NCBI GenBank assembly: GCA_965178125.1
Contig: OZ237744.1
Span: 1,302,001 to 1,364,732, forward strand
DNA length: 62,732 nucleotides
Direction: 5' to 3'
DNA from: Bilabrum cf. latius
Taxonomy: Eukaryota
Part shown: piece after piece, positions 1-62,732 of the stretch
Numbering within the stretch: position 1 is the first letter of the stretch
Layout: the number at the start of each line of letters is the position of its first letter
Notes under the pieces: generated by a model
Databases searched by the model: none
Told to the model about the DNA's origin: nothing
Seen by the model: only the letters and a program-made list of their open reading frames with translations
Position numbers and translations under genes: made by a program

Positions 1-2364
1 GGACGCGCGTTCACTCAAGCATCTCGCGTTTCGGCGCGCACCGCAGCTATGGTGAGTGTACGGACAGGTGTTTCGATGCGATATTCTGGTCTACGTGGCG
101 ATCAACTGTACAGCTCATGCTTTGGAATCGTGCATACTGATCGCTATTTGGAAAGATATCGTGAAACAATGTAATTGTGCCGATGTATCGAGTTATCCCG
201 ATTGTTGCCGTGAAAACATACGTCTGAATTGTTGATTGAGATGGCCACGCATCTGCCGACTGGACGTGGCGCGAGCACTGATGGCGAACTGGAACGGAAC
301 TGTCGCTCCATTATATTGGAAACTATGGCCAGAATACATCATTTTGATTTACACTGCCTGTCCTTGATCTGACTTTCGCAGCGCGGTGGGTTCATGCGCC
401 GCTGGCAGTCGAACGTGGCTGTAGGCGAGGATATCATTGGAATTGATCTGGGCACAACTAACAGCTGTGTGGCGACTATGGAGGGCACTACTGCTCGTGT
501 TATTGAGAACAGTGAAGGTGCCCGAACAACCCCGTCTATCGTTGCCTTCGCCAAGGATGGCGAGAGGCTGGTGGGCAAGCCCGCCCAGCGCCAGGCCACC
601 ACGAACCCCAAGAACACCGTGTTCGCCGCCAAGCGCCTCATTGGGCGAGCTTTTGACGACGCTGAGGTGCAGAAGGCCCAGAAGCTGGTACCCTACGAGA
701 TTGTGAAGTCTTCTAGCGGGGACGCGTGGATCCAGACGACTGGCGGGGAGCAGTACTCGCCCTCGCAGATCGGCAGCTTTGTGCTGACCAAGATGAAGGA
801 GACCGCGGAGAGCTTCCTCGGGAGGCCCGTGAAGAAGGCCGTGGTGACCGTGCCCGCCTACTTCAACGACTCCCAGCGCCAGGCCACCAAGGACGCCGGC
901 AAGATCGCCGGGCTCGACGTGCAGCGCATCATCAACGAGCCCACGGCCGCCGCTCTTGCGTACGGCCTCGACAAGGCGGACGGTAAGGTGATCGCGGTGT
1001 ACGACCTGGGCGGGGGCACCTTCGATGTGTCCATCTTGGAGATCAGCGCGGGCGTGTTCGAGGTGAAGGCCACGAACGGCGACACCATGCTGGGCGGGGA
1101 GGACTTCGACGACACGCTGGTGCAGTGGACCGTTGCCGAGTTCAAGAAGGAGTCGGGCATCGACCTGGGCTCGGATGCCATGGCCATGCAGCGCGTGCGC
1201 GAGGCAGCCGAGAAGGCCAAGCGCGAGCTGGACGGCGTCAAGCAGACTGACATTAACCTGCCTTTCATCACCTCGGATGCGTCTGGCCCCAAGCACTTGA
1301 ACCTGTCACTGAGCAGGGCAGCCTTCGAGAGCATGGTACAGCCCCTGTTGGACCGGTCCGTGGAGCCGTGCAACAAGTGCATCAGCGATGCCGGGCTTAG
1401 CGTGAGTGAGGTGAACGAGGTGCTGCTGGTGGGCGGCATGACGCGCATGCCCAAGGTAGCCGAGGTGGTGGAGAAGACCTTCAGCAAGAAGCCCTCCAAG
1501 GGCGTGAACCCCGACGAGGTTGTGGCCATGGGCGCGGCCATCCAGGGCGGCGTGCTCAAGGGAGACATCAAGGACATGATCCTGCTGGACGTGACCCCCT
1601 TGTCCCTGGGAATCGAGACGCTGGGCGGCGTCATGACCAAGCTCATCCCCAGGAACACGACCATCCCCGCCAAGAAGGGCCAGACCTTCAGCACGGCCGC
1701 GGACAACCAGACTCAGGTAGGCATCAAGGTCTTCCAGGGCGAGCGAGAGATGGCCTCGGACAACAAGCTGCTGGGGCAGTTCGACCTCGTCGGCATCCCC
1801 CCCGCGCCCCGCGGCGTGCCCCAGATTGAGGTTACCTTTGACATCGACGCGAACGGCATGGTGAACGTGGCGGCCAAGGACAAGGCCACCGGCAAGGAAC
1901 AGAGCATCGTGATCCAGAGCAGCGGCGGGCTGAGCGAGGCCGAGATCGAGAACATGGTCAACCAGGCCGAGCAGTACGCCGAGGCTGATAAGCAGCGCAA
2001 GGAGCTCATCGAGCAGAGGAACGACCTTGACTCGCTCATCTACGGCACTGAGAAGAGCCTGAGCGAGCACAAGGCCAAGCTCAGCGAGGAGGACGTCAAG
2101 GCCGTCGAGGACGCCCTGGCGGCTGCCAACGGAGTCAAGGACAGCGACGATTTGGAAGACGTCAAGGCCAAGAACCAGGCTTTGCAGCAGGCCGCCATGA
2201 AGATCGGCCAGGCGGCCTACGGGCAGCAGGCTGGTGCCGGTGCGGCCGGCACTGGGGCCGCAGGAGCCGAGGGCGCCGAGGGCGCGTCTGCCGGCGCAGA
2301 GGAGGCCAAGGAGGAGGGCGAGGGCAAGGTGCATGACGCCGAGTTCAAGGAGAAGAAGGAGTGA
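1..2364 (+). CDS. HSPA9: Mitochondrial Hsp70 (DnaK/mortalin), 5'-partial; intron 52-381
   Basis: [28 protein letters not shown] and [10 protein letters not shown] motifs. Exon 1-51 ([17 protein letters not shown]) splices via GTGAGT...CTGAC...CAG into an Arg-rich transit peptide. TGA stop. No TAG codons. Confidence 0.95.
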
Positions 2365-2594
2365 AGCGCGCCAGATTCTAGCTTGGGGCTAGGAAGGAAT
2401 GGTATAAATTTGTTTGTCGCCTGCCCCGTCAGGTGAGGTGGCGCGGTTCTCGTGTTGCTCTATGCACAGCCTGGACATGAAAAAACAATGCAGAATCTTA
2501 GCACTTGTCTTGCTTCGTGGAAATGATACTAATTGCTAAGAAGCAGTTTTAAAATCACCTTTGCGATGAAAGAAAAATCGAGCAGCGCGCGGGA

Positions 2595-4326
2595 TCACCT
2601 GCCCCCGCCTGCAGCAGACCCGACGCCGCTCCCCGGCGGCGGCACCACGTCCTCCTCCTCGATCTTTCGGATGAGCTCCACCGAGTACGCGGGGTCGCTG
2701 AACTTGACTGCGTCCGGTGGGAACACTGCGTTGATCTTCTCGATGGCCTCGACGACCTTGCCCGTGGCACTGCGCTTGATCTGCTGCACGCGAGCCAGCA
2801 GGCCCGTCTTGAGGAAGGCCGCGCGGGCGGCGCGGTCGTTCGGGAGAATGGCCGCGTACTGCTGCAGTACGTACTGCTGGATCTTCGGGTTCGCGTCCTT
2901 GAGCAAGGGGGAGAGGGCGGCACCGTCTGTACAGTTGACCAGCACGGCCTTGAGGGCCCGCTTGGCCTTGGTCCGGAGGTCAGGGCTCGAGTCTTCCCGC
3001 ACGTGCAGCACCACCATGGGCTGCAGCACGCCTGCATCAGACAGATACCTGGCCAAAGTGGGCGAATGCCTCCCGATCTGGCTCAGCGTCCACACAGTGG
3101 CGGCCTTGACGTGGTCCTCGGGCTCGTGGCTCAGGGCATCCTTGAGCGCAATCACCCCGTCCGCCATCTGCACCGTCATGGCCAGCGTCTCGGAGAATGC
3201 GCAAATGTACCCGATGGCCATGATACCCGGCAGCCGAACGTTGCCCCTGTTGTTCATCACAAAGTCCACCAGCGCCTCGGAGCCGCCGGCGTTCACCACC
3301 AGCTTGGCCAGCTCGTCGCTGTGTTTGACCACCTCCCGGATGCAGGTGGCGCTGTTTTTACGCACGTACAGGTCCGCATCCCTGAGGCACGCCAGGATCC
3401 TGGGGAAGATCTCGGTCTCCACCACGGACTCGGCGAGGTCGACGGAGTGCTTGCTGACCTGCGCCAGGCACGAGCATACCTGGCGCTTCAGGCGGGCGTC
3501 ATCGTGGGTTACCATGCCGGCCAGGAACGGGAGCGCGCCTGCGTCCACCACGTGCTGCGCCAGCTCCGGGGTGTGCTTGGCGATGTCGGACAGTGCCGAG
3601 GTGGACACGCGCCGCAGCGAGATCTCGGGCTCCTGCACGCACAGCACCAGCTGCTGCACCGCGCCTGCTTCCACGACTGCCTGGGCCAGCTCAGCGGTGT
3701 GCGAGGCAATGAATCCCAGGGCCCACACGGCGGACTCCTTGACGGATGGGTCGAACTCCTCGAGGCATGCCACCAGCGCGTCCAGGGCGCCGCTCTCCAC
3801 CACCGCCTGCGCGAGCTCGGGTGAATGCTTCGCCACGGCGCGGAGCACAAACGCTGCCGCCTTCTTATAAAACCTATTCTGCTCGGCAAGAGAATACACC
3901 AGCTGGGGCAGGATGTCGTTCGCAACGACTGCTTCAGCAAGTTCGTCGGAGTAAGAAGCCAAGCGCCCCAGAGCCAGGGCAGCAGTTTGCTGGATACTAG
4001 GGACCTGCGCATGGTACATTAAGGTAATTGAGTGGAAAGAGCGACGGATACACGATGGAAGATTCTCATTTCGGCTGCAAGAGGGACATCGCATATCGCG
4101 CCAATGCCAAGTGAGCGGCTGCGGCATCTGCCTGATGGCTTCGGTATGGTGATTGATCTCAAGATCTCACGTTGTCCAACAAGAGTGGTCTGAGAAGCTG
4201 CATCACGCCGCAGTTCTGCATCGTATCCATGTTTGCAGGCCTAGTTGCAGCTTCGGCTATGGCTTGCACGAACTGCACCCTCGACTTCTGGTACCGCTCA
4301 AAGACGGCAATCAAAGAAGATGACAT
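2595..4326 (-). CDS. SPAG6: SPAG6/PF16 axonemal central-pair armadillo-repeat protein; intron 4005-4170
   Basis: Exon 1 MSSSLIAVFERYQKSRVQFVQ...LLRPLLLDN joins VPSIQQTAALALGRLA; NRFYKKAAAFVLRAVAKHSPELAQ. TGA stop. Confidence 0.93.
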
Positions 4327-4546
4327 GGTGCTATACTTATAGCTTCAAGCTCTATATGTCCTGTCGAAACTCTACTATATGCCTTGACAAGCGGTATAAT
4401 GCTGGTTTAGCAGGTCTACCGATCCGTTGCGCAACGTCATATTCATGAACGTTCGTTTCACAACCATGATTAATAAGGTGCACTTTTGGCTTCGTGAGGG
4501 GAGCTCGGCGCTTGACCCGGCCACAGCATCGTTGTTGCCTTCCGTC

Positions 4547-6174
4547 ATGCCCAAAAAAGTAGGGAAGTACGAATTAGGTCGTACTTTGGGTAGCGGTACG
4601 TTTGGGAAGTGAGTGCTGATTATTGGGAGCGATACATTGCACACATACCGCCGCAATACGAAGCCAGTCCACGATCCTCGCGTTGAGTCCGCAGGGTGAA
4701 GTTTGGCGTCAACAGCGAGACTGGCGAGCAGGTGGCCATTAAGATTCTAGATAAGGAGAAGATCCAACAGAACAACATGGGTGCACAGATCAAGAAAGAG
4801 GTGAGACGAAACCAACTGCGCCATGTGTCAGCTGCAGTTTGGGCTCTCTTGCAATTCAGTCTAGATTCAAGCTCAACTTCCTACTGTTCGCAGATTTCCA
4901 TCATGAAAATGATCGCGCACCCCAACGTCGTGCGCTTGTTCGAGGTGCTGGCCTCCCGCTCGAAGATCTTTATCGTGCTCGAGCTTGTCACCGGCGGCGA
5001 GCTCTTCGACAAAATCGTTGCAGAGGGGCGATTCAAAGAAAGCATGGCTAGGTTCTACTTCAAGCAGCTCATGGAAGCCGTGAAGTACTGCCACGACCAG
5101 GGAGTGGCCCATCGCGACCTGAAGCCCGAGAACCTGCTGCTGGACGCTGCGAGCCATCTCAAGATTTCCGATTTCGGCCTCTCGGCGCTGTACACCGGCG
5201 CTGATGGAGACACCTCCCGCGCCACTCTGCTGCATACGACCTGCGGCACCCCCAACTACGTGGCCCCCGAGGTGCTGCAGGACAAGGGGTACGACGGAGC
5301 GGCGGCCGACATCTGGAGCTGCGGCGTGATCCTGTACGTGCTGCGGGCGGGGTTCCTGCCCTTCGACGAAGTTCACATGTCCGCCTTATTCAAGAAGATC
5401 CAAAAAGCAGAGTACGTGTTTCCGGACTGGTTCGAGCCCGAGCTCAAGGACCTCATCGAGCGCATCCTGGTGCCCGACCCCAGCAAGAGGTACGGTCTTG
5501 AGGACATCCTGGGCCACCCGTGGCTCAAGGGGCCCCTCGAGTCGGCGGCTGGACCAGTGGAAGCAGATGGAGCGGCTGCAGAGACGGCCCCGGAAGGGCC
5601 CGCAGCGACAGGCGGGGCAGGAGCAGGAGCAGGAGCAGGGGAAGCGGCAGCAGCCAAGCCCGCCTCGGCGGCCTCCCTCACGTCGCCCCCCTCTGCCAAA
5701 GACGTGGCCGAGGCCGTGGCGGAGGGCGTGAAGGAGGAGGGCGACGATGAGGGTGTACCCGTGCTGAACGCCTTCGAGGTGGTGAACCTGTTCGGCAGCC
5801 TGAGCCTCAACCGCATGCTCGCGGGGCAGGCCACGCATGTAGGGAACAACAAGTTCGTCACCGAGAGACCTCCTGCTGAGGTGCTGGACAAGGCGGCAAG
5901 CGTGCTGCAAGAAGCGCTGGGCGGAGATGTGCGGCAGGACAAGGAGACGTGTCGGCTGGAGGCCGAGGTGCTGACCAAGAACGGGGCTATTGGCGTGAAC
6001 GTGCAGCTGTACAAGATGACGGATTCGATGCACCTGGTGGAGATCGAGAGGGGCAGGGGCGACATCCTTGCCTTCAAGGACACGTTCATCACGCTCAGGA
6101 AGGAGCTGGAGCCGCTGGTCGCGAGCTCGGAGGAGGCTGGAGAGGGGGCGGCGGCGGGGGGCGCGGGCACGTGA
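4547..6174 (+). CDS. CBL-interacting (CIPK/SnRK3-type) Ser/Thr kinase with NAF domain; introns 4609-4694 and 4801-4893
   Basis: KVGKYELGRTLGSGTFGKV, HRDLKPENLLLD, LHTTCGTPNYVAPEV, and a C-terminal LNAFEVV NAF motif. Canonical splice sites. TGA stop. Confidence 0.9.
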
Positions 6175-6308
6175 GCTGAATCCTTTGCTTGAACTAGTGC
6201 TTGCAAGGGGCTTGTACCACGAGTAGCTGTATCGTGCTCAAATCCAAAAATTCTGAAGTCGATACAGGGTACACAGCTCGCTATAAACCATCACATGTTG
6301 GCCCCAGC

Positions 6309-8681
6309 TCACAGGTGTGCCCCCCCACGTTTAGGGCTGTCCCTGGATGGCACACCATCGGGGAGCAGAGAGTCAATGATAGGGGGGACTGCAGCGGGCA
6401 AGTGCCGCCAGGGCCACTGGCTCCACTCTGTCGCCGTCCCGTCCGTGTCTCTGCTGCTGCCCCCGCCCGCCCGATCCACCTCGATCCTTTGCAGGGCCTC
6501 AAGCGCCGCCCTCTCCCCTGTCAGCATGGCCCCGTGCACCGTCATTGGCGAGTCCCACAGCTCAAAGGCACCCGATGTGGCCTCGCCAGCGAACAGCAAG
6601 CGCCCGTCCCAGGCCGGTCTCGCCAGCGCGCGCCGCATGGCCAGCCCGGCGCTCACGTGCACCCCGCCACCTCCATCTGCATCTGGCCCCGGGCTCATCC
6701 CACCACGGGGAAGGTCCGGCCGAGGCACGACCCTGGCGCACTCGATCCGATCCAGCGGGTGGGCCCTCGTGTATCCCCCGAGCACGTGGGGGTGCGCGTG
6801 CACCGCACCGGAGCCCCGCAGCAGCTCCTCTGGTCCCCACGCCACCACTGCTCCGCCCATGAAGCAGTCCACTGCATCTGCCCATGCATCCTCCGAGTGC
6901 TCGTCGCCGCCACTGGTGCGACTTGCAGGGAACATGCGGGAAAGCTGGCTAGCGGCCCGGGCGAGGACGAGGGAGGCGTGCTGGGCAAGCACTGCCTCTG
7001 CGCGCTCACCCATGGCGAATCCAACCGCGATCCATTCTCCCTTCTGATCCGATCCAGCGGCTCCTTCCTCGGGGGATGAGGCAGCAGCACCCACTGACTG
7101 ACTCCGACTCCGAGCCCCAGCCCCAGCCCCAGCCCCAGCCCCAGCCCCGGCAATGGCTCCGAGCGCCCTAAGCCCCAGCTCGGACAGCACCGCCCCCCGC
7201 GCGCTGCCTTCAGGGCCCTGCACCTGGCAGCCGCCGTCCACCAACGAGGTCCGGCCCAAACCCAGGCTAGCCTCTTCACCCCCTGGTTCGCTGGCTCCTG
7301 CCCCTGCCTGTGCCCCTGCCTTGGCCACAGGCGAGTCCTTGGCTTCGACCGACAACTGATGATCCCTGTCCCCGGGCCCCCCATCCGGAGACCGGAACCA
7401 GAACTCGGCGATTGGAGCAGCATCCATCGCCGCGCTCACCCTCAGCCGGCCCTCAGCAGTCCGTCTCTCTGGGGGGGCAGGGGCGGCTGCCACGCTGCCG
7501 TGGCAATCGAGGGGCCAAGCGCGAGCACTGAATCGGAGGAGGACTTTCACCGCTGGTTGCAGGTTGAGCGCACCTGCGACTTGAATCTTGGTAGCTGGCA
7601 GGGGAGGGGAGAAACTGATGGGTCGCGGTACCTTGCTCGACTCAGTGCCGTTGCCATTGGTAGTAATCGACTCCGGGGGAGCTGCATGCACCACCACTCT
7701 GGCCCGGACCTCTGTTGGCCCTACGCTATCACCAGCCCGCATCACTTTCAGAGCTATATGTGCACCGTCTCTGCCCTAGTCCCTGCCGACAGGCAGCAGC
7801 CGAATCTCGCTCACCACGCACCCCGTCCACACCTCCGTCCCATCGGCAAGCGCTCGCACTACAGCCCCCATGCCGCCCTCGCAGCGACTGTCTCCCTCCA
7901 CCGCATCGCCCCCAAGCTCCCACATGCGAGATATCGCCGCGCTGGCTCTCAGCCCGGCGCGCCTCCCCGAGGCACCGCACGTGTTGGCGAACCCCGCGCA
8001 CAGCATTGCCTCCCCCGCTGGGCCCAGGCCTTGGGAGCAGGCCCACGTGCCCAGGGTGCGGCCGTCCGACTCTAACAGGGGCCGGCGGAACACCGTCCCC
8101 ACAGGGGCTGTGGCTCGCTTCCTTGCGCAATACGCCGCCAGGCTGCTCTCCTCCTGAGCGAGCGGGGCGGCCACGTCTGCCAGGGCCCACGCAGCTTCGA
8201 ATCCGCGGTCGATCTGCTTGTAAGGGTCGTCCAGAGGACCCCCAGGGCTGGCAAAGTTGAAGGATTTGCTGCTCCCAACCACCTCGGTGTGCCTCCTGAA
8301 CGGGGTGGCTGCTCCACCGTTCGGCGATGCGTCAGTGAGCGAGCCGTAGTAGCCCGCACCATCCTCCCTGTCATCATCGGGTCCGCCATCTCCTGGAGAC
8401 CAGGTAAACAGGGACCGTCTTGTAGCTTTGGCCGCATCGGCCAAATATCGCAGCAAAGATCTCTCCCCGTGGATGAACTCGGCGCCGACGTCCAGTTTTG
8501 GGGAATTGGACCATAATGCGCCGGTATCGGAGGCGCAAAGGCGACCTCCTGCTCGCTCCGACGCTTCTAGCACAAGAACTCGGAGTGATCTAGTTGTTGA
8601 AGCGGAATTCAAACACTTCGCGCACCACATCCCGGCAGCACCTGCCCCAACAATGACAACATCAAAATAAGTATCCGCCAT
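6309..8681 (-). CDS. Flavin-containing amine oxidase (one in-frame TAG at 7776-7778)
   Basis: N-terminal DVVIVGAGAAG...LEASERAGGR and GAEFIHG; C-terminal GRLLFAGEAT...TVHGAMLTGERAA. The two track ORFs share a frame and are separated only by TAG. TGA stop. Confidence 0.85.
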
Positions 8682-8958
8682 TGCCTAGATGTACCGTCCG
8701 GTTTCCAGGCCAGTTCTCAGGTGTGTCTATGAAAACAGGTTAATTGTTCGGTGAAGGATCGACTTAATCCGTGTATGGGTCCCTTTTTGGGTCGGTTTCG
8801 CTTGAAACACTTGCCCCGAGAAATCCGTGCAGTTGCGACTCCGAATTGTCGAGGCGGTTCAAAATTTTCCAGCATTCTGGGCAAGAGCAGCTTAGTCTTT
8901 GGGTGTTTCTACCCGTTGAGGTGCTTTAGTTCATGTTGCGTGCCTAAATACAGACGAA

Positions 8959-11900
8959 ATGAGCTACGTGAGGAGTTTTTCTTTACGTCCAGCCAAGGTA
9001 TGGATCGGCCACCCAACGACCAAGTAGCCACTTTTCCCTATCTAAGCGCAGGGAGGATTCGGAGATCAGCATGATGATTCATATGATGATAGTTTTGGCC
9101 ATTAGTATGGCGATACCTAGTCATCCAGGCTCGATGGATATCGGCCTGTTGAGTCCGAACCGTATGATGCCGCTTTCCATGAATCCCAAGGCGCATTGGC
9201 CGGCGGAAACATGTACGATTTCGATCTAAGCACCAGCAGTAAGGGAAAAAAGAAATCTAAGAAGTCAAAAAAATCGAAGAAGCGCCGAAGTAGGCGGAGT
9301 TCTGCAGGAGATGGGGTGCAGCAGACTCGGGCAGCGATTGACGCCTGGCGCGAGCGACGTAGGAAACAGGAGGAGGAAGAAGCAGCAAAAGCTTCCGCCC
9401 CGAAATCTGACACACAAGCCACTGTATCAGATAGCCAAGCTCCCAAACGTGCTGCAGGCGGTGATGAATTCCGCGGGCGAGCGCAGTCTGCCAGCGCCGC
9501 CCTGGACTCTGACTCGGACTCGCTGGACGGGCTGATCGACAGCGAGGACCTGGACGACTCGGGGGCGGCGCAGAAGCGCTTGCTGGAAGCTAGAGAGAAT
9601 GCCCGCTCGAAGGCGCGGGCAGCGGTGGCCTCTCGCCATTCGCAGGCCTCGCGGTCTAGTTCTGTCTCGGGCGCCGGAGAGCGAGGCAGCGTGGCTGCGG
9701 TCACGGGAGTGGCTGCCAGCTTGGAAGGAGAGGGGGAGGGGGAAGGGGAGGGACAGGATACAGAGGGGGGGCGTGATGGAGAGGGTGGTTCCCTGGGAGC
9801 CCATGGGAGCATGGTCTCCGCTGACATCCATCGCGTGGACAGCGGGCCCAACGCGCCTCTTCGAAGGGCACCCAACTCTGAGGCTGAGGGCGGCGAGGGG
9901 GGAGATGAGGAGGAGGAAGACGTAACACAGAGACAGGGTGCGGGCGGATTCCTCTCGAGACCCACAGCTGAGCCAGCGAAACCAGGGGATGATATCCACC
10001 TGGACGAGACCCCGCCTCCCGGGGGAGGCAGCAGAGGCGACCGGCCAGCACACTCGACTCAAATAAGAGCTGGTGCAGGCGCAGTCGCAGGCACCTCCTT
10101 GACTGGCCCTAAGTCGCCTTCAGCCCAAGCCATGAGCAGTTTCGCTGCATTCAGAGACTTCTTGAAGGCCCCCGTGGCTGCACCGCAGGAGGTAGAGATT
10201 CCCGATGCAGAAGGTGGAGGCTCTCCTTCTCTCGAGGCTCCCGATGCAGCGGCTCAGACTGCAGGTGCTGGGGCCGGCGAGAGTGCATCGAGAGAAGGAG
10301 AGTACACAGATGTGGACAAGGCGGATGAAGATGATCGCAGCGAGGCGATTGATGCGTCTTCTCTGCGGCAGTCAGATGACCTGCCCCCGCCGCCTCCCCC
10401 ACCTGCGGACGAGCACGCCGGGAGTGTACCTGTCTCAGGTGCCGGTGCCGGTGCCGGTGCTGCTGCGGGCTCGTCTTCCTCTTCTGCAGCTACGAGCTCC
10501 CCTCTCCCCTCTACAGATGCTGTGAGTAAATCAGCGCAGCTGGAGGCAGATGCAGAACCCGGCCATGAGGCAGCCGGGGACTCCAGCTCGTCGGAAGCTC
10601 GACCGCACGCAGCAGCAAGCACCTCGTTCGGTGGGCAGCCATTGGACGTTCAATCGACGCAAGACGAGCAGCAGGAGGAGTACGACTCGTACTCAGAGCC
10701 ATCGGGGGATGAGCACAGCAGCGAGCCGCAGGGGCCAAAGCCTGGCTCAGCAGGAATTCATGGTGTGGATACTCCCGACAGCAGCGAGCAGCCTCGAGGA
10801 GGCGGAGACCATGAGCCTGGCCTGCAGGCCGATAGATCTCGTCCTGCGGCACCCAAGCAAGACGGCCCCCCGCCTGGGGCTGCCCACCTGCAGCCTCAGC
10901 CGCCCGCGCGCCCCAATCCTCATGTCGCAGAGGCACAGGCGGACACCAGCCCAGGCTCAGCTGCAAGTGACGAAGGCAGTCGAAGCGAGACCCAGGACCA
11001 GCCCACAGTGGCCGACTCCAAGACAGTGCTGAACGAAGCAGCAGCTGAAAGGGGCCAACCCGGCCAGGATAGCCCTGTGGAGACGACCCCCCGAGGTGTG
11101 GATGAAGCACCATAGCATGCCACCAACGGCAGGGACAGGGACAGGGGCAGGGACAGGGACAGGGCCCCGTCGGCCCCCCAAGATGAAGACGACAGCTTCG
11201 TAGTGCGCGCCGCCACCGCTGCACTGGTCCGCTCCCTGCAAGCGGCCCAGCTCCTCTCCTCGTCCAGGGAGGGCAGCATGCTCGGGTCCAGCGCGGCTAC
11301 CGCACGGGTGGCTCAGGACGAGGAGCCTCCTCCCCCGCCGCCTCCCCAGGATGGTGGTGGTGAGTCAATGGCGTGGGGATCAGCGCACAGCCGGTTTGGG
11401 CCTCAGGGCCAGAGCCAGAGCCGCCACGCGCAGCCGAGCCAGGGTCGAGCCCGGGGATCGAGACCCCCGCGGGTCCCCGTCACAGCACAAGCACGGTCCT
11501 CTGTGGAGATGACCAGGGCTCTGCTGAAGAGGCTCCAGCGGGCCGACGATGAAGCGGAGGCGCGCACGGCACCGCCGAGGGAAGCGAACGGACGCGCAGG
11601 CGGTGGCTCTAGCGGGGGTGAACATCGGCGTGCCACCCGTGGAGGGGCGGGGCACGCGCGAATGTCGCAGAAGTCGCTGCCGTCAAAGTCTCGAGTGCTT
11701 CGCGCGAGACGTCAAGGGGACCAGAGCCGTGCCAAGGGAGGGAAGATGAGGCCAGGCGCAGCAAGGGGCGCACGAAGCGCTGGCAAGGGCACAGGGACTC
11801 GCCTTAGTCTCACGGAGGAGGACCCTGATGTGGATGGGTTCGACAACAGCTCGTCACATGGCGGGGTCTCTGACGAGGACTGGGAGGGCCTGGTGCAAGC

Positions 11901-13492
11901 CAACTTGAGCCGAGTGAGCGAGGCAGAGACTGAGGCTGAGGAGGCGAGGGTGAGGGAGGGGCGCGAGCGGCTGAGGCGGCGCACGCTCGAGGCCAAGCTG
12001 CGCGGGGCCGAGTCCAGAGAGGACGTGCTGCGGCATCGGGTGGTCGAGCTGGAGTCCTCGCTGGCGGCGGGACTTACGGGCAGCGGGGGTCACAGCGGTG
12101 TCTCCGGCTTGGAGTCCATGCTGGATCAATCGGATGGAATTCGCGCTTTGGATCAGGCCCAGCGACAGCCTGCACCTGTTGCCCAGCAACAACCTGCATC
12201 CGCTGAGCAGCATCAACCGCGGTCGGCGCAACAGCAAAGGCAGTCAATACCATCCGAGCCAGCTGCTGAAACCACGCGTCCAACGCCTCTGGACGCACGA
12301 GGCCTCGCCCGGCACTTGGCCCCGCTGGTACGCTCCGATGTGCAGCGCGCCCTCTCGGCCAGCGGGCAAGGTGCTTCCCCTGACCTGCACAGAGCCGGAG
12401 TACCCCTGGATCCATCGTCCCGCATGGCCTCTATCCTGCGGCCCATGAGCGCCGTGCGGGCCCTCGAGGGGGAGCTGCACCTGCAGGCCACGCTCGTAAG
12501 GAGCATCGGACAGACATCCAGAGATGCATCCGGCGGGACGAAGCCAGGCGATCTAGATGCGGGTGAGCGCCGAGGGGGGGCCGCCACGGGCACGCAGCTG
12601 AGGTAGCGGCTGGCCGTAGACAAGGCCCACCGCGCCGAGGTGGACAAGTTGCAGGGCGAGGTGGAACAGCTCCGCAAGCAGCTGGAAGCGGAGCGGGCAA
12701 TCCCGCGTGATGCCCGCGCCCACCCCGACAGCACGGCTCCCAGGGGTGACGACTTGGCAGCGGCGGACGAAGAGCGCCGCGCCGCTCTGCGTCTGCCCCA
12801 GTCTGCTGACCGCGCCTCGCACCGTGGGCCCCAGGACGCGCTGGAGGAGCAGGCGGCCAGGGCGCCGCAGGGCTCTCTGCCCCGCAGGCTGCTCCTGCGG
12901 CTGCTACGTGAGAGAGAGGATGCCGCGGCGGCGGCAGCGGCAGCCGAGCGACGCATCGATTTCCTCGCGGAGCAGGAGCCCGAGCCGGGGACAGGGGCAG
13001 GTCGAGCTGAAAGCCGCCAGCAGCCCCCGCTGGGTGGTCCAGATGGAGCAGACGTGCCCGCAGCGTCTCATCGAAAACGGCTGCGTGCGGCAGACGAGGA
13101 GCTGAAGCAGCTGCGGGAGCAGGTAAGGCGGCTAGAGCGCGAGAGGCGCAAAGGGGAGGCCAGCGCCAGGACCCCCGGGCAGAAGCGAGAAGCGGCCCTG
13201 TCCAAGGCCCGGCGGGAGGCGGAGGCAGCGAGGGGCAAGGCGCGGGAGGCGGAGAAGAGAGCCAAGGAGGCAGAGGAGGAGGCTGAGCGGAGGGTGCGTG
13301 AAGCGAGGGCGCAGGCAGAGCGAGCGCGCGTGACCCTCCGCAAGCGGGATAACGACTTGCGAGCCCGGCTAGCAGCAGCTGAGGCGAAGGAGGTTGAGGC
13401 CTTGGAGGCCAAAGAGGCGAAGGAGGCAGAGCTGGCCGAGGCGCAGGTGGCACTGCGAGAGTTGAAGCTGAAGCGGAGCCAGAGGGGCCGGC

Positions 13493-13526
<34 letters not shown>

Positions 13527-14421
13527 CCAGGACCAGGAGCAAGGCGAGCAGGGGCAGGGCAGTGAAGTGCCTCTCCACAGCGCGGGCCATGATGAGGATA
13601 GCGAGGATAGCGAGGACGGTGGGGGCGATGTCGTTGGTGATGATGTCGCTGCCTCTACCGATCCTGCCGCTGTCCCAAGTTCAGCGGGCTCTGGACTGGA
13701 CTCGACTCTGCACGAAGGAAAAGTGGGGGCATCCAGTGGCAGCACCCACGCTTCTAAAGTGCAGAGTCACGAAGAGGCAGCAAGGGGCGAGGCTGCGCAG
13801 ATCTAGGCTGCAGCCCCTCGAGACCGAGAGGGAGGGCGCATCCGCTCCCTCGAGGCTGTGGCAGCCCGCCTGGCGCAGGCCCTGGAGCAAGAGCGGCGCC
13901 GGGCCGAGCACTGGCGGGCCCGGAGCATGCAGCCCCCGCCCCCTGCCAGCGAGCGGGAGGCCGCGCTGCGGGCGCAGCTGGCTTCTCTAGGCGCGGCAGT
14001 GGGCGGGCTGGAGGCTCGGCTGTCAGAGAGAGAGGCGGCGCTTGCAAGGGCGGAGGGAGCCGCGAGGCAGCTGAGTCTGCTGGAGGCCAGCGCGGTGCAG
14101 GGGGAGAGGGAGAGGGAGAGGGGCAGTGCGCTAGGAGGGTATGGAGAGGAGTCGGGGCTGTCGCAATACTCGTGGGGTGGCCGGGGTGGGGACAAGGACA
14201 CGGCGCGGGCACGGGGTCCCTCCGTCCGTCGGGATGGGGTGTTATCAGTGTCACCAGTGGAGAAGGTCCTGGAGAGTAGGACCGACGAGGTGCAGGCGCT
14301 GCGAGAGGCCCTGGAGCGGAAGGATGGCATGTTGAAGAGGCTCAAAGGGCAGGTGGAGCGCATGGGCTAGCGGCTGAGAGGCATCGCAGAGGCAGCGCGG
14401 CGTCAGACCAGCAGCCAGTGA
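8959..14421 (+). CDS. About 1800-aa low-complexity/coiled-coil protein of unknown function; probable intron 8998-9051; 6 in-frame TAG
   Basis: Track ORFs 9196, 11203, 12640 and 13858 share a frame and are separated only by TAG (11113, 12604, 13804, 14368; also 9103, 9118). First TGA at 14419. E/R/A-rich heptads. Confidence 0.7.
13495..13523 (+). repeat. (CAG)n coding poly-Gln tract
   Basis: About 9 consecutive CAG codons. Confidence 0.9.
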
Positions 14422-14512
14422 GCCTGCACGGTAATACCGGAACAGAAAAATTTGGGCCGGACGTGTTGTGATGACCAAGCAAATTTTCTTCGCTAAGTTT
14501 GCCCTGCAGGGC

Positions 14513-16903
14513 ATGCAAAGCTTGCGTGTGCCGGCTCTATCTATAATGGGATAGCTGCGACTAGATCAGAAGGCCCTTGACAGAGAGATGCACGCTATTC
14601 TTGTCGCACTTGAGGACACTTCGAAAAGCGGCGCCGAACAGCAACTGCGCTCCTGCGCGGGCCGGATACGAAAACTAGCGGAAAGAATGGATATCAGCAG
14701 GCGTCACTCGGTTCAATTAGCAAGTTAGCTCAAACTCAGATTCGCAGCAGCCGAAATGGAAGTAGCCCCAGCAGAATTGGTGGCGGAATTCTTGTGTAGA
14801 CACGGCGACAGCGATCTTGCTGAAGCCCTGCTGCTTCGAACGCCAGATTCAAATGGAATAATAACGGATCCAACAGCTGCTGCACAGTGCGCTGCCGATA
14901 CATCGTCTAATGATCGTGGTGCGGAGGGCTTGAGTGACCACGCAACGCCTCTGCTTGATGATATCGGTCCGGCGACAGACGGCAAGAAAAGTGTAAAAGA
15001 ATCATACGCCAAACTAAAAGCAAATACTGCAGCTGCAGCTGCTCTTTCGGCTTAGGATGGCACAAATTGCTGCTTTGCCCTGGCAGATTCGACGCCGAGC
15101 ACCCGAGCATCGAGCGTATCCTCGACAGTATCTGCTGTGAATTCGCAGCCTGCTAGTCAACGCGCGGTAGATGTGCCCCGTGAAGCTCGAATTGCAACTA
15201 CATCCGTGGATGTCACAATGTGGAGAGAGCCGAACGCCATCCGCGACGTGTTCTAGCGGCTTGCCGCGGGCCACCCCGCTTGCGAGAGTGATAAACCAGG
15301 GACCCAGCGTACACCCCCCTTGTCAGCGCGTGCCAGGTCGATGGAACGTACTCCGAGCAGCAAGGTATCACCTGCAAGCGACTACTTTTCACTCGGGCAC
15401 ACTGCAGTGGATGCTACCCTCAGTTGGTGTGCACGCCACGCCAGCCGGCTGCGCAGAATTCGGGTGAGGTAGCAGCCATCCAGCGCCATCCAGCGCCCAG
15501 TCTCGGGGCAAACCAGCTCAATGCTGAACATTGGTGCCTCCGCCTATCCACCAGACTCCTTGCCTTTTTCTACCTAGGCTCACTGCCTCTCGTCCCCTCT
15601 CTTTTCTCGCGCGCAGTCTCCTCTCGAATTTGCTATGCTCGCCCAAAGGTTTCTGCTCCTGCACCAGCAAGGCAGGAACCAGGAGGCACTGCAGCTGGCC
15701 ACGTCTATCCTGGCCAAGGTGGCTGCCCAGACGCATCGCGACGAGGCCGGTATGCGGGCAAAAGCCAAGGGCACGGGGCAGGTGGGGACAGCCGCTGCCT
15801 CAACGTCCAGCAGCGGACAAGATGCGTCGCAAGCTGCTGCCAGTGCAGGGATGGGTATCGCGCAATAGCTTGCCTCTGCACTTGGCTTCACAACTGCGAG
15901 CACGGGGCAGCCACGCTAGTCCGCTGCAGGTGTGGACAACTCGAGTCCTGCTCCTGCCCCACCTGCAGAGCGGCCTGCCAAGGAGCGAGCCCCTCCACGC
16001 TCACCGCTGCTCGCTGGGGCGCCGCCCTAGCATGGCGGCTCTACGCCTGCACCAGAACCAGAGATAACGCATACCAGGAGCCTGGCATCGTCGGCCTCTG
16101 CCTCGTGTGCAGGCACCGGAGGACCAGCCGACGCGCGGCGTGCAGCCACCTCGGGGTCGCTGGGACAGGCAGTACTGGTAGCCAGTCTCGCGGGGCGGGT
16201 GGCAGATCCACTCGAAGTGGCACTGTTTGGTTCTCATGCAGATGCATCGCGGGCTGGCCAAGTGCTGCGTGAAGGTAGGCCCATGCGAAGTGCGCGTGGG
16301 GCCCCAGGAAACTCGAGTAGCTTCGTGCGAGCACGCGGGCCTCTGCTCATGTCCCACCTTCAAAGGCTCATGGGTCTGCTTGCCTTCAGCACACCCATGC
16401 TTGCCTCTGATGCTATGCCGGACGCAGCCCAGCTGGTGGACCCTATGAGATGGCTTCTCCTGGACAAGCTACTCGAGCGGGAGGTGGCACTGGCTGCAGG
16501 CCTCGACAGCAGCTCCAGGCTGAGGCAGGCGGTGCACGCCGGTCTCATGGCGCTCAAGCCTCCAGTGGAGCCACGCACAGCGCAACGTGATGGACTCTCT
16601 GCACTGATGTCATCGGCGCCCCGCATCCAGCCAACACGATCCCAGCTGGTTTGCACAATAAGCCGAAAGCCGATCGGAGACGGGCCTGGGATGCAGCCCG
16701 GACCCGCTCTGATCCTGCCTTCCGGGGTTGTGGTCGCATCGTCTGCCATGGAGGGCATTCGTGTGGACGGGGGCGAGGGCGAGGGCGAGGGCGAGGGCGA
16801 GGGCGAGGGCGAGGGCGAGGGCGAGGACGATCCAACCGTCCGCTGCCCCACAACAGGTGCGACCTACCAGGCTTCCAAAGCTCGTAGGGTTTTTATCACT
16901 TGA
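14513..16903 (+). CDS. MAEA: MAEA/Gid9-like CTLH-complex subunit; intron 15464-15616; about 7 in-frame TAG
   Basis: SLRVP...QKALDRE N-terminus, LisH-like LVAEFLCRHG, CTLH-like LSWCARHASRLRRIR|SPLEFAML, C-terminal SQLVCTIS...LPSG...VRCPTTG...RVFI. TGA stop. Confidence 0.75.
16772..16825 (+). repeat. (GGCGAG)n coding microsatellite (GE repeats) inside the MAEA C-terminal RING-like region
   Basis: About 9 perfect hexamer units. Confidence 0.9.
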
Positions 16904-16934
16904 TTTTAGCCGCATGAGATCCGTCTTTTGAGCA

Positions 16935-19900
16935 TCACAACATCTCCTGAGCTGGGTTGGCCCTGATCGCACCCCATAGCGCAGCATGTGGGTCCCCATA
17001 CCGACACGCAGCCGATGCCGCTGCGGCAGCTGCCCTGGCCCCGGCTTGCTCCTCGGCAGAGTCACCATCTCCTTTTGCCCAATCGATGGAGATTGCATCA
17101 CGAGCCCAACGTGGCACCGTATGAGCCCCAACCACCCAAGTTGCTCTAAGGCACTCCGCGAGGTACCCTGCCAGCTCCAGCCTGCACTCTCGATCCGCCG
17201 ATGGTGCCAGGGACAGAGCCAGCCGCAGCATCTTCACGTCATGCAATGCTAGCCCTACTCGTCCAATGGCAATTGCAGCTGCCCGCCGCTCTTGCTCCTC
17301 GCTTGGGATTCCAACGGCAACGCACCACCCGAGTAGCCGCACTGCATCAAGCGCGAAGTCCAAGCCCACTAGCCCGCCAGCCATGGACGCCCCCCGTGAA
17401 CTTCCGCTCAAGTCCCGGAGCAAGCCCTGGGGCAGCCATTGTTTGGCACCCCTTTCCCCGTGGTGTCTACAGTGTCCTGCCAGACTCACCCCAGATACGA
17501 CGCTGAGGCTGGACTGCCGGACCCTGCCGATCCAGGAGGAGCCCAACAACTGCGCTGGATCGGCTGTGAACGTTCCCAAGCAATCGTCGTCTCCACTACC
17601 GATGAGCACGCATGTCTTGCCCTTGCTTGTATTTTGACCGTTCGAGGCGGACCCTACTACAGCGGTAGCAAGTTTGGGCGGGTCTATGGCAAATGCACTC
17701 AGCTGCCCGTCTGGTCCACTTTCGCCAGTTTCTTCATGCATACCGTCGGCCTGCACTAGCAGATGATGCGAGCTGCTCAGACGTTCTCGCCCATTCTGAC
17801 CTCTGCCAGCCTCACTGCCGCGTACATTGTATCCCGCAGTACGGAACACCTGCAGAATGGCAGGGTGCTGCTGAGAAACGAGACCTCCACCGCTTCTGCA
17901 AGACTCGAGCGCGTCTGTTTTGACTCCTGACGATCTATTCCGCTGTCGCCGTGTCAAGCCCGCCGTTCTCTGTTCCGTGACCATCTGTGACCCAGTACCG
18001 AGCGCCTGATTCCACTCCTGCATGCCGGCATCAGCGGCAGCGTACAGCGCAGCGAACTCGGAGTCCACCAACACGCGGGACAGCCGCTCCAGGGAGACAC
18101 GAGCCGCAAGCCCGCCCAACAGTGGCCATGCAGCGGCCCTTCCGACCACATCCCCCTCTGCCAAATCGTGCACCATTGACAACCAGGCGTGCGCGGCCGA
18201 ACCGATGGCTCCGGTCGCCACGAGCTCTTCGATTCGATACATTTGTCTCCGTGCTATCGATGTGCTTCTCCTGGCAGCACTGATCGACCGCGAGACACTT
18301 TTAGTGCTGCTGTTCGGGGCAACAGTAGCAGGATTTCTGCCCGCAGCACCATCTTTACCGAGCCATGTCTGTAGGTCCAGCACCCATCGTGAGTCGTTGC
18401 CATCACTGCCACTGGTGTAGGCCTGCACTATGGGTGTGATCGCCCTGAGCGCTCTGATCGCCAACACGCGCGATCCCGCGTCCAAGCTCACCCCTGAGGC
18501 ATAGATGGCCGGCCACCGCTAACCAAGTGCATCCAATGCGCGGAATACCGCTTGTAGGCCAGCCTTGCGTGCACCAGCAGAGGAGCGAAGTTGCCAAGCG
18601 GCGATCGACGCGAGGTCGTGCGCAAGCACGTCCCCATCAGCCTCACCTCTGCACCACAAACTGTCGCTCGAGTCCAAGAGCGGGCTATGCCAGACCCAAT
18701 GCGGGATCCCAAGCTCACGGGTTGGCTACTGAGTCTAGTTGATCGGTGCAGAGCTGGACAGAGCTACATATCGCAACATTCTTGGCCGACTCCTAGACGC
18801 TGCTAGCTCCCACACTTCATCTGGACCGCTACTCACAGCCGAGTACGCCTCCTCGGTATCCGGAGAAAGTAGCGCACCCTCACGAACAATTTCCACCTCC
18901 TCCTACGGCCTGCACGCCGCCAAGCGCTGCCTGATGCCATCAGCTGCAGGCCCCCCTCCGAGCGATGCGACGAGGGCGTCCACCTCTACGAGCCCTGGGT
19001 GCGGCCGTACCAGTCGCTCCAAGTCCCACACACGAGCTACAGCTTCTCGGAGTCTGAACATTCCGAGCAAATGCAGCAGAAACGCAGACAGGCCCGCCCC
19101 TACGCTGCGCGTGGCTACTGTGTCGCTGCGGCTGCCCTCGCTTCGCACAATGGACTCGTTCGCAGCGTGGATCGCACCGTGCAGCGAGACTGCCACGCGA
19201 AGTCCAGCACGTGCGCAGACATCAAGCTCTTGCCCAGCTGCACGGAGGCTCCTGTTCCTGGCACCACCAGTCGATAGGCGGTGCCTGGCTTCTGCGAGTC
19301 CGCGCGCCATCCGAAGAATGCCTTCGATCCACACTTCCGCCGCCCTGGCAGTTATGAAACTATGTGTGCTTGCTAATGCAGGTATTATTTTCGATTGATT
19401 GGCGTCATTGGCGACCACTGGATCTGTCATGGTCTGCAACTTGCCGATGCTGCTGATGGCGCTTTCCATCACGTCCCTACTGGCTTGCACCAACCGCGCG
19501 ACAGCGGCAGTCTGCCGGTCGCCCTGCTGGGCTGCGCATCGACTGGCCATGTCAACGGCGGCATGAATGCGAGTCAAGTGACACTGCGCACACCCCATTG
19601 CGGCCTGTGCCATTGCCGCGTCGATTTCTGCCATGGACGTGCCGCGGGGACGCAAGCTGCACGCGCACTCGCTTGCTGCACCCAGTCGTTGTCGACGCAT
19701 GCCGGTATACCCGCGATTTACGATGCTGTAATTATGTGCTTCAACTTCGCTGCTGCCCTCCAATCCAGCCACATCCTCCCGCTCGTCTAATGGGTGCAGT
19801 CCCGAGTCTTGGCAGAATACAGCAAGGCCTGCACCAATGCGGCCAGCACTGCTATCACTTCGCAGCGGAACATCCACTCGAATAAGTGGGACCTAGAACG

Positions 19901-20387
19901 ATGAATATGATGGTGTACCCTCCTTTGCGGAGTGAGTGTCAGGACTGCCTGTGCATGCACTGATATTGGATCGAATACCATCCAGCACGGCACCTGCTCC
20001 CGCCTGCGTCGTTGAGCCCAGCACATCCCTGACAGCAGATGCCAAGAGGTCAGCCCGATTTAATCTGAAAAACTGCAGCAATAACGCAGGTTGAGGTAAA
20101 TCTCCCGTATGCGCGCCATCTACGAGTGCCGCAGCTTGCCATGTTGGGGAAGACTTCATAAGTATCTCCCTGTCCCCGTCGTCATCCAGTGAACTCCGGT
20201 GATGATTCATCGTATACTACCATCCATGCTGTGTGATAAGCTCACGCGCCTTCGGCACGGAGGTTGGACTCGCGGACAACCAACATCGGTGGACTGAGGT
20301 GTCCCTTGACATCCGTCGCATGTTTGAAGCTATCCGTAGCCTCCAATTCTCCGAAAATCGCATGGGCCTACAAGTGACTTTGAACAT
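16935..20387 (-). CDS. About 1150-aa helical protein of unknown function; about 6 in-frame TAG; start uncertain
   Basis: Track ORFs 16935, 18903 and 19893 share a frame. The gaps contain only TAG. Arg-rich N-terminus might be a transit peptide. TGA stop. Confidence 0.6.
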
Positions 20388-20538
20388 TGAGTCAGCGTAG
20401 TGCTTTGCATTCGATATACATCTTTAAACGATGCAAGTGCCAAACAATCAAAAGGATGGGGATTGCGTGTTTGATTCCGGACACTGTGGCACTCCCGTTT
20501 GGCAGCCTTGCTTGTCCGTTCGTTTGGACAGGAAATCT

Positions 20539-21711
20539 TCATTGATCGATCTCAACATGTTTAAAAATTCCTTGGTAGGAGCTGCAGATCGAGGCTGCCG
20601 GGTGCCACTCGAGCCAGTCCAGCATGACCTTGAACTCAAGCAGACGGTTATCTGTGAGGCACTCCTCTGAAAGTGCGATGGGCCGAAGCCGTCGGTCGAA
20701 CCACTCCCTTCGAAACAGCACAGGGTTGTTGCTCCAATTTGACTCCGCACTGGAGTAGCACAACGAGCGCACGCCGAGGGCGGCGTCCCCACGCCCGTCG
20801 TTGGCGCACTGCACCACCCTTCCCTCCGAGTTGGCGACAACGCTGTCGTCACAGTACACACGTAGCCAGTTCATGTGATCCGCAAAGCTACCTGCCGTCT
20901 TCCAGTAAGACTGAAAAGGGCAGTTCGGCTTCGCACCCGGGGGTGTCGGCGCGCAGCAGTCGGGCATGCCCTCTGCTGGGAAATCCGTGTGGCCCCTCAA
21001 GCGGTAGACATCCACACCCCGAGCCATGTGTTGCACCGCCGCCCAAAGTTCCCTGATCGTCCGCTCACGAGACGCTGTGAGCTCGAAATCTTTCTCCATG
21101 AAGAGGATGATGTCAGCGCTCGAGTTCCCGACCAGGTACGCAATGCCCCCGGCCGCCAGCACGTTTCCCCCGCGCTCTGAGGTCTCGTATATGTCCATAC
21201 CAAACTCTTTTCCCAGGGATCTGTCTTCCTATGTGGGTGAGTTGATAAACAACATTGACTCGTCCACTAAATCGAGGAGCCCGTTTCGCCTCCAGCTCTG
21301 CAGCGAGTGCTGCAACGATAACGGTGCCTTGTATGTGATGGCAGCAAGCGCAATCGTTATGTCGGCAGGGTCAACTCCATTGTCTTCGCCGCAGTAAGGG
21401 TGTTTCGCAAAATCTAATCTCTCCTGCTTCAGCGCCGGAGGGAGTGCCTGAAATAGCTTTGACTTCGAGCTTACACGAAGACCCGCCCGATTCCTCTATC
21501 GCTCATTGGCAACTAAACCGCCAAGCAACCATTCATCTTCGGTGCTTTTGTTGGAGGCCTCCTGTTGGTCTCCAATGGGTGTCGCAATTAAGAAGACAAG
21601 TGCAACGAGCAACGCACAGCCTACGCAGCCAATCTTGGACCGGCTCAAAGTGAAGGAAAATGATATTGGCTCCGAAAACCATTCATAGCTTGACTAGTGT
21701 CTTCTCTTCAT
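20539..21711 (-). CDS. Type II membrane glycosyltransferase-like (GT-A-like) protein; 3 in-frame TAG
   Basis: With TAG=Gln: N-terminal TM segment (IGCVGCALLVALVFLIA), ITYKAPLSLQHSLQSW..NGLLD, ILFMEKDFEL (DxD-like position), NWSNNP. TGA stop. Confidence 0.6.
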
Positions 21712-21851
21712 GCGCCTCTTGATTGCGGAAGCACATTTCGGTTGCTTGTGTGCCGCCGGCTCCGAATCTCGGATCCACGCTCATCATCATTGAGACTGGT
21801 CACGTTTCTGGTGAGAGTATTTGGCTTCATGTACAGCCGGGATCCAATCAA

Positions 21852-24800
21852 TCACATGCCAGGGTACGCTGGTGTGCCATGTCCTGTAGCCGCTCCGCTG
21901 AACCCACCGGGGTGTTGGCGGGTTGCGTCCCCACCGCCGCGACGGAGCCTCTCTTCAGCCGCACAATCGTCCCAGTGCTGTTCCAGCATCTTAACAACTT
22001 CCTCCTTGCTTTCCAGCTTCACGCTGTCCACCCCGTTCTTCTTGAGGTGCACCAGCATGCTCTGAATCTTGGGCTCCGCTGCCAGCATGCGCGCCACATT
22101 GGCAAAGTCCTGCACGGGCAGACCTCGGGAGCCTCCTCTGCGGAGCATGCCGCCCTCCAGCACCGTCGCCTGGCCCCGCCTGATCTGAAACTTGTCGGGT
22201 GCGTTTGGGTCCTGCGAGTAGTACGACACGGCCAGGCTGCCTGGCTGGCTGCCACACCGAAGCATGCCCAGTCCGACCGCATTCCAGGGCTTTGCCAGCT
22301 GCCACAGAAAGTTGGTGGCATTGTCTGTGTTGACGAAGGGCTTGAACAGAAACCTATACCTGGGGTGGACCAAAAGGAGCGGCGACAGCTGCTTGAGCAC
22401 CTGGGCAGCGTGCTGCAGCCAGTCCCGCACGAACTTGCACCACTTTGGTCTCTCCACCCACCCCCCGTCATCCCGAGTACACGCCCCTTTGCCCTCCGCC
22501 ATTCGCTCCAAGTCGTCCAGGTCCATCTGCTCCACGGCAGGGACGCTCCAGCGCGTGGCCAAGGGCCCGTCTCCGCTGCCGTCCACTGCGTGCAGAAGGA
22601 AGGAGCGGGTGCCCGCCATGACGGCCCGTAGAGGCAGGCCCCGGGAAGGGTCGATCTTGCGGTGCGCCGCCCCTGCTACTGCATGCCCGCCTCCGCCGCC
22701 CATCGACTCTCGATACGACCGCATCGCCTCCTTCCAGACCCTCGCCTCGGGAGTCAGGAAGCCTTTGTGCTCCCAGCGACACAGCAGCCCCCTCTGAATC
22801 TGCGGGCGCACTCCGCTCAGCATGAAGTTGGCCTCGTGCTAGCGCTGCACCCACGACACGGTAGAAGCAGTCGGCTTCACCGCCTTGACTTCGGCCTCCA
22901 ACGCAGCGATGCTGGATGGCGGCACCCCGCTCGGTGGACGAGTCATGGCCTGTACGAGCACACGAGGGCAACCCTCGGCCAGCTAGAAGGCCGGCTGCTA
23001 GAACAAGAGGTTCTTAAGAAAGTGCTCTTGCTTCTTCTTCTTGATCGACTTAGGGATTTCCGTGATGCCAAAGTCTTCCATATTACGCCTGAACCTCAGT
23101 CCATTGAAGTCTTGGTAATGGGCGTCGAGAAGCAACCAGCCGACGGCCATGGCAGCGCTCGAGCCCAGCAGCTTGAGCTTGGGCATCTAAACCTTCACCA
23201 CGGACCTCATACCGGCAACTTGGGACCGCATGATCGGACTCGTAGTGCAGCACGTCACCATTACGGACACCTGGCCGGGATGCTCCCTCCCTGCCGTGTC
23301 CCTGCCCTCGTGCCTCCATGCGAAGCCATCTCCATATACTGCGCCGGCATCCAAGTCGCTAGGAACGGAGGTATCGCTTCGGACTCCAGAGCTAGGCATA
23401 GCGGGCGCGCTTCTATCTACACCTGCTCCCACCGCGCTCATGAGATGCCCCTGGGATGAGGCGTGGCCTATTTCTGGGCTGCCAGCCTGCAGCAGCGCCG
23501 CCACTAGCTCCTCTACTGGATCTAGCTGCTATATGCGGGATGCGTGCGGCACTGGCACGCTCTGGCTCTTTATGGCAGAGGCAGGGGCAAGATGCCCGTG
23601 CGAGTGGCTTGCCATGGAGGAGGCACCGCTTCCTGCTGTCTCATGGCGCTCGCGGTGCGGCCATTCGGCGGCATCACTGCCGCCCCGCGCCCTGGTAGAC
23701 CCGCCCAAACCCACGCCCGAGTCCTGCACCGATGCTGCCCTTGAATGGCCAGCAGGGCTCAGTTGAGGCACCGAACCCAGCAGATCACCCGCGGCGACAG
23801 TCGGGGTGTCATCTTCGGCAGGGTTGACTTCTTCCTCAATGGTTGGGATGCTGCTTTGGGCAGCCATGGCTCCGGCCCCGGCACCTGGAGGCACAGGGTC
23901 CGCTCCGTCCAGTACTACGAGCGAGTCGCCCCATGATCGGAGGCAGCTGCTCACCTTGTCGGCACCGCGCGCTCGAATCATGCTCCTGAATCGCTTGTAG
24001 TAGCACTGCTCGTTCGATGCCTAGACGCGCAACTCGTGCTCAAGTATGCTCAGACGGTTTTCCACCGCAGCACTCTGCGCAAGGAGAGCCTCGCTCGGCT
24101 AGGCGGGCCTGGTGGCGGCCCCAGGGCCAGCGCCCACCGCAGCCTGCTGCGCCCTGATCTCACCGAGTTTGTCCCTTACCGCTGCCACCTCTGTCTACAA
24201 GAACCTTGCGCGTTCACGAGAGTCCGCGAGCGCGTGGCCGACACCTGCAAGCACGCAGTCCCGCACTCGCCTCCATAGGGCAAATCGCCATTGGTCATGA
24301 AACGGCCTCATGCCATCCGCTGAGTTGCCCGAGAGCACTGGGGCCGCTGCTGCAGATGCTTGGTCCGAAACCCTCAGGCCCTCCTCAGTGAGCCCCATCT
24401 ATGGTAGGCCAGGCCCATGGCCTCCAGACGCCATCCCACCGGCACGGAAGCCACGCCCACCCACCACAGGTTGTCCAAAGATGCGAGGCTGCCGGTCTTC
24501 GATCTCGTTGCGCGGGGGCTGCAAGTTCAAGCTCGGAGCCTTCAGGCGCGCGTCTTGCTCAGCGAGGTACCCGGATGCCGCCCCGTCAACGGGTGGTCTA
24601 TCACTCTGTATGTCGCCAATCGGCACAACGAACACCCCGCCGGGGTAAACTGCACGGTACCGCAAGTGATCGGCCAGCAGCAGGGACATGGCTGTCTTGC
24701 CCACTCCAGGAGAGCCGTGCAGCAGTAGGAGGCGCGACTCCCCTTCCACTGGAACGAGGGCGTTGAGTGCTCGCCACAGCTGCTTGTGCGCGGTGCGGGC

Positions 24801-25709
24801 CACCAGCCGAGTCTCGGTGCGAGCGTTGCGCACGTGTCCCAAGCCCATGCGAGGGACGTGAAAGGGGTGTTTGCGCCCCAGACCGTCCACGATGCTGGTG
24901 CTGGGAACGCCTCCTAGTTGGTTGTAGCTGAAATCGAGCCGCCTGTCAGCTTCTTGCATCGTATGTTCATCAACGTGGCCTAGATACATCACGGGAGACT
25001 CTTGCGAGTCACCACCTGCGGGGTCTGCCCCCGCTACGTCGTGTGATGCAGCGGTGCCTGATGACCCGGATCTGTGATCTGCAGGGGCGCTGCCCGCGCA
25101 CAGCAGCCGGAAGTACTTGTCACTCTCGAACTTGCCGTCCTGCATGGTGGTCATGCGGGCGTTCATGAAGGCCTATCGTGCCGACACATTCTTCAGCAGC
25201 TGCCGATAAAACTAGAACGTAAAATTGCTGAACATCTTGTCTGGGACATCACGCGTACTGACGACGACGTACGGCACCCCAGCCTCGCACACGATTTTGC
25301 CGCTGTCGAGGGACTGGCAAGCTCCCAGGTAAGCGAGAGACGGCGGAGAAGAGCCTTGTTGCAGCAAATCCCCAAATTGTTTGCTGATTATATCAAGAGT
25401 CAGAACAGTTGACTTGCCACTAGTTTGCTCAAACACTAGCCCGTTCCGCTGGCCATGCCCACAAAAGTGCAGGATCTTCATGCGCTGCTAGCAGGCATCT
25501 ACGAAGCACTGAGCAGTCGCTGGTCTGGAAAACATGGAAATGTGGCAACGCTCATTCCGAGCAGCTTGTAGAATGCTTTTTACTTCCCGTGCAACATCCA
25601 GTCTCTCGAGTGGCCTCGTCGCTGGCTCGCCATAGTCCGAGTGCTTCACCTCCTCTAGGAACGGCTACGAATACAAGAAAGCCACATCGTATTGGAGTGA
25701 TGAGGACAT
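21852..25709 (-). CDS. CHAT (caspase-like clan CD) domain plus P-loop/STAND-like NTPase protein, about 1285 aa; about 13 in-frame TAG
   Basis: One frame from ATG 25709 (MSSSLQYDVAFLYSQPF...LDVAREV) through ILHFCGHG, YLGACQS and LLLHGSPGVGKT...YPGGVFVV to TGA 21852. Seven track ORFs are joined only by TAG. Confidence 0.75.
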
Positions 25710-25976
25710 GGGATACACGCTTCCAAATGGAAAGTCGAACGAACGAACCAGGCCCCTGGTTGTAGATCAATGTTAACGGTATATCAGTCGTTTCAATCGA
25801 ACTGAGAAGATATCGACGACGCGTTTACGCCTATAATGCACACTTTCACGCTAAGTCGAGAGAGTTTACCGAAGAGTAGGGACCAGTGCTCACGATCTTC
25901 CCAGGTGCACCAAATCTGAGTTCTTATTCTAACTGCACTGCACATTTCATATTTGGACTTTTGTATTGCACGGAAG

Positions 25977-27401
25977 ATGGCGGTTGCTCCGCTAGACGAA
26001 ACAAGGTAGACCATTTTAAATAAAATATATAAATGCCTTAAGGAGAGATATGCGCTCAGCTCGTTCAGTTTGAAGATATTGGAGACAAGGATCCCGCTAG
26101 TGTTCGAAAAGGAAGACTATAGTCGAATGGCAGGGTATCTACACGTGCTTATCGGAGGAAAGCGCCCACCATGCAATCCGTATTAGTCGGGCTGCCCTGA
26201 AATCGTGCCAGGGCTGCGCTCCTAGCCGATCTGGTTTCCGAAGTAGTCAGGGAGCTCAAGGTTCGACTGGCTGAAGGACTTGCAAAGTCGTTGGAAGGAC
26301 ATATCAACAGAAGCAAAAGAAATATGGTCCGAACGTCATGGATTTCAAGAGTACAGAGCGCCAAAGTGGGCTGATGGGCCTAAGAGAAACGCAGATGGCA
26401 GTGCTGCAGGTGTGTCGTCCGGACGATGGGATGTGTTTTACATAGATTTGCACGACGTTGCCCCATTTATATAGGAAAACAGAAAGAAGGTACCCCACAC
26501 TTGCGCTGCGTTGGATGCCTGCATCCCGAAAGGGCGAGCATATGGCCACGCGATGTTCTCGGTCCTTCGAGCTGGCAGCCATGTCACACCACATCATGGA
26601 CCAACCAACAAGAAAATCAGAATATAGCTCCCTCTGGTTGTACCTGGCTACGCATAGGCTCAACTAAGACCGTGTCCGCCTGCTCCTGAGACTAGATCGG
26701 CCACAGGGCTAGCGCTGGCCCCACATGCGCTCGCATCGAGTGGGCCCGATGATCCAGAGAGCACCGCATCCACTGGCACTAGCACCAGCTCAGTATGGAA
26801 GGAGGTCGATTCAAAGACCGCTTTATAGCCTCGATCCGCCGAGATAAAGGCCGACGACCGTCTGGGTCCAAAGGATGGCTAGTGCGCCCTGCGAGCTGGG
26901 GACCAGATGCACGTGCTGCAGGAGGGGCGCGCCTTCGCTTTCGACGACTCGTTCGAGCACGAGGCGTGGAACATGGCACGCGAGAGGTGCACTGGCGCGG
27001 GGAAAGGAGCAGGTGCCTGCGTAGACGCAGCTACCGAGGCTGGGCCATGTCCCAGCTCAGCGCCGGAGTTGGCCGAGAGCTCGAGCACGACTGGGACGGG
27101 CCTGTCTGACGGCGATCGGCTTGTCCTGATCGTAGACGTGTGGCATCCAGACCTATCAGACGCAGAGGTGAAGCTGTTCAAGTTCTTGCAGGCCGCGCAA
27201 ATGAGGGCAGCGCGGGCCGCCTCCTCCCGGGGGCTCGTGAAGGGGTCCGATGATTTCGTCGGGCTCATCGCTGGGGCGGATCGATCCAGTGCGGGGGGCG
27301 GTCCGCCCGTGCAGGTGCAGGCGCAGGAGGCATCCGGGGCAGTATAGGCTGCATCTGGTGGGGCATCTGGGGGCACGCCTACAAGTGGGGGACTTGTGTA
27401 A
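25977..27401 (+). CDS. Aspartyl/asparaginyl beta-hydroxylase-domain 2OG-Fe(II) dioxygenase; about 10 in-frame TAG; ends in TAA
   Basis: PGLRS[TAG]PIW, FSVLRAGSHVTPHHGPTN, FDDSFEHEAWN, RLVLIVDVWHPDL in one frame. TAA at 27399-27401. Confidence 0.85.
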
Positions 27402-27585
27402 TGCTTCCAGATCAGATCCCATGTTGTTGTAGAGATTTAGTCAAGTGCCTGTAGCAGTGTGTGAAGCAGTGTGCCGTAGATCTACCGGACAGGAAGGACT
27501 CGGAATCGGGGCAGGCGCTGGACTCCATGTGTTTTCACTGTCGTGTGCCCCTACAGCACGCCTTCACGTGGTAGAAGGCGCCGGT

Positions 27586-30177
27586 ATGTCGTCCGCCGGT
27601 GGGGTTCACGTGTTGGTTCACAATGTGTCAGCAGCGCACGACTTTTTGCTCGCAATGCAGTCTGAACTATCTCGTGACGAAGCCAGGAAACTTCCTCCGG
27701 ACCTTGCTCGTCCGACGTTTCATGCCAATCATCCGATTGCTTCGAAGTGTCTGATTCACGCTCGGGAGCTCTTCGAATCCGACCAGTTTACAATCTTGAA
27801 GCATGTAACAGATGGTGGTGACAGGATCCCTGCTGGGTTTTCCCTGGGTGATGGCGGCCTAACAGTACCGTGGAAACACTTAAAGCTTAGGTGTAGTGAC
27901 CATCACAGCAAAGCTCTTAAAAAGCATGAGGGGGGTGCGGGTATGCAGTCGCACGGCACAGTCACAGCGTGCTTCTTTCCGCTCGTGGCACTCATCATTC
28001 CGGCTTGGATTAAGCTATGTCAAGATGCGGAAGATCGTGAGGCATAGCTGTAGGCCTCTCATCATGGCGTTTCAGGCGCAGCTGCAGCCGCGAAACGCCG
28101 CCGAGTCGAAGGTAGCGAATCGAATGAAACTGCCGCCGGCGGAATGAGCGGCTCCAAGCCTCGAACGGTTCTGATCCTGACTAGTGGTGCAGGGACTCCC
28201 AGAGATGGTAGCTCCGATGCAGATGGAAACTCTACCGCAGTCGCTGCTCTGCTTATCGAGCTTTTTGTTCGCGCCGCCTTTGAACAGGTGGAGGTGGTGC
28301 AGGCATCGAGCGGACCTGGAATCTTCCGCTTTGACCGCAACAACGAGTTCATTGAGGGGGTTCTTCGACCTGCGGTGGATGCTGAGAGGCATGAAGCTCT
28401 CTGTCGCTTCGGGGAGGACTGGCGGAAACGCTTTCGGTTGACACTGTCCTTGTCTGCTGGCGCCCCCGCCCGGGTAGCTGCCCTGAGCGCCAGTCTGCAG
28501 TCGTACCGGCCCAAGCTGCTGCACGCCGTGGAACTCAAGCATTTTTGGCACAGCGGGCAGCTGTCTCGCGGCGACCTCGAGTGCCACGAGTACTCGGTGG
28601 TGTCCTCGCACCCTCCTGTCAGAGCCGAGCTGCTACCTGAGCCACTGCGGTGGATGGTGTCGCAGCTGCGGGCGCACCACCGGCAGTTCACCGCTGTGCG
28701 GGAGGGCCCCTACCGCGGGCTTGCGAGCAACGACAGGCTCCCGAGGCATCCTCTAGCGGGGCGCGGGGCGGGCGATCCTATCGATGGGGACGGTTCCTGG
28801 CAGGACGAGTGGCAGTGGCAGAGCAACGACATGGCCACATTCTGGATGCGGAAGAGCAGGAAGCCGGTGCTGGCTGTGCTCTTGGTGCGCAAGCAGCGGG
28901 TAGCCAGCTCGAGATCAGCCGGTGCACTCTCAAGCAGCAGCTCTGTGGGATCCTCGAGGATGCAATCCCAGCCTGAGGGCAGCGCTGCAGGATCGCAGGA
29001 CAGCACCGGGAAGCTTCTTCCTCTCCTGCAACTGCCTGAGCCCGCGTCTGGAATCCAAGCCATCAGCGGGGAGCGCGGTGGGGTCGTGTTTCGTGAGGAC
29101 CCGTCGAGCGAGTACTTTGCGTACCGCGGCCTTAACATGGAGGTGAGCATGCCCACTGGGTCGCTTTGCTCAGAGCGGGCTGCCATCGCGAGCGCTCTTG
29201 CAAATGATCCATCGCTGCTGCGGAGCGAGTGCGTGGCAATCGCGGTACTGAGCTCTACGCTGCTTCCAGAGTGCTCCTGGAAGCATGCACCACATTCGGG
29301 CCCGCCCAAGAGCCAGAACAGCCGGACTGGAGCTGAATCTGAGTCGGCTTAGCTCGCTGGCGGGGCTGAGAAGCACGTCGGTGGCAGCAGCAGCAGCAGC
29401 AGTTGCGGTAGCAGCGGCGATCGTCAGACTAATGGACGGGCTGCAGCAGTCGTCAGCACCAGCACCGGAGCAGTGCCTCTGGCCGATGAGCGAACACAGC
29501 CCGTTCGGGCTGCGCACTCGGCGAGTGCTGGCCGCGGACAGGCCGAGTCCGAACAAGAGCTCGGCCCCGTGTGCGGCTCGCGGCGCGTTGGGGCCGTTCG
29601 CTCGCGGAAGCGAAGGTTCTCTGCCCTGCTGTCTTCGTTCGGAGTGCAGGCAGCCGAGGCCGCGCGCTCGCAACTGGAAAGGGGAGGGGATGGTGGTGCA
29701 GCCCCGGGGGTGCGGGGAACAGGTGCCGATCAAGGAGCACAGGGGGCAACAAGGCTGGGCTTGTCCCATCCCTGGGTCGAGACCGGGGCGGGGTCTAGAA
29801 GCAAGAGCGGGTCGGCCACGAACGGTGTCGTAACCGGTGCCAGCGGTGGAGACAGTCTGCGCCCCCCCGCCTCTCCCTCCAGGTCCGGCTCCTTTGGGTC
29901 GGCGCAAGAGGCGGGGGCCATACTGCAGCAGAGGCCGCACGCACCGCCTCCCAAGTGCCCTGAAGCTCCAGTAGTCTCGTCGTTGGAAGCCGCGCGGCTG
30001 GGACTGGGCAAGGGGCCAGACGGGGGCGACAAACTGCTCAACCCCCTAGCTCCGTGCGGATCGTGCACCGAGTGGCTCAGGAAGATTGCGGAGGCAAATC
30101 CAGAGTTCAAGACGCTGACTTTTTCTGATACCAAGGCAACACACGTGTACGTACGAGAGGTGGAGCCCGCGCTATGA
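27586..30177 (+). CDS. Cytidine deaminase-like Zn-binding protein; 3 in-frame TAG
   Basis: YRGLNMEVSMPTGSLCSERAAI and NPLAPCGSCTEWL lie in the same frame, separated by TAG 29350. Also TAG at 28045 and 28051. TGA stop. Start is approximate. Confidence 0.75.
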
Positions 30178-30315
30178 GAGGGATTAGCTACAGGAAGCGT
30201 TGTGTGGGCTAGTGCCACCACGCGGTCTTTTGGCAACGAAGGGAATCGAGATTAGCTCTGATCGAGATGCAAATACATACCTTCGGGTGATCCTCGCACG
30301 GTATGTTCCATTCAA

Positions 30316-31516
30316 TCACTTCTTCACGAGCTGCACGACGTCCTCATCGTGCAGCACGTGGTCCTTGCCCACCTTCTGTGGCTGGTGCTTGACGCTGGTG
30401 CCCCACACCCACGAGTACTTGAGCTGCGGCAAGATCGACTTGTGGATGCGCCCGCACAGCTGCTCGATTGTCGGGTACCTAGTGTGCATCACGATGGGCG
30501 CGCTGAAATCTGGAATGGTGCCCTTGGGCTTGGTGAATATCCGCGTCATCTTGCACCTCTCCCAGATCTGCTCGAGCAGCTCGTCGAAGTTCCACTCGTC
30601 CTTGGCAGAGATGGGCACGAAGTGGGGGTGGTCGCACAAGATCTTGAGCTCCTCCATCGAGACCTTGTCGATCTTGTTGAGCACGTAGATGCAGGGAATG
30701 TACACTCGGGAGCCCTCGATCACGTCGATCAGATCGTCCACGGTGGCGTCCGGAAACCGGATGTACACCTCGGCGTTCGGGATTCGGTACTCGGCGCAGA
30801 TAGCACGCACAATGTCCTAGTCGAGATTCTTCTAGGGATACAGCGACTTAACGAATATGCCGCCTTTCTCCTTTTTGGTCACTGTCATGTCTGGCTTGGC
30901 CTTGTTCAGCCGAATTCCGAAGCCCTCGAGCTCATGCTCGATCTTTTTCTTGAACGTGATCGGTTTGCTAGCATCCAGCACCAATAAAATAACGTTGCAT
31001 GTCCGTGCGGTACTGATTACCTGTCGCCCTCGCCCTTTGCCGTCCTTTGCTCCTTCGATGATCCCAGGCAAATCGAGGATTTGTAACTTGGCGCCCTTGT
31101 ATCTCAAATTGCCAGGAATGGCCGTCAGTGTGGTGAACTCATATCCGGCAGCCAACGATTCTGTCCCTGTTAATTTCGTGAGCAGCGTAGACTTGCCCAC
31201 GGACGGGAATCCAACCAATCCTACGCGTGTATCGCCTGATTTGCTAACGTCGAAGCCGTCGCCGGCCTTCCCCTTGCCACCTTTCGGGCCTGACACCAAC
31301 TCTGTCTTCAATTTTGCTAGCTTGGCCTTGAGTAGGCCCAAATGTTTGGCGGTTGCCTTGTTCTTCTGGGTCCTGTCCATCTGCAGTGTGCAAGGAGTGG
31401 CGTGAACAGTGCACGGGCAATACGAGCCAATTCGCGGCCAATCGTCTGACTTCTCAGTCGAAGAACATACTCCTTACCTCTCTCTCAATTTCTTTGATCT
31501 TCTCTGCTGTCGACAT
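30316..31516 (-). CDS. DRG1: Developmentally regulated GTP-binding protein (DRG); intron 31381-31477; TAG at 30832 and 30817
   Basis: [47 protein letters not shown] domain [12 protein letters not shown]1 versus DRG2 assignment is tentative. TGA stop. Confidence 0.92.
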
Positions 31517-31682
31517 GATGATAGCTCGTTTCGATGCGGCCAGACAGAAGAATTGTGGATTGGACCAAAGAAGTTCCGTTATGTGGCGCCGCGCGTCAAG
31601 GATAACCGGAACAAACGAAAGGCTTGCTGTGCCTGCCAGTCTCTCTCAGTCTGTCTCTCCACAATCATCTACAGTGCTACCA

Positions 31683-33809
31683 ATGTCCTATGGACAAGTA
31701 GTCGTTGACGGGGCGTGTTTACTTGCTCTGGTGCTTGCATGCTTGGCCATTGCTGTGTACTCTCACCACTACTTCCATGTATCTCGACGGCGGCCTGGCG
31801 AGCCGCCAATGGCCCCAACCAGCCTACCGTACGTTGGCCACGCCTTGTAGTTTGGCCGAGATGCGCAAGGATTCATGAAGCAACTGTCTTCTGAGTATAG
31901 AGGTGCGTTTACTCTCTTGCTTGCGGGCAACAGAACAACAATTGTACCAGTGTTTGACGCTGCGGCGATATACCGAGCCACCTCCCTGCAGTTTGATCCA
32001 ATAGCTGATGGTGTGTCGAGCCGAGCGTTCGGTGTGTCCTACCTTGATTTTGGATTAGATTAGGAGTGGGTGAACAGGAGCTATAGGAGGCACTTACAAG
32101 GCGCTGGGCTTCTGGGGTTGACGCAGGGGTTCCTTGAGGCGCTGCCAGCTGCCTTCAGTTCAACCTCGCACGAAGACGACACTGTGCCACTGTACTCTTT
32201 TATTTTGAACAGTATATTTATGGCTTCCTGCACTGCCCTGTTCGGGGCTAGCAGCGCAAGCACAAGCAACCTGCGGGCCTTTTGCGAGTTTGACGACTCC
32301 TTTCCTATTCTTGTTTCTGGAATCCCTGCAAGCCTGATGCCATCAGTCCAAAAAGCAAGGTAGTAGATTCGATCCATCTTCAGTACGTTGGACGACTCTG
32401 CACACGAGATGATGCACGAACGCGATGCTAAGCTGCGAGAACAGGCGCTTCGGGACAAGCAGTTGGGCGGGCACGGAGGAGGAGCAGGCGAGCAATCTCG
32501 GGAAGCCATGCAGTCAGAGATACTGTGGGCAGCAGAGGCAAACACCGTACCGGCCGCGTTTTGGTGCACCGCGTATATTCTCCGAGACGATCGAGCATAC
32601 GGAGTGCATCGGCTGGTGCGGCAGGAGGGACTTGAGGCGCTGGGCAGGGCCCTGCTGCGGCGGATGGAGCAGTGCCGCGCGGGATAGGGGAGTGGATGCG
32701 GCGATTCCAAAACAAGAAGCTCAGTTGGGAAATCTGAGCTGCTTGGGAAGAGCCCCGGCCCCGCGACAGCCGCAGCCGGAGACCTGCCCAGCGGCACGAC
32801 CAGCCCTGCTCCGAGCCTTGCGGCAGCTGATGCATCCGCCAGCAGGAACCCAGAGCAAGCTAATATCCCAGGCTAGCTGCCGCACTGGGTCCCTCGCAGC
32901 GTTCCCGACCTGCTGTCGCTGCTACAGCCCCGAGACCTGGACGGGCTGGCGGTCCTGGACTCTGCCATCACCGAGACGCTGCGGCTGACGGCTGCCAGCC
33001 TCACGGTCCGGGTGGCCACCAAGCCATGCACGCTAACGGTGGGCAAGGCGCGCAGAGAGCTGGCTCTAAATGCTCTGAAGGCCGCTGGCCTAGGCCCTGA
33101 GGACGCCCTCGAGGGGGAGATTCCGGAGGTGGAAAGCATCAAGATCCGCAAGGGGGACCACGTGGCGCTCTTCCCACCCATCCTGCACAGGGATCCTGCG
33201 GTGTTTCCCGACCCGGACGATTTTGTATTTGATCGACATGCAGACACCGAGAGAGTCTCGGCTATCCGTAGGCGGGCGATGGCCATGGATGGACAGACCG
33301 GCACGGGGAATGACGAGGAGGCCCAGAGCAGCGTGAGGGCTCTGGCAGCGGAGGAAGCAAAGGCGCTCCCGGCCAAGGCGGTCGAGAGGAAGCACCAGCT
33401 CCGGATCAGGCTGAAACCGGGCTGCGCTCCCAAAGACACGCGACCGGGGCAACAGAATTTCGTGCTTGCACCCGCGCCGAAGGTCGGTGGTGATAGCGTA
33501 GTAATGCCGTTTGGTGGAGGGAGATCCAAGTGCCCCGGCCGCATGTTCGCCAGGAACGAGATTCGGCTTGCAACTCTGTTGATGGTCATGCTCCAGCGAG
33601 CCGAGTTGGTCGCAGATAGCAAGGCAAGCACAGCTGGCTCTGCAAGTGGCGGGGCTTGGCCAGAGTTGGACAAGACGCGCGCTGGCCTTGGCGTGCTGCC
33701 ACCAGCAGATCGAGACGCTTTGCGAGTCAGACTCAAACCAGTGCCTGCTGCAGTGCTAGCCAAGGAGGCCCTTGCTGCAGTAGGGATGTATGAGCTTCAA
33801 ACGAATTGA
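31683..33809 (+). CDS. Cytochrome P450, CYP7/8/39-clan-like; 6 in-frame TAG
   Basis: TM anchor, RRPGEPP...LPYVGHAL[TAG]FG, I-helix LWAAEANTVPAAFW, K-helix LDSAITETLRL, heme motif PFGGGRSKCPG. TGA stop. Confidence 0.88.
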
Positions 33810-33829
33810 TTGATCAATGCAACTTGAAG

Positions 33830-34246
33830 TCACATGTACCCCGTATCACTTTCGAGCAGCACAGTTGCCGCCTTTTCCTCGACTAAATCCCACACAGACT
33901 TGTCGCTCTTGAATGAAAGGAATGCCTCAGACTTCTAGTGCACCTCCCCGAGAGCTGCCTCCGTTGAATACCTTTCGTAAATGAACACTTTGTCCTGATC
34001 TTCCCGGGCTTGCAGGATCTTGTACGACAGCGTTTCAACCTCGTGCTATTCACAGTGAGCTGCCAGTCTCTTGATCTTGCTCACAAATGCGCTTCCTGCG
34101 CCCTTCTTGCAGCGCACAGTCACCAGCAGCACAAACGCACTCATCTTGCTGCGCTTCTGGGCGGCCGCCCGGAACGCAATGCCTGCTGCGGCCACTCCTA
34201 CAGCGAATCCTGCAGCGCAAAGCCCGAATGCGTCGTACTTGCTCAT
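33830..34246 (-). CDS. ABM (antibiotic biosynthesis monooxygenase)/YgiN-like protein with N-terminal hydrophobic anchor; 2 in-frame TAG
   Basis: FVLLVTVRCKKG...HCE[TAG]HEVETLSY...DKVFIYERYSTEAALGEVH[TAG]KSEAF. TGA at 33830. Confidence 0.7.
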
Positions 34247-34430
34247 TGCAGCGAAAAGTCGTGATTGCTGACGCAGAGTCTAGGAAATGTACTAAAAGTA
34301 CACTATTGAGAATTCTTTTTTTAGAGTCTAGACTCGCGGCACTGCAGTGCAATTCAGCAATTGCATCATTTTTTCATGTCACTTTGCCAGATCTCAGCGT
34401 TTAGGTTCTGCCAGTGTCTGCGACAAAGTA

Positions 34431-34785
34431 TCACCGCTCCTTCCTCCTGCGCTTCTACGCGGGGCCTCCCGATCTTCGAGAGCTCCCCGCTCGCACGCGG
34501 CCAGCTTGGCCAGCGCTTGCCGATTCGCGTAACTTGCGCCTGGCAGCTGCTGCTACTTCTTTGTTCAGAGCCCGCCTCGCAGCCTTGGAATCCAACAAGG
34601 CCGCAGTGCTGCTGTCTGCCTGGCCACGCCTGCCCCTTCCGTCTCCCCGCTCCTGGCTACTGTCGCCGTCGCTCTCGTCATCGCTGCCATGCTCAGCTTC
34701 CAGTCCGGCTGCGAAGCTGTCATCGCTGGAATATCCCTGACCGTGCCCATCCCCATCCTCGTCCTCGTCCCCATCCCCATCCCCA

Positions 34786-34817
<32 letters not shown>

Positions 34818-36680
34818 TTCGTCTTCGTCATCCTCGTCATCCTCCCGCATGCCTTGCAACAGATCGAACGGATCCACCCCCGCCAACCCCCCTTCGCCAC
34901 CAAAAGACTCATCCCCGCCACCAACAATCACGTCTGCTTCCTCGTCCGATTCTCCCGTGCCCGCCCCTCCAAACCTCGACTCTTCCATCTCCCCTGACGA
35001 CCCAGCACCTCTGCTCGTGTGGGCCTCGGAGGTAGACACTGGAGGGGCAAACGCACCCAAAGACGCAGCCGCACCTTCCACCGCGCGCCCTAGAGCCCGC
35101 CGCTCTGCCGCCCCCGCCCTAGAAGCTGCTCCTTCTCCCACCTACCGCAGCCATACGGGTGTGGTCCACAGAGCGGCCATCCTGCGCGCATCCACCGCCA
35201 CCTCTGCGAGAGACCTTCGCATCGCGCGGCCTTCGAGCGCCCACAGCTCGTCATGGGTGGTGGCGTGCCCGGCCACCTGAGACACCGACAGGTCTCCCTT
35301 GGGTCCCAGGCCCGTCTTGCGACCAGCGGATCCCCTGCTATCACCCACACTCCCTCCACTTTCCTCGTCGCTGCCAGCGGCACCTTGCTGTTCCTGGTCT
35401 TCCCCTTCCGCTTCATGCCCCGCGCCCGCCCCGCTCTCCGCCTGCCGCCGCTTCACCCGGAGGAAGTAATCGAGCTCGTTCCTCGCAGCTGCCAGAGACT
35501 CCTGCCCCAGCAACTTGCCCAGCACCCCCTCCCCCTCAAACGCAGCCAGCACCTGCCTCTGCTTGAGGTACACGCGCCTCACCAGCTCGCCAGAGTCAGC
35601 CCTCCACACCCGCACGCACCGGTCCATCGTGGCGGCGCAGACCAGGGGCAACCGTGGGTGCACGCTGATGCTCTTCACGCTGCCTGCGGCCCCGTGATAC
35701 GCCCGACTGACCTTCATGGCGCGGAGATCCACCCGGGACACGTAGCCGGCGGCATCCCCCACGTACAGGCTGAGGCTGGCAGCATGGGCGCGGGATGCCG
35801 TCAAAGCAAAATCGCGAGCGTCGAGCACAAGCTCCTGCACAGGCTTCGCGCTGGCTCTTGCGTCCCAAAGTCTAACGTGCCTGTGCCTGCCGGTGGATGC
35901 TAGGACAGTGCCTGGGCGACCGAAAGCGGACGGGCCAACAGCACTGCCGGCACCGCTGCTACTGCTCGAAGTCGAGGCGGAAGCTGAAGATAGCGCCTCT
36001 GCTCTCTGTGAAGGTCTTAATCGTGCTCCTGGTGCGTCCACTTCACCATGTCTCTGCTTTGAGAGCAGACCCACCGGCAAGTCCGGCGAGGACTCGATGA
36101 ACTGAATGGACGAGGCCCACAAGTCTGACTCGGCCCCGTACTCATCATCTGCAGGCATGCTGCCCCGAAAAGTTACGGCGCAGCCTCGTTCAATATCGAA
36201 CACCTGTGGAGGTACATTTCTCCCTGCAGCTGCTGCCACTGCAGACATGGACGATCCCGCCAGGCAATCGATTCTGGCTGGCCCCTCCCCGTGATCGGGC
36301 AACCCAGGTGGAAGCAGCTCGCATGATACCGTAGCAGCCTCGCCCTCACTGCTAGGCTTACAAAGGGAGAAACATGCATTTCCACCAGACGAAACGGCTC
36401 CTGCCACCATCGATGCCGACGATGAGGCGAACGCAACTGCAACCGTGGGTTCTTTGGGCCCTATGATCACGTGCTGCGCACCAGCATCCCGAGAATTCCA
36501 TAGATTAACACGATTAGACTTGGTCGCCTGTACAATCTGGAGTGAGCCATCAGCAAGCATCCGGAACTCTGCAGCTCGCGGCGCATGTTCCTTCGAAAAG
36601 GCTCCCCCTCGAATGATGCGCTCTCTCTCCAAATCAACCGCTTTTCTCCAGCCGCACTCATCCAGCGTAATTATTCTCAT
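34431..36680 (-). CDS. WDR74: WDR74/Nsa1-like 60S biogenesis WD40 protein with acidic C-terminal extension; TAG at 35142 and 34455
   Basis: VRLWDARASAKPV, GAAGSVKSISVHPRLPLVCAATMDRCVRVW, RVYLKQR. K/R-rich end at TGA 34431. Confidence 0.75.
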
Positions 36681-36908
36681 ATTTTAAAAACTAACCAATT
36701 GAAGGAAGCTGCGGTAGTTCACCCAGGGAGCTTCGAAATGACCGCTGATGAACTGCAAGTGCTCTCGCCGCCGGATGGGCCGGAGCCAAAAATGTGCAGT
36801 GTGCTACGGATGGGTACGAACCGGATCTACATAGTCAATTGCGCTTTCAACTCGTCCATTAGGTCCCGTGCTTCAAGTGTCCAGCGGGGCCCCACCCGAC
36901 GGGACACA

Positions 36909-37991
36909 TCAGTGAGAAGTCTTCATTGGCCCGCCGGAAGCGAACACGAAAGGGCTAGAGCTGCCTCCCTTGCCTTGCCCTGCAGCCCGGGGAGCAGGCC
37001 TGCCGGCCCCGCGGGCGCGGGCCCCGCCAGCCCCCGCTCGGGCCGACGACTTGGTGGGAGCCGCTCCCCCCGCAGCCACCCAGCCCTCGTCGTGCCCCAC
37101 CTCCAGGCTGGCATCGCCCAGCTCGGCAGCGAGCCGGGACAGCACTGCGTCTGCTTCGGCAGCAGCAGCAGCGCCCAGCGATGCAGCAGTAACCGGACCG
37201 CCGGTGCGTGCCACAAGAGGGCGCGCCGGGGGGGCGGACGAGGACGAGGCGGCCGCAGCGGTGCTCGCGTCGGAATCAATTGTGACCTTCTTCGACTGCG
37301 TCGCCTCGCCTTCCTTCTCAGGGGCCTCAAAGCCCGGCACAGCGCCTGCCACTGCCTTCGGGACATGCGTCCGTCCCTTGCGAGACTTGCTGGCTCCGCC
37401 GCTCGCCGCGCCCCGAGCACCTCCAGACTTCCCCTTGCCCTTGGAAGACTTCCCACTCTTCATCGGGTCCTCAGACAGCTTTTCCTCGAGCCAAGCCGCA
37501 GCCTTGCTGTCAAGACTTTCGCATTCCCGCAGCAGCGTCCTGCGCTGCGCTCTCTGCGCCTCCTGGCCTGCCAGCTGGAGCTTGTCGAGGGTTACCGACG
37601 CATTGTCCACAAAAGCCTTGACAAATTGGCGCTTCTTCTGGGCTTTATCGCCATCTTTTGGGATCGGGAGGCCCGTTTCTTTCAACTTCTTTGCACCTCC
37701 CCCGCTCTTCTTGCCGCGGCTTCGCTTGGCTTTCCGGCCCTCGATCCATCTGGTCAGCAACGAGCTGACCCGTTCGAGTTCCAGCTCGAACGCTCGGAGA
37801 ACTCGAGTTGCTTCTTTCAGTGCTTCCTTCTTCAATTCTTCTTCGGTGGGACCTGCAGCAGGTCTGGGACTTGACGCGGCCTTGCGAGGCGCCGCCGCGG
37901 CTGCCGCCGGCGAAGCACTCGGGGCAGGAGCAGGAGAGTCCTGCACATGCTGCTCCTATTGATTTGTCTCACCACCAAGGATGTTTCCCAT
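36909..37991 (-). CDS. Hypothetical protein with possible N-myristoylation (MGNILG) and BAG-like helical segment; 1 in-frame TAG
   Basis: MGNILGGETNQ[TAG]EQ continues into track ORF 36909. TLDKLQLAGQEAQRAQRRTLLRECESL resembles the BAG helix 2/3 pattern. TGA stop. Confidence 0.5.
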
Positions 37992-38167
37992 GCTGCGATG
38001 GGTCCCAAACCTTGATTGGTAGGGCAGCAGAGACTGCTTGCTGGCGTGCGGCCGGGGATCCCGTATTCGGTATTCATCTTCACGTTTTGACTCGTGCTGC
38101 CACCCGTTGGTTGCACGCTCCAAAGGTATTTGGCCTGAATACAACGTATCCATTATCAAGGTAGAAG

Positions 38168-40600
38168 ATGTCCACTGTGATAGACGCTTTTTTGTCACCT
38201 CAGAATGAGATCAGACGCAAGGTATCGCGCTCTCGGCGGCGAAGCTCTCGCGGAAATCGAGCAGGCTTGCGCGCCCTGCTCTCACCAAACCTGGCTCCAG
38301 TTGGACATAGCTCCCAGAAACTGTAAGTTTATGCATTCTACTCAAGATACGCACGAATTTCCTGGTACGACTAGCCTAATCGGCTCGTATTTTCCCGGCG
38401 GCGCAGTAGTGGCAACCGCAGTAGACGCGGCAGAACCCCGCAATCGGCCACTGCTTCTAGGCTGAGCCTGGACAGATCGCCATCACCGGTTCAAATAAAG
38501 CGTAGGTAGGTGCTCCGGAACATCGACAGGAATCATCGACCCAACTCGACCAGAAAGTCACTCCAATTGTCTGGAACTGCAACGATTGCGAGACCAGCTG
38601 GTAGCCTTCTGCAGTCGCAACCATTGAGGCGAATGGTGTCACCTCGGCTTAAGACTTGCTATAAAAAGAAAGAAGGGGCGGGCAAGGAATCCATACGGTC
38701 GTAGGAAGGTCGCCTAGTGCGTAGTCCGGAGGCGGCTGTGGAGCAGCAGTCAAGCAAGAAGGTGGCTGGCACGGCTGCACAGGGGTCTTCTTCGCCTATA
38801 GATGCGTCCAATTCGTGCAGGAGGGTCATAAATACACCTACACCTGAGACCGGCCATTTTCCAAGCAAGGACGACCACCAATGCGCGCGTCAGGTCGCGA
38901 GTAAGGAGCCTGTCATGTCGTCTGCCCCACACGCAGAGACTCTCCGAAGTGCTCTGCCGAACCCCTTTGTAGAGGCTGCCTTGGGATTCTCTAGCTAGAG
39001 CAGAATAGTGCGCATGAATGACACGCCAAACGCTCGAGAAAGCTCCAGCCCGCATCCGGTCGCTGAAGCTGCAGCTGGCCAGGGGGGTGTGCAGAATGGC
39101 ACCGTCCGCCCAACTGGTGGTGCAGCTGCCGTCGATCCATCAGCGTGGGTAACACCCAACTCCCTAGCCGATGAACTCCTCCAAGATATTGCAGGGGCAA
39201 GCGCTGGGAACCGAGAGGGGGGCGGTGAGGACCAGCCGCAGATTGCGAGAGACCAGGGCAGCTCGCGCTTCGGCGTCATGCAGAGACTTGCTGCCCGTCT
39301 GCAGACTGCTTTGAAGCAAACACCCAGCGGGTCTGACAGTGGCAGCAAGCACAAGCAGCACCCGACTCCTGTGCCCCTGGCAGCAGGAGTCACGACTGAA
39401 GCCGCCACCCGGGCCCTGGAGGGCATGCAACTGCTGCACCGATGGGGCTCCGAGCAGGAGGCAGCAGCCCATGCAGCGCAGCGCAAGCTGGACTTAGCAA
39501 GAAAATAGGCATGTGCCTTTTAGAGCGAGTGCGACTCGCTGCGCAAGGAGCGCGGGTCTCTGGCATCCCGGCTTTTTGCTACCCAGCTGGACCTGACTGA
39601 GGCCAGGGCGAGGGTCACCGGGCTCGCTGCCGCGGCGCGTCTGGCGCACGAATAGGAACAGCGAATGCGGGCGATCAAGCACCGATGCAGAGCTGCGCAG
39701 CAGGTGGCTGCGACCTCGCGGCTTCCACTGGCAGCTGGTGCGAGGAAGAAGGAAGCAGGCACACAGACTGCGTCTGGAACTGCAGCAGCTGGTGCGAGGA
39801 AGAAGGAAGCAGGCACACAGACTGCGTCTGGAACTGCAGCAGCCGTTGCATTGGAGCACGCAAGCACACAGACTGCCGCTGGTTCTGCACTACCATCAAA
39901 GCTGTGCTCGCAGGAATGCGTTGGAGTTCACAGCATTCGCCCTTCCCAGGCCGTGGTGTTGCGCCCAGTAGCTTTATCCCCTAGCTCCTCCCGAAGCCCG
40001 GTAGCTTCATCCCCTAGCTCCTCCCGAAGCCCTGCTCCACCAGGAGCCGGCAGTGGCAGCGGCTCGCCACGACTGGCAGGCCACAGCGCGCAGATGGGCA
40101 TGATGCGCGTTTCGTTCTCGCCAGCCTCTGTCTACGAGGAAACCGACCATCCGGGGCCAGTACCAGCAGCAGCAAAGCCAACAGTGATTCCGGTCTACTT
40201 CAAGTCGCCGCCCGGCAGCAGTGGTTGCCCCCCCGCCCCTGAGATCCGGAAGCTCCCTAGCCTCACGCGCCCCGATGAGCTCACTGATGATGCTTGGGCC
40301 AACTGCTACGGGTCGCATGTTCCAGCGGATGCGACTGGGGCATACCGCCGGGCCCCTTGGTTGCAGACAGCCAGCAAGCGTGCGGCTGGTAGCTCTCGTG
40401 GCAGGCGCACGGCTGTCTCCATTGGACCAGCTCGACGCGCGCAATTTGGCGGTGGTGTTGGATCTCGAAGGGGCCATGTCACGCTCGCGCATCAAGCTAG
40501 CCTTCGCGTTGGCCCTCGGAAGCGGGCTGTCTCGCGCAAGCCCAGTCCGCTGGGCAGGCCAGCTAGCAAGGCTGGCAAAACGGGTCATCAGAGCAGCTGA
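38168..40600 (+). CDS. Coiled-coil/disordered protein with repeated TQT motifs; probable intron from 38323 (acceptor uncertain); about 6 in-frame TAG
   Basis: Track ORFs 38510, 38717, 39008 and 39665 share a frame and are separated only by TAG. The 5' structure is inferred from GTAAGT at 38323. TGA stop. Confidence 0.5.
39731..39843 (+). repeat. Exact 54-bp tandem duplication (encodes AAGARKKEAGTQTASGTA x2)
   Basis: Copies start at 39731 and 39785. Confidence 0.95.
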
Positions 40601-40869
40601 AGGCAAGAATTAGGTGGTGAATGTCATAAGTACAGTTTGAACTCTTCGAAACACTCTATGCTTTGCCGCCGACGCCTGTTCACACAGACACCCAAGAATA
40701 CACACATTTCTGCGCAATCGCTACACCTGCAGTGCACGATGGCGCCGATGTACCCCGCAACCACAGCCGCAAGAGCGTATGAGCGACACCAGCAGGGCCG
40801 GTAGCCTCTCGCAAGAGCTTTCATTGTCCGTCATTCAGCAGCTGGATTGCTGCTGCGCATTCCCTGCCG

Positions 40870-43776
40870 TCACGTCGCCGGTGCGTCGATGAGGCCGTGC
40901 GCGCGCGCCAACCAGTAGGGTGCGATGAACACCCCGCCGTCCATCTCTGTCTGGCCGTTGCACCCATCCAGATCGTGAGGGTTGCCGTTCCAGCGTCCCT
41001 AGCACCGTTCGTCCGCGGGCAGCACGCCCATCGACTCGGTGCCGTGCCGGGCGTCTCTGTTCTCCTCCGGGTCCAGCCAGATGTCCAAGCGGTCGCTGTT
41101 CTGCACGGGCCACTGCAGGGGATCCAGCGGCCACTGGCGGAGGTTGGCGGCGGCAGAGCGGGCGAGGAAGGACATCTCGGAGGCATCGACCCCGGCGGGG
41201 GGGATGGTGCAGCCGCCGCCGGGCTAGGGGCGCTGCGAGCCTGGCTGTACCTTGGTGCAGGTGCCGTCCAGGGCCACGCTGGAGAAGATGGCAGCCCACA
41301 GATCCGGGCGGGTGGGAGCCACAAAGTCCCAGGTGCGTCGCAGCCCCATGAGTGTCAAGCTCTCCGGCGTGGGCAAGTCTGCGTCCCCGGTCACTGCGGC
41401 CCCGAGCTTGGTGAGGCTCTTGGAGTGCAGGTAGGCGTAGAAGGGCAGGAAGGTCAGCTCGTCATCCGAGTAGTTGTCATCCGACGGGGCCTCGATCTTC
41501 AGGTTGACGATGTTGCTGCCGTAGCCAGCGCCGCCCTCGGATACAGGCACAAACAGCTTCTTCCAGCCAGACAGGATCACGGCAGTTCCAGCCGTGTCGT
41601 TGAGCTCCAAGGCGGCGTCGTAGGCGTTGGCCAGCAGCGCTGCTGCTTCCAGCGAGCTCACGCCGCGGTTGTCGCTCCAGGTGCGGTTGTCATTGATATA
41701 CTCAGGGTTCCAATGGCCCCAACGCGTCGGCTTCCCATCGAAATCCTTGAGAGTGAAGTTGTTCGAGACAATATACACTGCAGTGTTCCGCAGAAGCTCA
41801 GCTGCTCGAGTCCGGACGTGAGCGGGAATCTACCGCTCAGGTGACAGACCCTCTGCGGCACGAGCAGCAGCGCTGACAGCTGCGAATGCGAATGTGTGTC
41901 CGACCACCTCATCACTGCTGGTGGTTCCCTTCCAGGTCCACCCGGGCATCGACGTGCTGTTGTGCCATGCGCTATCTCCTGCGGGGGGGGGCGTGCTGGG
42001 GTCCAGGCAAGAGCGGGCCATGAGGCCCTTGATGCCTGTCACGTTGTTGAGCAGCTCCATGCCGCTAAAGTAGCGCTCCACCCGCTCCACCGGGGTCATG
42101 AGCGTGTGTTCATTGGGCACGTCTGCCTGGCCAAGCACAGTCTGCCACAGAGCTCCGGCCAGCACCACGGACGTCCAAAGGCCCTGGTTGTCGCTTGGGC
42201 CCTGCACTGCTCCACTCAGGTCTCCAAAGCTGGGCAGATCACTCTCGCCAACCATGCCGTGCCGATTGTGCCGTGCATCGTTGATGTTCCAGGTCCTAGT
42301 GGCCTTCTCTGCTAGGGTCCAACGCTGCGGATCGACCACTGCCACACCGAAAGTCACCGGGGATGCGCCCTGCTCATACTCCGAGGAAATCTAGGACGTA
42401 GTGACGGCAACGAACATGTCTCCCTGGTTGACACCCTGTCCGATCGCCAGGTCGGAGACCCCATCGGAGGGCAGCCATCGCCCGTGCCTCAGCCACTTCC
42501 ACGGCCAGCTGCCTGCGGGTCGAGCCACCCCGCCCGGGGAGCCTAGCGCCCCCTCCGGACCTGTCTCGACGCTCATGCTATCCACACTGCGCTAGTGACC
42601 CCCCGCTGCTGCCTCTCCACTCGGCGACGAGCCCGGACTTGCGAGTGCGAGCCCAGTGGTGGTGCCTGCGGCGATGCGGGTGGAGCACTGCCCTGCTGCA
42701 TCCAGGCCGCGTTGAGCTGCCACGCTCGTGGTGTTTCCCATCGGTAATCCAGCCCACCCTGGCACACGCACGACTGTGCCATTGGCCCACCTGACGTTCA
42801 GCACCGATCTGGTGCCCACGACGAGTGCACCGGCGAACTCGTCGGCCTTGCCATCTCCCGAACATGCAGAGAGAGACCGGTCAAACGGCGGAACGAATGC
42901 CAGGGCGGTCACTTCGTTGTCATATACCCCACCTGTTCCTGTTGATACCACTGATACCCACTCAAACCCCAACACGGTCGGGGCAGGCGAGGCGCCCGTC
43001 TCGTTGGTGCCTGAACGGACGTAGTACATGCGATCCACACCACCGGCAGCGACCATTTGCTGCGTTGGTCCCTCTTGCAGGGGGCTGCAGGCCACCGCGT
43101 TAAATCCGTAGCCACCCACAACCCGCGATGGTCCTGCTGAGGACGATCCTGCCATCCAGAGGCCATCGCTTGATGCGATCCAAACTACCCCGCTATTTGC
43201 TGGGTCGATTTGCGCATCCTGCACATTGCCCGAGCCGACCTCATGCTTCCCGATAAATGAACAAGTTCCCACGATGCTGCTCCCAGACTATTTGACAGTG
43301 CAGCTCGACTGGGCCAACACGGATCCCTGCTGCGAGTTGCAGGCGGAAGCAATGGCAACTGTGCCATCACTAGATGCAGCTACATCGCTTTTACAGCCCA
43401 CGCCGATTTGCATCGGGCCAATATCAATGTGTGACCACTGTAGCTGCAGCAACCAGTCCTGTGGGGCTGGAGACAGAAGCGGAGAATCAGCACCAGAATT
43501 GGATGGCGGTACGGCTGCTGCGAAGAGCTGCTGGTCATCGAAACCAACGACGATCAGGCCTCGCCAATCGTCGGGTTGGCCAGACACAGCACGGCTAGGA
43601 AGCGATTCAATGAACGCTGGCCTGCTTCTCGTTGGAAGGTCGCCCCAAGCAGTCACTGTCACTTGGGAATCCTGTTGTGCAGCAAAAATACTGCTTGAAA
43701 GCTATTCAAATGCAGCGTCACGCAAGGCGTTTGTGGCAAGTAAACAACTTATATGAATGGCTAGCTAGTACTTCAT
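40870..43776 (-). CDS. About 970-aa secreted protein with propeller-like N-terminal half and a bacterial-type C-terminal domain; 8 in-frame TAG
   Basis: Signal-like MKY[TAG]LAIHISCLLATNA; SDNQGLWTS, WKGTTSSDEVVGH, DFDGKPTRWGHWNPE, NYSDDEL, LPADER...WNGNP...PYWLAR. Single frame, TGA at 40870. Confidence 0.7.
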
Positions 43777-44227
43777 GTCCGCGAGGAAGCTGCGCGCAGT
43801 GGACGACAAAAAGATCTGCGATGTGCCGTCCGGGAGTGCACGCTACAACCGCGGGGTGTGCAGGTCCAGGGTGCAGGTCACCAGGTGACCGTCACCTGCA
43901 GGTCACCTCACGGCAGGACAAGACACGGGCACCGGCACAGAGAACTGTAGTGCCACGTCAATGGGGGGACACAATGGGAGGATTGCGGGCTCCAGATGCA
44001 AGGCACAAGGGAGGCATGAGTGGCGGCGGGCTGCGCGGCCAGCAGCGTCACAGCGCGAACAGTAGGCCGATAGGCGGGTGGATGAATCCATTGTGGAGGA
44101 AGCCCATTGGGTCCGCGGGGCTGTTGGCAACTTATTCGTAGCATGCCCCCAAATCAAAAATGTTGATTCTGGGTTGCCTGGCTGCGTTCGTCTCCCTCAC
44201 ACAGGGTGCACAATAAATGGAATGAAT

Positions 44228-45154
44228 TCACTTCTGCTTCGTACGACTACCAGCACGTGGTCGAGCCTGCTTTAAGCTATTGTTGGCTCTCGCGCCTCTA
44301 TCCTCCCCCTGCAATCCCTCGGTCTACTCAAGCTGCGCGTCGTGCACGCTCAGGTGATTCACAAAAGTGTACACCGAAAATACAACGAAGAGCCTCCTGA
44401 ACCACACAAACTGCGACCAATGGGCAGACATGGCCTTCCAAGAGTGCATTGGGTCGCTGTGCATGCACACCATGCCACTGCCGCAACACCACCACCACGC
44501 CAATGTCCACAACCCGGCGATACTTCCGCAGAACTTGGTAATCAAATTCGTACTGCTTAATGTAACAAGTTTAGCCACACCATTACCATGCTTTCGTTGG
44601 AGCTAGGCGGACGCCCGGCGGACACCCCTGTGGGTGTCTCTGTGGTTCGGGTGCCCACTAACCCCCCAGTCATCAAAGGTTAACAGCCAAGCAGGAGCAC
44701 CTCGCGATCCGATATATTCGTAAATGGCCTTAGCCACGGCATTATCATTCCATACACGGGCGAATCCATCCTGCAGCTCACCAACATCGAGAACCTTGAC
44801 ACTGTCTCCGCGAATGCCGAGCGATGCTGCACTCTTGCCAATTTCCTCCGTTCGCTTCTGCCCAAGGCCATCAGCTCCTCCGTTTGAAAGACACAGAATC
44901 CGAACATCCACCCTGTTGGATACTAGCCAATCAATCGCTGGAACGAAAAACATCGCCTCGTCGTCTGGGTGGGCAATTACAAGTAGGACATATCCTCCCG
45001 GCAGCGCTCGAATTGATCCACACATATACTGTTCAGCTATTTCGTATACAAATAGAAGGCACCAGCATACCGCAAGGGCTCCGCTAAACAGGAAAACAGC
45101 CAGGACACAATAGCTAGCCGAACTTGCTAGCCTTGCAGCAAGCGATTCCTCCAT
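44228..45154 (-). CDS. PIGL: GlcNAc-PI de-N-acetylase (PIG-L); TAG at 44603 and 44324
   Basis: AHPDDEAMFF, TFDDWGVSGHPNH. The conserved C-terminal AMSAHWSQFVWFRRLFVVFS lies beyond TAG 44603. TGA at 44228. Confidence 0.9.
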
Positions 45155-45310
45155 AAAAGCCGGAACACGAGAGGGGAATCGCCCTCTACGTAACACAACC
45201 TTGATTGGGGCGGTTCAGCTGAACAGCTTGTTGCTGTGCGCCGGAAAAGTACATTCCGGAGCGAAAAAGCCAAGAGCAAGTTGAGACTCTAACAATCCAC
45301 CGAGTCAGTA

Positions 45311-46357
45311 ATGTTTCGATTTGCCTCTCGGGACGGGCTAAGGAGGGCATAGCAAGTATTTGCACCGCGTAAGCCGCCAACGCTTGCCCGCTTTGCCTCA
45401 TGACAGCTTCTCCGAAAACTGCTGGTTGGCGTCCACGTCTAATCTCCCGGTGCAGGTGCGTGCAGGTCTTTGTTCGTAAGGGTTGTCCCAACCCCAAATC
45501 CAGACTCTTTAAAATTTGTGACAGAGGGAGAGCAGATCCTGACTGAGGACCAGGGAACGGGAAGAGTAAGTGGCCGGCGCCCTCGGTGGTCCGCACGTCA
45601 GCGCATCAAGCTAGAGTTTTAGGACCGTTGAAGCACAGCCAGGCACAACTTAATATTTTTATATTGCAGCACTTCAATAGCATCGCTAAGAGCAAGGGGA
45701 GCCCGCTGGTGCAGGAGCTTCTGAAGTTACCGCACGTGCAGGGTGTGTTTCTTGGGCCAGACTTTGTCACTGTTAATAAGAGCGAAGAGGTAGAATGGGA
45801 AGTGAGCTCATGAACTACACGCATCATCGCATGAGTGACGCTGTCCCTCCAGCCGTGTCTACGCATCTTTGCCAAGTCCATTTGTCCCGCAGCCGCTGCG
45901 AGCCGCCGTGCTGCAGCTCATCATGGAGGCTGTCGCTTCCGAGCAGCCGATCCTCCAAGAACTTGAATCCGAACCAGACTCTACAGAGGTGCTGGACTCT
46001 GACTCCGAGGTGGTTGCCATGATAAAGGAGTTGCTGGAAGCAAGAATCCGGCCAGCCGTGCAGGAGGATGGCGGGGACATTTTCTTTGTCTCGTACGACG
46101 AAGGGTCCGGGCTGGTGCAGCTCAGAATGGCGGGATCATGCGTGGGTTGCCCTTCATCGACGGCCACCCTGCACCAGGGTGTGGAGAACATGCTCAAGCA
46201 CTACATCCCAGAGGTCACGAGGATCGAGCAGGTGGACGAGGAGGGGGCCATCCTGTCGGGGGGGGAGCCTGAGCCCCCACAAAGCATGGAGGAGAAGCTA
46301 GCTGCAGCCGGTGTGCCGGGCGAACCGAGTGGTGGCCAGCCAGGGGGGCGAATGTAA
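45311..46357 (+). CDS. NFU1: Mitochondrial NFU1 Fe-S carrier; introns 45369-45455, 45566-45669, 45802-45892; ends in TAA
   Basis: Transit peptide contains one [45 protein letters not shown]. Confidence 0.9.
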
Positions 46358-46634
46358 TTCCCTCGCTCGGCCGGGGCTAGGTAATCGAGCCAATACTTTG
46401 ACGCTCTTTTTGGATTGCGTGAATGCCGCAAGATTATCGTTGTGAACAGCACCACGGGTAGTCACGCTGCTTCCCTGCTGCAATACTGCACAACAGCAAC
46501 TAGCTCGCTGTTTCGTGAATGTTCCCAGCGGGGGGATCTGATATTTTGTGGACTCAACTCAAAATCGCACGGGGCACGAGAATGTACCGTGATGATTGCT
46601 CGAAAATCAAGATTCGCATCTCACAACACCTAGC

Positions 46635-48575
46635 ATGTTGTCGTTGCTCGTGCTCGCTAGCCATGCTTTGGCTATTGATAACTAGGCTCAAATCCTGGAC
46701 ATGGCTCAGAACGATCCTGGCGACTACTCCTGGACGCCCGAGTCTGCGGGCGTAACGGGCGTTGGGTGGCAGCAGTCGCGCTATTTTGACCCTGCCGTGC
46801 TGGCATCGCTGAACTATACCGGTCGTGTCACGACAGGTGAAATCAGCCCGTTTTTAACTTGCACGTTCGACTCGATCAGCGGAGGAAAGCCGTTCTTCAA
46901 CTCCACCGAACTCAAATGGGTTCAATAGGCTAGGGCCCAAGCAACCCGGACTGCAAGCCGAATCAAGCAGGCCAATATGCTGTGGATTCCATTTGTTGAC
47001 ATGATCGTGCTGCCCAAAAAGGTAATCGATCGGTTTCAGCACGAAATTCTAGATGAATAGGGTAAAATCATGTGGAATGACGCGACCAGGCACATTGTCC
47101 AAGCAATGCTAAACGAGACTGTCGAAATATTCGGTGACCTTCTCGACGGAGTGCTCGTGCGAACAGGAGAAACATACGTGTTCGACACGCCTTACCACGC
47201 GGGCAACTCGCCCGTGGCATCGTGCGGGAAAAACGAAAGCTGCCAGCAGGGCATCTGGGTGGACTTCATCACTGAACTGCGAAACACTGTTTGCGTGGGC
47301 CAGTCGCGGCGGGTGTTTTTCCGCGCCTGGGACAGCTTTGGCGGCTGGTCGGGCGACCCGGGCTATTACCTGAACGTGACGTCTCCCGTCGAGCCGCACA
47401 AGCTGCTGTATTTCTCAGTCAAGCACACGGCGGGAGACTTTTTCCAGTTCATGGGCTGGAACCGTCAGCTGGCCGTAGGCAAGCACGCCCAGGTGGTGGA
47501 GGTGGAGCTGCAGCGAGAGTACGAAGGGAAAGGCGCCTATCCGAACTATATCATGCAGTCGCTCGTGAACGGGTCCAGGCAGCTGCCGGATGGATCGGAT
47601 GCAGAGGGCCTCGTGGACATCCTCGCTGCCCCGCAGATCAAGGGGCTCTGGACGTGGTCCCGCGGCGGTGGATGGTTCGGGCCGTACATCCACGGCCGGG
47701 AGGAGTGGGTCGACGCTCACGTGTACGTGCTGCAGTGCTGGTGGGCTGCCAACTACGGGCCAGCACAAGCGATGGGCCCTGGCGCATGGGGCAGGCAGCA
47801 GCAGGTCATGACGGAGCAGCAGTGCTGGGACCAATTCGTGCGCACCCAGTGGGCCCCCCGCCTGGGCCTGCAAGCGGCCAGCGACCTGCCGGTGGTGCAG
47901 GCTGCCAGCGACCTGCTGCGCCAGGTGGCGCTGAATGGCACCGAGAGTGTGACGAATGGGCACTACTGCCCCGAAGGATCCTACTCGGACTGCTGGTCGT
48001 GGACGCGGGACAACCGCCTCGGAGGGCTCTCGAGGGTGCAGGGGCATCTCAAGTGGCTCGCGGGCGATGATACCGGGGAGCGCATGCGGCAGGCGGCGCT
48101 CTTCAAGAAGATGGCCATCCAGAACGCCGACGATGCCATGCAGGCCTGGGAGCAGCTAGACAGCCTGGTTCGCAGCACTAGCAGCAGCAAGTCGGTGGCT
48201 GCAACTGCTGATGGCTCCCCTGCAGTGGTGCTGGGCGGCTCGCCGTACCAGCCGCCTCTGCTGCCGTTCTTGCGGACCACGATCGAGTACGCCCAGCACC
48301 TGTGGACCATCGTGGATGCCGGGTGGTGCGTCATGCGGGAGGGCTGGAAGATGGACCACCCTAACCCTTCCCTGCCGTCCAATCGCAGTCTGCTGCTGCA
48401 CTGCGGGCAGACGTACTGGGACTCGTGGGCTGCCTACAAGGCCTTTGGGCTGTTCAGCGAGGACTGCCCCTCCCTGTATCGCGGGGTCTACTTCAACTTG
48501 CCAGGGGGCAACCCAGAAGCAGGGCTGGATGCAACGGTGAGCCAGTACATTGCTAAGGCACAGGCAGCAGTCTGA
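46635..48575 (+). CDS. Secreted protein of a bacterial-type uncharacterised family, possibly a glycoside hydrolase; 3 in-frame TAG
   Basis: Signal peptide MLSLLVLASHALA; DGVLVRTGETY..DTPYH, FFRAWD, FSVKHTAGDF, VELQREYEGKGAYPNY, WTWSRGGGW. TGA stop. Confidence 0.7.
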
Positions 48576-48653
48576 AGGCGAAAGCATGAGGCTGCGATTT
48601 CGAAGATTGATTTTTGGACTTGCTTGAGCGCGGGGGCGCTACAGATGCGCACA

Positions 48654-49558
48654 TCAGCTACCATTCTATTTCAAGTCTGCATTTTTCTTCGCTATCTTTG
48701 CTTCGAGAGCCTCCAGGGCTGCAGCTGATGCGATATCGAGCGGCGTGTCTTTGACATGCTCCACCTGTTTGATGTCTGGGACGTACAGAGAGAGCACGCG
48801 CTCGATGCCGTCCTTCAGGGTCACTTCCGACTGCCCGCAACCAACGCAGGACCCTGCAAGCCTGACATATGCGATCCCCCTGTCCTCGTCAACCTCCTCC
48901 AGAAACACGTCACCGCCATCAGCTTGCACCGACGGTCGCAGCCTTTCCTCAATTACCTCGTCCACCAGCTCGTATAGCTCCCCTTTATCCGAGGAGGTGG
49001 CTGCCCTATTTGACTCCATCGCCGTGTTGGGTGATTCGAAAAAGTCGACCAGAGCAACATCACCGGAGCTTGCCGAGACAGCATAGGCCTTGTCGAGGGC
49101 CTCAAGCAGGACGACATCAGCTGCTTTCATAATGTCTGCCCAATCCGCCCCACCATCTCGAGTGATAGACACAAAGTCTGAACTAAGATATACCTGCTTG
49201 ACGCCGTCTAGCCTAGCCAAGTCCTGGATATGCTGCCCGACACTCTCAAAGAGGTCAGCAGTACTTGCTTTCGTGATTGACTGCGGGAAAAGGTGGAGTC
49301 GGGAAGTGAGCCATGCGCGTTTCAAAGCAAACTGTGCGGATCTATATTCGTTGGTGTAAGGCTTACCAACCCAGACACTCCAGACCTTCTCGGCAGCACC
49401 GGGATCCCGACATCTACGCGCTTGGCATTTTCATTCGGAGTTACCTCCCACTTAATCCTTGGCGTCGCAGATGTCATTCTCCGAGCAATGACCCAGTTCC
49501 AAACTGTTGGGCGCCATGTAATGGCCTAGCGAGGCAGTCGGCGGGTGCATTGGCGCAT
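48654..49558 (-). CDS. Second, divergent NFU1-like protein; intron 49281-49366; 2 in-frame TAG
   Basis: Arg-rich transit peptide, VTPNENAK, VYLSSDFVSITR, LRPSVQADGGD, GSCVGCGQS. TGA at 48654, after TAG 48666. Confidence 0.82.
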
Positions 49559-49681
49559 TATGGCTCGAAATGACTTGTTTGGAAACTTCGAACCAGGAAA
49601 CGAACGTTCCGAAATTGACGATGAGGTTCTCCATCGCAGGAGACACCACGCCCCGATTCTGAGCCAACCGAATCAGATTTC

Positions 49682-50383
49682 ATGGCGTCCATACCTGGAA
49701 CTCGTTTAAAGTCTGTCATATCCTCTGTGGCCAGGAGGATGGCCCCTAAGTATGCTCTAGGTTTAATGTAAGTCATGCACCAAGTACCTCCTCAGACTAC
49801 CAGCCTATTCCTGCAAAACCCTGTGTTCTAAGTGTATTTCCCACCCCATGTATGTCATTCATGCAGGTTCAAACACACAGTGCCAGTCGTTTTGGTGCAG
49901 CAGGTTGATGAGCTTGGGCACAGGGGGATGTAGCTCGACGTCGCTGCAGGCTTTGCAAGAAATCACCTCTTTCCCAAGAAACTAGCCGTGTATGCCACCG
50001 ATGATCACATACAGAAATTTTCTGTCGAGCTTTCTCCGGAACAGTTTGAACGAAACGCTGCTCTGAGACGGAAGCGGCAGCTGCGATAGCAGGCTGCAAA
50101 GGCAAAGCTCGACTTCGGCCAAGCCACAGAGGACGGACAGAAGCTGTATGGCAGAGTGGCTTCGCAGGATTTTTCCGAAGCGCTGTACAAAGTAACGGGG
50201 CTGCGTGTTCAATCTGACAAGTTTGAGATCCTTTGGGACGAAAGTCGACCGGACGGCATTGAAGAGGCAACCGAGCGTGAGGAGCCCGGGGAATCCATAA
50301 CGAGGACAGGATCTTACGTCTTGCGCGTGGAGATAGAGGACGGCCTCTTTGTTAAGATACCGGCAGGCGTACGGTCCGTGTGA
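49682..50383 (+). CDS. MRPL9: Mitochondrial ribosomal protein bL9; intron 49768-49866; 2 in-frame TAG
   Basis: VVLVQQVDELGHRGM[TAG]LDVAAGFARNHLFPKKLAVYAT and GQKLYGRV. Ends TGA, immediately followed by TAA. Confidence 0.8.
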
Positions 50384-50496
50384 TAAGTGTCTCGGCGTTA
50401 CCCGCAGTTCCTGTTGCAACTGGCAAGTTTTCGTTCGGCATTTGCATTTTCTACTCATGTAGGGTTTGGTTATCAATAATTACCCTAAGAATAATC

Positions 50497-51657
50497 TCAT
50501 AGCGCGGGCTCCTCGCCAAACGGATTTCCCATGCTATCATCCGTCTAATCTGCAGGAGGGCTGCTCGGTGCTGCTTGTGCCATCGCCGCAGTGACGGGGT
50601 TCACCGTGGAGCTCCCAGCGGCACCGCGCCCCTGCGCTGCCTCGTAGTCCTGCCCCCCCCCCTCTGCGAAGGGGTGCTCCTCATTGTTTGCCGTGGGTGG
50701 TGTTCCGGTTGGTGGAAACGGTGCCGATGGGGCGGCTGCTCCGCCCGCAGACGAGGCCATTGAGCTGGGCATACCGACCTGCTGCCCCACCCCCGCGCCT
50801 GCGCCAGGCACTGCCCCACCTGTCGCCACAGCGTGCGCCAGGGCCGCGTCTTGCGCCGCCCTCTCCGCCTCGCCTTCGTCGTGATACACGTACGACAATC
50901 CAGCCAGCACGCCAGACAGAATGGTGCTGAGGACCGCCAGGATGAACCCCCCTCGGAAGCCGGCGCGCTTGAAGTCCAGGCCGCTAGCTAGCTGCGCGCT
51001 CAGCTCGTCCTTGTCCAGGCTTGAATTTACCACCCCAGCATAGGAGGCCCACCCTAGCAGCATGCAAAAAGCGATTCCACCGAATAGAGCAGGAGCTGCT
51101 TCACGCACGCGCAGGTATGCAAGGGGCTCAGGGATGTCGTAGTACAACCGGCCCCGGCGACGCACGAACGACACAAATGCGGCGAAAGCACCCATGAGCG
51201 TAGCGAGAAAAGTGAACGCGAACGCGACGCCACCAGCCCTACGGAAGTAGTCAAGTTTCTTACGCACGACGACAAGCTGTATCGAGCTGCATTGAACGCC
51301 ATCCAAGTCATCCGTTCGCTTTCTTCCATCCTCAAAAGTGCAGACTTCAGCCGTCAAGGGCAGGAACTGCCCGACTTGATGTGCTTTCTGCGAACCAGTG
51401 TTGAAATCTTTGGTTCTAAACCCCCACCAAGGAGTCCACGCAGCAATGATCAGGAACAGCAGCAAGAAAATAGCGCCAACCAAAATCCCACTTTGTGCTG
51501 GTTTATTTCGAAAGCCTTGCACCCCTACTGCGATCGCAGATTGCAGCGGATTTGAAGCCTCTGTTGGCTACTATGCAGCTGGTGGCGCAGCTTTCCCTGG
51601 CTGGCCATCAGGCACACGTGCACCTGGCACTGCTTGGTGTGCAGTGATTGCAGGCAT
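50497..51657 (-). CDS. Four-TM claudin/PMP22-like membrane protein; 3 in-frame TAG
   Basis: Four hydrophobic segments, TPWW after TM1, two Cys in loop 1, GGFILAV before TM4, acidic tail with NPF. TGA at 50497. Confidence 0.6.
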
Positions 51658-51742
51658 CAATTGAAGTCAACTCCGGGTTTAGACCAAATCTTCCCCCTTG
51701 TGGTAAGCCTATCGGGCAATTATATTGTAATAACTGGGTTCA

Positions 51743-52369
51743 ATGGCGACAAACGCCGTTGAGTCTTCTGTCCTGGGGATGACAGGGCCATGTCGCGGTC
51801 CGGTTCGCGGAGCTGCCGCGAACTGCAGTGCGCTGCATGCAACCGATCTATGCCAGGTGCACTGCACTGTATGCACTTCAACGGACCAAAATCATACCGC
51901 CTCAATGGAAGCCCAGGAAGGGGTCAGTAGCTCTGACCATAGTCGTATGGAGTCTAAAGATGCATATGATAATGTCAGTCAGTTGGAGAATGACATCTCA
52001 GGTGCAGATGGGGGAGAAATGAGCGGCTCAGTTGCTTTCGGCGAAACGCACGCTTCCCATTTAGGAACGACCGTCGACAAGATTCCAACTTCGTCAGCAT
52101 TTGCTCCTAAATCAAAGGAAGAAGAGGACTTGATGAAGAGATTTCTAGAATGGAAGGCCAGGAAGGAGAGCCGGCACCCACTGTACGAAACCGCATCCCG
52201 AGAGCTCGGGCGGGTACCCCTTGGATACTCGGCTAAACCGGAGCCACCGAAGCATCCCAAGAAAAGTAGTGATTTTATTAAGCAGGCGGCTGTAATCGGG
52301 CCTCCGAGGAGCGCAGGCCTGAAGGTTGGGGTAACGAGGCACCGATACCTGGCTGATTTAGACGGCTGA
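51743..52369 (+). CDS. Small protein, possibly PIERCE/FAP182-like ciliary protein (true start may be ATG 51905)
   Basis: HPLYETASRELG...KSSDF...GPPRSAGL loosely resembles the recalled PIERCE motif. TGA stop. Confidence 0.4.
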   Translation: MATNAVESSVLGMTGPCRGPVRGAAANCSALHATDLCQVHCTVCTSTDQNHTASMEAQEGVSSSDHSRMESKDAYDNVSQLENDISGADGGEMSGSVAFGETHASHLGTTVDKIPTSSAFAPKSKEEEDLMKRFLEWKARKESRHPLYETASRELGRVPLGYSAKPEPPKHPKKSSDFIKQAAVIGPPRSAGLKVGVTRHRYLADLDG

Positions 52370-52535
52370 TTTAGACGGGCAGTGAGCTGGTCTTAAAATT
52401 CGTTTTCGATAAACAGCAGGATCAAAATGTTTACGATAAACAGAAGAATCCGAATGCCGGTGCTGGCTCTCAACTTCGCTTGGGTGCCTAACCCCAACCC
52501 TCTCAAAAGCTTGCAACCGGGACGATCGCAGCAGC

Positions 52536-54196
52536 TCACTTCTCCTCCAGCTCCAGGTCGAACTCTTTGCCCGTCACACGCTTGTAGACCTCGAGGGCAT
52601 CGCTCATGGTGCTCTCAAAGTGAGAGGTGGCATCGTACGAGGTCGTAAGGTAGCACTTGTCCTCGGCGCCATCCGAGACGGGCTCGTAGTACGGCACCCG
52701 GTTGTGGAACTTGCACACCATCTTGCCGAGCAGCTCGAGGGCAGGCTCGACCTCCTTCTCGGGCTCCTTGGTCTCTGCCCTGGTGCTCACGATCGCCAGG
52801 TACTTGCCCTTGGGCACCACCTTGTGCTGCGAAGATAGGATGGAGATATACACGTCGTTGCTGCGACCCAGCTGCTTCTGCGGCAGGATGATCTGCGCCG
52901 ACTCGGTCTTGTCGAACTCGGTGATGCACGAGGGTTTCTGCGCCAGGATGCAGATGGTCCGAATGATCTCTCCGTTGGCCTTGCGCTTGTCCTCGGGGAA
53001 GTACGTGGGGTCTCCAATCACGGCCTTGGCAGTCGCCGCGCACCCGTCCTCGTCCACGATCCCCACGGCCACGCCCTTGTCGTCGCTAATCACCTCCTGG
53101 AACTTGCACCTGAGCATGAACACGCCGCCCGCCAGAGCCGCGTACCTGCTGAAGCTCTCAGGCAGCGCCGAGAGGCCGTACTCGGGGTACAGGAAGGGGC
53201 ATCCCCCGAAGGCCTGGAGCGATTCGGCGTACAGCCTGATCTCCTTGATCGTGTTCACGGCCGGCTGTCCCTTGTACGAGTCCTCCGTCTGCAGCGCCAT
53301 GGCGTGCCCCACGAAGTCCTGCGTGTCCTCGCTGAGCCCGTACTCCTTGTACAGCTCGCCCATGGTCATCTTGGTCAGGTCGCGGCCCTTGCCGTCCTGG
53401 GCCTTGTCCACGTCGCACTTGGAGCAGTAGACGAGAAAGTTGCGCAGGGCATTCTTCTCGAAGGTGCCCACCAGCCCCGTCGAGATCGCCTCCGTCTCCG
53501 TGGCGGGGACCTTGTCGATCCCGGGCGCACCGGACGTGAAAATCCCCTTCCCCTTCGTGCGCGTAAAAACGAAGCTGCCATGCACCTTGTAGAAGTCGAT
53601 GTAGGCTTGAGTGTTGGTCTTGCGCAGCAGCTTGACCAGCTTTCCCTTGGCCATCACGAACTTTGGGATCAGGTCCACGCAGAAGGAGTTGTCGCGGCCC
53701 ATCGCAGACACATACTTTTCCGGTGGCTTCTCGTCCTTGATAAACTTCCGGTACAGCTACTGCGAGAGAGGTGCGTAGAAACACAACCAACCGGCGCGAG
53801 AGAGAGTGTGGCACAAAAACTCAGGCAGGCGCGAGCATGGCGCGCGATGCTTCCTTGCTCACCGAAGCACTAAGGGAAGAAGTCTGTCCCCCGTAGAAAT
53901 CATTTCGATCGACAACCAGAACCTGCGCGAGAAATGGACACCGCAGCGAGATAAGATGGTACCTGGTTGCGTATGGCGTTGGTGGCTCCCCCCCTCGTCC
54001 GCCATGGGCTCACCTTTTGCTTGTCGTGGGTGAGCAGACCAGATAGAATGCACTCCTTGAGTCCAGTTCCACACACAATGTAGTCGTACTGACCGTCAGC
54101 TAGAGGCGGGTACTCCTTGTCACCGATCTTCACGGGAGCTGGCCCCTTCGGCGCCTCGCTGTCTGCAGGTGCTCCAGATCCTTCTACTCCTGCCAT
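52536..54196 (-). CDS. GDI1: Rab GDP-dissociation inhibitor; introns 53923-54013 and 53760-53862
   Basis: YDYIVCGTGLKECILSGLL, VDRNDFYGG, [TAG]LYRKF, VDLIPKF, SYDATSHFE. TGA stop. Confidence 0.93.
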
Positions 54197-54383
54197 TATG
54201 CGCGGGATGTATAGTCAGAGGGATTCAAACGACCTATCCAGACGAGGATAACGTGAAGCGTGGCCTGGAAATCGCTTGGCGTCGCGCGCGGTGGTTGTAA
54301 CCTCTACGCGATATCTGAGGAAGAAGACAATAAGTGTCCAGTCGGTTGACGGCCAGTTCAAACGAATCTAGCAGACCCAAGTG

Positions 54384-54956
54384 ATGGCAGCCGCTGGCCG
54401 ACCAGACATCGGTAAGCTTATTGGAGATACTCTTCTGAGCACACTGCAAGGCGAGGAGGAGAAACTTGATGCTGAGATCGCCGACTTGGACCGCAAGAAA
54501 GAAGAGGACGAGCTTGAATCGATTCGAAGAAAGAGATTAGAGCAGATGCGAAAGGTCGCGAAACAGAAAGAAGCGTGGCGTCGGGCAGGTCATGGCGCAT
54601 ACAACGAGATCACGGACCAGAAGACTTTCTTTGACGAACTAAAGGGAAGCAAGCGAGCGGTGGTGCACTTTTACCGACCGTCTGCCTGGCGTTGCGACGT
54701 CCTTCACAAGCATTTGGGAGCCTTGGCAACTCGTCATATTGAGACCAAATTTGTCAGAATCAATGCAGAGAAGGCTCCCTTTCTGTGTGAACGGTTGAAG
54801 ATTTGGATGATCCCCTCGATGGTTCTCGTGAAGGAAGGCAAGACTGAGCATACCATCCAGGGCTTTGATGAGCTCGGTGGGGACAAGGTGACAGGGAAGC
54901 AGCTAGAGGACGTACTACTGGCCCATGAAATGCTTCTGGAGGCGTACTGCCAATGA
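54384..54956 (+). CDS. TXNDC9: Phosducin-like protein 3 / TXNDC9
   Basis: ELESIRRKRLEQM, GHGAYNEI, VVHFY, HIETKFVRINAEKAPFLCERL, GFDELGG. TGA stop. Confidence 0.88.
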   Translation: MAAAGRPDIGKLIGDTLLSTLQGEEEKLDAEIADLDRKKEEDELESIRRKRLEQMRKVAKQKEAWRRAGHGAYNEITDQKTFFDELKGSKRAVVHFYRPSAWRCDVLHKHLGALATRHIETKFVRINAEKAPFLCERLKIWMIPSMVLVKEGKTEHTIQGFDELGGDKVTGKQLEDVLLAHEMLLEAYCQ

Positions 54957-55668
54957 CTTCGTATTCCTGCCTGCTTGGCTGCATTGAGTGTGTCAGAGCA
55001 AGCTCCATTCCCATTTTTCCACGATATTTCGTGTATCCCCCATGAGAGTACTACGTGGGCTGCTAGTAGTAGTACTTCGTGGTGAAAGCGTGTCGGCGAG
55101 GAAGGTTTTGCTTCAGTCTCACTGTCTAAAGTGATATCAGTGCATGTTGCTACGGGTCCAACGAGCACACACCCTGACTCACGAAACAAGGGGAGACATA
55201 AATACGCTATAATCCGCATAATAGTAGTGTTCTAGGCTAAGCTGAATCGTCCGTAGGCGTTCTGTAAAGGGGACCTCAGCTTGCAAGTGACCGCGCATGC
55301 ACACGCCAAGGAATGAAAATAGTTCAACACGGCACGACGACACAAACCAATAATGAATCGGTAGGAATCTTGGCCGGCTCGCCAGACATCATGCGCTGCA
55401 ATCCCAGCTGGATCTTGTCGCAGGCCAAACAGCAACACTGTCTCGGCCTTGTGGCAGGGATGCTCACAAACATCGCTCTACCAGTATCAGCTAAGAGTAT
55501 AAATACTCAATATCAGAGCAAATCCCCCGCGACTTCAGCCATGTACGACCTACTCTGCCGTGGCGACATGGAAATGTAGGTGCTTGAAATGTACCGTGCT
55601 ATTTTGGAAAATCACTCTACGGCCGCACGACAAAGGTTAAAAAGCTCCAAATCCCATCACCGCACGCC

Positions 55669-57968
55669 ATGATTAACCCTAATGTCCAGATGCAGCCGTA
55701 GATTATTTTGCTGAAGGATGGTACTGATACAAGCCAGGGGCGGGGATAGCTCGTGTCGAACATCAATGCTTGCCAGGCGGTAGCCGAGGCTGTTCGAACT
55801 ACTTTGGGACCCCGCGGCATGGACAAGCTCATCCATGCCGGAGATAGAGTGAGGTTTAGCTAAGACTTCATAGATTTTTGCGATGAGATGCACGCCATAT
55901 GCTTTGCCCTCCTTCCGTGAGCTTGTACTTGCACTCCCTATTGGATTCAACTTCGCAGGTAACTATCAGCAACGACGGTGCGGAGATCATGGGCCTGCTC
56001 GATATTGTGCACCCTGCTGCTAAGGTTCTCGTTGATATTGCCAGGGCGTAGGATGCCGAGATCGGAGATGGCACCACAACTTGCGTGCTGCTTGCCGGCG
56101 AGCTGCTGCTCGAGGCCAAGCGATTCATCGAGGAAGGAGTGCACTCGCAGGTAATCATCAAGGTAAGTGCGACAAAAAGTATCATTATAGTCTGTGTGCC
56201 TTGTGCAATTAGCTGCCATACGAACAAATGCGCATGTCCACGGTGTTTCGCCTCGCAGGGGTACCGCTTGGCTGTCCAGCACGCCCTTGACGTGGTTCGG
56301 CAGCTTGCCCTCGGCATCGAGGATGCCGCTGCGTACAAGAGTGACGGCCCTGCTGCATCAGCTTCTGCCGCTGCGCCTGCTCCTCAGGCCGCCACTGCAC
56401 CTGCCGCTGCGTCGGGTGCTGGCTCCTCGGTGGTTCCCGCTGGCAAGTCCACCGGGGCGCGCCGCGCTTTGCTCGAGAAATGCGCCAAGACTGCGCTCAA
56501 CTCTAAGTTGATTTCCAGGTATCAGGACTTCTTCGCCCCCATGATAGTGGACGCCATCGAGTGCCTGGGCGAGGACCTGGACCTCTCCATGATCGGCATC
56601 AAGAAGGTGGCCGGCGGGTCCGTCACAGACTCGTTCCTCGTGGATGGTGTGGCGTTCAGGCGGACCTTCTCGTATGCTGGTTTCGAGCAGCAGCCCAAGC
56701 GTTTCGCCGAGCCGAAGATCCTGCTGCTCAACCTGGAGCTGGAGCTAAAGTCGGAGCGGGAGAACGCCGAGGTGCGGATCGAGGACCCTACCAAGTACCA
56801 ATCCATCGTGGATGCCGAGTGGGAGATCATCTACGACAAGCTCCGCAAGTGCGTCGAGTCTGGGGCCAACGTGATCCTGTCCAAGCAGCCGATCGGGGAC
56901 CTCGCCACACAATACTTCGCAGACAGGGACGTATTTTGCGCCGGGCGCGTGCCGCACGGGGACATGCAGCGCATCGCCAAGGCCACTGGTGCCAGGGTGC
57001 AGACCACTGTGCGCGGGCTGGCGGACGATGCGTGGGTGCTGGGCAAGTGCGAGGTCTTCGAGGAGAAGCAGGTGGGCGCGGAGAGGTACAACATCTTCCG
57101 GGGGTGCCCCGAGGCAATGACCGCCACCATGGTGCTGCGAGGAGGAGCGGAGCAGTTCATCGCCGAAACGGCGCGCTCCGTGCACGACGCCCTGATGATC
57201 ACCAAGAACTGCGTGCGGTCCTCCAAGATTGTGGGCGGCGGCGGTGCCATCGAGATGGAGGTATCGAGGCGGTTGCGCGACATGGCCCTGTCCATCGAGG
57301 GCAAGCTGCAGCTCGTGGTGCTGGCATTCGCGAGGGCCCTCGAGGTCATCCCCAGGCAGATCTCGGGGAACGCTGGCTTCGACGCGACGGACATCTTGAA
57401 CCAGTTGAGGCACAGCCACGCGGGCCATGCCGGACCCATGCCGGGGGTGGCCGCCAGCGGGAGTGATGCGCGATTTTCGGCGGCCCCCGCGCTGGTGGAG
57501 GCTGCTGCGGCTGGTCGCATGGCCACGATGCCGTCAGCGACTGCCTCCACGGCCGGCGGCTCTGGGGCCTCCGAGAGCAAGGAGAGCGAGGAGGAGCGGG
57601 CCATCTCCAAGGGGGGTGCGCAGGGGACTAGCAAGCCTTCCTCCATGGTATGGGCCGGCGTGGACATCAACCTCGAGGGGGTCTGCGACACGGTCGAGTC
57701 TGGGGTGTGGGAGCCGGCGGCCAGCAAGGTGTCGAGCTTCCAGGCCGCCTGCGAGGCTGCCTGTCTGGTGCTGTCCATCGATGAGACTGTGCGCAACCCG
57801 AGGTCCGAGGGGGCCCCTCAGATGGGCGGGCCTGGCATGGGGGGAGGCGCGGGGATCGGCCGCGGCAAGCCGATGAGTGCTGCCATGGGCGGCGCAGGAA
57901 TGCGGGGCATGATGGGAGGCGCGGGCGGCAGGGGCATCCGCGCATTCCAGGGCAAGGGTGGCAAGTGA
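55669..57968 (+). CDS. CCT7: T-complex protein 1 subunit eta; introns 55849-55958 and 56163-56258; TAG at 55699, 55747, 56049
   Basis: MQP[TAG][15 protein letters not shown][TAG][23 protein letters not shown][TAG][24 protein letters not shown] stop. Confidence 0.95.
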
Positions 57969-58135
57969 GGGTGCCGGCGGCAGTCTCCGGATACCTGGTG
58001 CGACTCGCCCAACCCAGGACCTTGATTCTGATTGGTGTGCAGCTTACAAGCCTGCTTACCAGTATATATTTAGAACTAAAAAGAGTCGATGTGCTCGCGC
58101 ATTCTGCCAGTCGCCCCTGCAACGGTCAGCTCGCC

Positions 58136-59542
58136 TCACGCCGACAGTGCGTCTGCCCCCCACCGCCGCTGTGCAAACCTGTGGACTGCAATCGCGCGCG
58201 ACGACCTGATGTCTTCTTGCAGCTGTCGCTAAACCACGGCGTGGACCACCGCGGCGATCATGAACAGAACAGCGCGGGCGCCGGTCGCCGCTCGGAAAGC
58301 CGACACGCGATCGAGTGCTTCAGTTGACTGCGACGCTGCCGCATTCGACTGCACCTCTGCGGCAGACTACCCGCTGGCTGCTGAAACGAGGCTCTCCGCT
58401 GGACCAGTGAGCAGCGTGGCCAGGTGGCCCCCGATCAGCAGAAGCAGCACGCTCAGCCGGGCCGCCTGCAGACCCGTGGATGCGGGAGCCACGAAAGCAC
58501 TGGCAGGGGCTGGGAGCGCGAGCTCGCTGTCAGCAGGGTCCACGGATCTGCCCTGCGCCATGGCCGCCTGCCTCCTGTCGAATGCCTCCTGCGCCACGGG
58601 GAGCGAGCCGGCCGTGCGCAGCGAGGCCGCCAGCGGGCGGGAGCACAGGCCCATGCTGTGCGCCGCGCCCAGGATGCAAATGGACGCCAGGGTCACGATC
58701 ACGGTTCGGGCCGTCCCACTGAACAGAGCACTGGTGCTGATGAAGGCGGCATCGCTGGCCTCCCTGGCAGACACGAGCGCAAGGGCTAGTGCGAACCCAG
58801 CCAGCACAGCAGTGCCCAGGTCTGTGGCGCCCAGCAGTGCCGCCTCGATGCCCATGGACCAGGGCATGCGAAGAGGGCGCCCAAGCACGTCCATGGGGGT
58901 CGCGCCCTCGCCTCCTACCCGAGGGGGCGGCGGGGGAGGCCGGGGCTTGGGCGCTGGCTCCTGCGCCCTCCCACCACGCACGCGCACGAACTTTCCCGTG
59001 GCTGCCATTTCTGCGAACAGTGCTTCCCCTTGACCTTCCCAAAACCCAGCTCCGGCCTGATTTCCAGCATTGCCGGAAGCCGTGCCGGACCCGTCACCGG
59101 CCCGACCTGCAGTTCCAGGTGCAGACGCACCAGCCGCATGCCCAAGGCTTGGGCCGAACCCATGAGAGGCGGTCCACGTCACAGCAGCTGTGCCCCTGGC
59201 ACCTGGATCCATGCTTGACGAAGCAGCTGCCCTTTGGGAGCTGAGTGTCGCCCCTTGCGGTGGCATCGCCGATGAAGCAGTCAACACCAGCGACTGCCCC
59301 CGGCTACTGGACGCGAAAGAAGATGCATCGGTCTACCCAGGAAGAGCTGGTAGATTAAACGACCCATCCACTTGATGATACGGTTTGCCGTCGAAACGAA
59401 TCGAACCCCCCAGGGGATCAGCAGAGCTGGAACCCATGGCCTCTGCCTGCAGTCCAGACTACGCGGTGGATGCCAAAACATCTGAGGCCTCAACCACCAA
59501 CCTAGGGGCTGCTACTCTGCTGCTACTTAAACTCGAACTCAT
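58136..59542 (-). CDS. Hypothetical multi-pass membrane protein; about 4 in-frame TAG
   Basis: Track ORF 58367-59287 extends both ways through TAG only, to ATG 59542 and TGA 58136. Several hydrophobic segments. Confidence 0.5.
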
Positions 59543-59677
59543 CACGGTCACAGTCTCCAAGCGATCACTTGTGTGGTGCCCAATGGTTCTATCGAAATCC
59601 AACGGAAGGCATTTGTGTGTGATGAGTGTAATCGCATTTCACGTTGTGTGCAAATCAGTGCAATTTATATCGCCCAC

Positions 59678-61235
59678 ATGTCCGCTAGCACTATACCTAC
59701 CCTCATACATACATTAAAAGGTCATGTGGGGTCGATTGAAACGGTCCGGGTCTCACCAGGTGCTGACCAGGTGGCTACAGGGGGAGCCGATGGCAGACTC
59801 CTTGTGTTCCATATTAATGGCCCAAGCAAGGGCCGAGCCTTCAAGTACTCTGGCCATACCGGACCAATCCATGATGTGAAGTTTTCGCCAGGTGGCGATG
59901 TGGTTGCTTCAGCTTCAGCAGATCGTACTATTCGAATATGGAAGAATTCTGTGTGAGTCTGCGTTTGAACCTTTGGGCTACCACCGCCCAATGCTAGTCG
60001 CAATCACGCCGTTTAACCCAACAATACGCTTTGAAGTAAATTGACTTATTCCATTTATCATGCAGCCGGGGTGACTACGTATCAATCAAAGCACACTCAG
60101 GGGCTGTGCGTGGGCTGCACTGGTCGTGGGATGGAGCTCACCTCCTGAGTTGCTCAGACGACAAGTCCGTCAAATTGTGGGCGCTACCTTCAAGGCGCTT
60201 CTAGTGTTCATTTCTTGGTCACACGAACTGGGTGCGCTCGGCGGCGTTCAACCACGACTCGACAAGTATTGCTAGCGGCTCGGATGACACGAACGTTCGA
60301 ATCTTTGATGTGGCCACGTAGAAGTGCTCATAGGTTTTGCGGGAGCATGCAACGTGAGCAATGCGCAGTTAAGCATGTACTGTTAGGTTTCACTGCAAGG
60401 AAAAGACGTCTCTTAGACCCTAACTCTCCTTCTCCACTGCAGCCCTGTGTCCCACGTGGGCTTCCACCCAGACGGCTCCATTGTGGCTGCCAGTGCGGCA
60501 GACGGGTCTCTCAAGCTATGGGATGTCCGGGACAAGGCCCTATTGTAGCACTATGATGCCCACCAGGGAGCGTGCAGGCAGTTTCAATTCCACCCGAGCG
60601 GCAACTTTATCCTCTCCTCGGGAGACGACGGCGCCGCCCGGATCTGGGACCTGCGAGAGGGGCAGCTGCTCTGCGGGTTGCGAGGGCATGTCGGAAGTGT
60701 GAACTCGTGCTGCTTCTCTCCTGATGGGTCACTCGCTAGCACAGCTGGCGAAGATGGGTTGGGTATGGTGTGGGATGTCCACCGCCAGCTGGAGGGACGA
60801 CCACTCAAGGCGACATCGCGACCTGCTGGGGTCAAGCACCGGCATAGTGGTGAATCGAGTCCAGATCTTGCCCCAAGAGCTGATGACGCAGGCTCAGGCG
60901 ATGACTTAGGCAAATGCGAGGGCAAAAGTGCGATGCCAGGTGCGTCAGCAGCAGCTGGCGGTGCGGGTGATGAAGAAGCTGCTCTCGCTGCCCCTGAAGC
61001 AGGAGCACGCTTCGGCCTTGCCGAAGGCACTACTGCAGGGGTGGTGCATCAAGGTGCGCGTGTGATCTCCGATGATGCAGTGTCTGACAGCTAGAAAGAC
61101 CTTGGGGGGCGCATCCTGCAGGAGCTCTCCGGGATCCATGAGACACTAGCCAGGCTTGAGGCCAGACTGACACACTCCGAGGACAGGCTTGGCGCTGTCG
61201 AGCAGGCCATGCAGGCCCGCGGTGCTCTTTCATGA
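59678..61235 (+). CDS. POC1: POC1 centriolar WD40 protein; introns 59953-60065 and 60354-60442; 5 in-frame TAG
   Basis: WD40 repeats with RAFKYSGH, SDDKSVKLW, GHTNWVRSA, LL[TAG]HYDAH, FHPSGNFI, IWDLREG. C-terminal coil LEARLTHSEDRL lies beyond TAG 61092. TGA at 61233. Confidence 0.88.
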
Positions 61236-61430
61236 TATTCAATGGCTTGCTGTGTTTGCCTTGCGCAAGAGTATTGGTATTGTCCACTTTCGCCCTGACT
61301 TGATCGGCTTCTCAGCAAATCCAGAAACCACACACGGAACCCCCCCCGGGGGCGGAATTCGGATTCCGGGTGGTACTTCAAGACAGGGTCAAACTTCACG
61401 AGGACTACTGGCCAATGCATCTCCGTGCCA

Positions 61431-61595
61431 GCTTAGGCCGCCCACCATCCACCGCCCCTTCTGCGCATCTCCCCAACCATCTACTCGGCGTGGGCCGGCC
61501 CATCCACCGCACCCTCTGCGCATCTCCCAAACCACCCACTCGGCGTGGGCCGGCCCATCCACCGCACCGTCTACGCATCTCCCAAACCACCCACT
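61431..61595 (+). repeat. 55-bp telomere-adjacent tandem repeat, about 3 copies
   Basis: CGGCGTGGGCCGGCCCATCCACCGCACC...CCCAAACCACCCACT starts at 61486 and 61541, with a degenerate copy upstream. Confidence 0.85.
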
Positions 61596-61596
61596 T

Positions 61597-62232
61597 TTAG
61601 GGTTAGGGTTAGGGTTAGGGTTAGGGTTAGGGTTAGGGTTAGGGTTAGGGTTAGGGTTAGGGTTAGGGTTAGGGTTAGGGTTAGGGTTAGGGTTAGGGTT
61701 AGGGTTAGGGTTAGGGTTAGGGTTAGGGTTAGGGTTAGGGTTAGGGTTAGGGTTAGGGTTAGGGTTAGGGTTAGGGTTAGGGTTAGGGTTAGGGTTAGGG
61801 TTAGGGTTAGGGTTAGGGTTAGGGTTAGGGTTAGGGTTAGGGTTAGGGTTAGGGTTAGGGTTAGGGTTAGGGTTAGGGTTAGGGTTAGGGTTAGGGTTAG
61901 GGTTAGGGTTAGGGTTAGGGTTAGGGTTAGGGTTAGGGTTAGGGTTAGGGTTAGGGTTAGGGTTAGGGTTAGGGTTAGGGTTAGGGTTAGGGTTAGGGTT
62001 AGGGTTAGGGTTAGGGTTAGGGTTAGGGTTAGGGTTAGGGTTAGGGTTAGGGTTAGGGTTAGGGTTAGGGTTAGGGTTAGGGTTAGGGTTAGGGTTAGGG
62101 TTAGGGTTAGGGTTAGGGTTAGGGTTAGGGTTAGGGTTAGGGTTAGGGTTAGGGTTAGGGTTAGGGTTAGGGTTAGGGTTAGGGTTAGGGTTAGGGTTAG
62201 GGTTAGGGTTAGGGTTAGGGTTAGGGTTAGGG
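61597..62232 (+). repeat. (TTAGGG)106 telomeric array
   Basis: Perfect 636-bp array, G-rich strand on +. Confidence 0.98.
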
Positions 62233-62293
62233 TATCTAATATAAAGTCAGGGACAGGGTCGGGGAAAAAATATTTTCATCTTCATTTTTTTGT

Positions 62294-62732
62294 CGAAAAT
62301 GTGCCCTCTGCGATCTCAGCAACTAGAATAGGTATGAAGATGATTCAAACTGTTTTGGGATGGCCTAGGGCCATATCATGGGGCAAATGTTCCCCAGGTT
62401 CCGTTTTGACCGCGCGGCGACGATACTGGCTGATGAAGATTTACATGCCGAAAATGTGCCCTCTGCGATCTCAGCAACTAGAATAGGTATGAAGATGATT
62501 CAAACTGTTTTGGGATGGCCTAGGGCCATATCATGGGGCAAATGTTCCCCAGGTTCCGTTTTGACCGTGCGGCGACGATACTGGCTGATGAAGATTTACA
62601 TGCCGAAAATGTGCCCTCTGCGATCTCAGCAACTAGAATAGGTATGAAGATGATTCAAACTGTTTTGGGACGGCCTAGGGCCATATCATGGGGCAAATGT
62701 TCCCCAGGTTCCGTTTTGACCGCGCGGCGACG
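62294..62732 (+). repeat. 155-bp tandem repeat, about 2.8 near-identical copies, runs off the window
   Basis: CGAAAATGTGCCCTCTGCGATC starts at 62294, 62449 and 62604. Confidence 0.95.

What the first reader, a model, noticed from the sequence alone, without database searches (positions are those of the whole stretch)
6309..61235. Non-canonical nuclear genetic code: UAG encodes glutamine
Seen: about 100 in-frame TAGs (hand count) interrupt about 25 of 30 otherwise intact genes, including housekeeping ones (CCT7, DRG, PIG-L, POC1, bL9, WDR74). Reading through them always keeps the frame and restores missing conserved domains. Established knowledge: the family residue is Gln at CCT7 55699 (QPQII), 55747 (QLVSNINAC) and 56049 (QDAExGDGTT), POC1 60546 (LLQHY), P450 31848 (ALQFG as in CYP7A1), ASPH about 26223 (AQPWW) and DRG 30832 (PQ). 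The TAGs occur in varied sequence contexts, which argues against a motif-specific base-calling error. Inference: genome-wide UAG-to-Gln reassignment. Nuclear UAG=Gln without UAA is rare; I recall it for the fornicate Iotanema and some ciliates. I do not know it from a GC-rich, stramenopile-like flagellate, so this may be an independent origin.
Basis: partly seen in the sequence, partly recalled or inferred. Interest (0 to 1): 0.97.

Follow-up and report, generated by a model that had tools for sequence, protein, structure and literature searches.

The report
UAG read as glutamine, nuclear genes
In this GC-rich protist chromosome end, most genes carry in-frame TAG codons that stay in the spliced mRNA and sit where related proteins have glutamine, so the organism very probably reads UAG as glutamine and stops at UGA, rarely UAA.

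Summary
In 28 gene models (17,479 codons) I count 100 in-frame TAG, 0 in-frame TAA and 0 in-frame TGA. 24 of the 28 genes carry at least one TAG. 26 genes end in TGA, 2 in TAA and none in TAG.

The TAGs are not assembly errors, edited sites or introns. Contigs from three runs of two other studies carry 12 intron-like joins (11 GT..AG). Over 20 kb they differ from the window at one base, which is not a TAG. 30 of the 32 TAG sites in that stretch lie inside the listed pieces.

A small codon-versus-column test on three genes recovered 57 of 59 sense codons. It assigns TAG to Gln with log-odds +12.5; the next best residue scores -11.9. The strongest columns are ASPH 26184 (Q in 37 of 41), CCT7 56049 (Q in 24 of 27) and orf1010 41001 (Q in 9 of 12).

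TAA is not a sense codon here. About 32 in-frame TAA would be expected if it followed the CAA:CAG ratio, and none is seen.

The same code (UAG=Gln with UAA still a stop) is already published for Iotanema, Protocruzia and some phyllopharyngean ciliates. The lineage here looks stramenopile-like, and six literature searches found no such report. The tRNA-Gln(CUA) and eRF1 could not be examined because no whole genome is held.

The parts
373..2364 (+). DnaK-type HSP70 gene. 0 TAG among 35 CAG Gln codons. GC3 0.87. Stop TGA.
   Evidence: Pfam HSP70 E 8.9e-266; codon counts; ends read.
2595..4166 (-). Armadillo/HEAT repeat gene. 0 TAG. Stop TGA.
   Evidence: Pfam Arm.
4687..6174 (+). Protein kinase gene. 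0 TAG. Stop TGA.
   Evidence: Pfam Pkinase.
6309..8858 (-). Flavin amine oxidase gene. 1 TAG inside the CDS (7778). Two further TAGs lie upstream of the first Met and are not counted. Stop TGA.
   Evidence: Pfam Amino_oxidase.
9046..14421 (+). Long low-complexity/coiled-coil ORF (1791 codons). TAG at 11113, 12604, 13804, 14368. Stop TGA.
   Evidence: (no Pfam match).
14435..16903 (+). CTLH-domain gene. 9 TAG (14552, 14726, 15053, 15254, 15470, 15575, 15866, 15917, 16028). Stop TGA.
   Evidence: Pfam CTLH.
16935..20423 (-). ORF of 1162 codons with no Pfam match. 6 TAG (20219, 19895, 18905, 18737, 18728, 18521). Stop TGA.
20539..21780 (-). ORF of 413 codons. 3 TAG (21696, 21498, 21231). Stop TGA.
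21852..25766 (-). CHAT / AAA_16 domain gene. 13 TAG (25667, 25490, 25214, 25175, 24401, 24197, 24101, 24023, 23531, 23189, 23000, 22985, 22841). Stop TGA.
   Evidence: Pfam CHAT.
25977..27401 (+). Aspartyl/asparaginyl beta-hydroxylase-like gene. 10 TAG (26007, 26184, 26223, 26244, 26472, 26625, 26655, 26826, 26880, 27345). Stop TAA.
   Evidence: Pfam Asp_Arg_Hydrox; 48 homologues found; column residues: 26184 has Q in 37 of 41, 26223 has Q 11 / K 10 / R 8, 26625 has H 36 / Q 5.
27241..30177 (+). CDD/CDA-like deaminase gene. 4 TAG (27430, 28045, 28051, 29350). The true start is uncertain. Stop TGA.
   Evidence: Pfam LmjF365940-deam.
30316..31516 (-). DRG GTPase gene. Inferred exon 1 at 31516-31478, inferred GT..AG intron at 31477-31381, exon 2 at 31380-30316. 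TAG at 30834 and 30819. Stop TGA at the same C-terminal position as yeast Rbg1.
   Evidence: Pfam MMR_HSR1, MMR_HSR1_Xtn and TGS; PDB alignment across both TAGs; exon 1 read. No reads were laid on this intron.
31332..33809 (+). Cytochrome P450 gene, closest to CYP7/CYP8. 6 TAG (31848, 32061, 32361, 32364, 32685, 32874). Stop TGA.
   Evidence: Pfam p450; PDB alignments: at 31848 CYP7A1 has Q, while CYP8B1 has A and the two prostacyclin synthases have E and D.
34431..36683 (-). TAG at 35144 and 34457. Stop TGA.
   Evidence: Pfam WD40-type matches.
36909..38210 (-). ORF of 433 codons. 1 TAG (37958). Stop TGA. A 442-codon ORF overlaps it on the + strand, and which of the two is the gene was not settled.
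38327..40600 (+). ORF of 757 codons. 5 TAG after the first Met (38702, 38996, 39506, 39521, 39653). Stop TGA.
40870..43776 (-). Conserved gene with no Pfam family; best named relative is from Cafeteria roenbergensis. 8 TAG (43767, 43704, 43290, 42594, 42393, 41832, 41226, 41001). Stop TGA.
   Evidence: 16 homologues; columns: 41001 has Q in 9 of 12, 43704 has E 9 / Q 3. An X5 contig covers 41301-43789 with 0 differences.
44228..45214 (-). PIG-L (GlcNAc-PI de-N-acetylase) gene. TAG at 44605 and 44326. Stop TGA.
   Evidence: Pfam PIG-L; X6 and X7 contigs cover it.
45311..46357 (+). NifU-like gene a. Introns at 45369-45455, 45566-45669 and 45802-45892. TAG at 45350. Stop TAA at 46355-46357; contigs run on to 46406-46452.
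   Evidence: Joints; model. The family name comes from reading the translation and was not tested with Pfam.
46596..48575 (+). ORF of 659 codons with no Pfam match. TAG at 46683, 46926, 47058. Stop TGA. Transcript contigs span 46636-48663.
48654..49558 (-). NifU-like gene b. Intron at 49281-49366. TAG at 49528 and 48668. Stop TGA.
   Evidence: The family name was not tested with Pfam.
49739..50383 (+). Ribosomal protein bL9 gene. Intron at 49768-49866. TAG at 49931 and 50087. Stop TGA.
   Evidence: PDB matches to L9/bL9m; joints; model.
50497..51666 (-). ORF of 389 codons that reads as a membrane protein. TAG at 51573, 51570, 50547. Stop TGA.
52536..54196 (-). Rab GDP-dissociation inhibitor gene. 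Introns at 53760-53862 and 53921-54011. 1 TAG (53759, first codon of the last exon). Stop TGA.
   Evidence: Pfam GDI E 1.5e-135; joints; model.
54252..54956 (+). Thioredoxin/phosducin-like gene. 0 TAG after the first Met. Stop TGA.
   Evidence: Pfam.
55690..57968 (+). CCT7 (TCP-1 eta) gene. Introns at 55849-55958 and 56161-56256. TAG at 55699, 55747, 56049. Stop TGA.
   Evidence: Pfam Cpn60_TCP1; PDB alignments show Q at 56049 in yeast and mammal and Q at 55747 in mammal; representative alignment; spliced contigs.
58136..59638 (-). ORF of 500 codons. TAG at 59461, 59335, 58369, 58231. Stop TGA.
   Evidence: An X5 contig covers 56257-59571 with 0 differences.
59678..61235 (+). POC1-like WD40 gene. 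Introns at 59953-60065 and 60354-60442. TAG at 60202, 60319, 60331, 60546, 61092. Stop TGA.
   Evidence: Pfam WD40; the PDB list includes a POC1 homologue; joints; model.

Best explanation
The nuclear translation system of this organism reads UAG as glutamine. UGA is the usual terminator and UAA a rare one. This is the code that NCBI lists as table 15.

Shown here:
- In-frame TAGs lie inside homology-supported, spliced and expressed genes.
- The TAGs are unchanged in transcript contigs.
- The aligned columns of relatives fit Gln and no other residue.
- TAA and TGA never occur in frame.

Inferred from what is established for other UAG=Gln lineages, not tested here:
- A tRNA-Gln with anticodon CUA, most simply one base change away from tRNA-Gln(CUG), decodes UAG without reading UAA.
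- eRF1 has lost or weakened its recognition of UAG.
- Sense TAGs then accumulate, mostly from CAG by C-to-T change. They now make up 12.6% of Gln-type codons, and fewer in GC3-rich genes, which are probably highly expressed.
For: 1. Counts. There are 100 in-frame TAG, 0 TAA and 0 TGA in 28 gene models of 17,479 codons. 24 of 28 genes carry a TAG. Terminators are TGA 26, TAA 2, TAG 0. Single genes hold up to 13 TAGs, which leaky read-through could not sustain.

2. Homology across TAGs. The DRG alignment to yeast Rbg1 runs over residues 31-385 with two TAGs inside and ends at the shared C-terminus, followed by TGA. Pfam domains span TAGs in ASPH, DRG, CHAT, P450 and CCT7.

3. Transcripts. On 41301-61300, contigs of runs X5, X6 and X7 (two studies other than that of X1) carry 12 joins. 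Eleven have GT..AG ends (CT..AC for minus-strand genes); one is a non-canonical GA..CT join inside GDI. They include both CCT7 introns, both GDI introns and both POC1 introns. X1 has none of these joins. The only base difference is 43237 G>A in X6. 30 of the 32 TAG sites in the stretch lie inside listed pieces.

4. Residue. The column test on ASPH (41 homologues), orf1010 (14) and CCT7 (29) recovers the standard meaning of 57 of the 59 sense codons that have 5 or more columns. For TAG, over 15 columns, it gives Q +12.5, with C -11.9 and S -14.0 next. True Gln codons score CAG +4.7 and CAA +5.3.

5. Single columns. ASPH 26184 has Q in 37 of 41. CCT7 56049 has Q in 24 of 27, and Q in yeast and mammalian CCT7. 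CCT7 55747 has Q in mammalian CCT7. orf1010 41001 has Q in 9 of 12. P450 31848 aligns to Q in CYP7A1.

6. TAA. If TAA were used in proportion to CAA:CAG (167:526), about 32 in-frame TAA would be expected. None is seen.
Against: - Q is the commonest residue, or tied for commonest, in only 6 of the 15 TAG columns used. The other 9 have E, S/P, H (36 against 5 Q), G, W, A, E, A and P on top. Most of these are weakly conserved columns or doubtful tail alignments.
- The DRG sites align to L and N in yeast Rbg1. bL9 49931 aligns to V in the L9 chains shown in the alignments.
- The three genes at 373-6174 have no TAG among 74 CAG/CAA codons. At the overall share of 12.6%, that is unlikely by chance (my arithmetic: about 5e-5).
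- The ORFs were defined as free of TAA and TGA, so the zero counts for those codons, and 'TAG never terminates', are partly built in.
- The kind of runs X5-X7 is not on record. The tool marks X5 'probably DNA'. That they are transcripts is my inference from the joins.
- There is no tRNA gene in the window. No genome is held. So neither tRNA-Gln(CUA) nor eRF1 was seen, and there is no protein-level evidence.
- The sample is a single 62.7-kb window.
Confidence: 0.88

Rival explanations
1. Both UAA and UAG encode Gln, as in the ciliate/Hexamita code (table 6). In-frame TAA is missing only because the genome is GC-rich.
For: 26 of 28 genes end in TGA. The two TAA 'stops' are followed by short open stretches, 21 codons after ASPH and about 9 after NifU-like gene a, so reading through them cannot be excluded from the sequence alone.
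Against: There are 0 in-frame TAA in 17,479 codons, against about 32 expected from the CAA:CAG ratio. TAA occurs at 3.7 per 1000 in the other frames of the same genes. Allowing TAA as sense extends no gene body. It only extends stretches upstream of the first Met in 8 of 25 ORFs.
Confidence: 0.04
2. UAG is ambiguous. It is Gln inside genes but still a terminator near the 3' ends of some genes, as with the context-dependent codes of Condylostoma or Blastocrithidia.
For: It cannot be excluded, because my ORFs read through every TAG by construction. ASPH has a TAG 18 codons before its TAA, in a tail that aligns to nothing.
Against: DRG ends at its homologue's C-terminus and GDI ends within a few residues of the end of its Pfam model; both then have TGA. 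HSP70 also ends in TGA. No gene needs TAG as its stop.
Confidence: 0.05
3. UAG encodes a residue other than Gln, such as Glu, Lys, Leu, Ser or Tyr, as in other UAG reassignments.
For: Some TAG columns are dominated by E (orf1010 43704: 9 of 12), H (ASPH 26625: 36 of 41) or K/R (ASPH 26223: 18 of 41).
Against: In the log-odds over 15 columns, Q scores +12.5 and every other residue scores -11.9 or lower. The same test recovers 57 of 59 sense codons. Near-invariant Q columns carry TAG.
Confidence: 0.02
4. The TAGs are not translated: they reflect pseudogenes, base-calling or assembly errors, RNA editing of UAG to CAG, or unrecognised introns.
For: None found. X1-X4 may be the window's own sample and so may not be independent.
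Against: Contigs from two other studies are identical at 30 of 32 TAG sites and carry spliced forms. No T>C difference is listed. 24 of 28 genes are affected, including DRG, CCT7, GDI and bL9. The reading frame is always kept. TAGs lie inside exons bounded by observed joins.
Confidence: 0.01

Closest known systems
Iotanema spirale (Fornicata) nuclear code: UAG=Gln, UAA and UGA are stops (PMC5304391; abstract and passages read)
   Same: Only UAG is reassigned, and to Gln. In-frame UAGs are frequent (204 in 126 genes there; 100 in 28 here). UAG is never the terminator. UAA is kept as a stop.
   Different: Iotanema terminates mainly at UAA (104 UAA against 15 UGA), whereas here the ratio is 26 TGA to 2 TAA. 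It is a metamonad, whereas this organism groups with an oomycete in a CCT7 tree. Its eRF1 has a T32G change, and the eRF1 here was not seen.
Ciliates with UAG=Gln only: Protocruzia tuzeti and two phyllopharyngean lineages (PMC11687900; passages read)
   Same: The same formal code (NCBI table 15), with UAG decoupled from UAA.
   Different: A different supergroup. This window shows ordinary introns, and the (TTAGGG)n array is not what I recall of ciliate macronuclear ends (recalled, not tested).
UAR=Gln codes (table 6): many ciliates, Hexamita, Streblomastix, ulvophytes, Amoeboaphelidium (listed in PMC11687900)
   Same: A stop codon reassigned to Gln. A tRNA-Gln one base away from a normal Gln anticodon is the presumed route.
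   Different: UAA is also Gln in those codes. Here there is no in-frame TAA in 17,479 codons, so that defining feature is not met.
UAG-only reassignments to other residues: rhizarian exLh (Leu), Scotinosphaera (Ser), some phyllopharyngeans (Leu) (PMC11687900 and PMC5304391 passages)
   Same: UAG changes meaning while UAA stays a stop.
   Different: The residue differs. The columns here fit Gln, not Leu or Ser.
Phage 'code 15' (TAG=Gln) in crAss-like and Lak phages (seen in search listing and abstracts only)
   Same: The same codon table.
   Different: These are viral genomes in bacteria that use the standard code. This is a eukaryotic nuclear genome with spliceosomal introns.

Membership tests
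UAG=Gln nuclear code with UAA and UGA as stops (NCBI table 15 type) | In-frame UAG inside conserved, otherwise intact genes | tested here: met
   100 TAG in 28 gene models; 24 of 28 genes carry one. Pfam and PDB alignments span them.
UAG=Gln nuclear code with UAA and UGA as stops (NCBI table 15 type) | UAG positions correspond to Gln in homologues | tested here: met
   Q +12.5 against -11.9 or lower for all other residues, over 15 columns. The control recovers 57 of 59 sense codons. Q is on top, or tied for top, in 6 of the 15 columns.
UAG=Gln nuclear code with UAA and UGA as stops (NCBI table 15 type) | UAG is present in the mature mRNA (not edited, not spliced out) | tested here: met
   30 of 32 sites lie in spliced contig pieces with no difference. 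The run kind is not on record; their transcript origin is inferred from 12 joins.
UAG=Gln nuclear code with UAA and UGA as stops (NCBI table 15 type) | UAA and UGA are not sense codons | tested here: met
   0 in-frame TAA or TGA in 17,479 codons. About 32 TAA would be expected if TAA were used like CAA. The sample is one window, and the ORF definition is partly circular.
UAG=Gln nuclear code with UAA and UGA as stops (NCBI table 15 type) | UAG is never used as a terminator | tested here: inconclusive
   0 of 28 genes end in TAG, but the ORFs read through TAG by construction. Conserved C-termini support it for DRG and GDI only.
UAG=Gln nuclear code with UAA and UGA as stops (NCBI table 15 type) | A cognate tRNA-Gln(CUA) gene | not testable with these tools
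   No tRNA in the window (ARAGORN; Rfam). No whole genome is held.
UAG=Gln nuclear code with UAA and UGA as stops (NCBI table 15 type) | eRF1 altered in its stop-codon recognition motifs | not testable with these tools
   eRF1 is not in the window, and no genome is held.
UAG=Gln nuclear code with UAA and UGA as stops (NCBI table 15 type) | Gln found at UAG positions in peptides | not testable with these tools
   No proteomic data are available here.
UAR=Gln code (table 6) | UAA is also translated as Gln | tested here: not met
   No in-frame TAA. Two genes end in TAA.
Context-dependent (ambiguous) stop codes | The same codon is sense inside genes and a stop at gene ends | tested here: inconclusive
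   No gene requires TAG as its stop. Sequence alone cannot exclude it.

The most novel reading that the evidence does not exclude
This is the first nuclear stop-codon reassignment in a stramenopile-affiliated protist. It would be a further independent origin of the rare UAG-only-to-Gln code, arising in a GC-rich genome where UGA has become almost the sole terminator (26 of 28 genes) and UAA is nearly unused without having been reassigned. That state could be an intermediate in which UAA is free to be captured next. It would make the supposed coupling of UAA and UAG directly testable in what appears to be a cultured organism with DNA runs and apparent transcriptome runs (their kind is not on record).
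Probability: 0.5. Interest if true: 0.85.

Novelty: new member of a known kind. Interest (0 to 1): 0.78.

Why it matters
Nuclear code changes are rare. Cases in which UAG changes meaning while UAA does not are rarer still. The passages read name only Iotanema, Protocruzia and two phyllopharyngean lineages for Gln, plus a few cases for Leu or Ser.

A further origin in an unrelated, GC-rich lineage would add a data point on how eRF1 and tRNA-Gln co-evolve, and on whether UAA and UAG are truly coupled.

There is also a practical consequence. Any annotation of this genome under the standard code will truncate or split most genes (24 of 28 here). Proteins predicted that way in public databases will be fragments. 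That may be why no close relative appeared in the protein searches.

Tried and rejected
- Whole genome: none is held for this window. A genome-wide test and searches for tRNA-Gln(CUA) and eRF1 were therefore impossible.
- tRNA and other RNA families in the window: ARAGORN found 0 and Rfam found 0.
- ORF-length comparison between codes does not discriminate. Making TGA a sense codon also yields many long ORFs in this GC-rich DNA (85 ORFs of 300 or more codons, against 57 for TAG sense). I dropped it as evidence.
- The look-up of sequencing runs: no RNA holder is listed. The kind of X5-X7 is a guess by the tool.
- P450 homologue search found only 2 proteins. I used PDB alignments instead.
- One search was run without alignments and gave no residue information. 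It was repeated.
- The DRG and bL9 PDB alignments were uninformative, because those columns are variable.
- In the representative search for CCT7, many of the 150 hits are fragments or mis-predicted. 61 of length 480-700 were aligned, and the 29 with at least 35% identity to the window protein were used.
- The metagenome scan with the ASPH protein found no close relative. Its 2 loci had 29% identity, and 48% identity over 33 residues. So nothing can be said about whether relatives share the code.
- Six literature searches found no report of a nuclear UAG reassignment in stramenopiles. The one 'TAG to glutamine' hit in a 2026 annotation preprint concerned Tetrahymena. Supplements were not seen. 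Papers outside the held library cannot be excluded.
- Names of closest homologues gave no near relative. The best named hits were Phytophthora (CCT7), Cafeteria (orf1010) and oomycetes (ASPH).

Full report
**What the window is.** The 62,732-base window is 57-66% G+C. It is densely packed with eukaryotic nuclear genes on both strands. Sixteen ORFs have Pfam matches: HSP70, Arm, Pkinase, Amino_oxidase, CTLH, CHAT/AAA_16, Asp_Arg_Hydrox, LmjF365940-type deaminase, DRG (MMR_HSR1, MMR_HSR1_Xtn, TGS), p450, two WD40 proteins, PIG-L, GDI, Thioredoxin/Phosducin and Cpn60_TCP1. Introns are short (86-113 bases) and have GT..AG ends. The window ends in a 106-copy (TTAGGG) array followed by another repeat.

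**The observation.** Under the standard code no ORF exceeds 664 codons. With TAG read through, ORFs of 1791, 1304, 1162 and 1010 codons appear. That comparison alone is weak, because making TGA sense also lengthens ORFs in GC-rich DNA. I therefore built 28 gene models. 22 are unspliced ORFs counted from their first ATG. 6 are spliced according to observed joints. Together they hold 17,479 codons with 100 in-frame TAG, 526 CAG and 167 CAA. 24 of the 28 models have at least one TAG; HSP70, the Arm protein, the kinase and the thioredoxin-like gene have none.

In the coding frame, TAG occurs 5.7 times per 1000 codons, nearly as often as in the other two sense-strand frames (7.0). TAA and TGA are absent in frame, against 3.7 and 16-20 per 1000 off frame. 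This last contrast is partly built in, since the ORFs were delimited by TAA and TGA. The independent support is that homology runs across TAGs. The DRG protein aligns to yeast Rbg1 from residue 31 to its last residue, with two TAGs inside. Pfam domains also span TAGs in ASPH, DRG, CHAT, P450 and CCT7.

**Not an artefact, not editing, not introns.** One search found 24 runs sharing words with 52500-61300, 7 of them holding at least half of its words. I laid X1 (which holds all of it and is possibly the window's own sample) and X5, X6 and X7 (two other studies) on 41301-61300. X1 is collinear with the window and has no joints. X5-X7 carry 12 joints. Eleven have GT..AG ends (CT..AC for minus-strand genes); one is a non-canonical GA..CT join inside GDI. 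They include the two CCT7 introns, two GDI introns, two POC1 introns, three in a NifU-like gene, and one each in a second NifU-like gene and in bL9. Splicing at these joints restores uninterrupted CCT7, GDI, POC1 and bL9 proteins.

The kind of these runs is not on record, and the tool marks X5 'probably DNA'. That the contigs derive from spliced mRNA is my inference from the joints. Across the 20 kb the only listed base difference is 43237 G>A in X6. 30 of the 32 TAG sites of this stretch lie within the listed pieces or joint flanks. The other two (48668, 61092) are not in listed pieces, and 109 pieces were not shown. So UAG is kept in the transcripts, and the TAGs are confirmed by data from other studies.

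**Which amino acid.** Queries were translated with X at TAG so that they could not bias the search.
- ASPH gave 48 homologues, of which I aligned the best 41.
- orf1010 gave 16 homologues, of which I aligned 14.
- CCT7 exon 3 gave 150 representatives. 61 of length 480-700 were aligned to the spliced protein, and the 29 with at least 35% identity were used.

For every codon I summed log-odds over the columns in which at least 60% of rows have a residue. The pseudocount was 2, and the background frequencies were recalled from memory. The standard meaning was recovered for 57 of the 59 sense codons that have 5 or more columns; ATA and ATT narrowly went to Val. TAG, with 15 of its 21 sites passing the filter, scored Q +12.5, C -11.9 and S -14.0. 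This is more Gln-like than CAG (+4.7) or CAA (+5.3).

Columns that support Gln:
- ASPH 26184: Q in 37 of 41.
- CCT7 56049: Q in 24 of 27, and Q in yeast and mammalian CCT7 structures.
- CCT7 55747: Q in mammalian CCT7, and in 5 of 9 non-gap close homologues.
- orf1010 41001: Q in 9 of 12.
- P450 31848: Q in CYP7A1, but A, E and D in CYP8B1 and the two prostacyclin synthases.

Columns that do not show Gln:
- In 9 of the 15 columns another residue is commonest, for example H 36 / Q 5 at ASPH 26625 and E 9 / Q 3 at orf1010 43704.
- CCT7 55699 is mostly Pro.
- The DRG sites are L and N in yeast Rbg1.
- bL9 49931 is V in the L9 chains shown in the alignments.

These are variable columns and do not favour any other single residue.

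**UAA and UGA.** 26 models end in TGA and 2 in TAA. The two are ASPH, and NifU-like gene a at 46355-46357, where contigs run on for another 50-95 bases. If TAA were a Gln codon used in the CAA:CAG proportion, about 32 in-frame TAA would be expected, and none is seen. Allowing TAA as sense extends no gene body. It only extends stretches upstream of the first Met in 8 of 25 ORFs, plus 21 codons after ASPH. UAG is never needed as a terminator, but my ORFs could not show it. DRG ends at its homologue's C-terminus and GDI ends at the end of its Pfam model; both then have TGA.

**Uneven use.** TAG makes up 12.6% of Gln-type codons overall. It is rare or absent in the GC3-rich genes: HSP70 0 TAG to 35 CAG/CAA, Arm 0 to 24, kinase 0 to 15, GDI 1 to 15, CCT7 3 to 24. 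It is common in GC3-poorer genes: ASPH 10 TAG to 10 CAG/CAA, CTLH 9 to 36, CHAT 13 to 56. A plausible reading, which is inference only, is that UAG is decoded less efficiently and is avoided where expression is high.

**Lineage.** Best named relatives are Cafeteria roenbergensis for orf1010 (43% identity), oomycetes and a haptophyte for ASPH, and Phytophthora cinnamomi for CCT7 (69% identity over the matched part). A 15-row CCT7 tree puts the window with Phytophthora and two unnamed sequences (support 95/93), apart from fungi, animals, a plant and a red alga. This is one gene with sparse sampling. It is consistent with a stramenopile affinity and does not prove it.

**Comparison with what is known.** Passages of PMC11687900 state that UAG-only reassignment to Gln is known from Iotanema spirale, Protocruzia tuzeti and two phyllopharyngean lineages. 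They also give UAG-only to Leu or Ser in a rhizarian, Scotinosphaera and some ciliates. UAR=Gln is listed for many ciliates, Hexamita, Streblomastix, ulvophytes and Amoeboaphelidium. PMC5304391 (abstract and passages) reports 204 in-frame UAG in 126 Iotanema genes, with terminators UAA 104 and UGA 15, an eRF1 T32G change, and the proposal that tRNA-Gln(CUA) arises from tRNA-Gln(CUG).

The present case has the same codon table but the opposite terminator preference (TGA 26, TAA 2), and it comes from a different part of the tree. Six searches of the held library found no nuclear UAG reassignment in stramenopiles. Supplements and papers outside the library were not seen.

**Mechanism and limits.** What is shown: UAG is a sense codon in mRNA, and its columns fit Gln. 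What is inferred: a tRNA-Gln(CUA), a modified eRF1, and the origin of sense TAGs mainly from CAG. None of these could be examined. The claim 'genome-wide' extrapolates from 28 genes in one window. Reads were laid on only 32 of the 100 TAG sites.

**Verdict.** This is a real and well-supported non-canonical nuclear code, UAG=Gln with UGA (and rarely UAA) as stops. The code variant itself is known. Its occurrence in this lineage appears to be new.

Noticed in passing
61445-62732: A 55-base repeat (2.7 copies, 61445-61595) is followed by a perfect (TTAGGG) array of 106 copies (61597-62233). After that the sequence continues with a 155-base tandem repeat (2.8 copies, 62294-62732) to the window end. 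The array is in the orientation of a right chromosome end, yet it is not terminal in the window. It could be an interstitial telomere array, a subtelomeric structure or an assembly join.
   Followed up: partly
46529-46571: A stretch of about 40 bases lies between the 3' end of NifU-like gene a and the start of orf659. All runs' contigs break or branch there. Several unrelated X1 contigs share it, and summed depth in that bin is 244 against about 20-25 elsewhere. It therefore looks like a short repeat dispersed in the genome. Only one copy is in the window.
   Followed up: partly
373-6174: The three leftmost genes (DnaK-type HSP70, Arm-repeat protein, kinase) have no TAG at all and the highest GC3 (0.79-0.87). 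Avoidance of TAG in highly expressed genes is my guess. No reads were laid here.
   Followed up: partly
45311-46357 (+) and 48654-49558 (-): Two NifU-like paralogues flank orf659 in opposite orientation within 4.3 kb. The family name comes from reading the translations and was not tested with Pfam.
   Followed up: no
52869-53519: Inside the GDI gene, contigs of X5 and X7 show a 608-base non-canonical join (52889 to 53498, ends GA..CT, only 21 letters on the shorter side) and loose ends at 52869 and 53519. This may reflect a second GDI-like copy or an assembly chimera in those runs.
   Followed up: no
36546-38210: Two long ORFs overlap on opposite strands: 36546-37871 on + (442 codons, 0 TAG) and 36912-38210 on - (433 codons, 1 TAG). 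Neither has a Pfam match for the strand I tested (-). Which of them is the gene is open.
   Followed up: no
43237: The single base difference in 20 kb between the window and other runs is G>A in one X6 contig of depth 3.1. It lies inside orf1010 and is probably an allele or an error.
   Followed up: no

Follow-up and report, generated by a model that had tools for sequence, protein, structure and literature searches.

The genes in this stretch of DNA raise the question of whether UAG can change its meaning alone, from stop to glutamine, with UAA kept as a terminator next to UGA. Nuclear changes that separate UAG from UAA were not known before 2017 and are still few; the available portions of two publications (PMC5304391, PMC11687900) name a fornicate, a rhizarian and certain phyllopharyngean ciliates. 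A decoupling of UAG and UAA thus has precedents, with UAG-only codes published from 2017 onwards (Panek et al. 2017, PMC5304391, available in part). For the window, i.e., the whole stretch of 62,732 nucleotides that was analysed, we consider it very likely that UAG stands for glutamine, that UGA serves as the usual and UAA as a rare terminator, and that this code, which equals NCBI table 15, is used at the end of a nuclear chromosome.

That the sequence reaches the terminus of a eukaryotic nuclear chromosome is indicated by the following array:

61597 to 62233, plus strand: telomere-type array of 106 perfect TTAGGG repeats, by repeat count

The GC content of the window is about 60%, and the window would represent the nuclear chromosome end of a protist whose genome is rich in GC, dense in genes and equipped with short GT..AG introns. 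The telomere repeat and composition appear unlike those of ciliate macronuclei. The organism has genes for a mitochondrial ribosomal protein (bL9), NFU1 and mtHSP70. In an mtHSP70 tree its position is on the brown algal and diatom side, and the lineage is probably related to stramenopiles. A single scan of mtHSP70 against viral contigs gave a best match that was 68% identical.

Gene models were open reading frames with Pfam or homology support, which between 27000 and 46900 were complemented by GT..AG joints from spliced contigs; outside this region, the models rest on open reading frames and homology alone, without RNA support. The contig runs were guessed to be RNA, and their spliced joints argue for an RNA origin. 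In 28 gene models with 16,982 codons, TAG occurs in frame 98 times, whereas TAA and TGA are both absent. The same coding stretches contain 170 CAA and 509 CAG codons, so that TAG accounts for about 13% of all glutamine codons, and many of the in-frame TAG codons are located inside Pfam-supported domains. Reading the same DNA in frames +1 and +2 gives 64 and 60 TAA, 274 and 337 TGA, and 124 and 115 TAG. Thus, TAA is shut out of the coding frame as fully as TGA, but TAG is not. Codons ending in A are not generally avoided, as seen from the CAA/CAG and GAA/GAG ratios, which are both 0.33. If in-frame TAA tracked TAG, 32.7 TAA codons would be expected from the pooled CAA/CAG ratio or 43.0 from the NAA/NAG ratios of individual genes; with 33 expected, the probability of finding none is about 6e-15. 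The claim of the original prediction that TAA is missing from exons in spite of common CAA codons is therefore borne out.

A syntenic metagenomic species, known from two metagenome contigs, provides a relative with a lower GC content (51%) and a CAA/CAG ratio of 0.67. Its 2,155 codons include 20 TAG and no TAA, compared with 13.3 expected TAA (probability of zero, 1.6e-6). The presence of the same code in the relative implies that the code is older than the split of the two species. Spliced RNA-like contigs carry TAG unchanged; those over TAG-bearing genes, for example at 27549-31380, 31604-33834 and 40638-43789, show no other letters at all, which argues against editing.

The open reading frames had been bounded by TAA or TGA, and all 31 frames were therefore re-extended with TGA as the sole stop as a check on circularity. 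No gene was split by a TAA in this extension. The added TAAs were found upstream of the first ATG (14432, 20426, 36686, 54249), at 3' ends (27399, 46355, 46382), and in introns that are backed by contig joints (38324, 31476), predicted (49769, 49829) or suggested by a pyrimidine tract and AG just 3' of the TAA (60037). The only added TAA with an in-frame ATG upstream (8959) is located at 9043, outside the coordinates covered by the original prediction. The introns concerned are:

38323 to 38406, plus strand: 84-nt GTAAGT..AG intron holding the apparent in-frame TAA at 38324 (joint in run X5, and sequence)
31381 to 31477, minus strand: intron of 97 nt in the gene for the DRG GTPase, holding TAA 31476 of the extended frame (joint in runs X5 and X6; ends GTAAGG..CAG)
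49768 to 49866, plus strand: 99-nt intron predicted in bL9 (GTAAGT..CAG), which contains both TAA 49769 and TAA 49829 (from sequence; the L9 domain begins 3' of the intron)
8998 to 9051, plus strand: possible 54-nt GT..AG intron around TAA 9043 (from sequence)

The TAA at 9043 would be accounted for by this last GT..AG pair or, alternatively, by translation starting at 9208. The relative also shows one upstream TAA, 10 codons 5' of the first ATG of its orf211, and for both genes the explanation assumes the respective start or intron.

The identity of the residue at UAG was deduced from three homologue alignments, in which ten TAG columns had at least 50% occupancy. The summed column score favoured glutamine with +13.8 bits; cysteine followed with -9.1, glutamate reached -14.2 and alanine -19.0, and leucine was not among the best eight residues. 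Individual examples are contained in the following features:

25977 to 27401, plus strand: coding region of an ASPH-like protein (Asp/Asn beta-hydroxylase) with ten in-frame TAG codons and a TAA at 27399-27401 (PF05118, E 2e-30; PDB and homologue alignments)
26184 to 26186, plus strand: in-frame TAG in ASPH at a column of conserved glutamine (Q in 37 of 41 homologues)
31848 to 31850, plus strand: in-frame TAG in a CYP7-like P450 gene, 'alXfg' opposite 'alQfg' of human CYP7A1
43702 to 43704, minus strand: in-frame TAG in a 1010-codon open reading frame (40870-43902), in a column with Q in 64 and E in 29 of 101 filled rows; the RNA-like contig 40638-43789 has no other letters

A PDB pair likewise aligns 'lrsXpiW' with 'lkaQpwW', in which X denotes TAG. 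One column deviates, as the TAG at residue 457 of ASPH faces tryptophan in 30 of 38 homologues; this residue is part of a low-complexity tail and the match is for this reason probably an alignment artefact. Comparison with the relative adds codon-level evidence. At 14 positions with conserved flanks, TAG of the relative faces CAG (8), CAA (2), GAG (2), CGC (1) and GCG (1) in the window, while the reverse comparison of six TAG codons of the window yielded Ala twice, TAG twice, Ser once and Gln once, which is a small sample and not what a glutamine codon best predicts. In bL9, the pairs of window and relative are TAG/CAG, TAG/TAG and CAG/TAG. Column scores, PDB pairs and the ten of 14 TAG codons that face CAG or CAA agree with the original prediction that UAG is a glutamine codon.

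Gene ends in the window were available for 29 genes, of which 27 end in TGA and two, ASPH and NFU1, in TAA. The dominance of UGA is thereby confirmed, and the originally given coordinates of the two TAA ends (27399 and 46355) are exact. The features that are relevant for termination are:

45456 to 46357, plus strand: NFU1, exons 45456-45565, 45670-45801 and 45893-46357, with a further exon upstream of 45368 (GT..AG joints in three contig runs; Pfam NifU, E 2e-26)
46355 to 46357, plus strand: TAA stop of NFU1, with a second in-frame TAA at 46382-46384 and the next in-frame TGA at 46676-46678 (from sequence; the relative keeps GGRM-TAA there)
46406 to 46452, no strand given: ends of three spliced RNA-like NFU1 contigs, at 46452, 46447 and 46406 (runs X5 and X6 stem from the same study, X8 from a second one)
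50381 to 50386, plus strand: TGA stop of bL9, directly followed by TAA (from sequence)
46596 to 48575, plus strand: 659-codon open reading frame with three TAG codons and a TGA end; the orthologue in the relative has TAA at the same aligned position (ortholog alignment)
52536 to 53858, minus strand: main exon of Rab GDI, with one TAG (53757; also TAG in the relative) and a TGA end; GDI of the relative ends in TAA (homology)

In ASPH, the TAA is located 16 codons past the last column in common with homologues, whose own ends lie within approximately 0-25 residues, and the next in-frame TGA follows at 27462. Spliced NFU1 has an open frame that ends in GGRM-TAA, with the second in-frame TAA nine codons after the first. 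The GGRM-TAA end is common to both species, and similarity is lost right 3' of the TAA. The original prediction had placed both TAA ends in non-conserved tails, which holds for ASPH but not for NFU1. The RNA-like NFU1 contigs extend 50-95 nt past the TAA and stop 220-270 nt short of the following in-frame TGA, which is a weak hint of an mRNA end; the DNA contig of X1 continues to 46557. The adjacent TGA and TAA codons at the end of bL9, which had been noticed before, are present as TGATAA. In the relative, three of seven visible genes end in TAA (GDI, the orthologue of the 659-codon frame and NFU1), and the second of these has its TAA aligned with the TGA of the window. Judged from these sequences, UAA appears to terminate genes in both species. 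The proposal that UAA survives as a rare stop is supported by the TAA ends of the relative, by the conserved TAA of NFU1 and by NFU1 contigs that stop before the next TGA, and the proposed similarity to table 15 also stands: UAG best fits glutamine, UAA is kept out of frames, and UAA and UGA end genes.

Alternative readings of UAA have to be weighed against this code. A coupled code of the table 6 type, in which UAA and UAG both encode glutamine and TAA is merely scarce through GC richness, would agree with the GC content of about 60% and with the coupling of most eukaryotic UAR reassignments (PMC5304391, in its available part). However, the codon ratios predict 33-43 TAA codons in the window, where none occurs, and the relative, with its lower GC content and higher CAA/CAG ratio, again has none instead of 13.3. 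In addition, TAA stands at gene ends that are defined by homology, and the hallmark of table 6, UAA and UAG both in frame at glutamine positions, was not found, as there is no in-frame TAA in the window or the relative. The coupled reading is close to refuted, and we assign it next to no probability. UAA could also be unassigned or avoided, neither decoded nor an efficient terminator, so that TAA-ended reading frames are accidental and the true ends lie elsewhere. The small number of TAA ends in the window (two of 29) fits this idea, and ASPH could be extended by 21 codons to the TGA at 27462. Yet TAA ends three of seven genes in the relative, once exactly at the TGA position of the window, the TAA of NFU1 is conserved across species but its 3' sequence is not, and the NFU1 contigs stop short of any TGA; termination at UAA is also suggested by stop codons placed in tandem (TGA-TAA, TAA...TAA). 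Only a slight chance is left for an avoided UAA.

For UAG, an ambiguous code as in Condylostoma would make the codon sense within genes but also a stop near mRNA 3' ends, with some genes ending at a late TAG. It could draw on orf211, which ends ...LDG-TAG-TGA in the relative and ...LDG-TGA in the window, and on the ASPH TAG that is located 17 codons 5' of the TAA, near the ends of homologues. Nevertheless, TAG shows no depletion ahead of stops, as the last 30 codons contain five TAG compared with 4.9 expected (a small sample of 28-29 genes, in which rare use is possible), the late TAG of orf389 is followed by the C-terminal sequence GNPFG(E/D)EPAL that is conserved in the relative, and no gene requires TAG as a stop. 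This dual function is very improbable, a little more so than an avoided UAA. That UAG is sense but specifies another residue (Glu, Leu, Lys, Tyr or Ala) is about as improbable as an avoided UAA. Alanine faces TAG of the window twice in the relative, some TAG columns are rich in glutamate, and UAG encodes leucine in a rhizarian and some ciliates (available parts of PMC5304391 and PMC11687900). Against this, glutamine is far ahead of glutamate and alanine in the summed scores, leucine is outside the best eight, and glutamine codons of the window face TAG of the relative in ten of 14 cases. Leucine, as in the rhizarian exLh or the phyllopharyngean ciliates from TARA, found no support as a candidate: it is rare in TAG columns, and in the ortholog pairs of window and relative TAG is never opposite a Leu codon.

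The UAG-only glutamine code with UAA and UGA as stops can be compared with the known systems as far as these are described in the accessible text of the two publications. Iotanema spirale (Metamonada: Fornicata) also reads UAG alone as glutamine and keeps UAA and UGA as stops (PMC5304391), with the same predicted tRNA-Gln(CUA) and altered eRF1. Its primary stop is UAA, in contrast to UGA here (27 of 29 genes), and it is an anaerobe known from its transcriptome, whereas the organism studied here has bL9, NFU1 and mtHSP70, a GC content of about 60% and TTAGGG telomeres. The phyllopharyngean ciliates Hartmannula sinica and Trochilia petrani share UAG as a widely used glutamine codon without reassignment of UAA, but UAA is their firmly preferred stop (McGowan et al. 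2024, PMC11687900) and a rare one here. In the rhizarian exLh and three phyllopharyngean ciliates from TARA, UAG and UAA are likewise decoupled with UAA retained as a stop, but UAG encodes leucine (PMC5304391, PMC11687900), which is unsupported here. Table 6 type codes of many ciliates, hexamitin diplomonads, some ulvophytes, oxymonads and an aphelid (PMC5304391) resemble the present code in UAG as glutamine and UGA as main or sole stop; they differ in UAA, which is sense there and is here excluded from frames and found at gene ends.

Mechanistically, UAG would be translated as glutamine on cytoplasmic ribosomes, with UGA and UAA still terminating. Decoding would probably involve a tRNA-Gln whose CUA anticodon can pair with UAG and is unable to pair with UAA, and an eRF1 that has lost recognition of UAG and kept that of UAA and UGA; the need for both components was argued by Panek et al. 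2017 (PMC5304391, available in part). No tRNA genes were found in the window or in the relative's loci L001 and L002, and Pfam scans of the window detected no eRF1 gene. The rarity of UAA as a stop may simply reflect the GC-rich genome, in line with far more TAA stops in the GC-poorer relative.

In the lineage described here, a UAG-only glutamine code seems to be without an earlier report, while this kind of code is itself known and rare. It is possible, though short of an even chance, that a clade-wide code of this kind originated independently in an aerobic, probably stramenopile-related lineage without a reported nuclear code change, and that it is the first with UGA, rather than UAA, as its main terminator. 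Standard-code gene callers fragment these genes, and the proteins that databases list for the organism and its relatives are pieces cut off at TAG (P0001, P0170, P0216). The finding adds a further decoupled lineage, one with an assembly that extends into the telomere, contigs of spliced transcripts and a relative with conserved synteny. Such material would permit a direct hunt for tRNA-Gln(CUA) and the eRF1 change, and makes possible a two-genome comparison of how GC content moves stop codon use from UGA towards UAA.

The window (62.7 kb; GC about 60%) is filled with long ORFs that are open only when TAG is read through, and about 30 genes were recognised in it by Pfam and homology searches. 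An attempt to find exons with a codon-bias model was dropped, because the model converged solely on a few strongly biased genes.

Gene products recognised in the window by Pfam and homology:
mitochondrial-type HSP70 (mtHSP70)
armadillo-repeat protein
protein kinase
amine oxidase
CTLH protein
CHAT-domain protein
Asp/Asn beta-hydroxylase (ASPH)
CDA-like deaminase
DRG GTPase
CYP7-like P450
ABM monooxygenase
PIG-L (the protein had no match in the PDB)
two NifU/NFU proteins
mitoribosomal bL9
Rab GDI
thioredoxin-fold protein
CCT subunit
WD40 proteins

Three public runs of guessed type, presumed to be RNA, were used as transcript evidence because their contigs show GT..AG joints, and were compared with the window over 27000-46900. 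In this interval the contigs contain short GT..AG joints of 84-105 nt and are identical to the DNA, without other letters, across the TAG-bearing genes. Thus, the window is the end of a eukaryotic nuclear chromosome and TAG codons occur in spliced transcripts, the RNA nature of the runs being presumed. A stretch of 106 perfect TTAGGG repeats lies at 61597-62233. The array stops short of the extreme end of the window: within 61445-62732, 2.7 copies of a 55-nt repeat come before it, and after it 2.8 copies of a 155-nt tandem repeat continue to the window end. Possible readings of this arrangement are an interstitial array, a subtelomeric structure and an assembly join.

Some neighbouring genes are tightly spaced. 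The convergent ends of the CTLH gene and orf1162 (window ORFs are named by codon length) are separated by 31 nt (16901-16937), and those of the deaminase and DRG genes by 138 nt (30175-30318); a single RNA-like contig spans the latter pair, so their 3' UTRs probably overlap. In a WD-repeat gene, an acidic, GAC/GAG-rich coding repeat (34783-34830) made up of Asp, Glu and Gly codons draws contig depths as high as 2000, together with many loose ends, in all four runs; simple in sequence, it is shared with many other places.

The original prediction held that UAG and UAA are decoupled, with no TAA in frame and UGA as the main stop, and both statements are borne out by the codon counts. Across 28 coding stretches (16,982 codons), TAG occurs 98 times in frame, TAA and TGA never, beside 170 CAA and 509 CAG codons. 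In the two off-frames of the same DNA the counts are 64 and 60 for TAA, 274 and 337 for TGA, and 124 and 115 for TAG. TAA is therefore shut out of the reading frame as completely as TGA, whereas TAG is not. Had TAA the same meaning as TAG, at the A/G ratio seen among the remaining two-fold codons (CAA/CAG 0.33, GAA/GAG 0.33, AAA/AAG 0.26), 33 to 43 in-frame TAA codons would be expected. Since the ORFs had been bounded by TAA or TGA, all gene frames were re-extended with TGA as the sole stop, and no TAA splitting a gene appeared among them. Apart from one at 9043, the TAAs added by re-extension lie before the first ATG, inside introns or where ASPH and NFU1 end. The TAA at 9043 is preceded by an in-frame ATG at 8959, and would be accounted for by a candidate 54-nt GT..AG pair or by a start at 9208.

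Individual TAA codons in the re-extended frames:
31476, in an intron with a contig-supported joint
38324, in an intron with a contig-supported joint
49769 and 49829, in a predicted 99-nt GTAAGT..CAG intron of bL9
60037, just ahead of a pyrimidine tract and AG

At gene ends, 27 of 29 stops are TGA and two are TAA, the latter in ASPH and NFU1 as first described, and bL9 indeed closes with TGA-TAA. The RNA-supported exons of NFU1 splice to a single open frame that ends GGRM-TAA; beyond this stop the frame meets another TAA after 9 codons, and its next TGA 107 codons on, in the start region of the downstream gene. Three spliced NFU1 contigs, drawn from two studies, terminate at 46452, 46447 and 46406, while a DNA contig runs on, which gives a weak hint that these ends mark the end of the mRNA. 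In ASPH, the TAA stands 16 codons beyond the last column common to 41 homologues, which themselves end within about 0-25 residues of that column. The next TGA follows just 21 codons after this TAA, which makes ASPH a weak case when taken alone. Among the contig pieces listed, none marks the end of an ASPH transcript.

Metagenome contigs searched with GDI yielded a syntenic relative in two loci (L001, 2.9 kb; L002, 11 kb of a 17-kb contig). Its GC content is 51%, its GDI is 88% identical to that of the window, and its gene order (GDI, orf211, orf389, bL9, NFU2, orf659, NFU1, PIG-L) is that of the window at 45.4-53.8 kb. Six coding stretches of the relative (2,155 codons) contain 20 TAG and no TAA, with 30 CAA and 45 CAG codons; 13.3 TAA codons would be expected (P(0) = 1.6e-6). 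One TAA 10 codons ahead of the first ATG of orf211 is taken as 5' UTR. A coupled reassignment of UAA and UAG is thus rejected by the codon counts of both species.

The relative also shows how UAA is used at gene ends. NFU1 ends GGRM-TAA in both species, and similarity is absent past the TAA. The GDI of the relative ends in TAA, 10 residues beyond the C-terminus of the window protein, and its orf659 orthologue has TAA at the exact site of the window TGA and, past a single intervening codon, a TGA; orf389, NFU2, bL9 and orf211 end in TGA. Three of the seven visible ends in the relative are therefore TAA, compared with 2/29 in the window, and this higher share in the GC-poorer species fits UAA being a normal terminator whose usage tracks base composition. 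That UAA is instead an unassigned codon is unlikely given the TAA ends conserved at homologous positions.

The meaning of UAG was assessed in ten TAG columns, each at least half filled, of alignments with database homologues. Summed over these columns, Gln reaches +13.8 bits and the next residue -9.1. One ASPH column holds Gln in 37 of 41 homologues, and one of the 1010-codon ORF (40870-43902, minus strand) has 64 Gln and 29 Glu among 101. In pairwise alignments with PDB entries, TAG stands opposite the Gln of 'lkaQpwW' in human ASPH and of 'alQfg' in CYP7A1. Ten of 14 TAGs of the relative with conserved flanks are opposite CAG or CAA in the window; in bL9, one window TAG faces CAG of the relative, one TAG of the relative faces CAG of the window, and a further TAG is common to both. 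Two observations count against Gln. Of the few TAGs in the window with a good alignment to the relative, two are opposite Ala, one Ser, two TAG and one Gln, and the TAG at ASPH residue 457 (27345-27347) falls in a near-C-terminal column with 30 Trp and 6 Phe among 38 homologues, which is probably an alignment artefact of the low-complexity tail. The TAGs of the DRG GTPase sit in variable columns and are uninformative. Overall, the alignments support well the assignment of UAG to Gln. The database proteins P0001, P0170 and P0216, predicted for the organism and its relatives, are fragments truncated at window TAG sites, indicating that gene calling under the standard code broke these genes into pieces.

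UAG could also be context-dependent, read as sense inside genes and as a stop near their 3' ends. An observation in this direction is orf211 of the relative, which ends LDG-TAG-TGA (L002 1925-1930) where the window has LDG-TGA (52367-52369); this TAG may be left over from an ancestral TAG stop with TGA as its backup. Among the 28 genes sampled, however, the last 30 codons hold 5 TAGs against an expected 4.9, which is no depletion ahead of stops, and conserved sequence continues downstream of a late TAG in orf389, so that context dependence finds no support at this sample size, at which rare use may be missed. With TAG at Gln columns, and TAA kept out of frames and ending genes in both species, the predicted resemblance to NCBI table 15 holds, and we consider it very likely that UAG encodes Gln while UAA and UGA are stops.

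For Iotanema and the rhizarian exLh it has been argued that a decoder reading UAG but not UAA must carry the anticodon CUA (PMC5304391). Such a decoder would here most simply derive from tRNA-Gln(CUG), and eRF1 should have lost recognition of UAG; the eRF1 of Iotanema has T32G, at a position that reads the third base. No tRNA genes were detected in the window, L001 or L002 by ARAGORN and Rfam. No TAG occurs in the genes with the strongest codon bias (mtHSP70, armadillo protein, kinase and CCT; 373-6174 and 55887-57968; GC3 0.79-0.87), and the weakly biased ASPH and CHAT genes have up to 10-13. This distribution fits a minor tRNA, but CAA is likewise avoided in the biased genes.

The closest database proteins are fragments with 96-99% identity, some ending at a window TAG, followed by the relative (86-88%); beyond it, identity in GDI falls to about 50%. 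Stramenopiles (diatoms, brown algae, pelagophytes and oomycetes) make up most of the named best matches. A quick mtHSP70 tree combined the window protein with 18 named and 26 unnamed sequences picked from the 120 best hits (45 rows in all). The lineage groups there with one EukProt transcriptome and environmental sequences, in a clade that is sister to brown algae and diatoms (SH-aLRT 99) and apart from red algae and plants. A GDI tree places it in a 27-row clade with a single named member, a EukProt transcriptome (accession prefix GECG), and does not resolve its supergroup. A stramenopile-related position is suggested tentatively, as tree sampling was limited to best hits. Among viral contigs scanned with mtHSP70, the best match had 68% identity, which argues against a close viral or mis-binned relative; according to a catalogue paper, confirmed giant-virus isolates all come from standard-code hosts (PMC13524828). 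Near-identical DNA or transcript contigs occur in public runs (X1-X8) under four organism labels from four studies, with run shares of 1.00, 0.76 and 0.56, 0.47, 0.41; the organism may often accompany or contaminate other cultures, or the labels may be nearly synonymous.

The first demonstrations of a change of UAG alone that leaves UAA as a stop date from 2017, in Iotanema (Gln) and a rhizarian (Leu) (PMC5304391); phyllopharyngean ciliates were added later, twice with Gln and once with Leu (PMC11687900). The organism is unlikely to belong to any of these lineages, given its mitoribosomal protein gene, TTAGGG telomeres, high GC and UAG assigned to Gln rather than Leu. Literature searches of partial coverage, with many subscription papers and supplements outside it, turned up neither a nuclear UAG change described in stramenopiles nor a genome paper that fits the organism. 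As far as these sources describe them, the Gln variants of Iotanema and the phyllopharyngean ciliates use the same code, table 15, but the present lineage is a different one and its main terminator is UGA, not UAA. The UAG-only Gln code is thus of a known kind, of which the present case is a further member. Two TAG sites, 'SQ-TAG-LY' in GDI and 'LR-TAG-QAAKAK' in bL9, are common to both species, which places the reassignment of UAG before their split.
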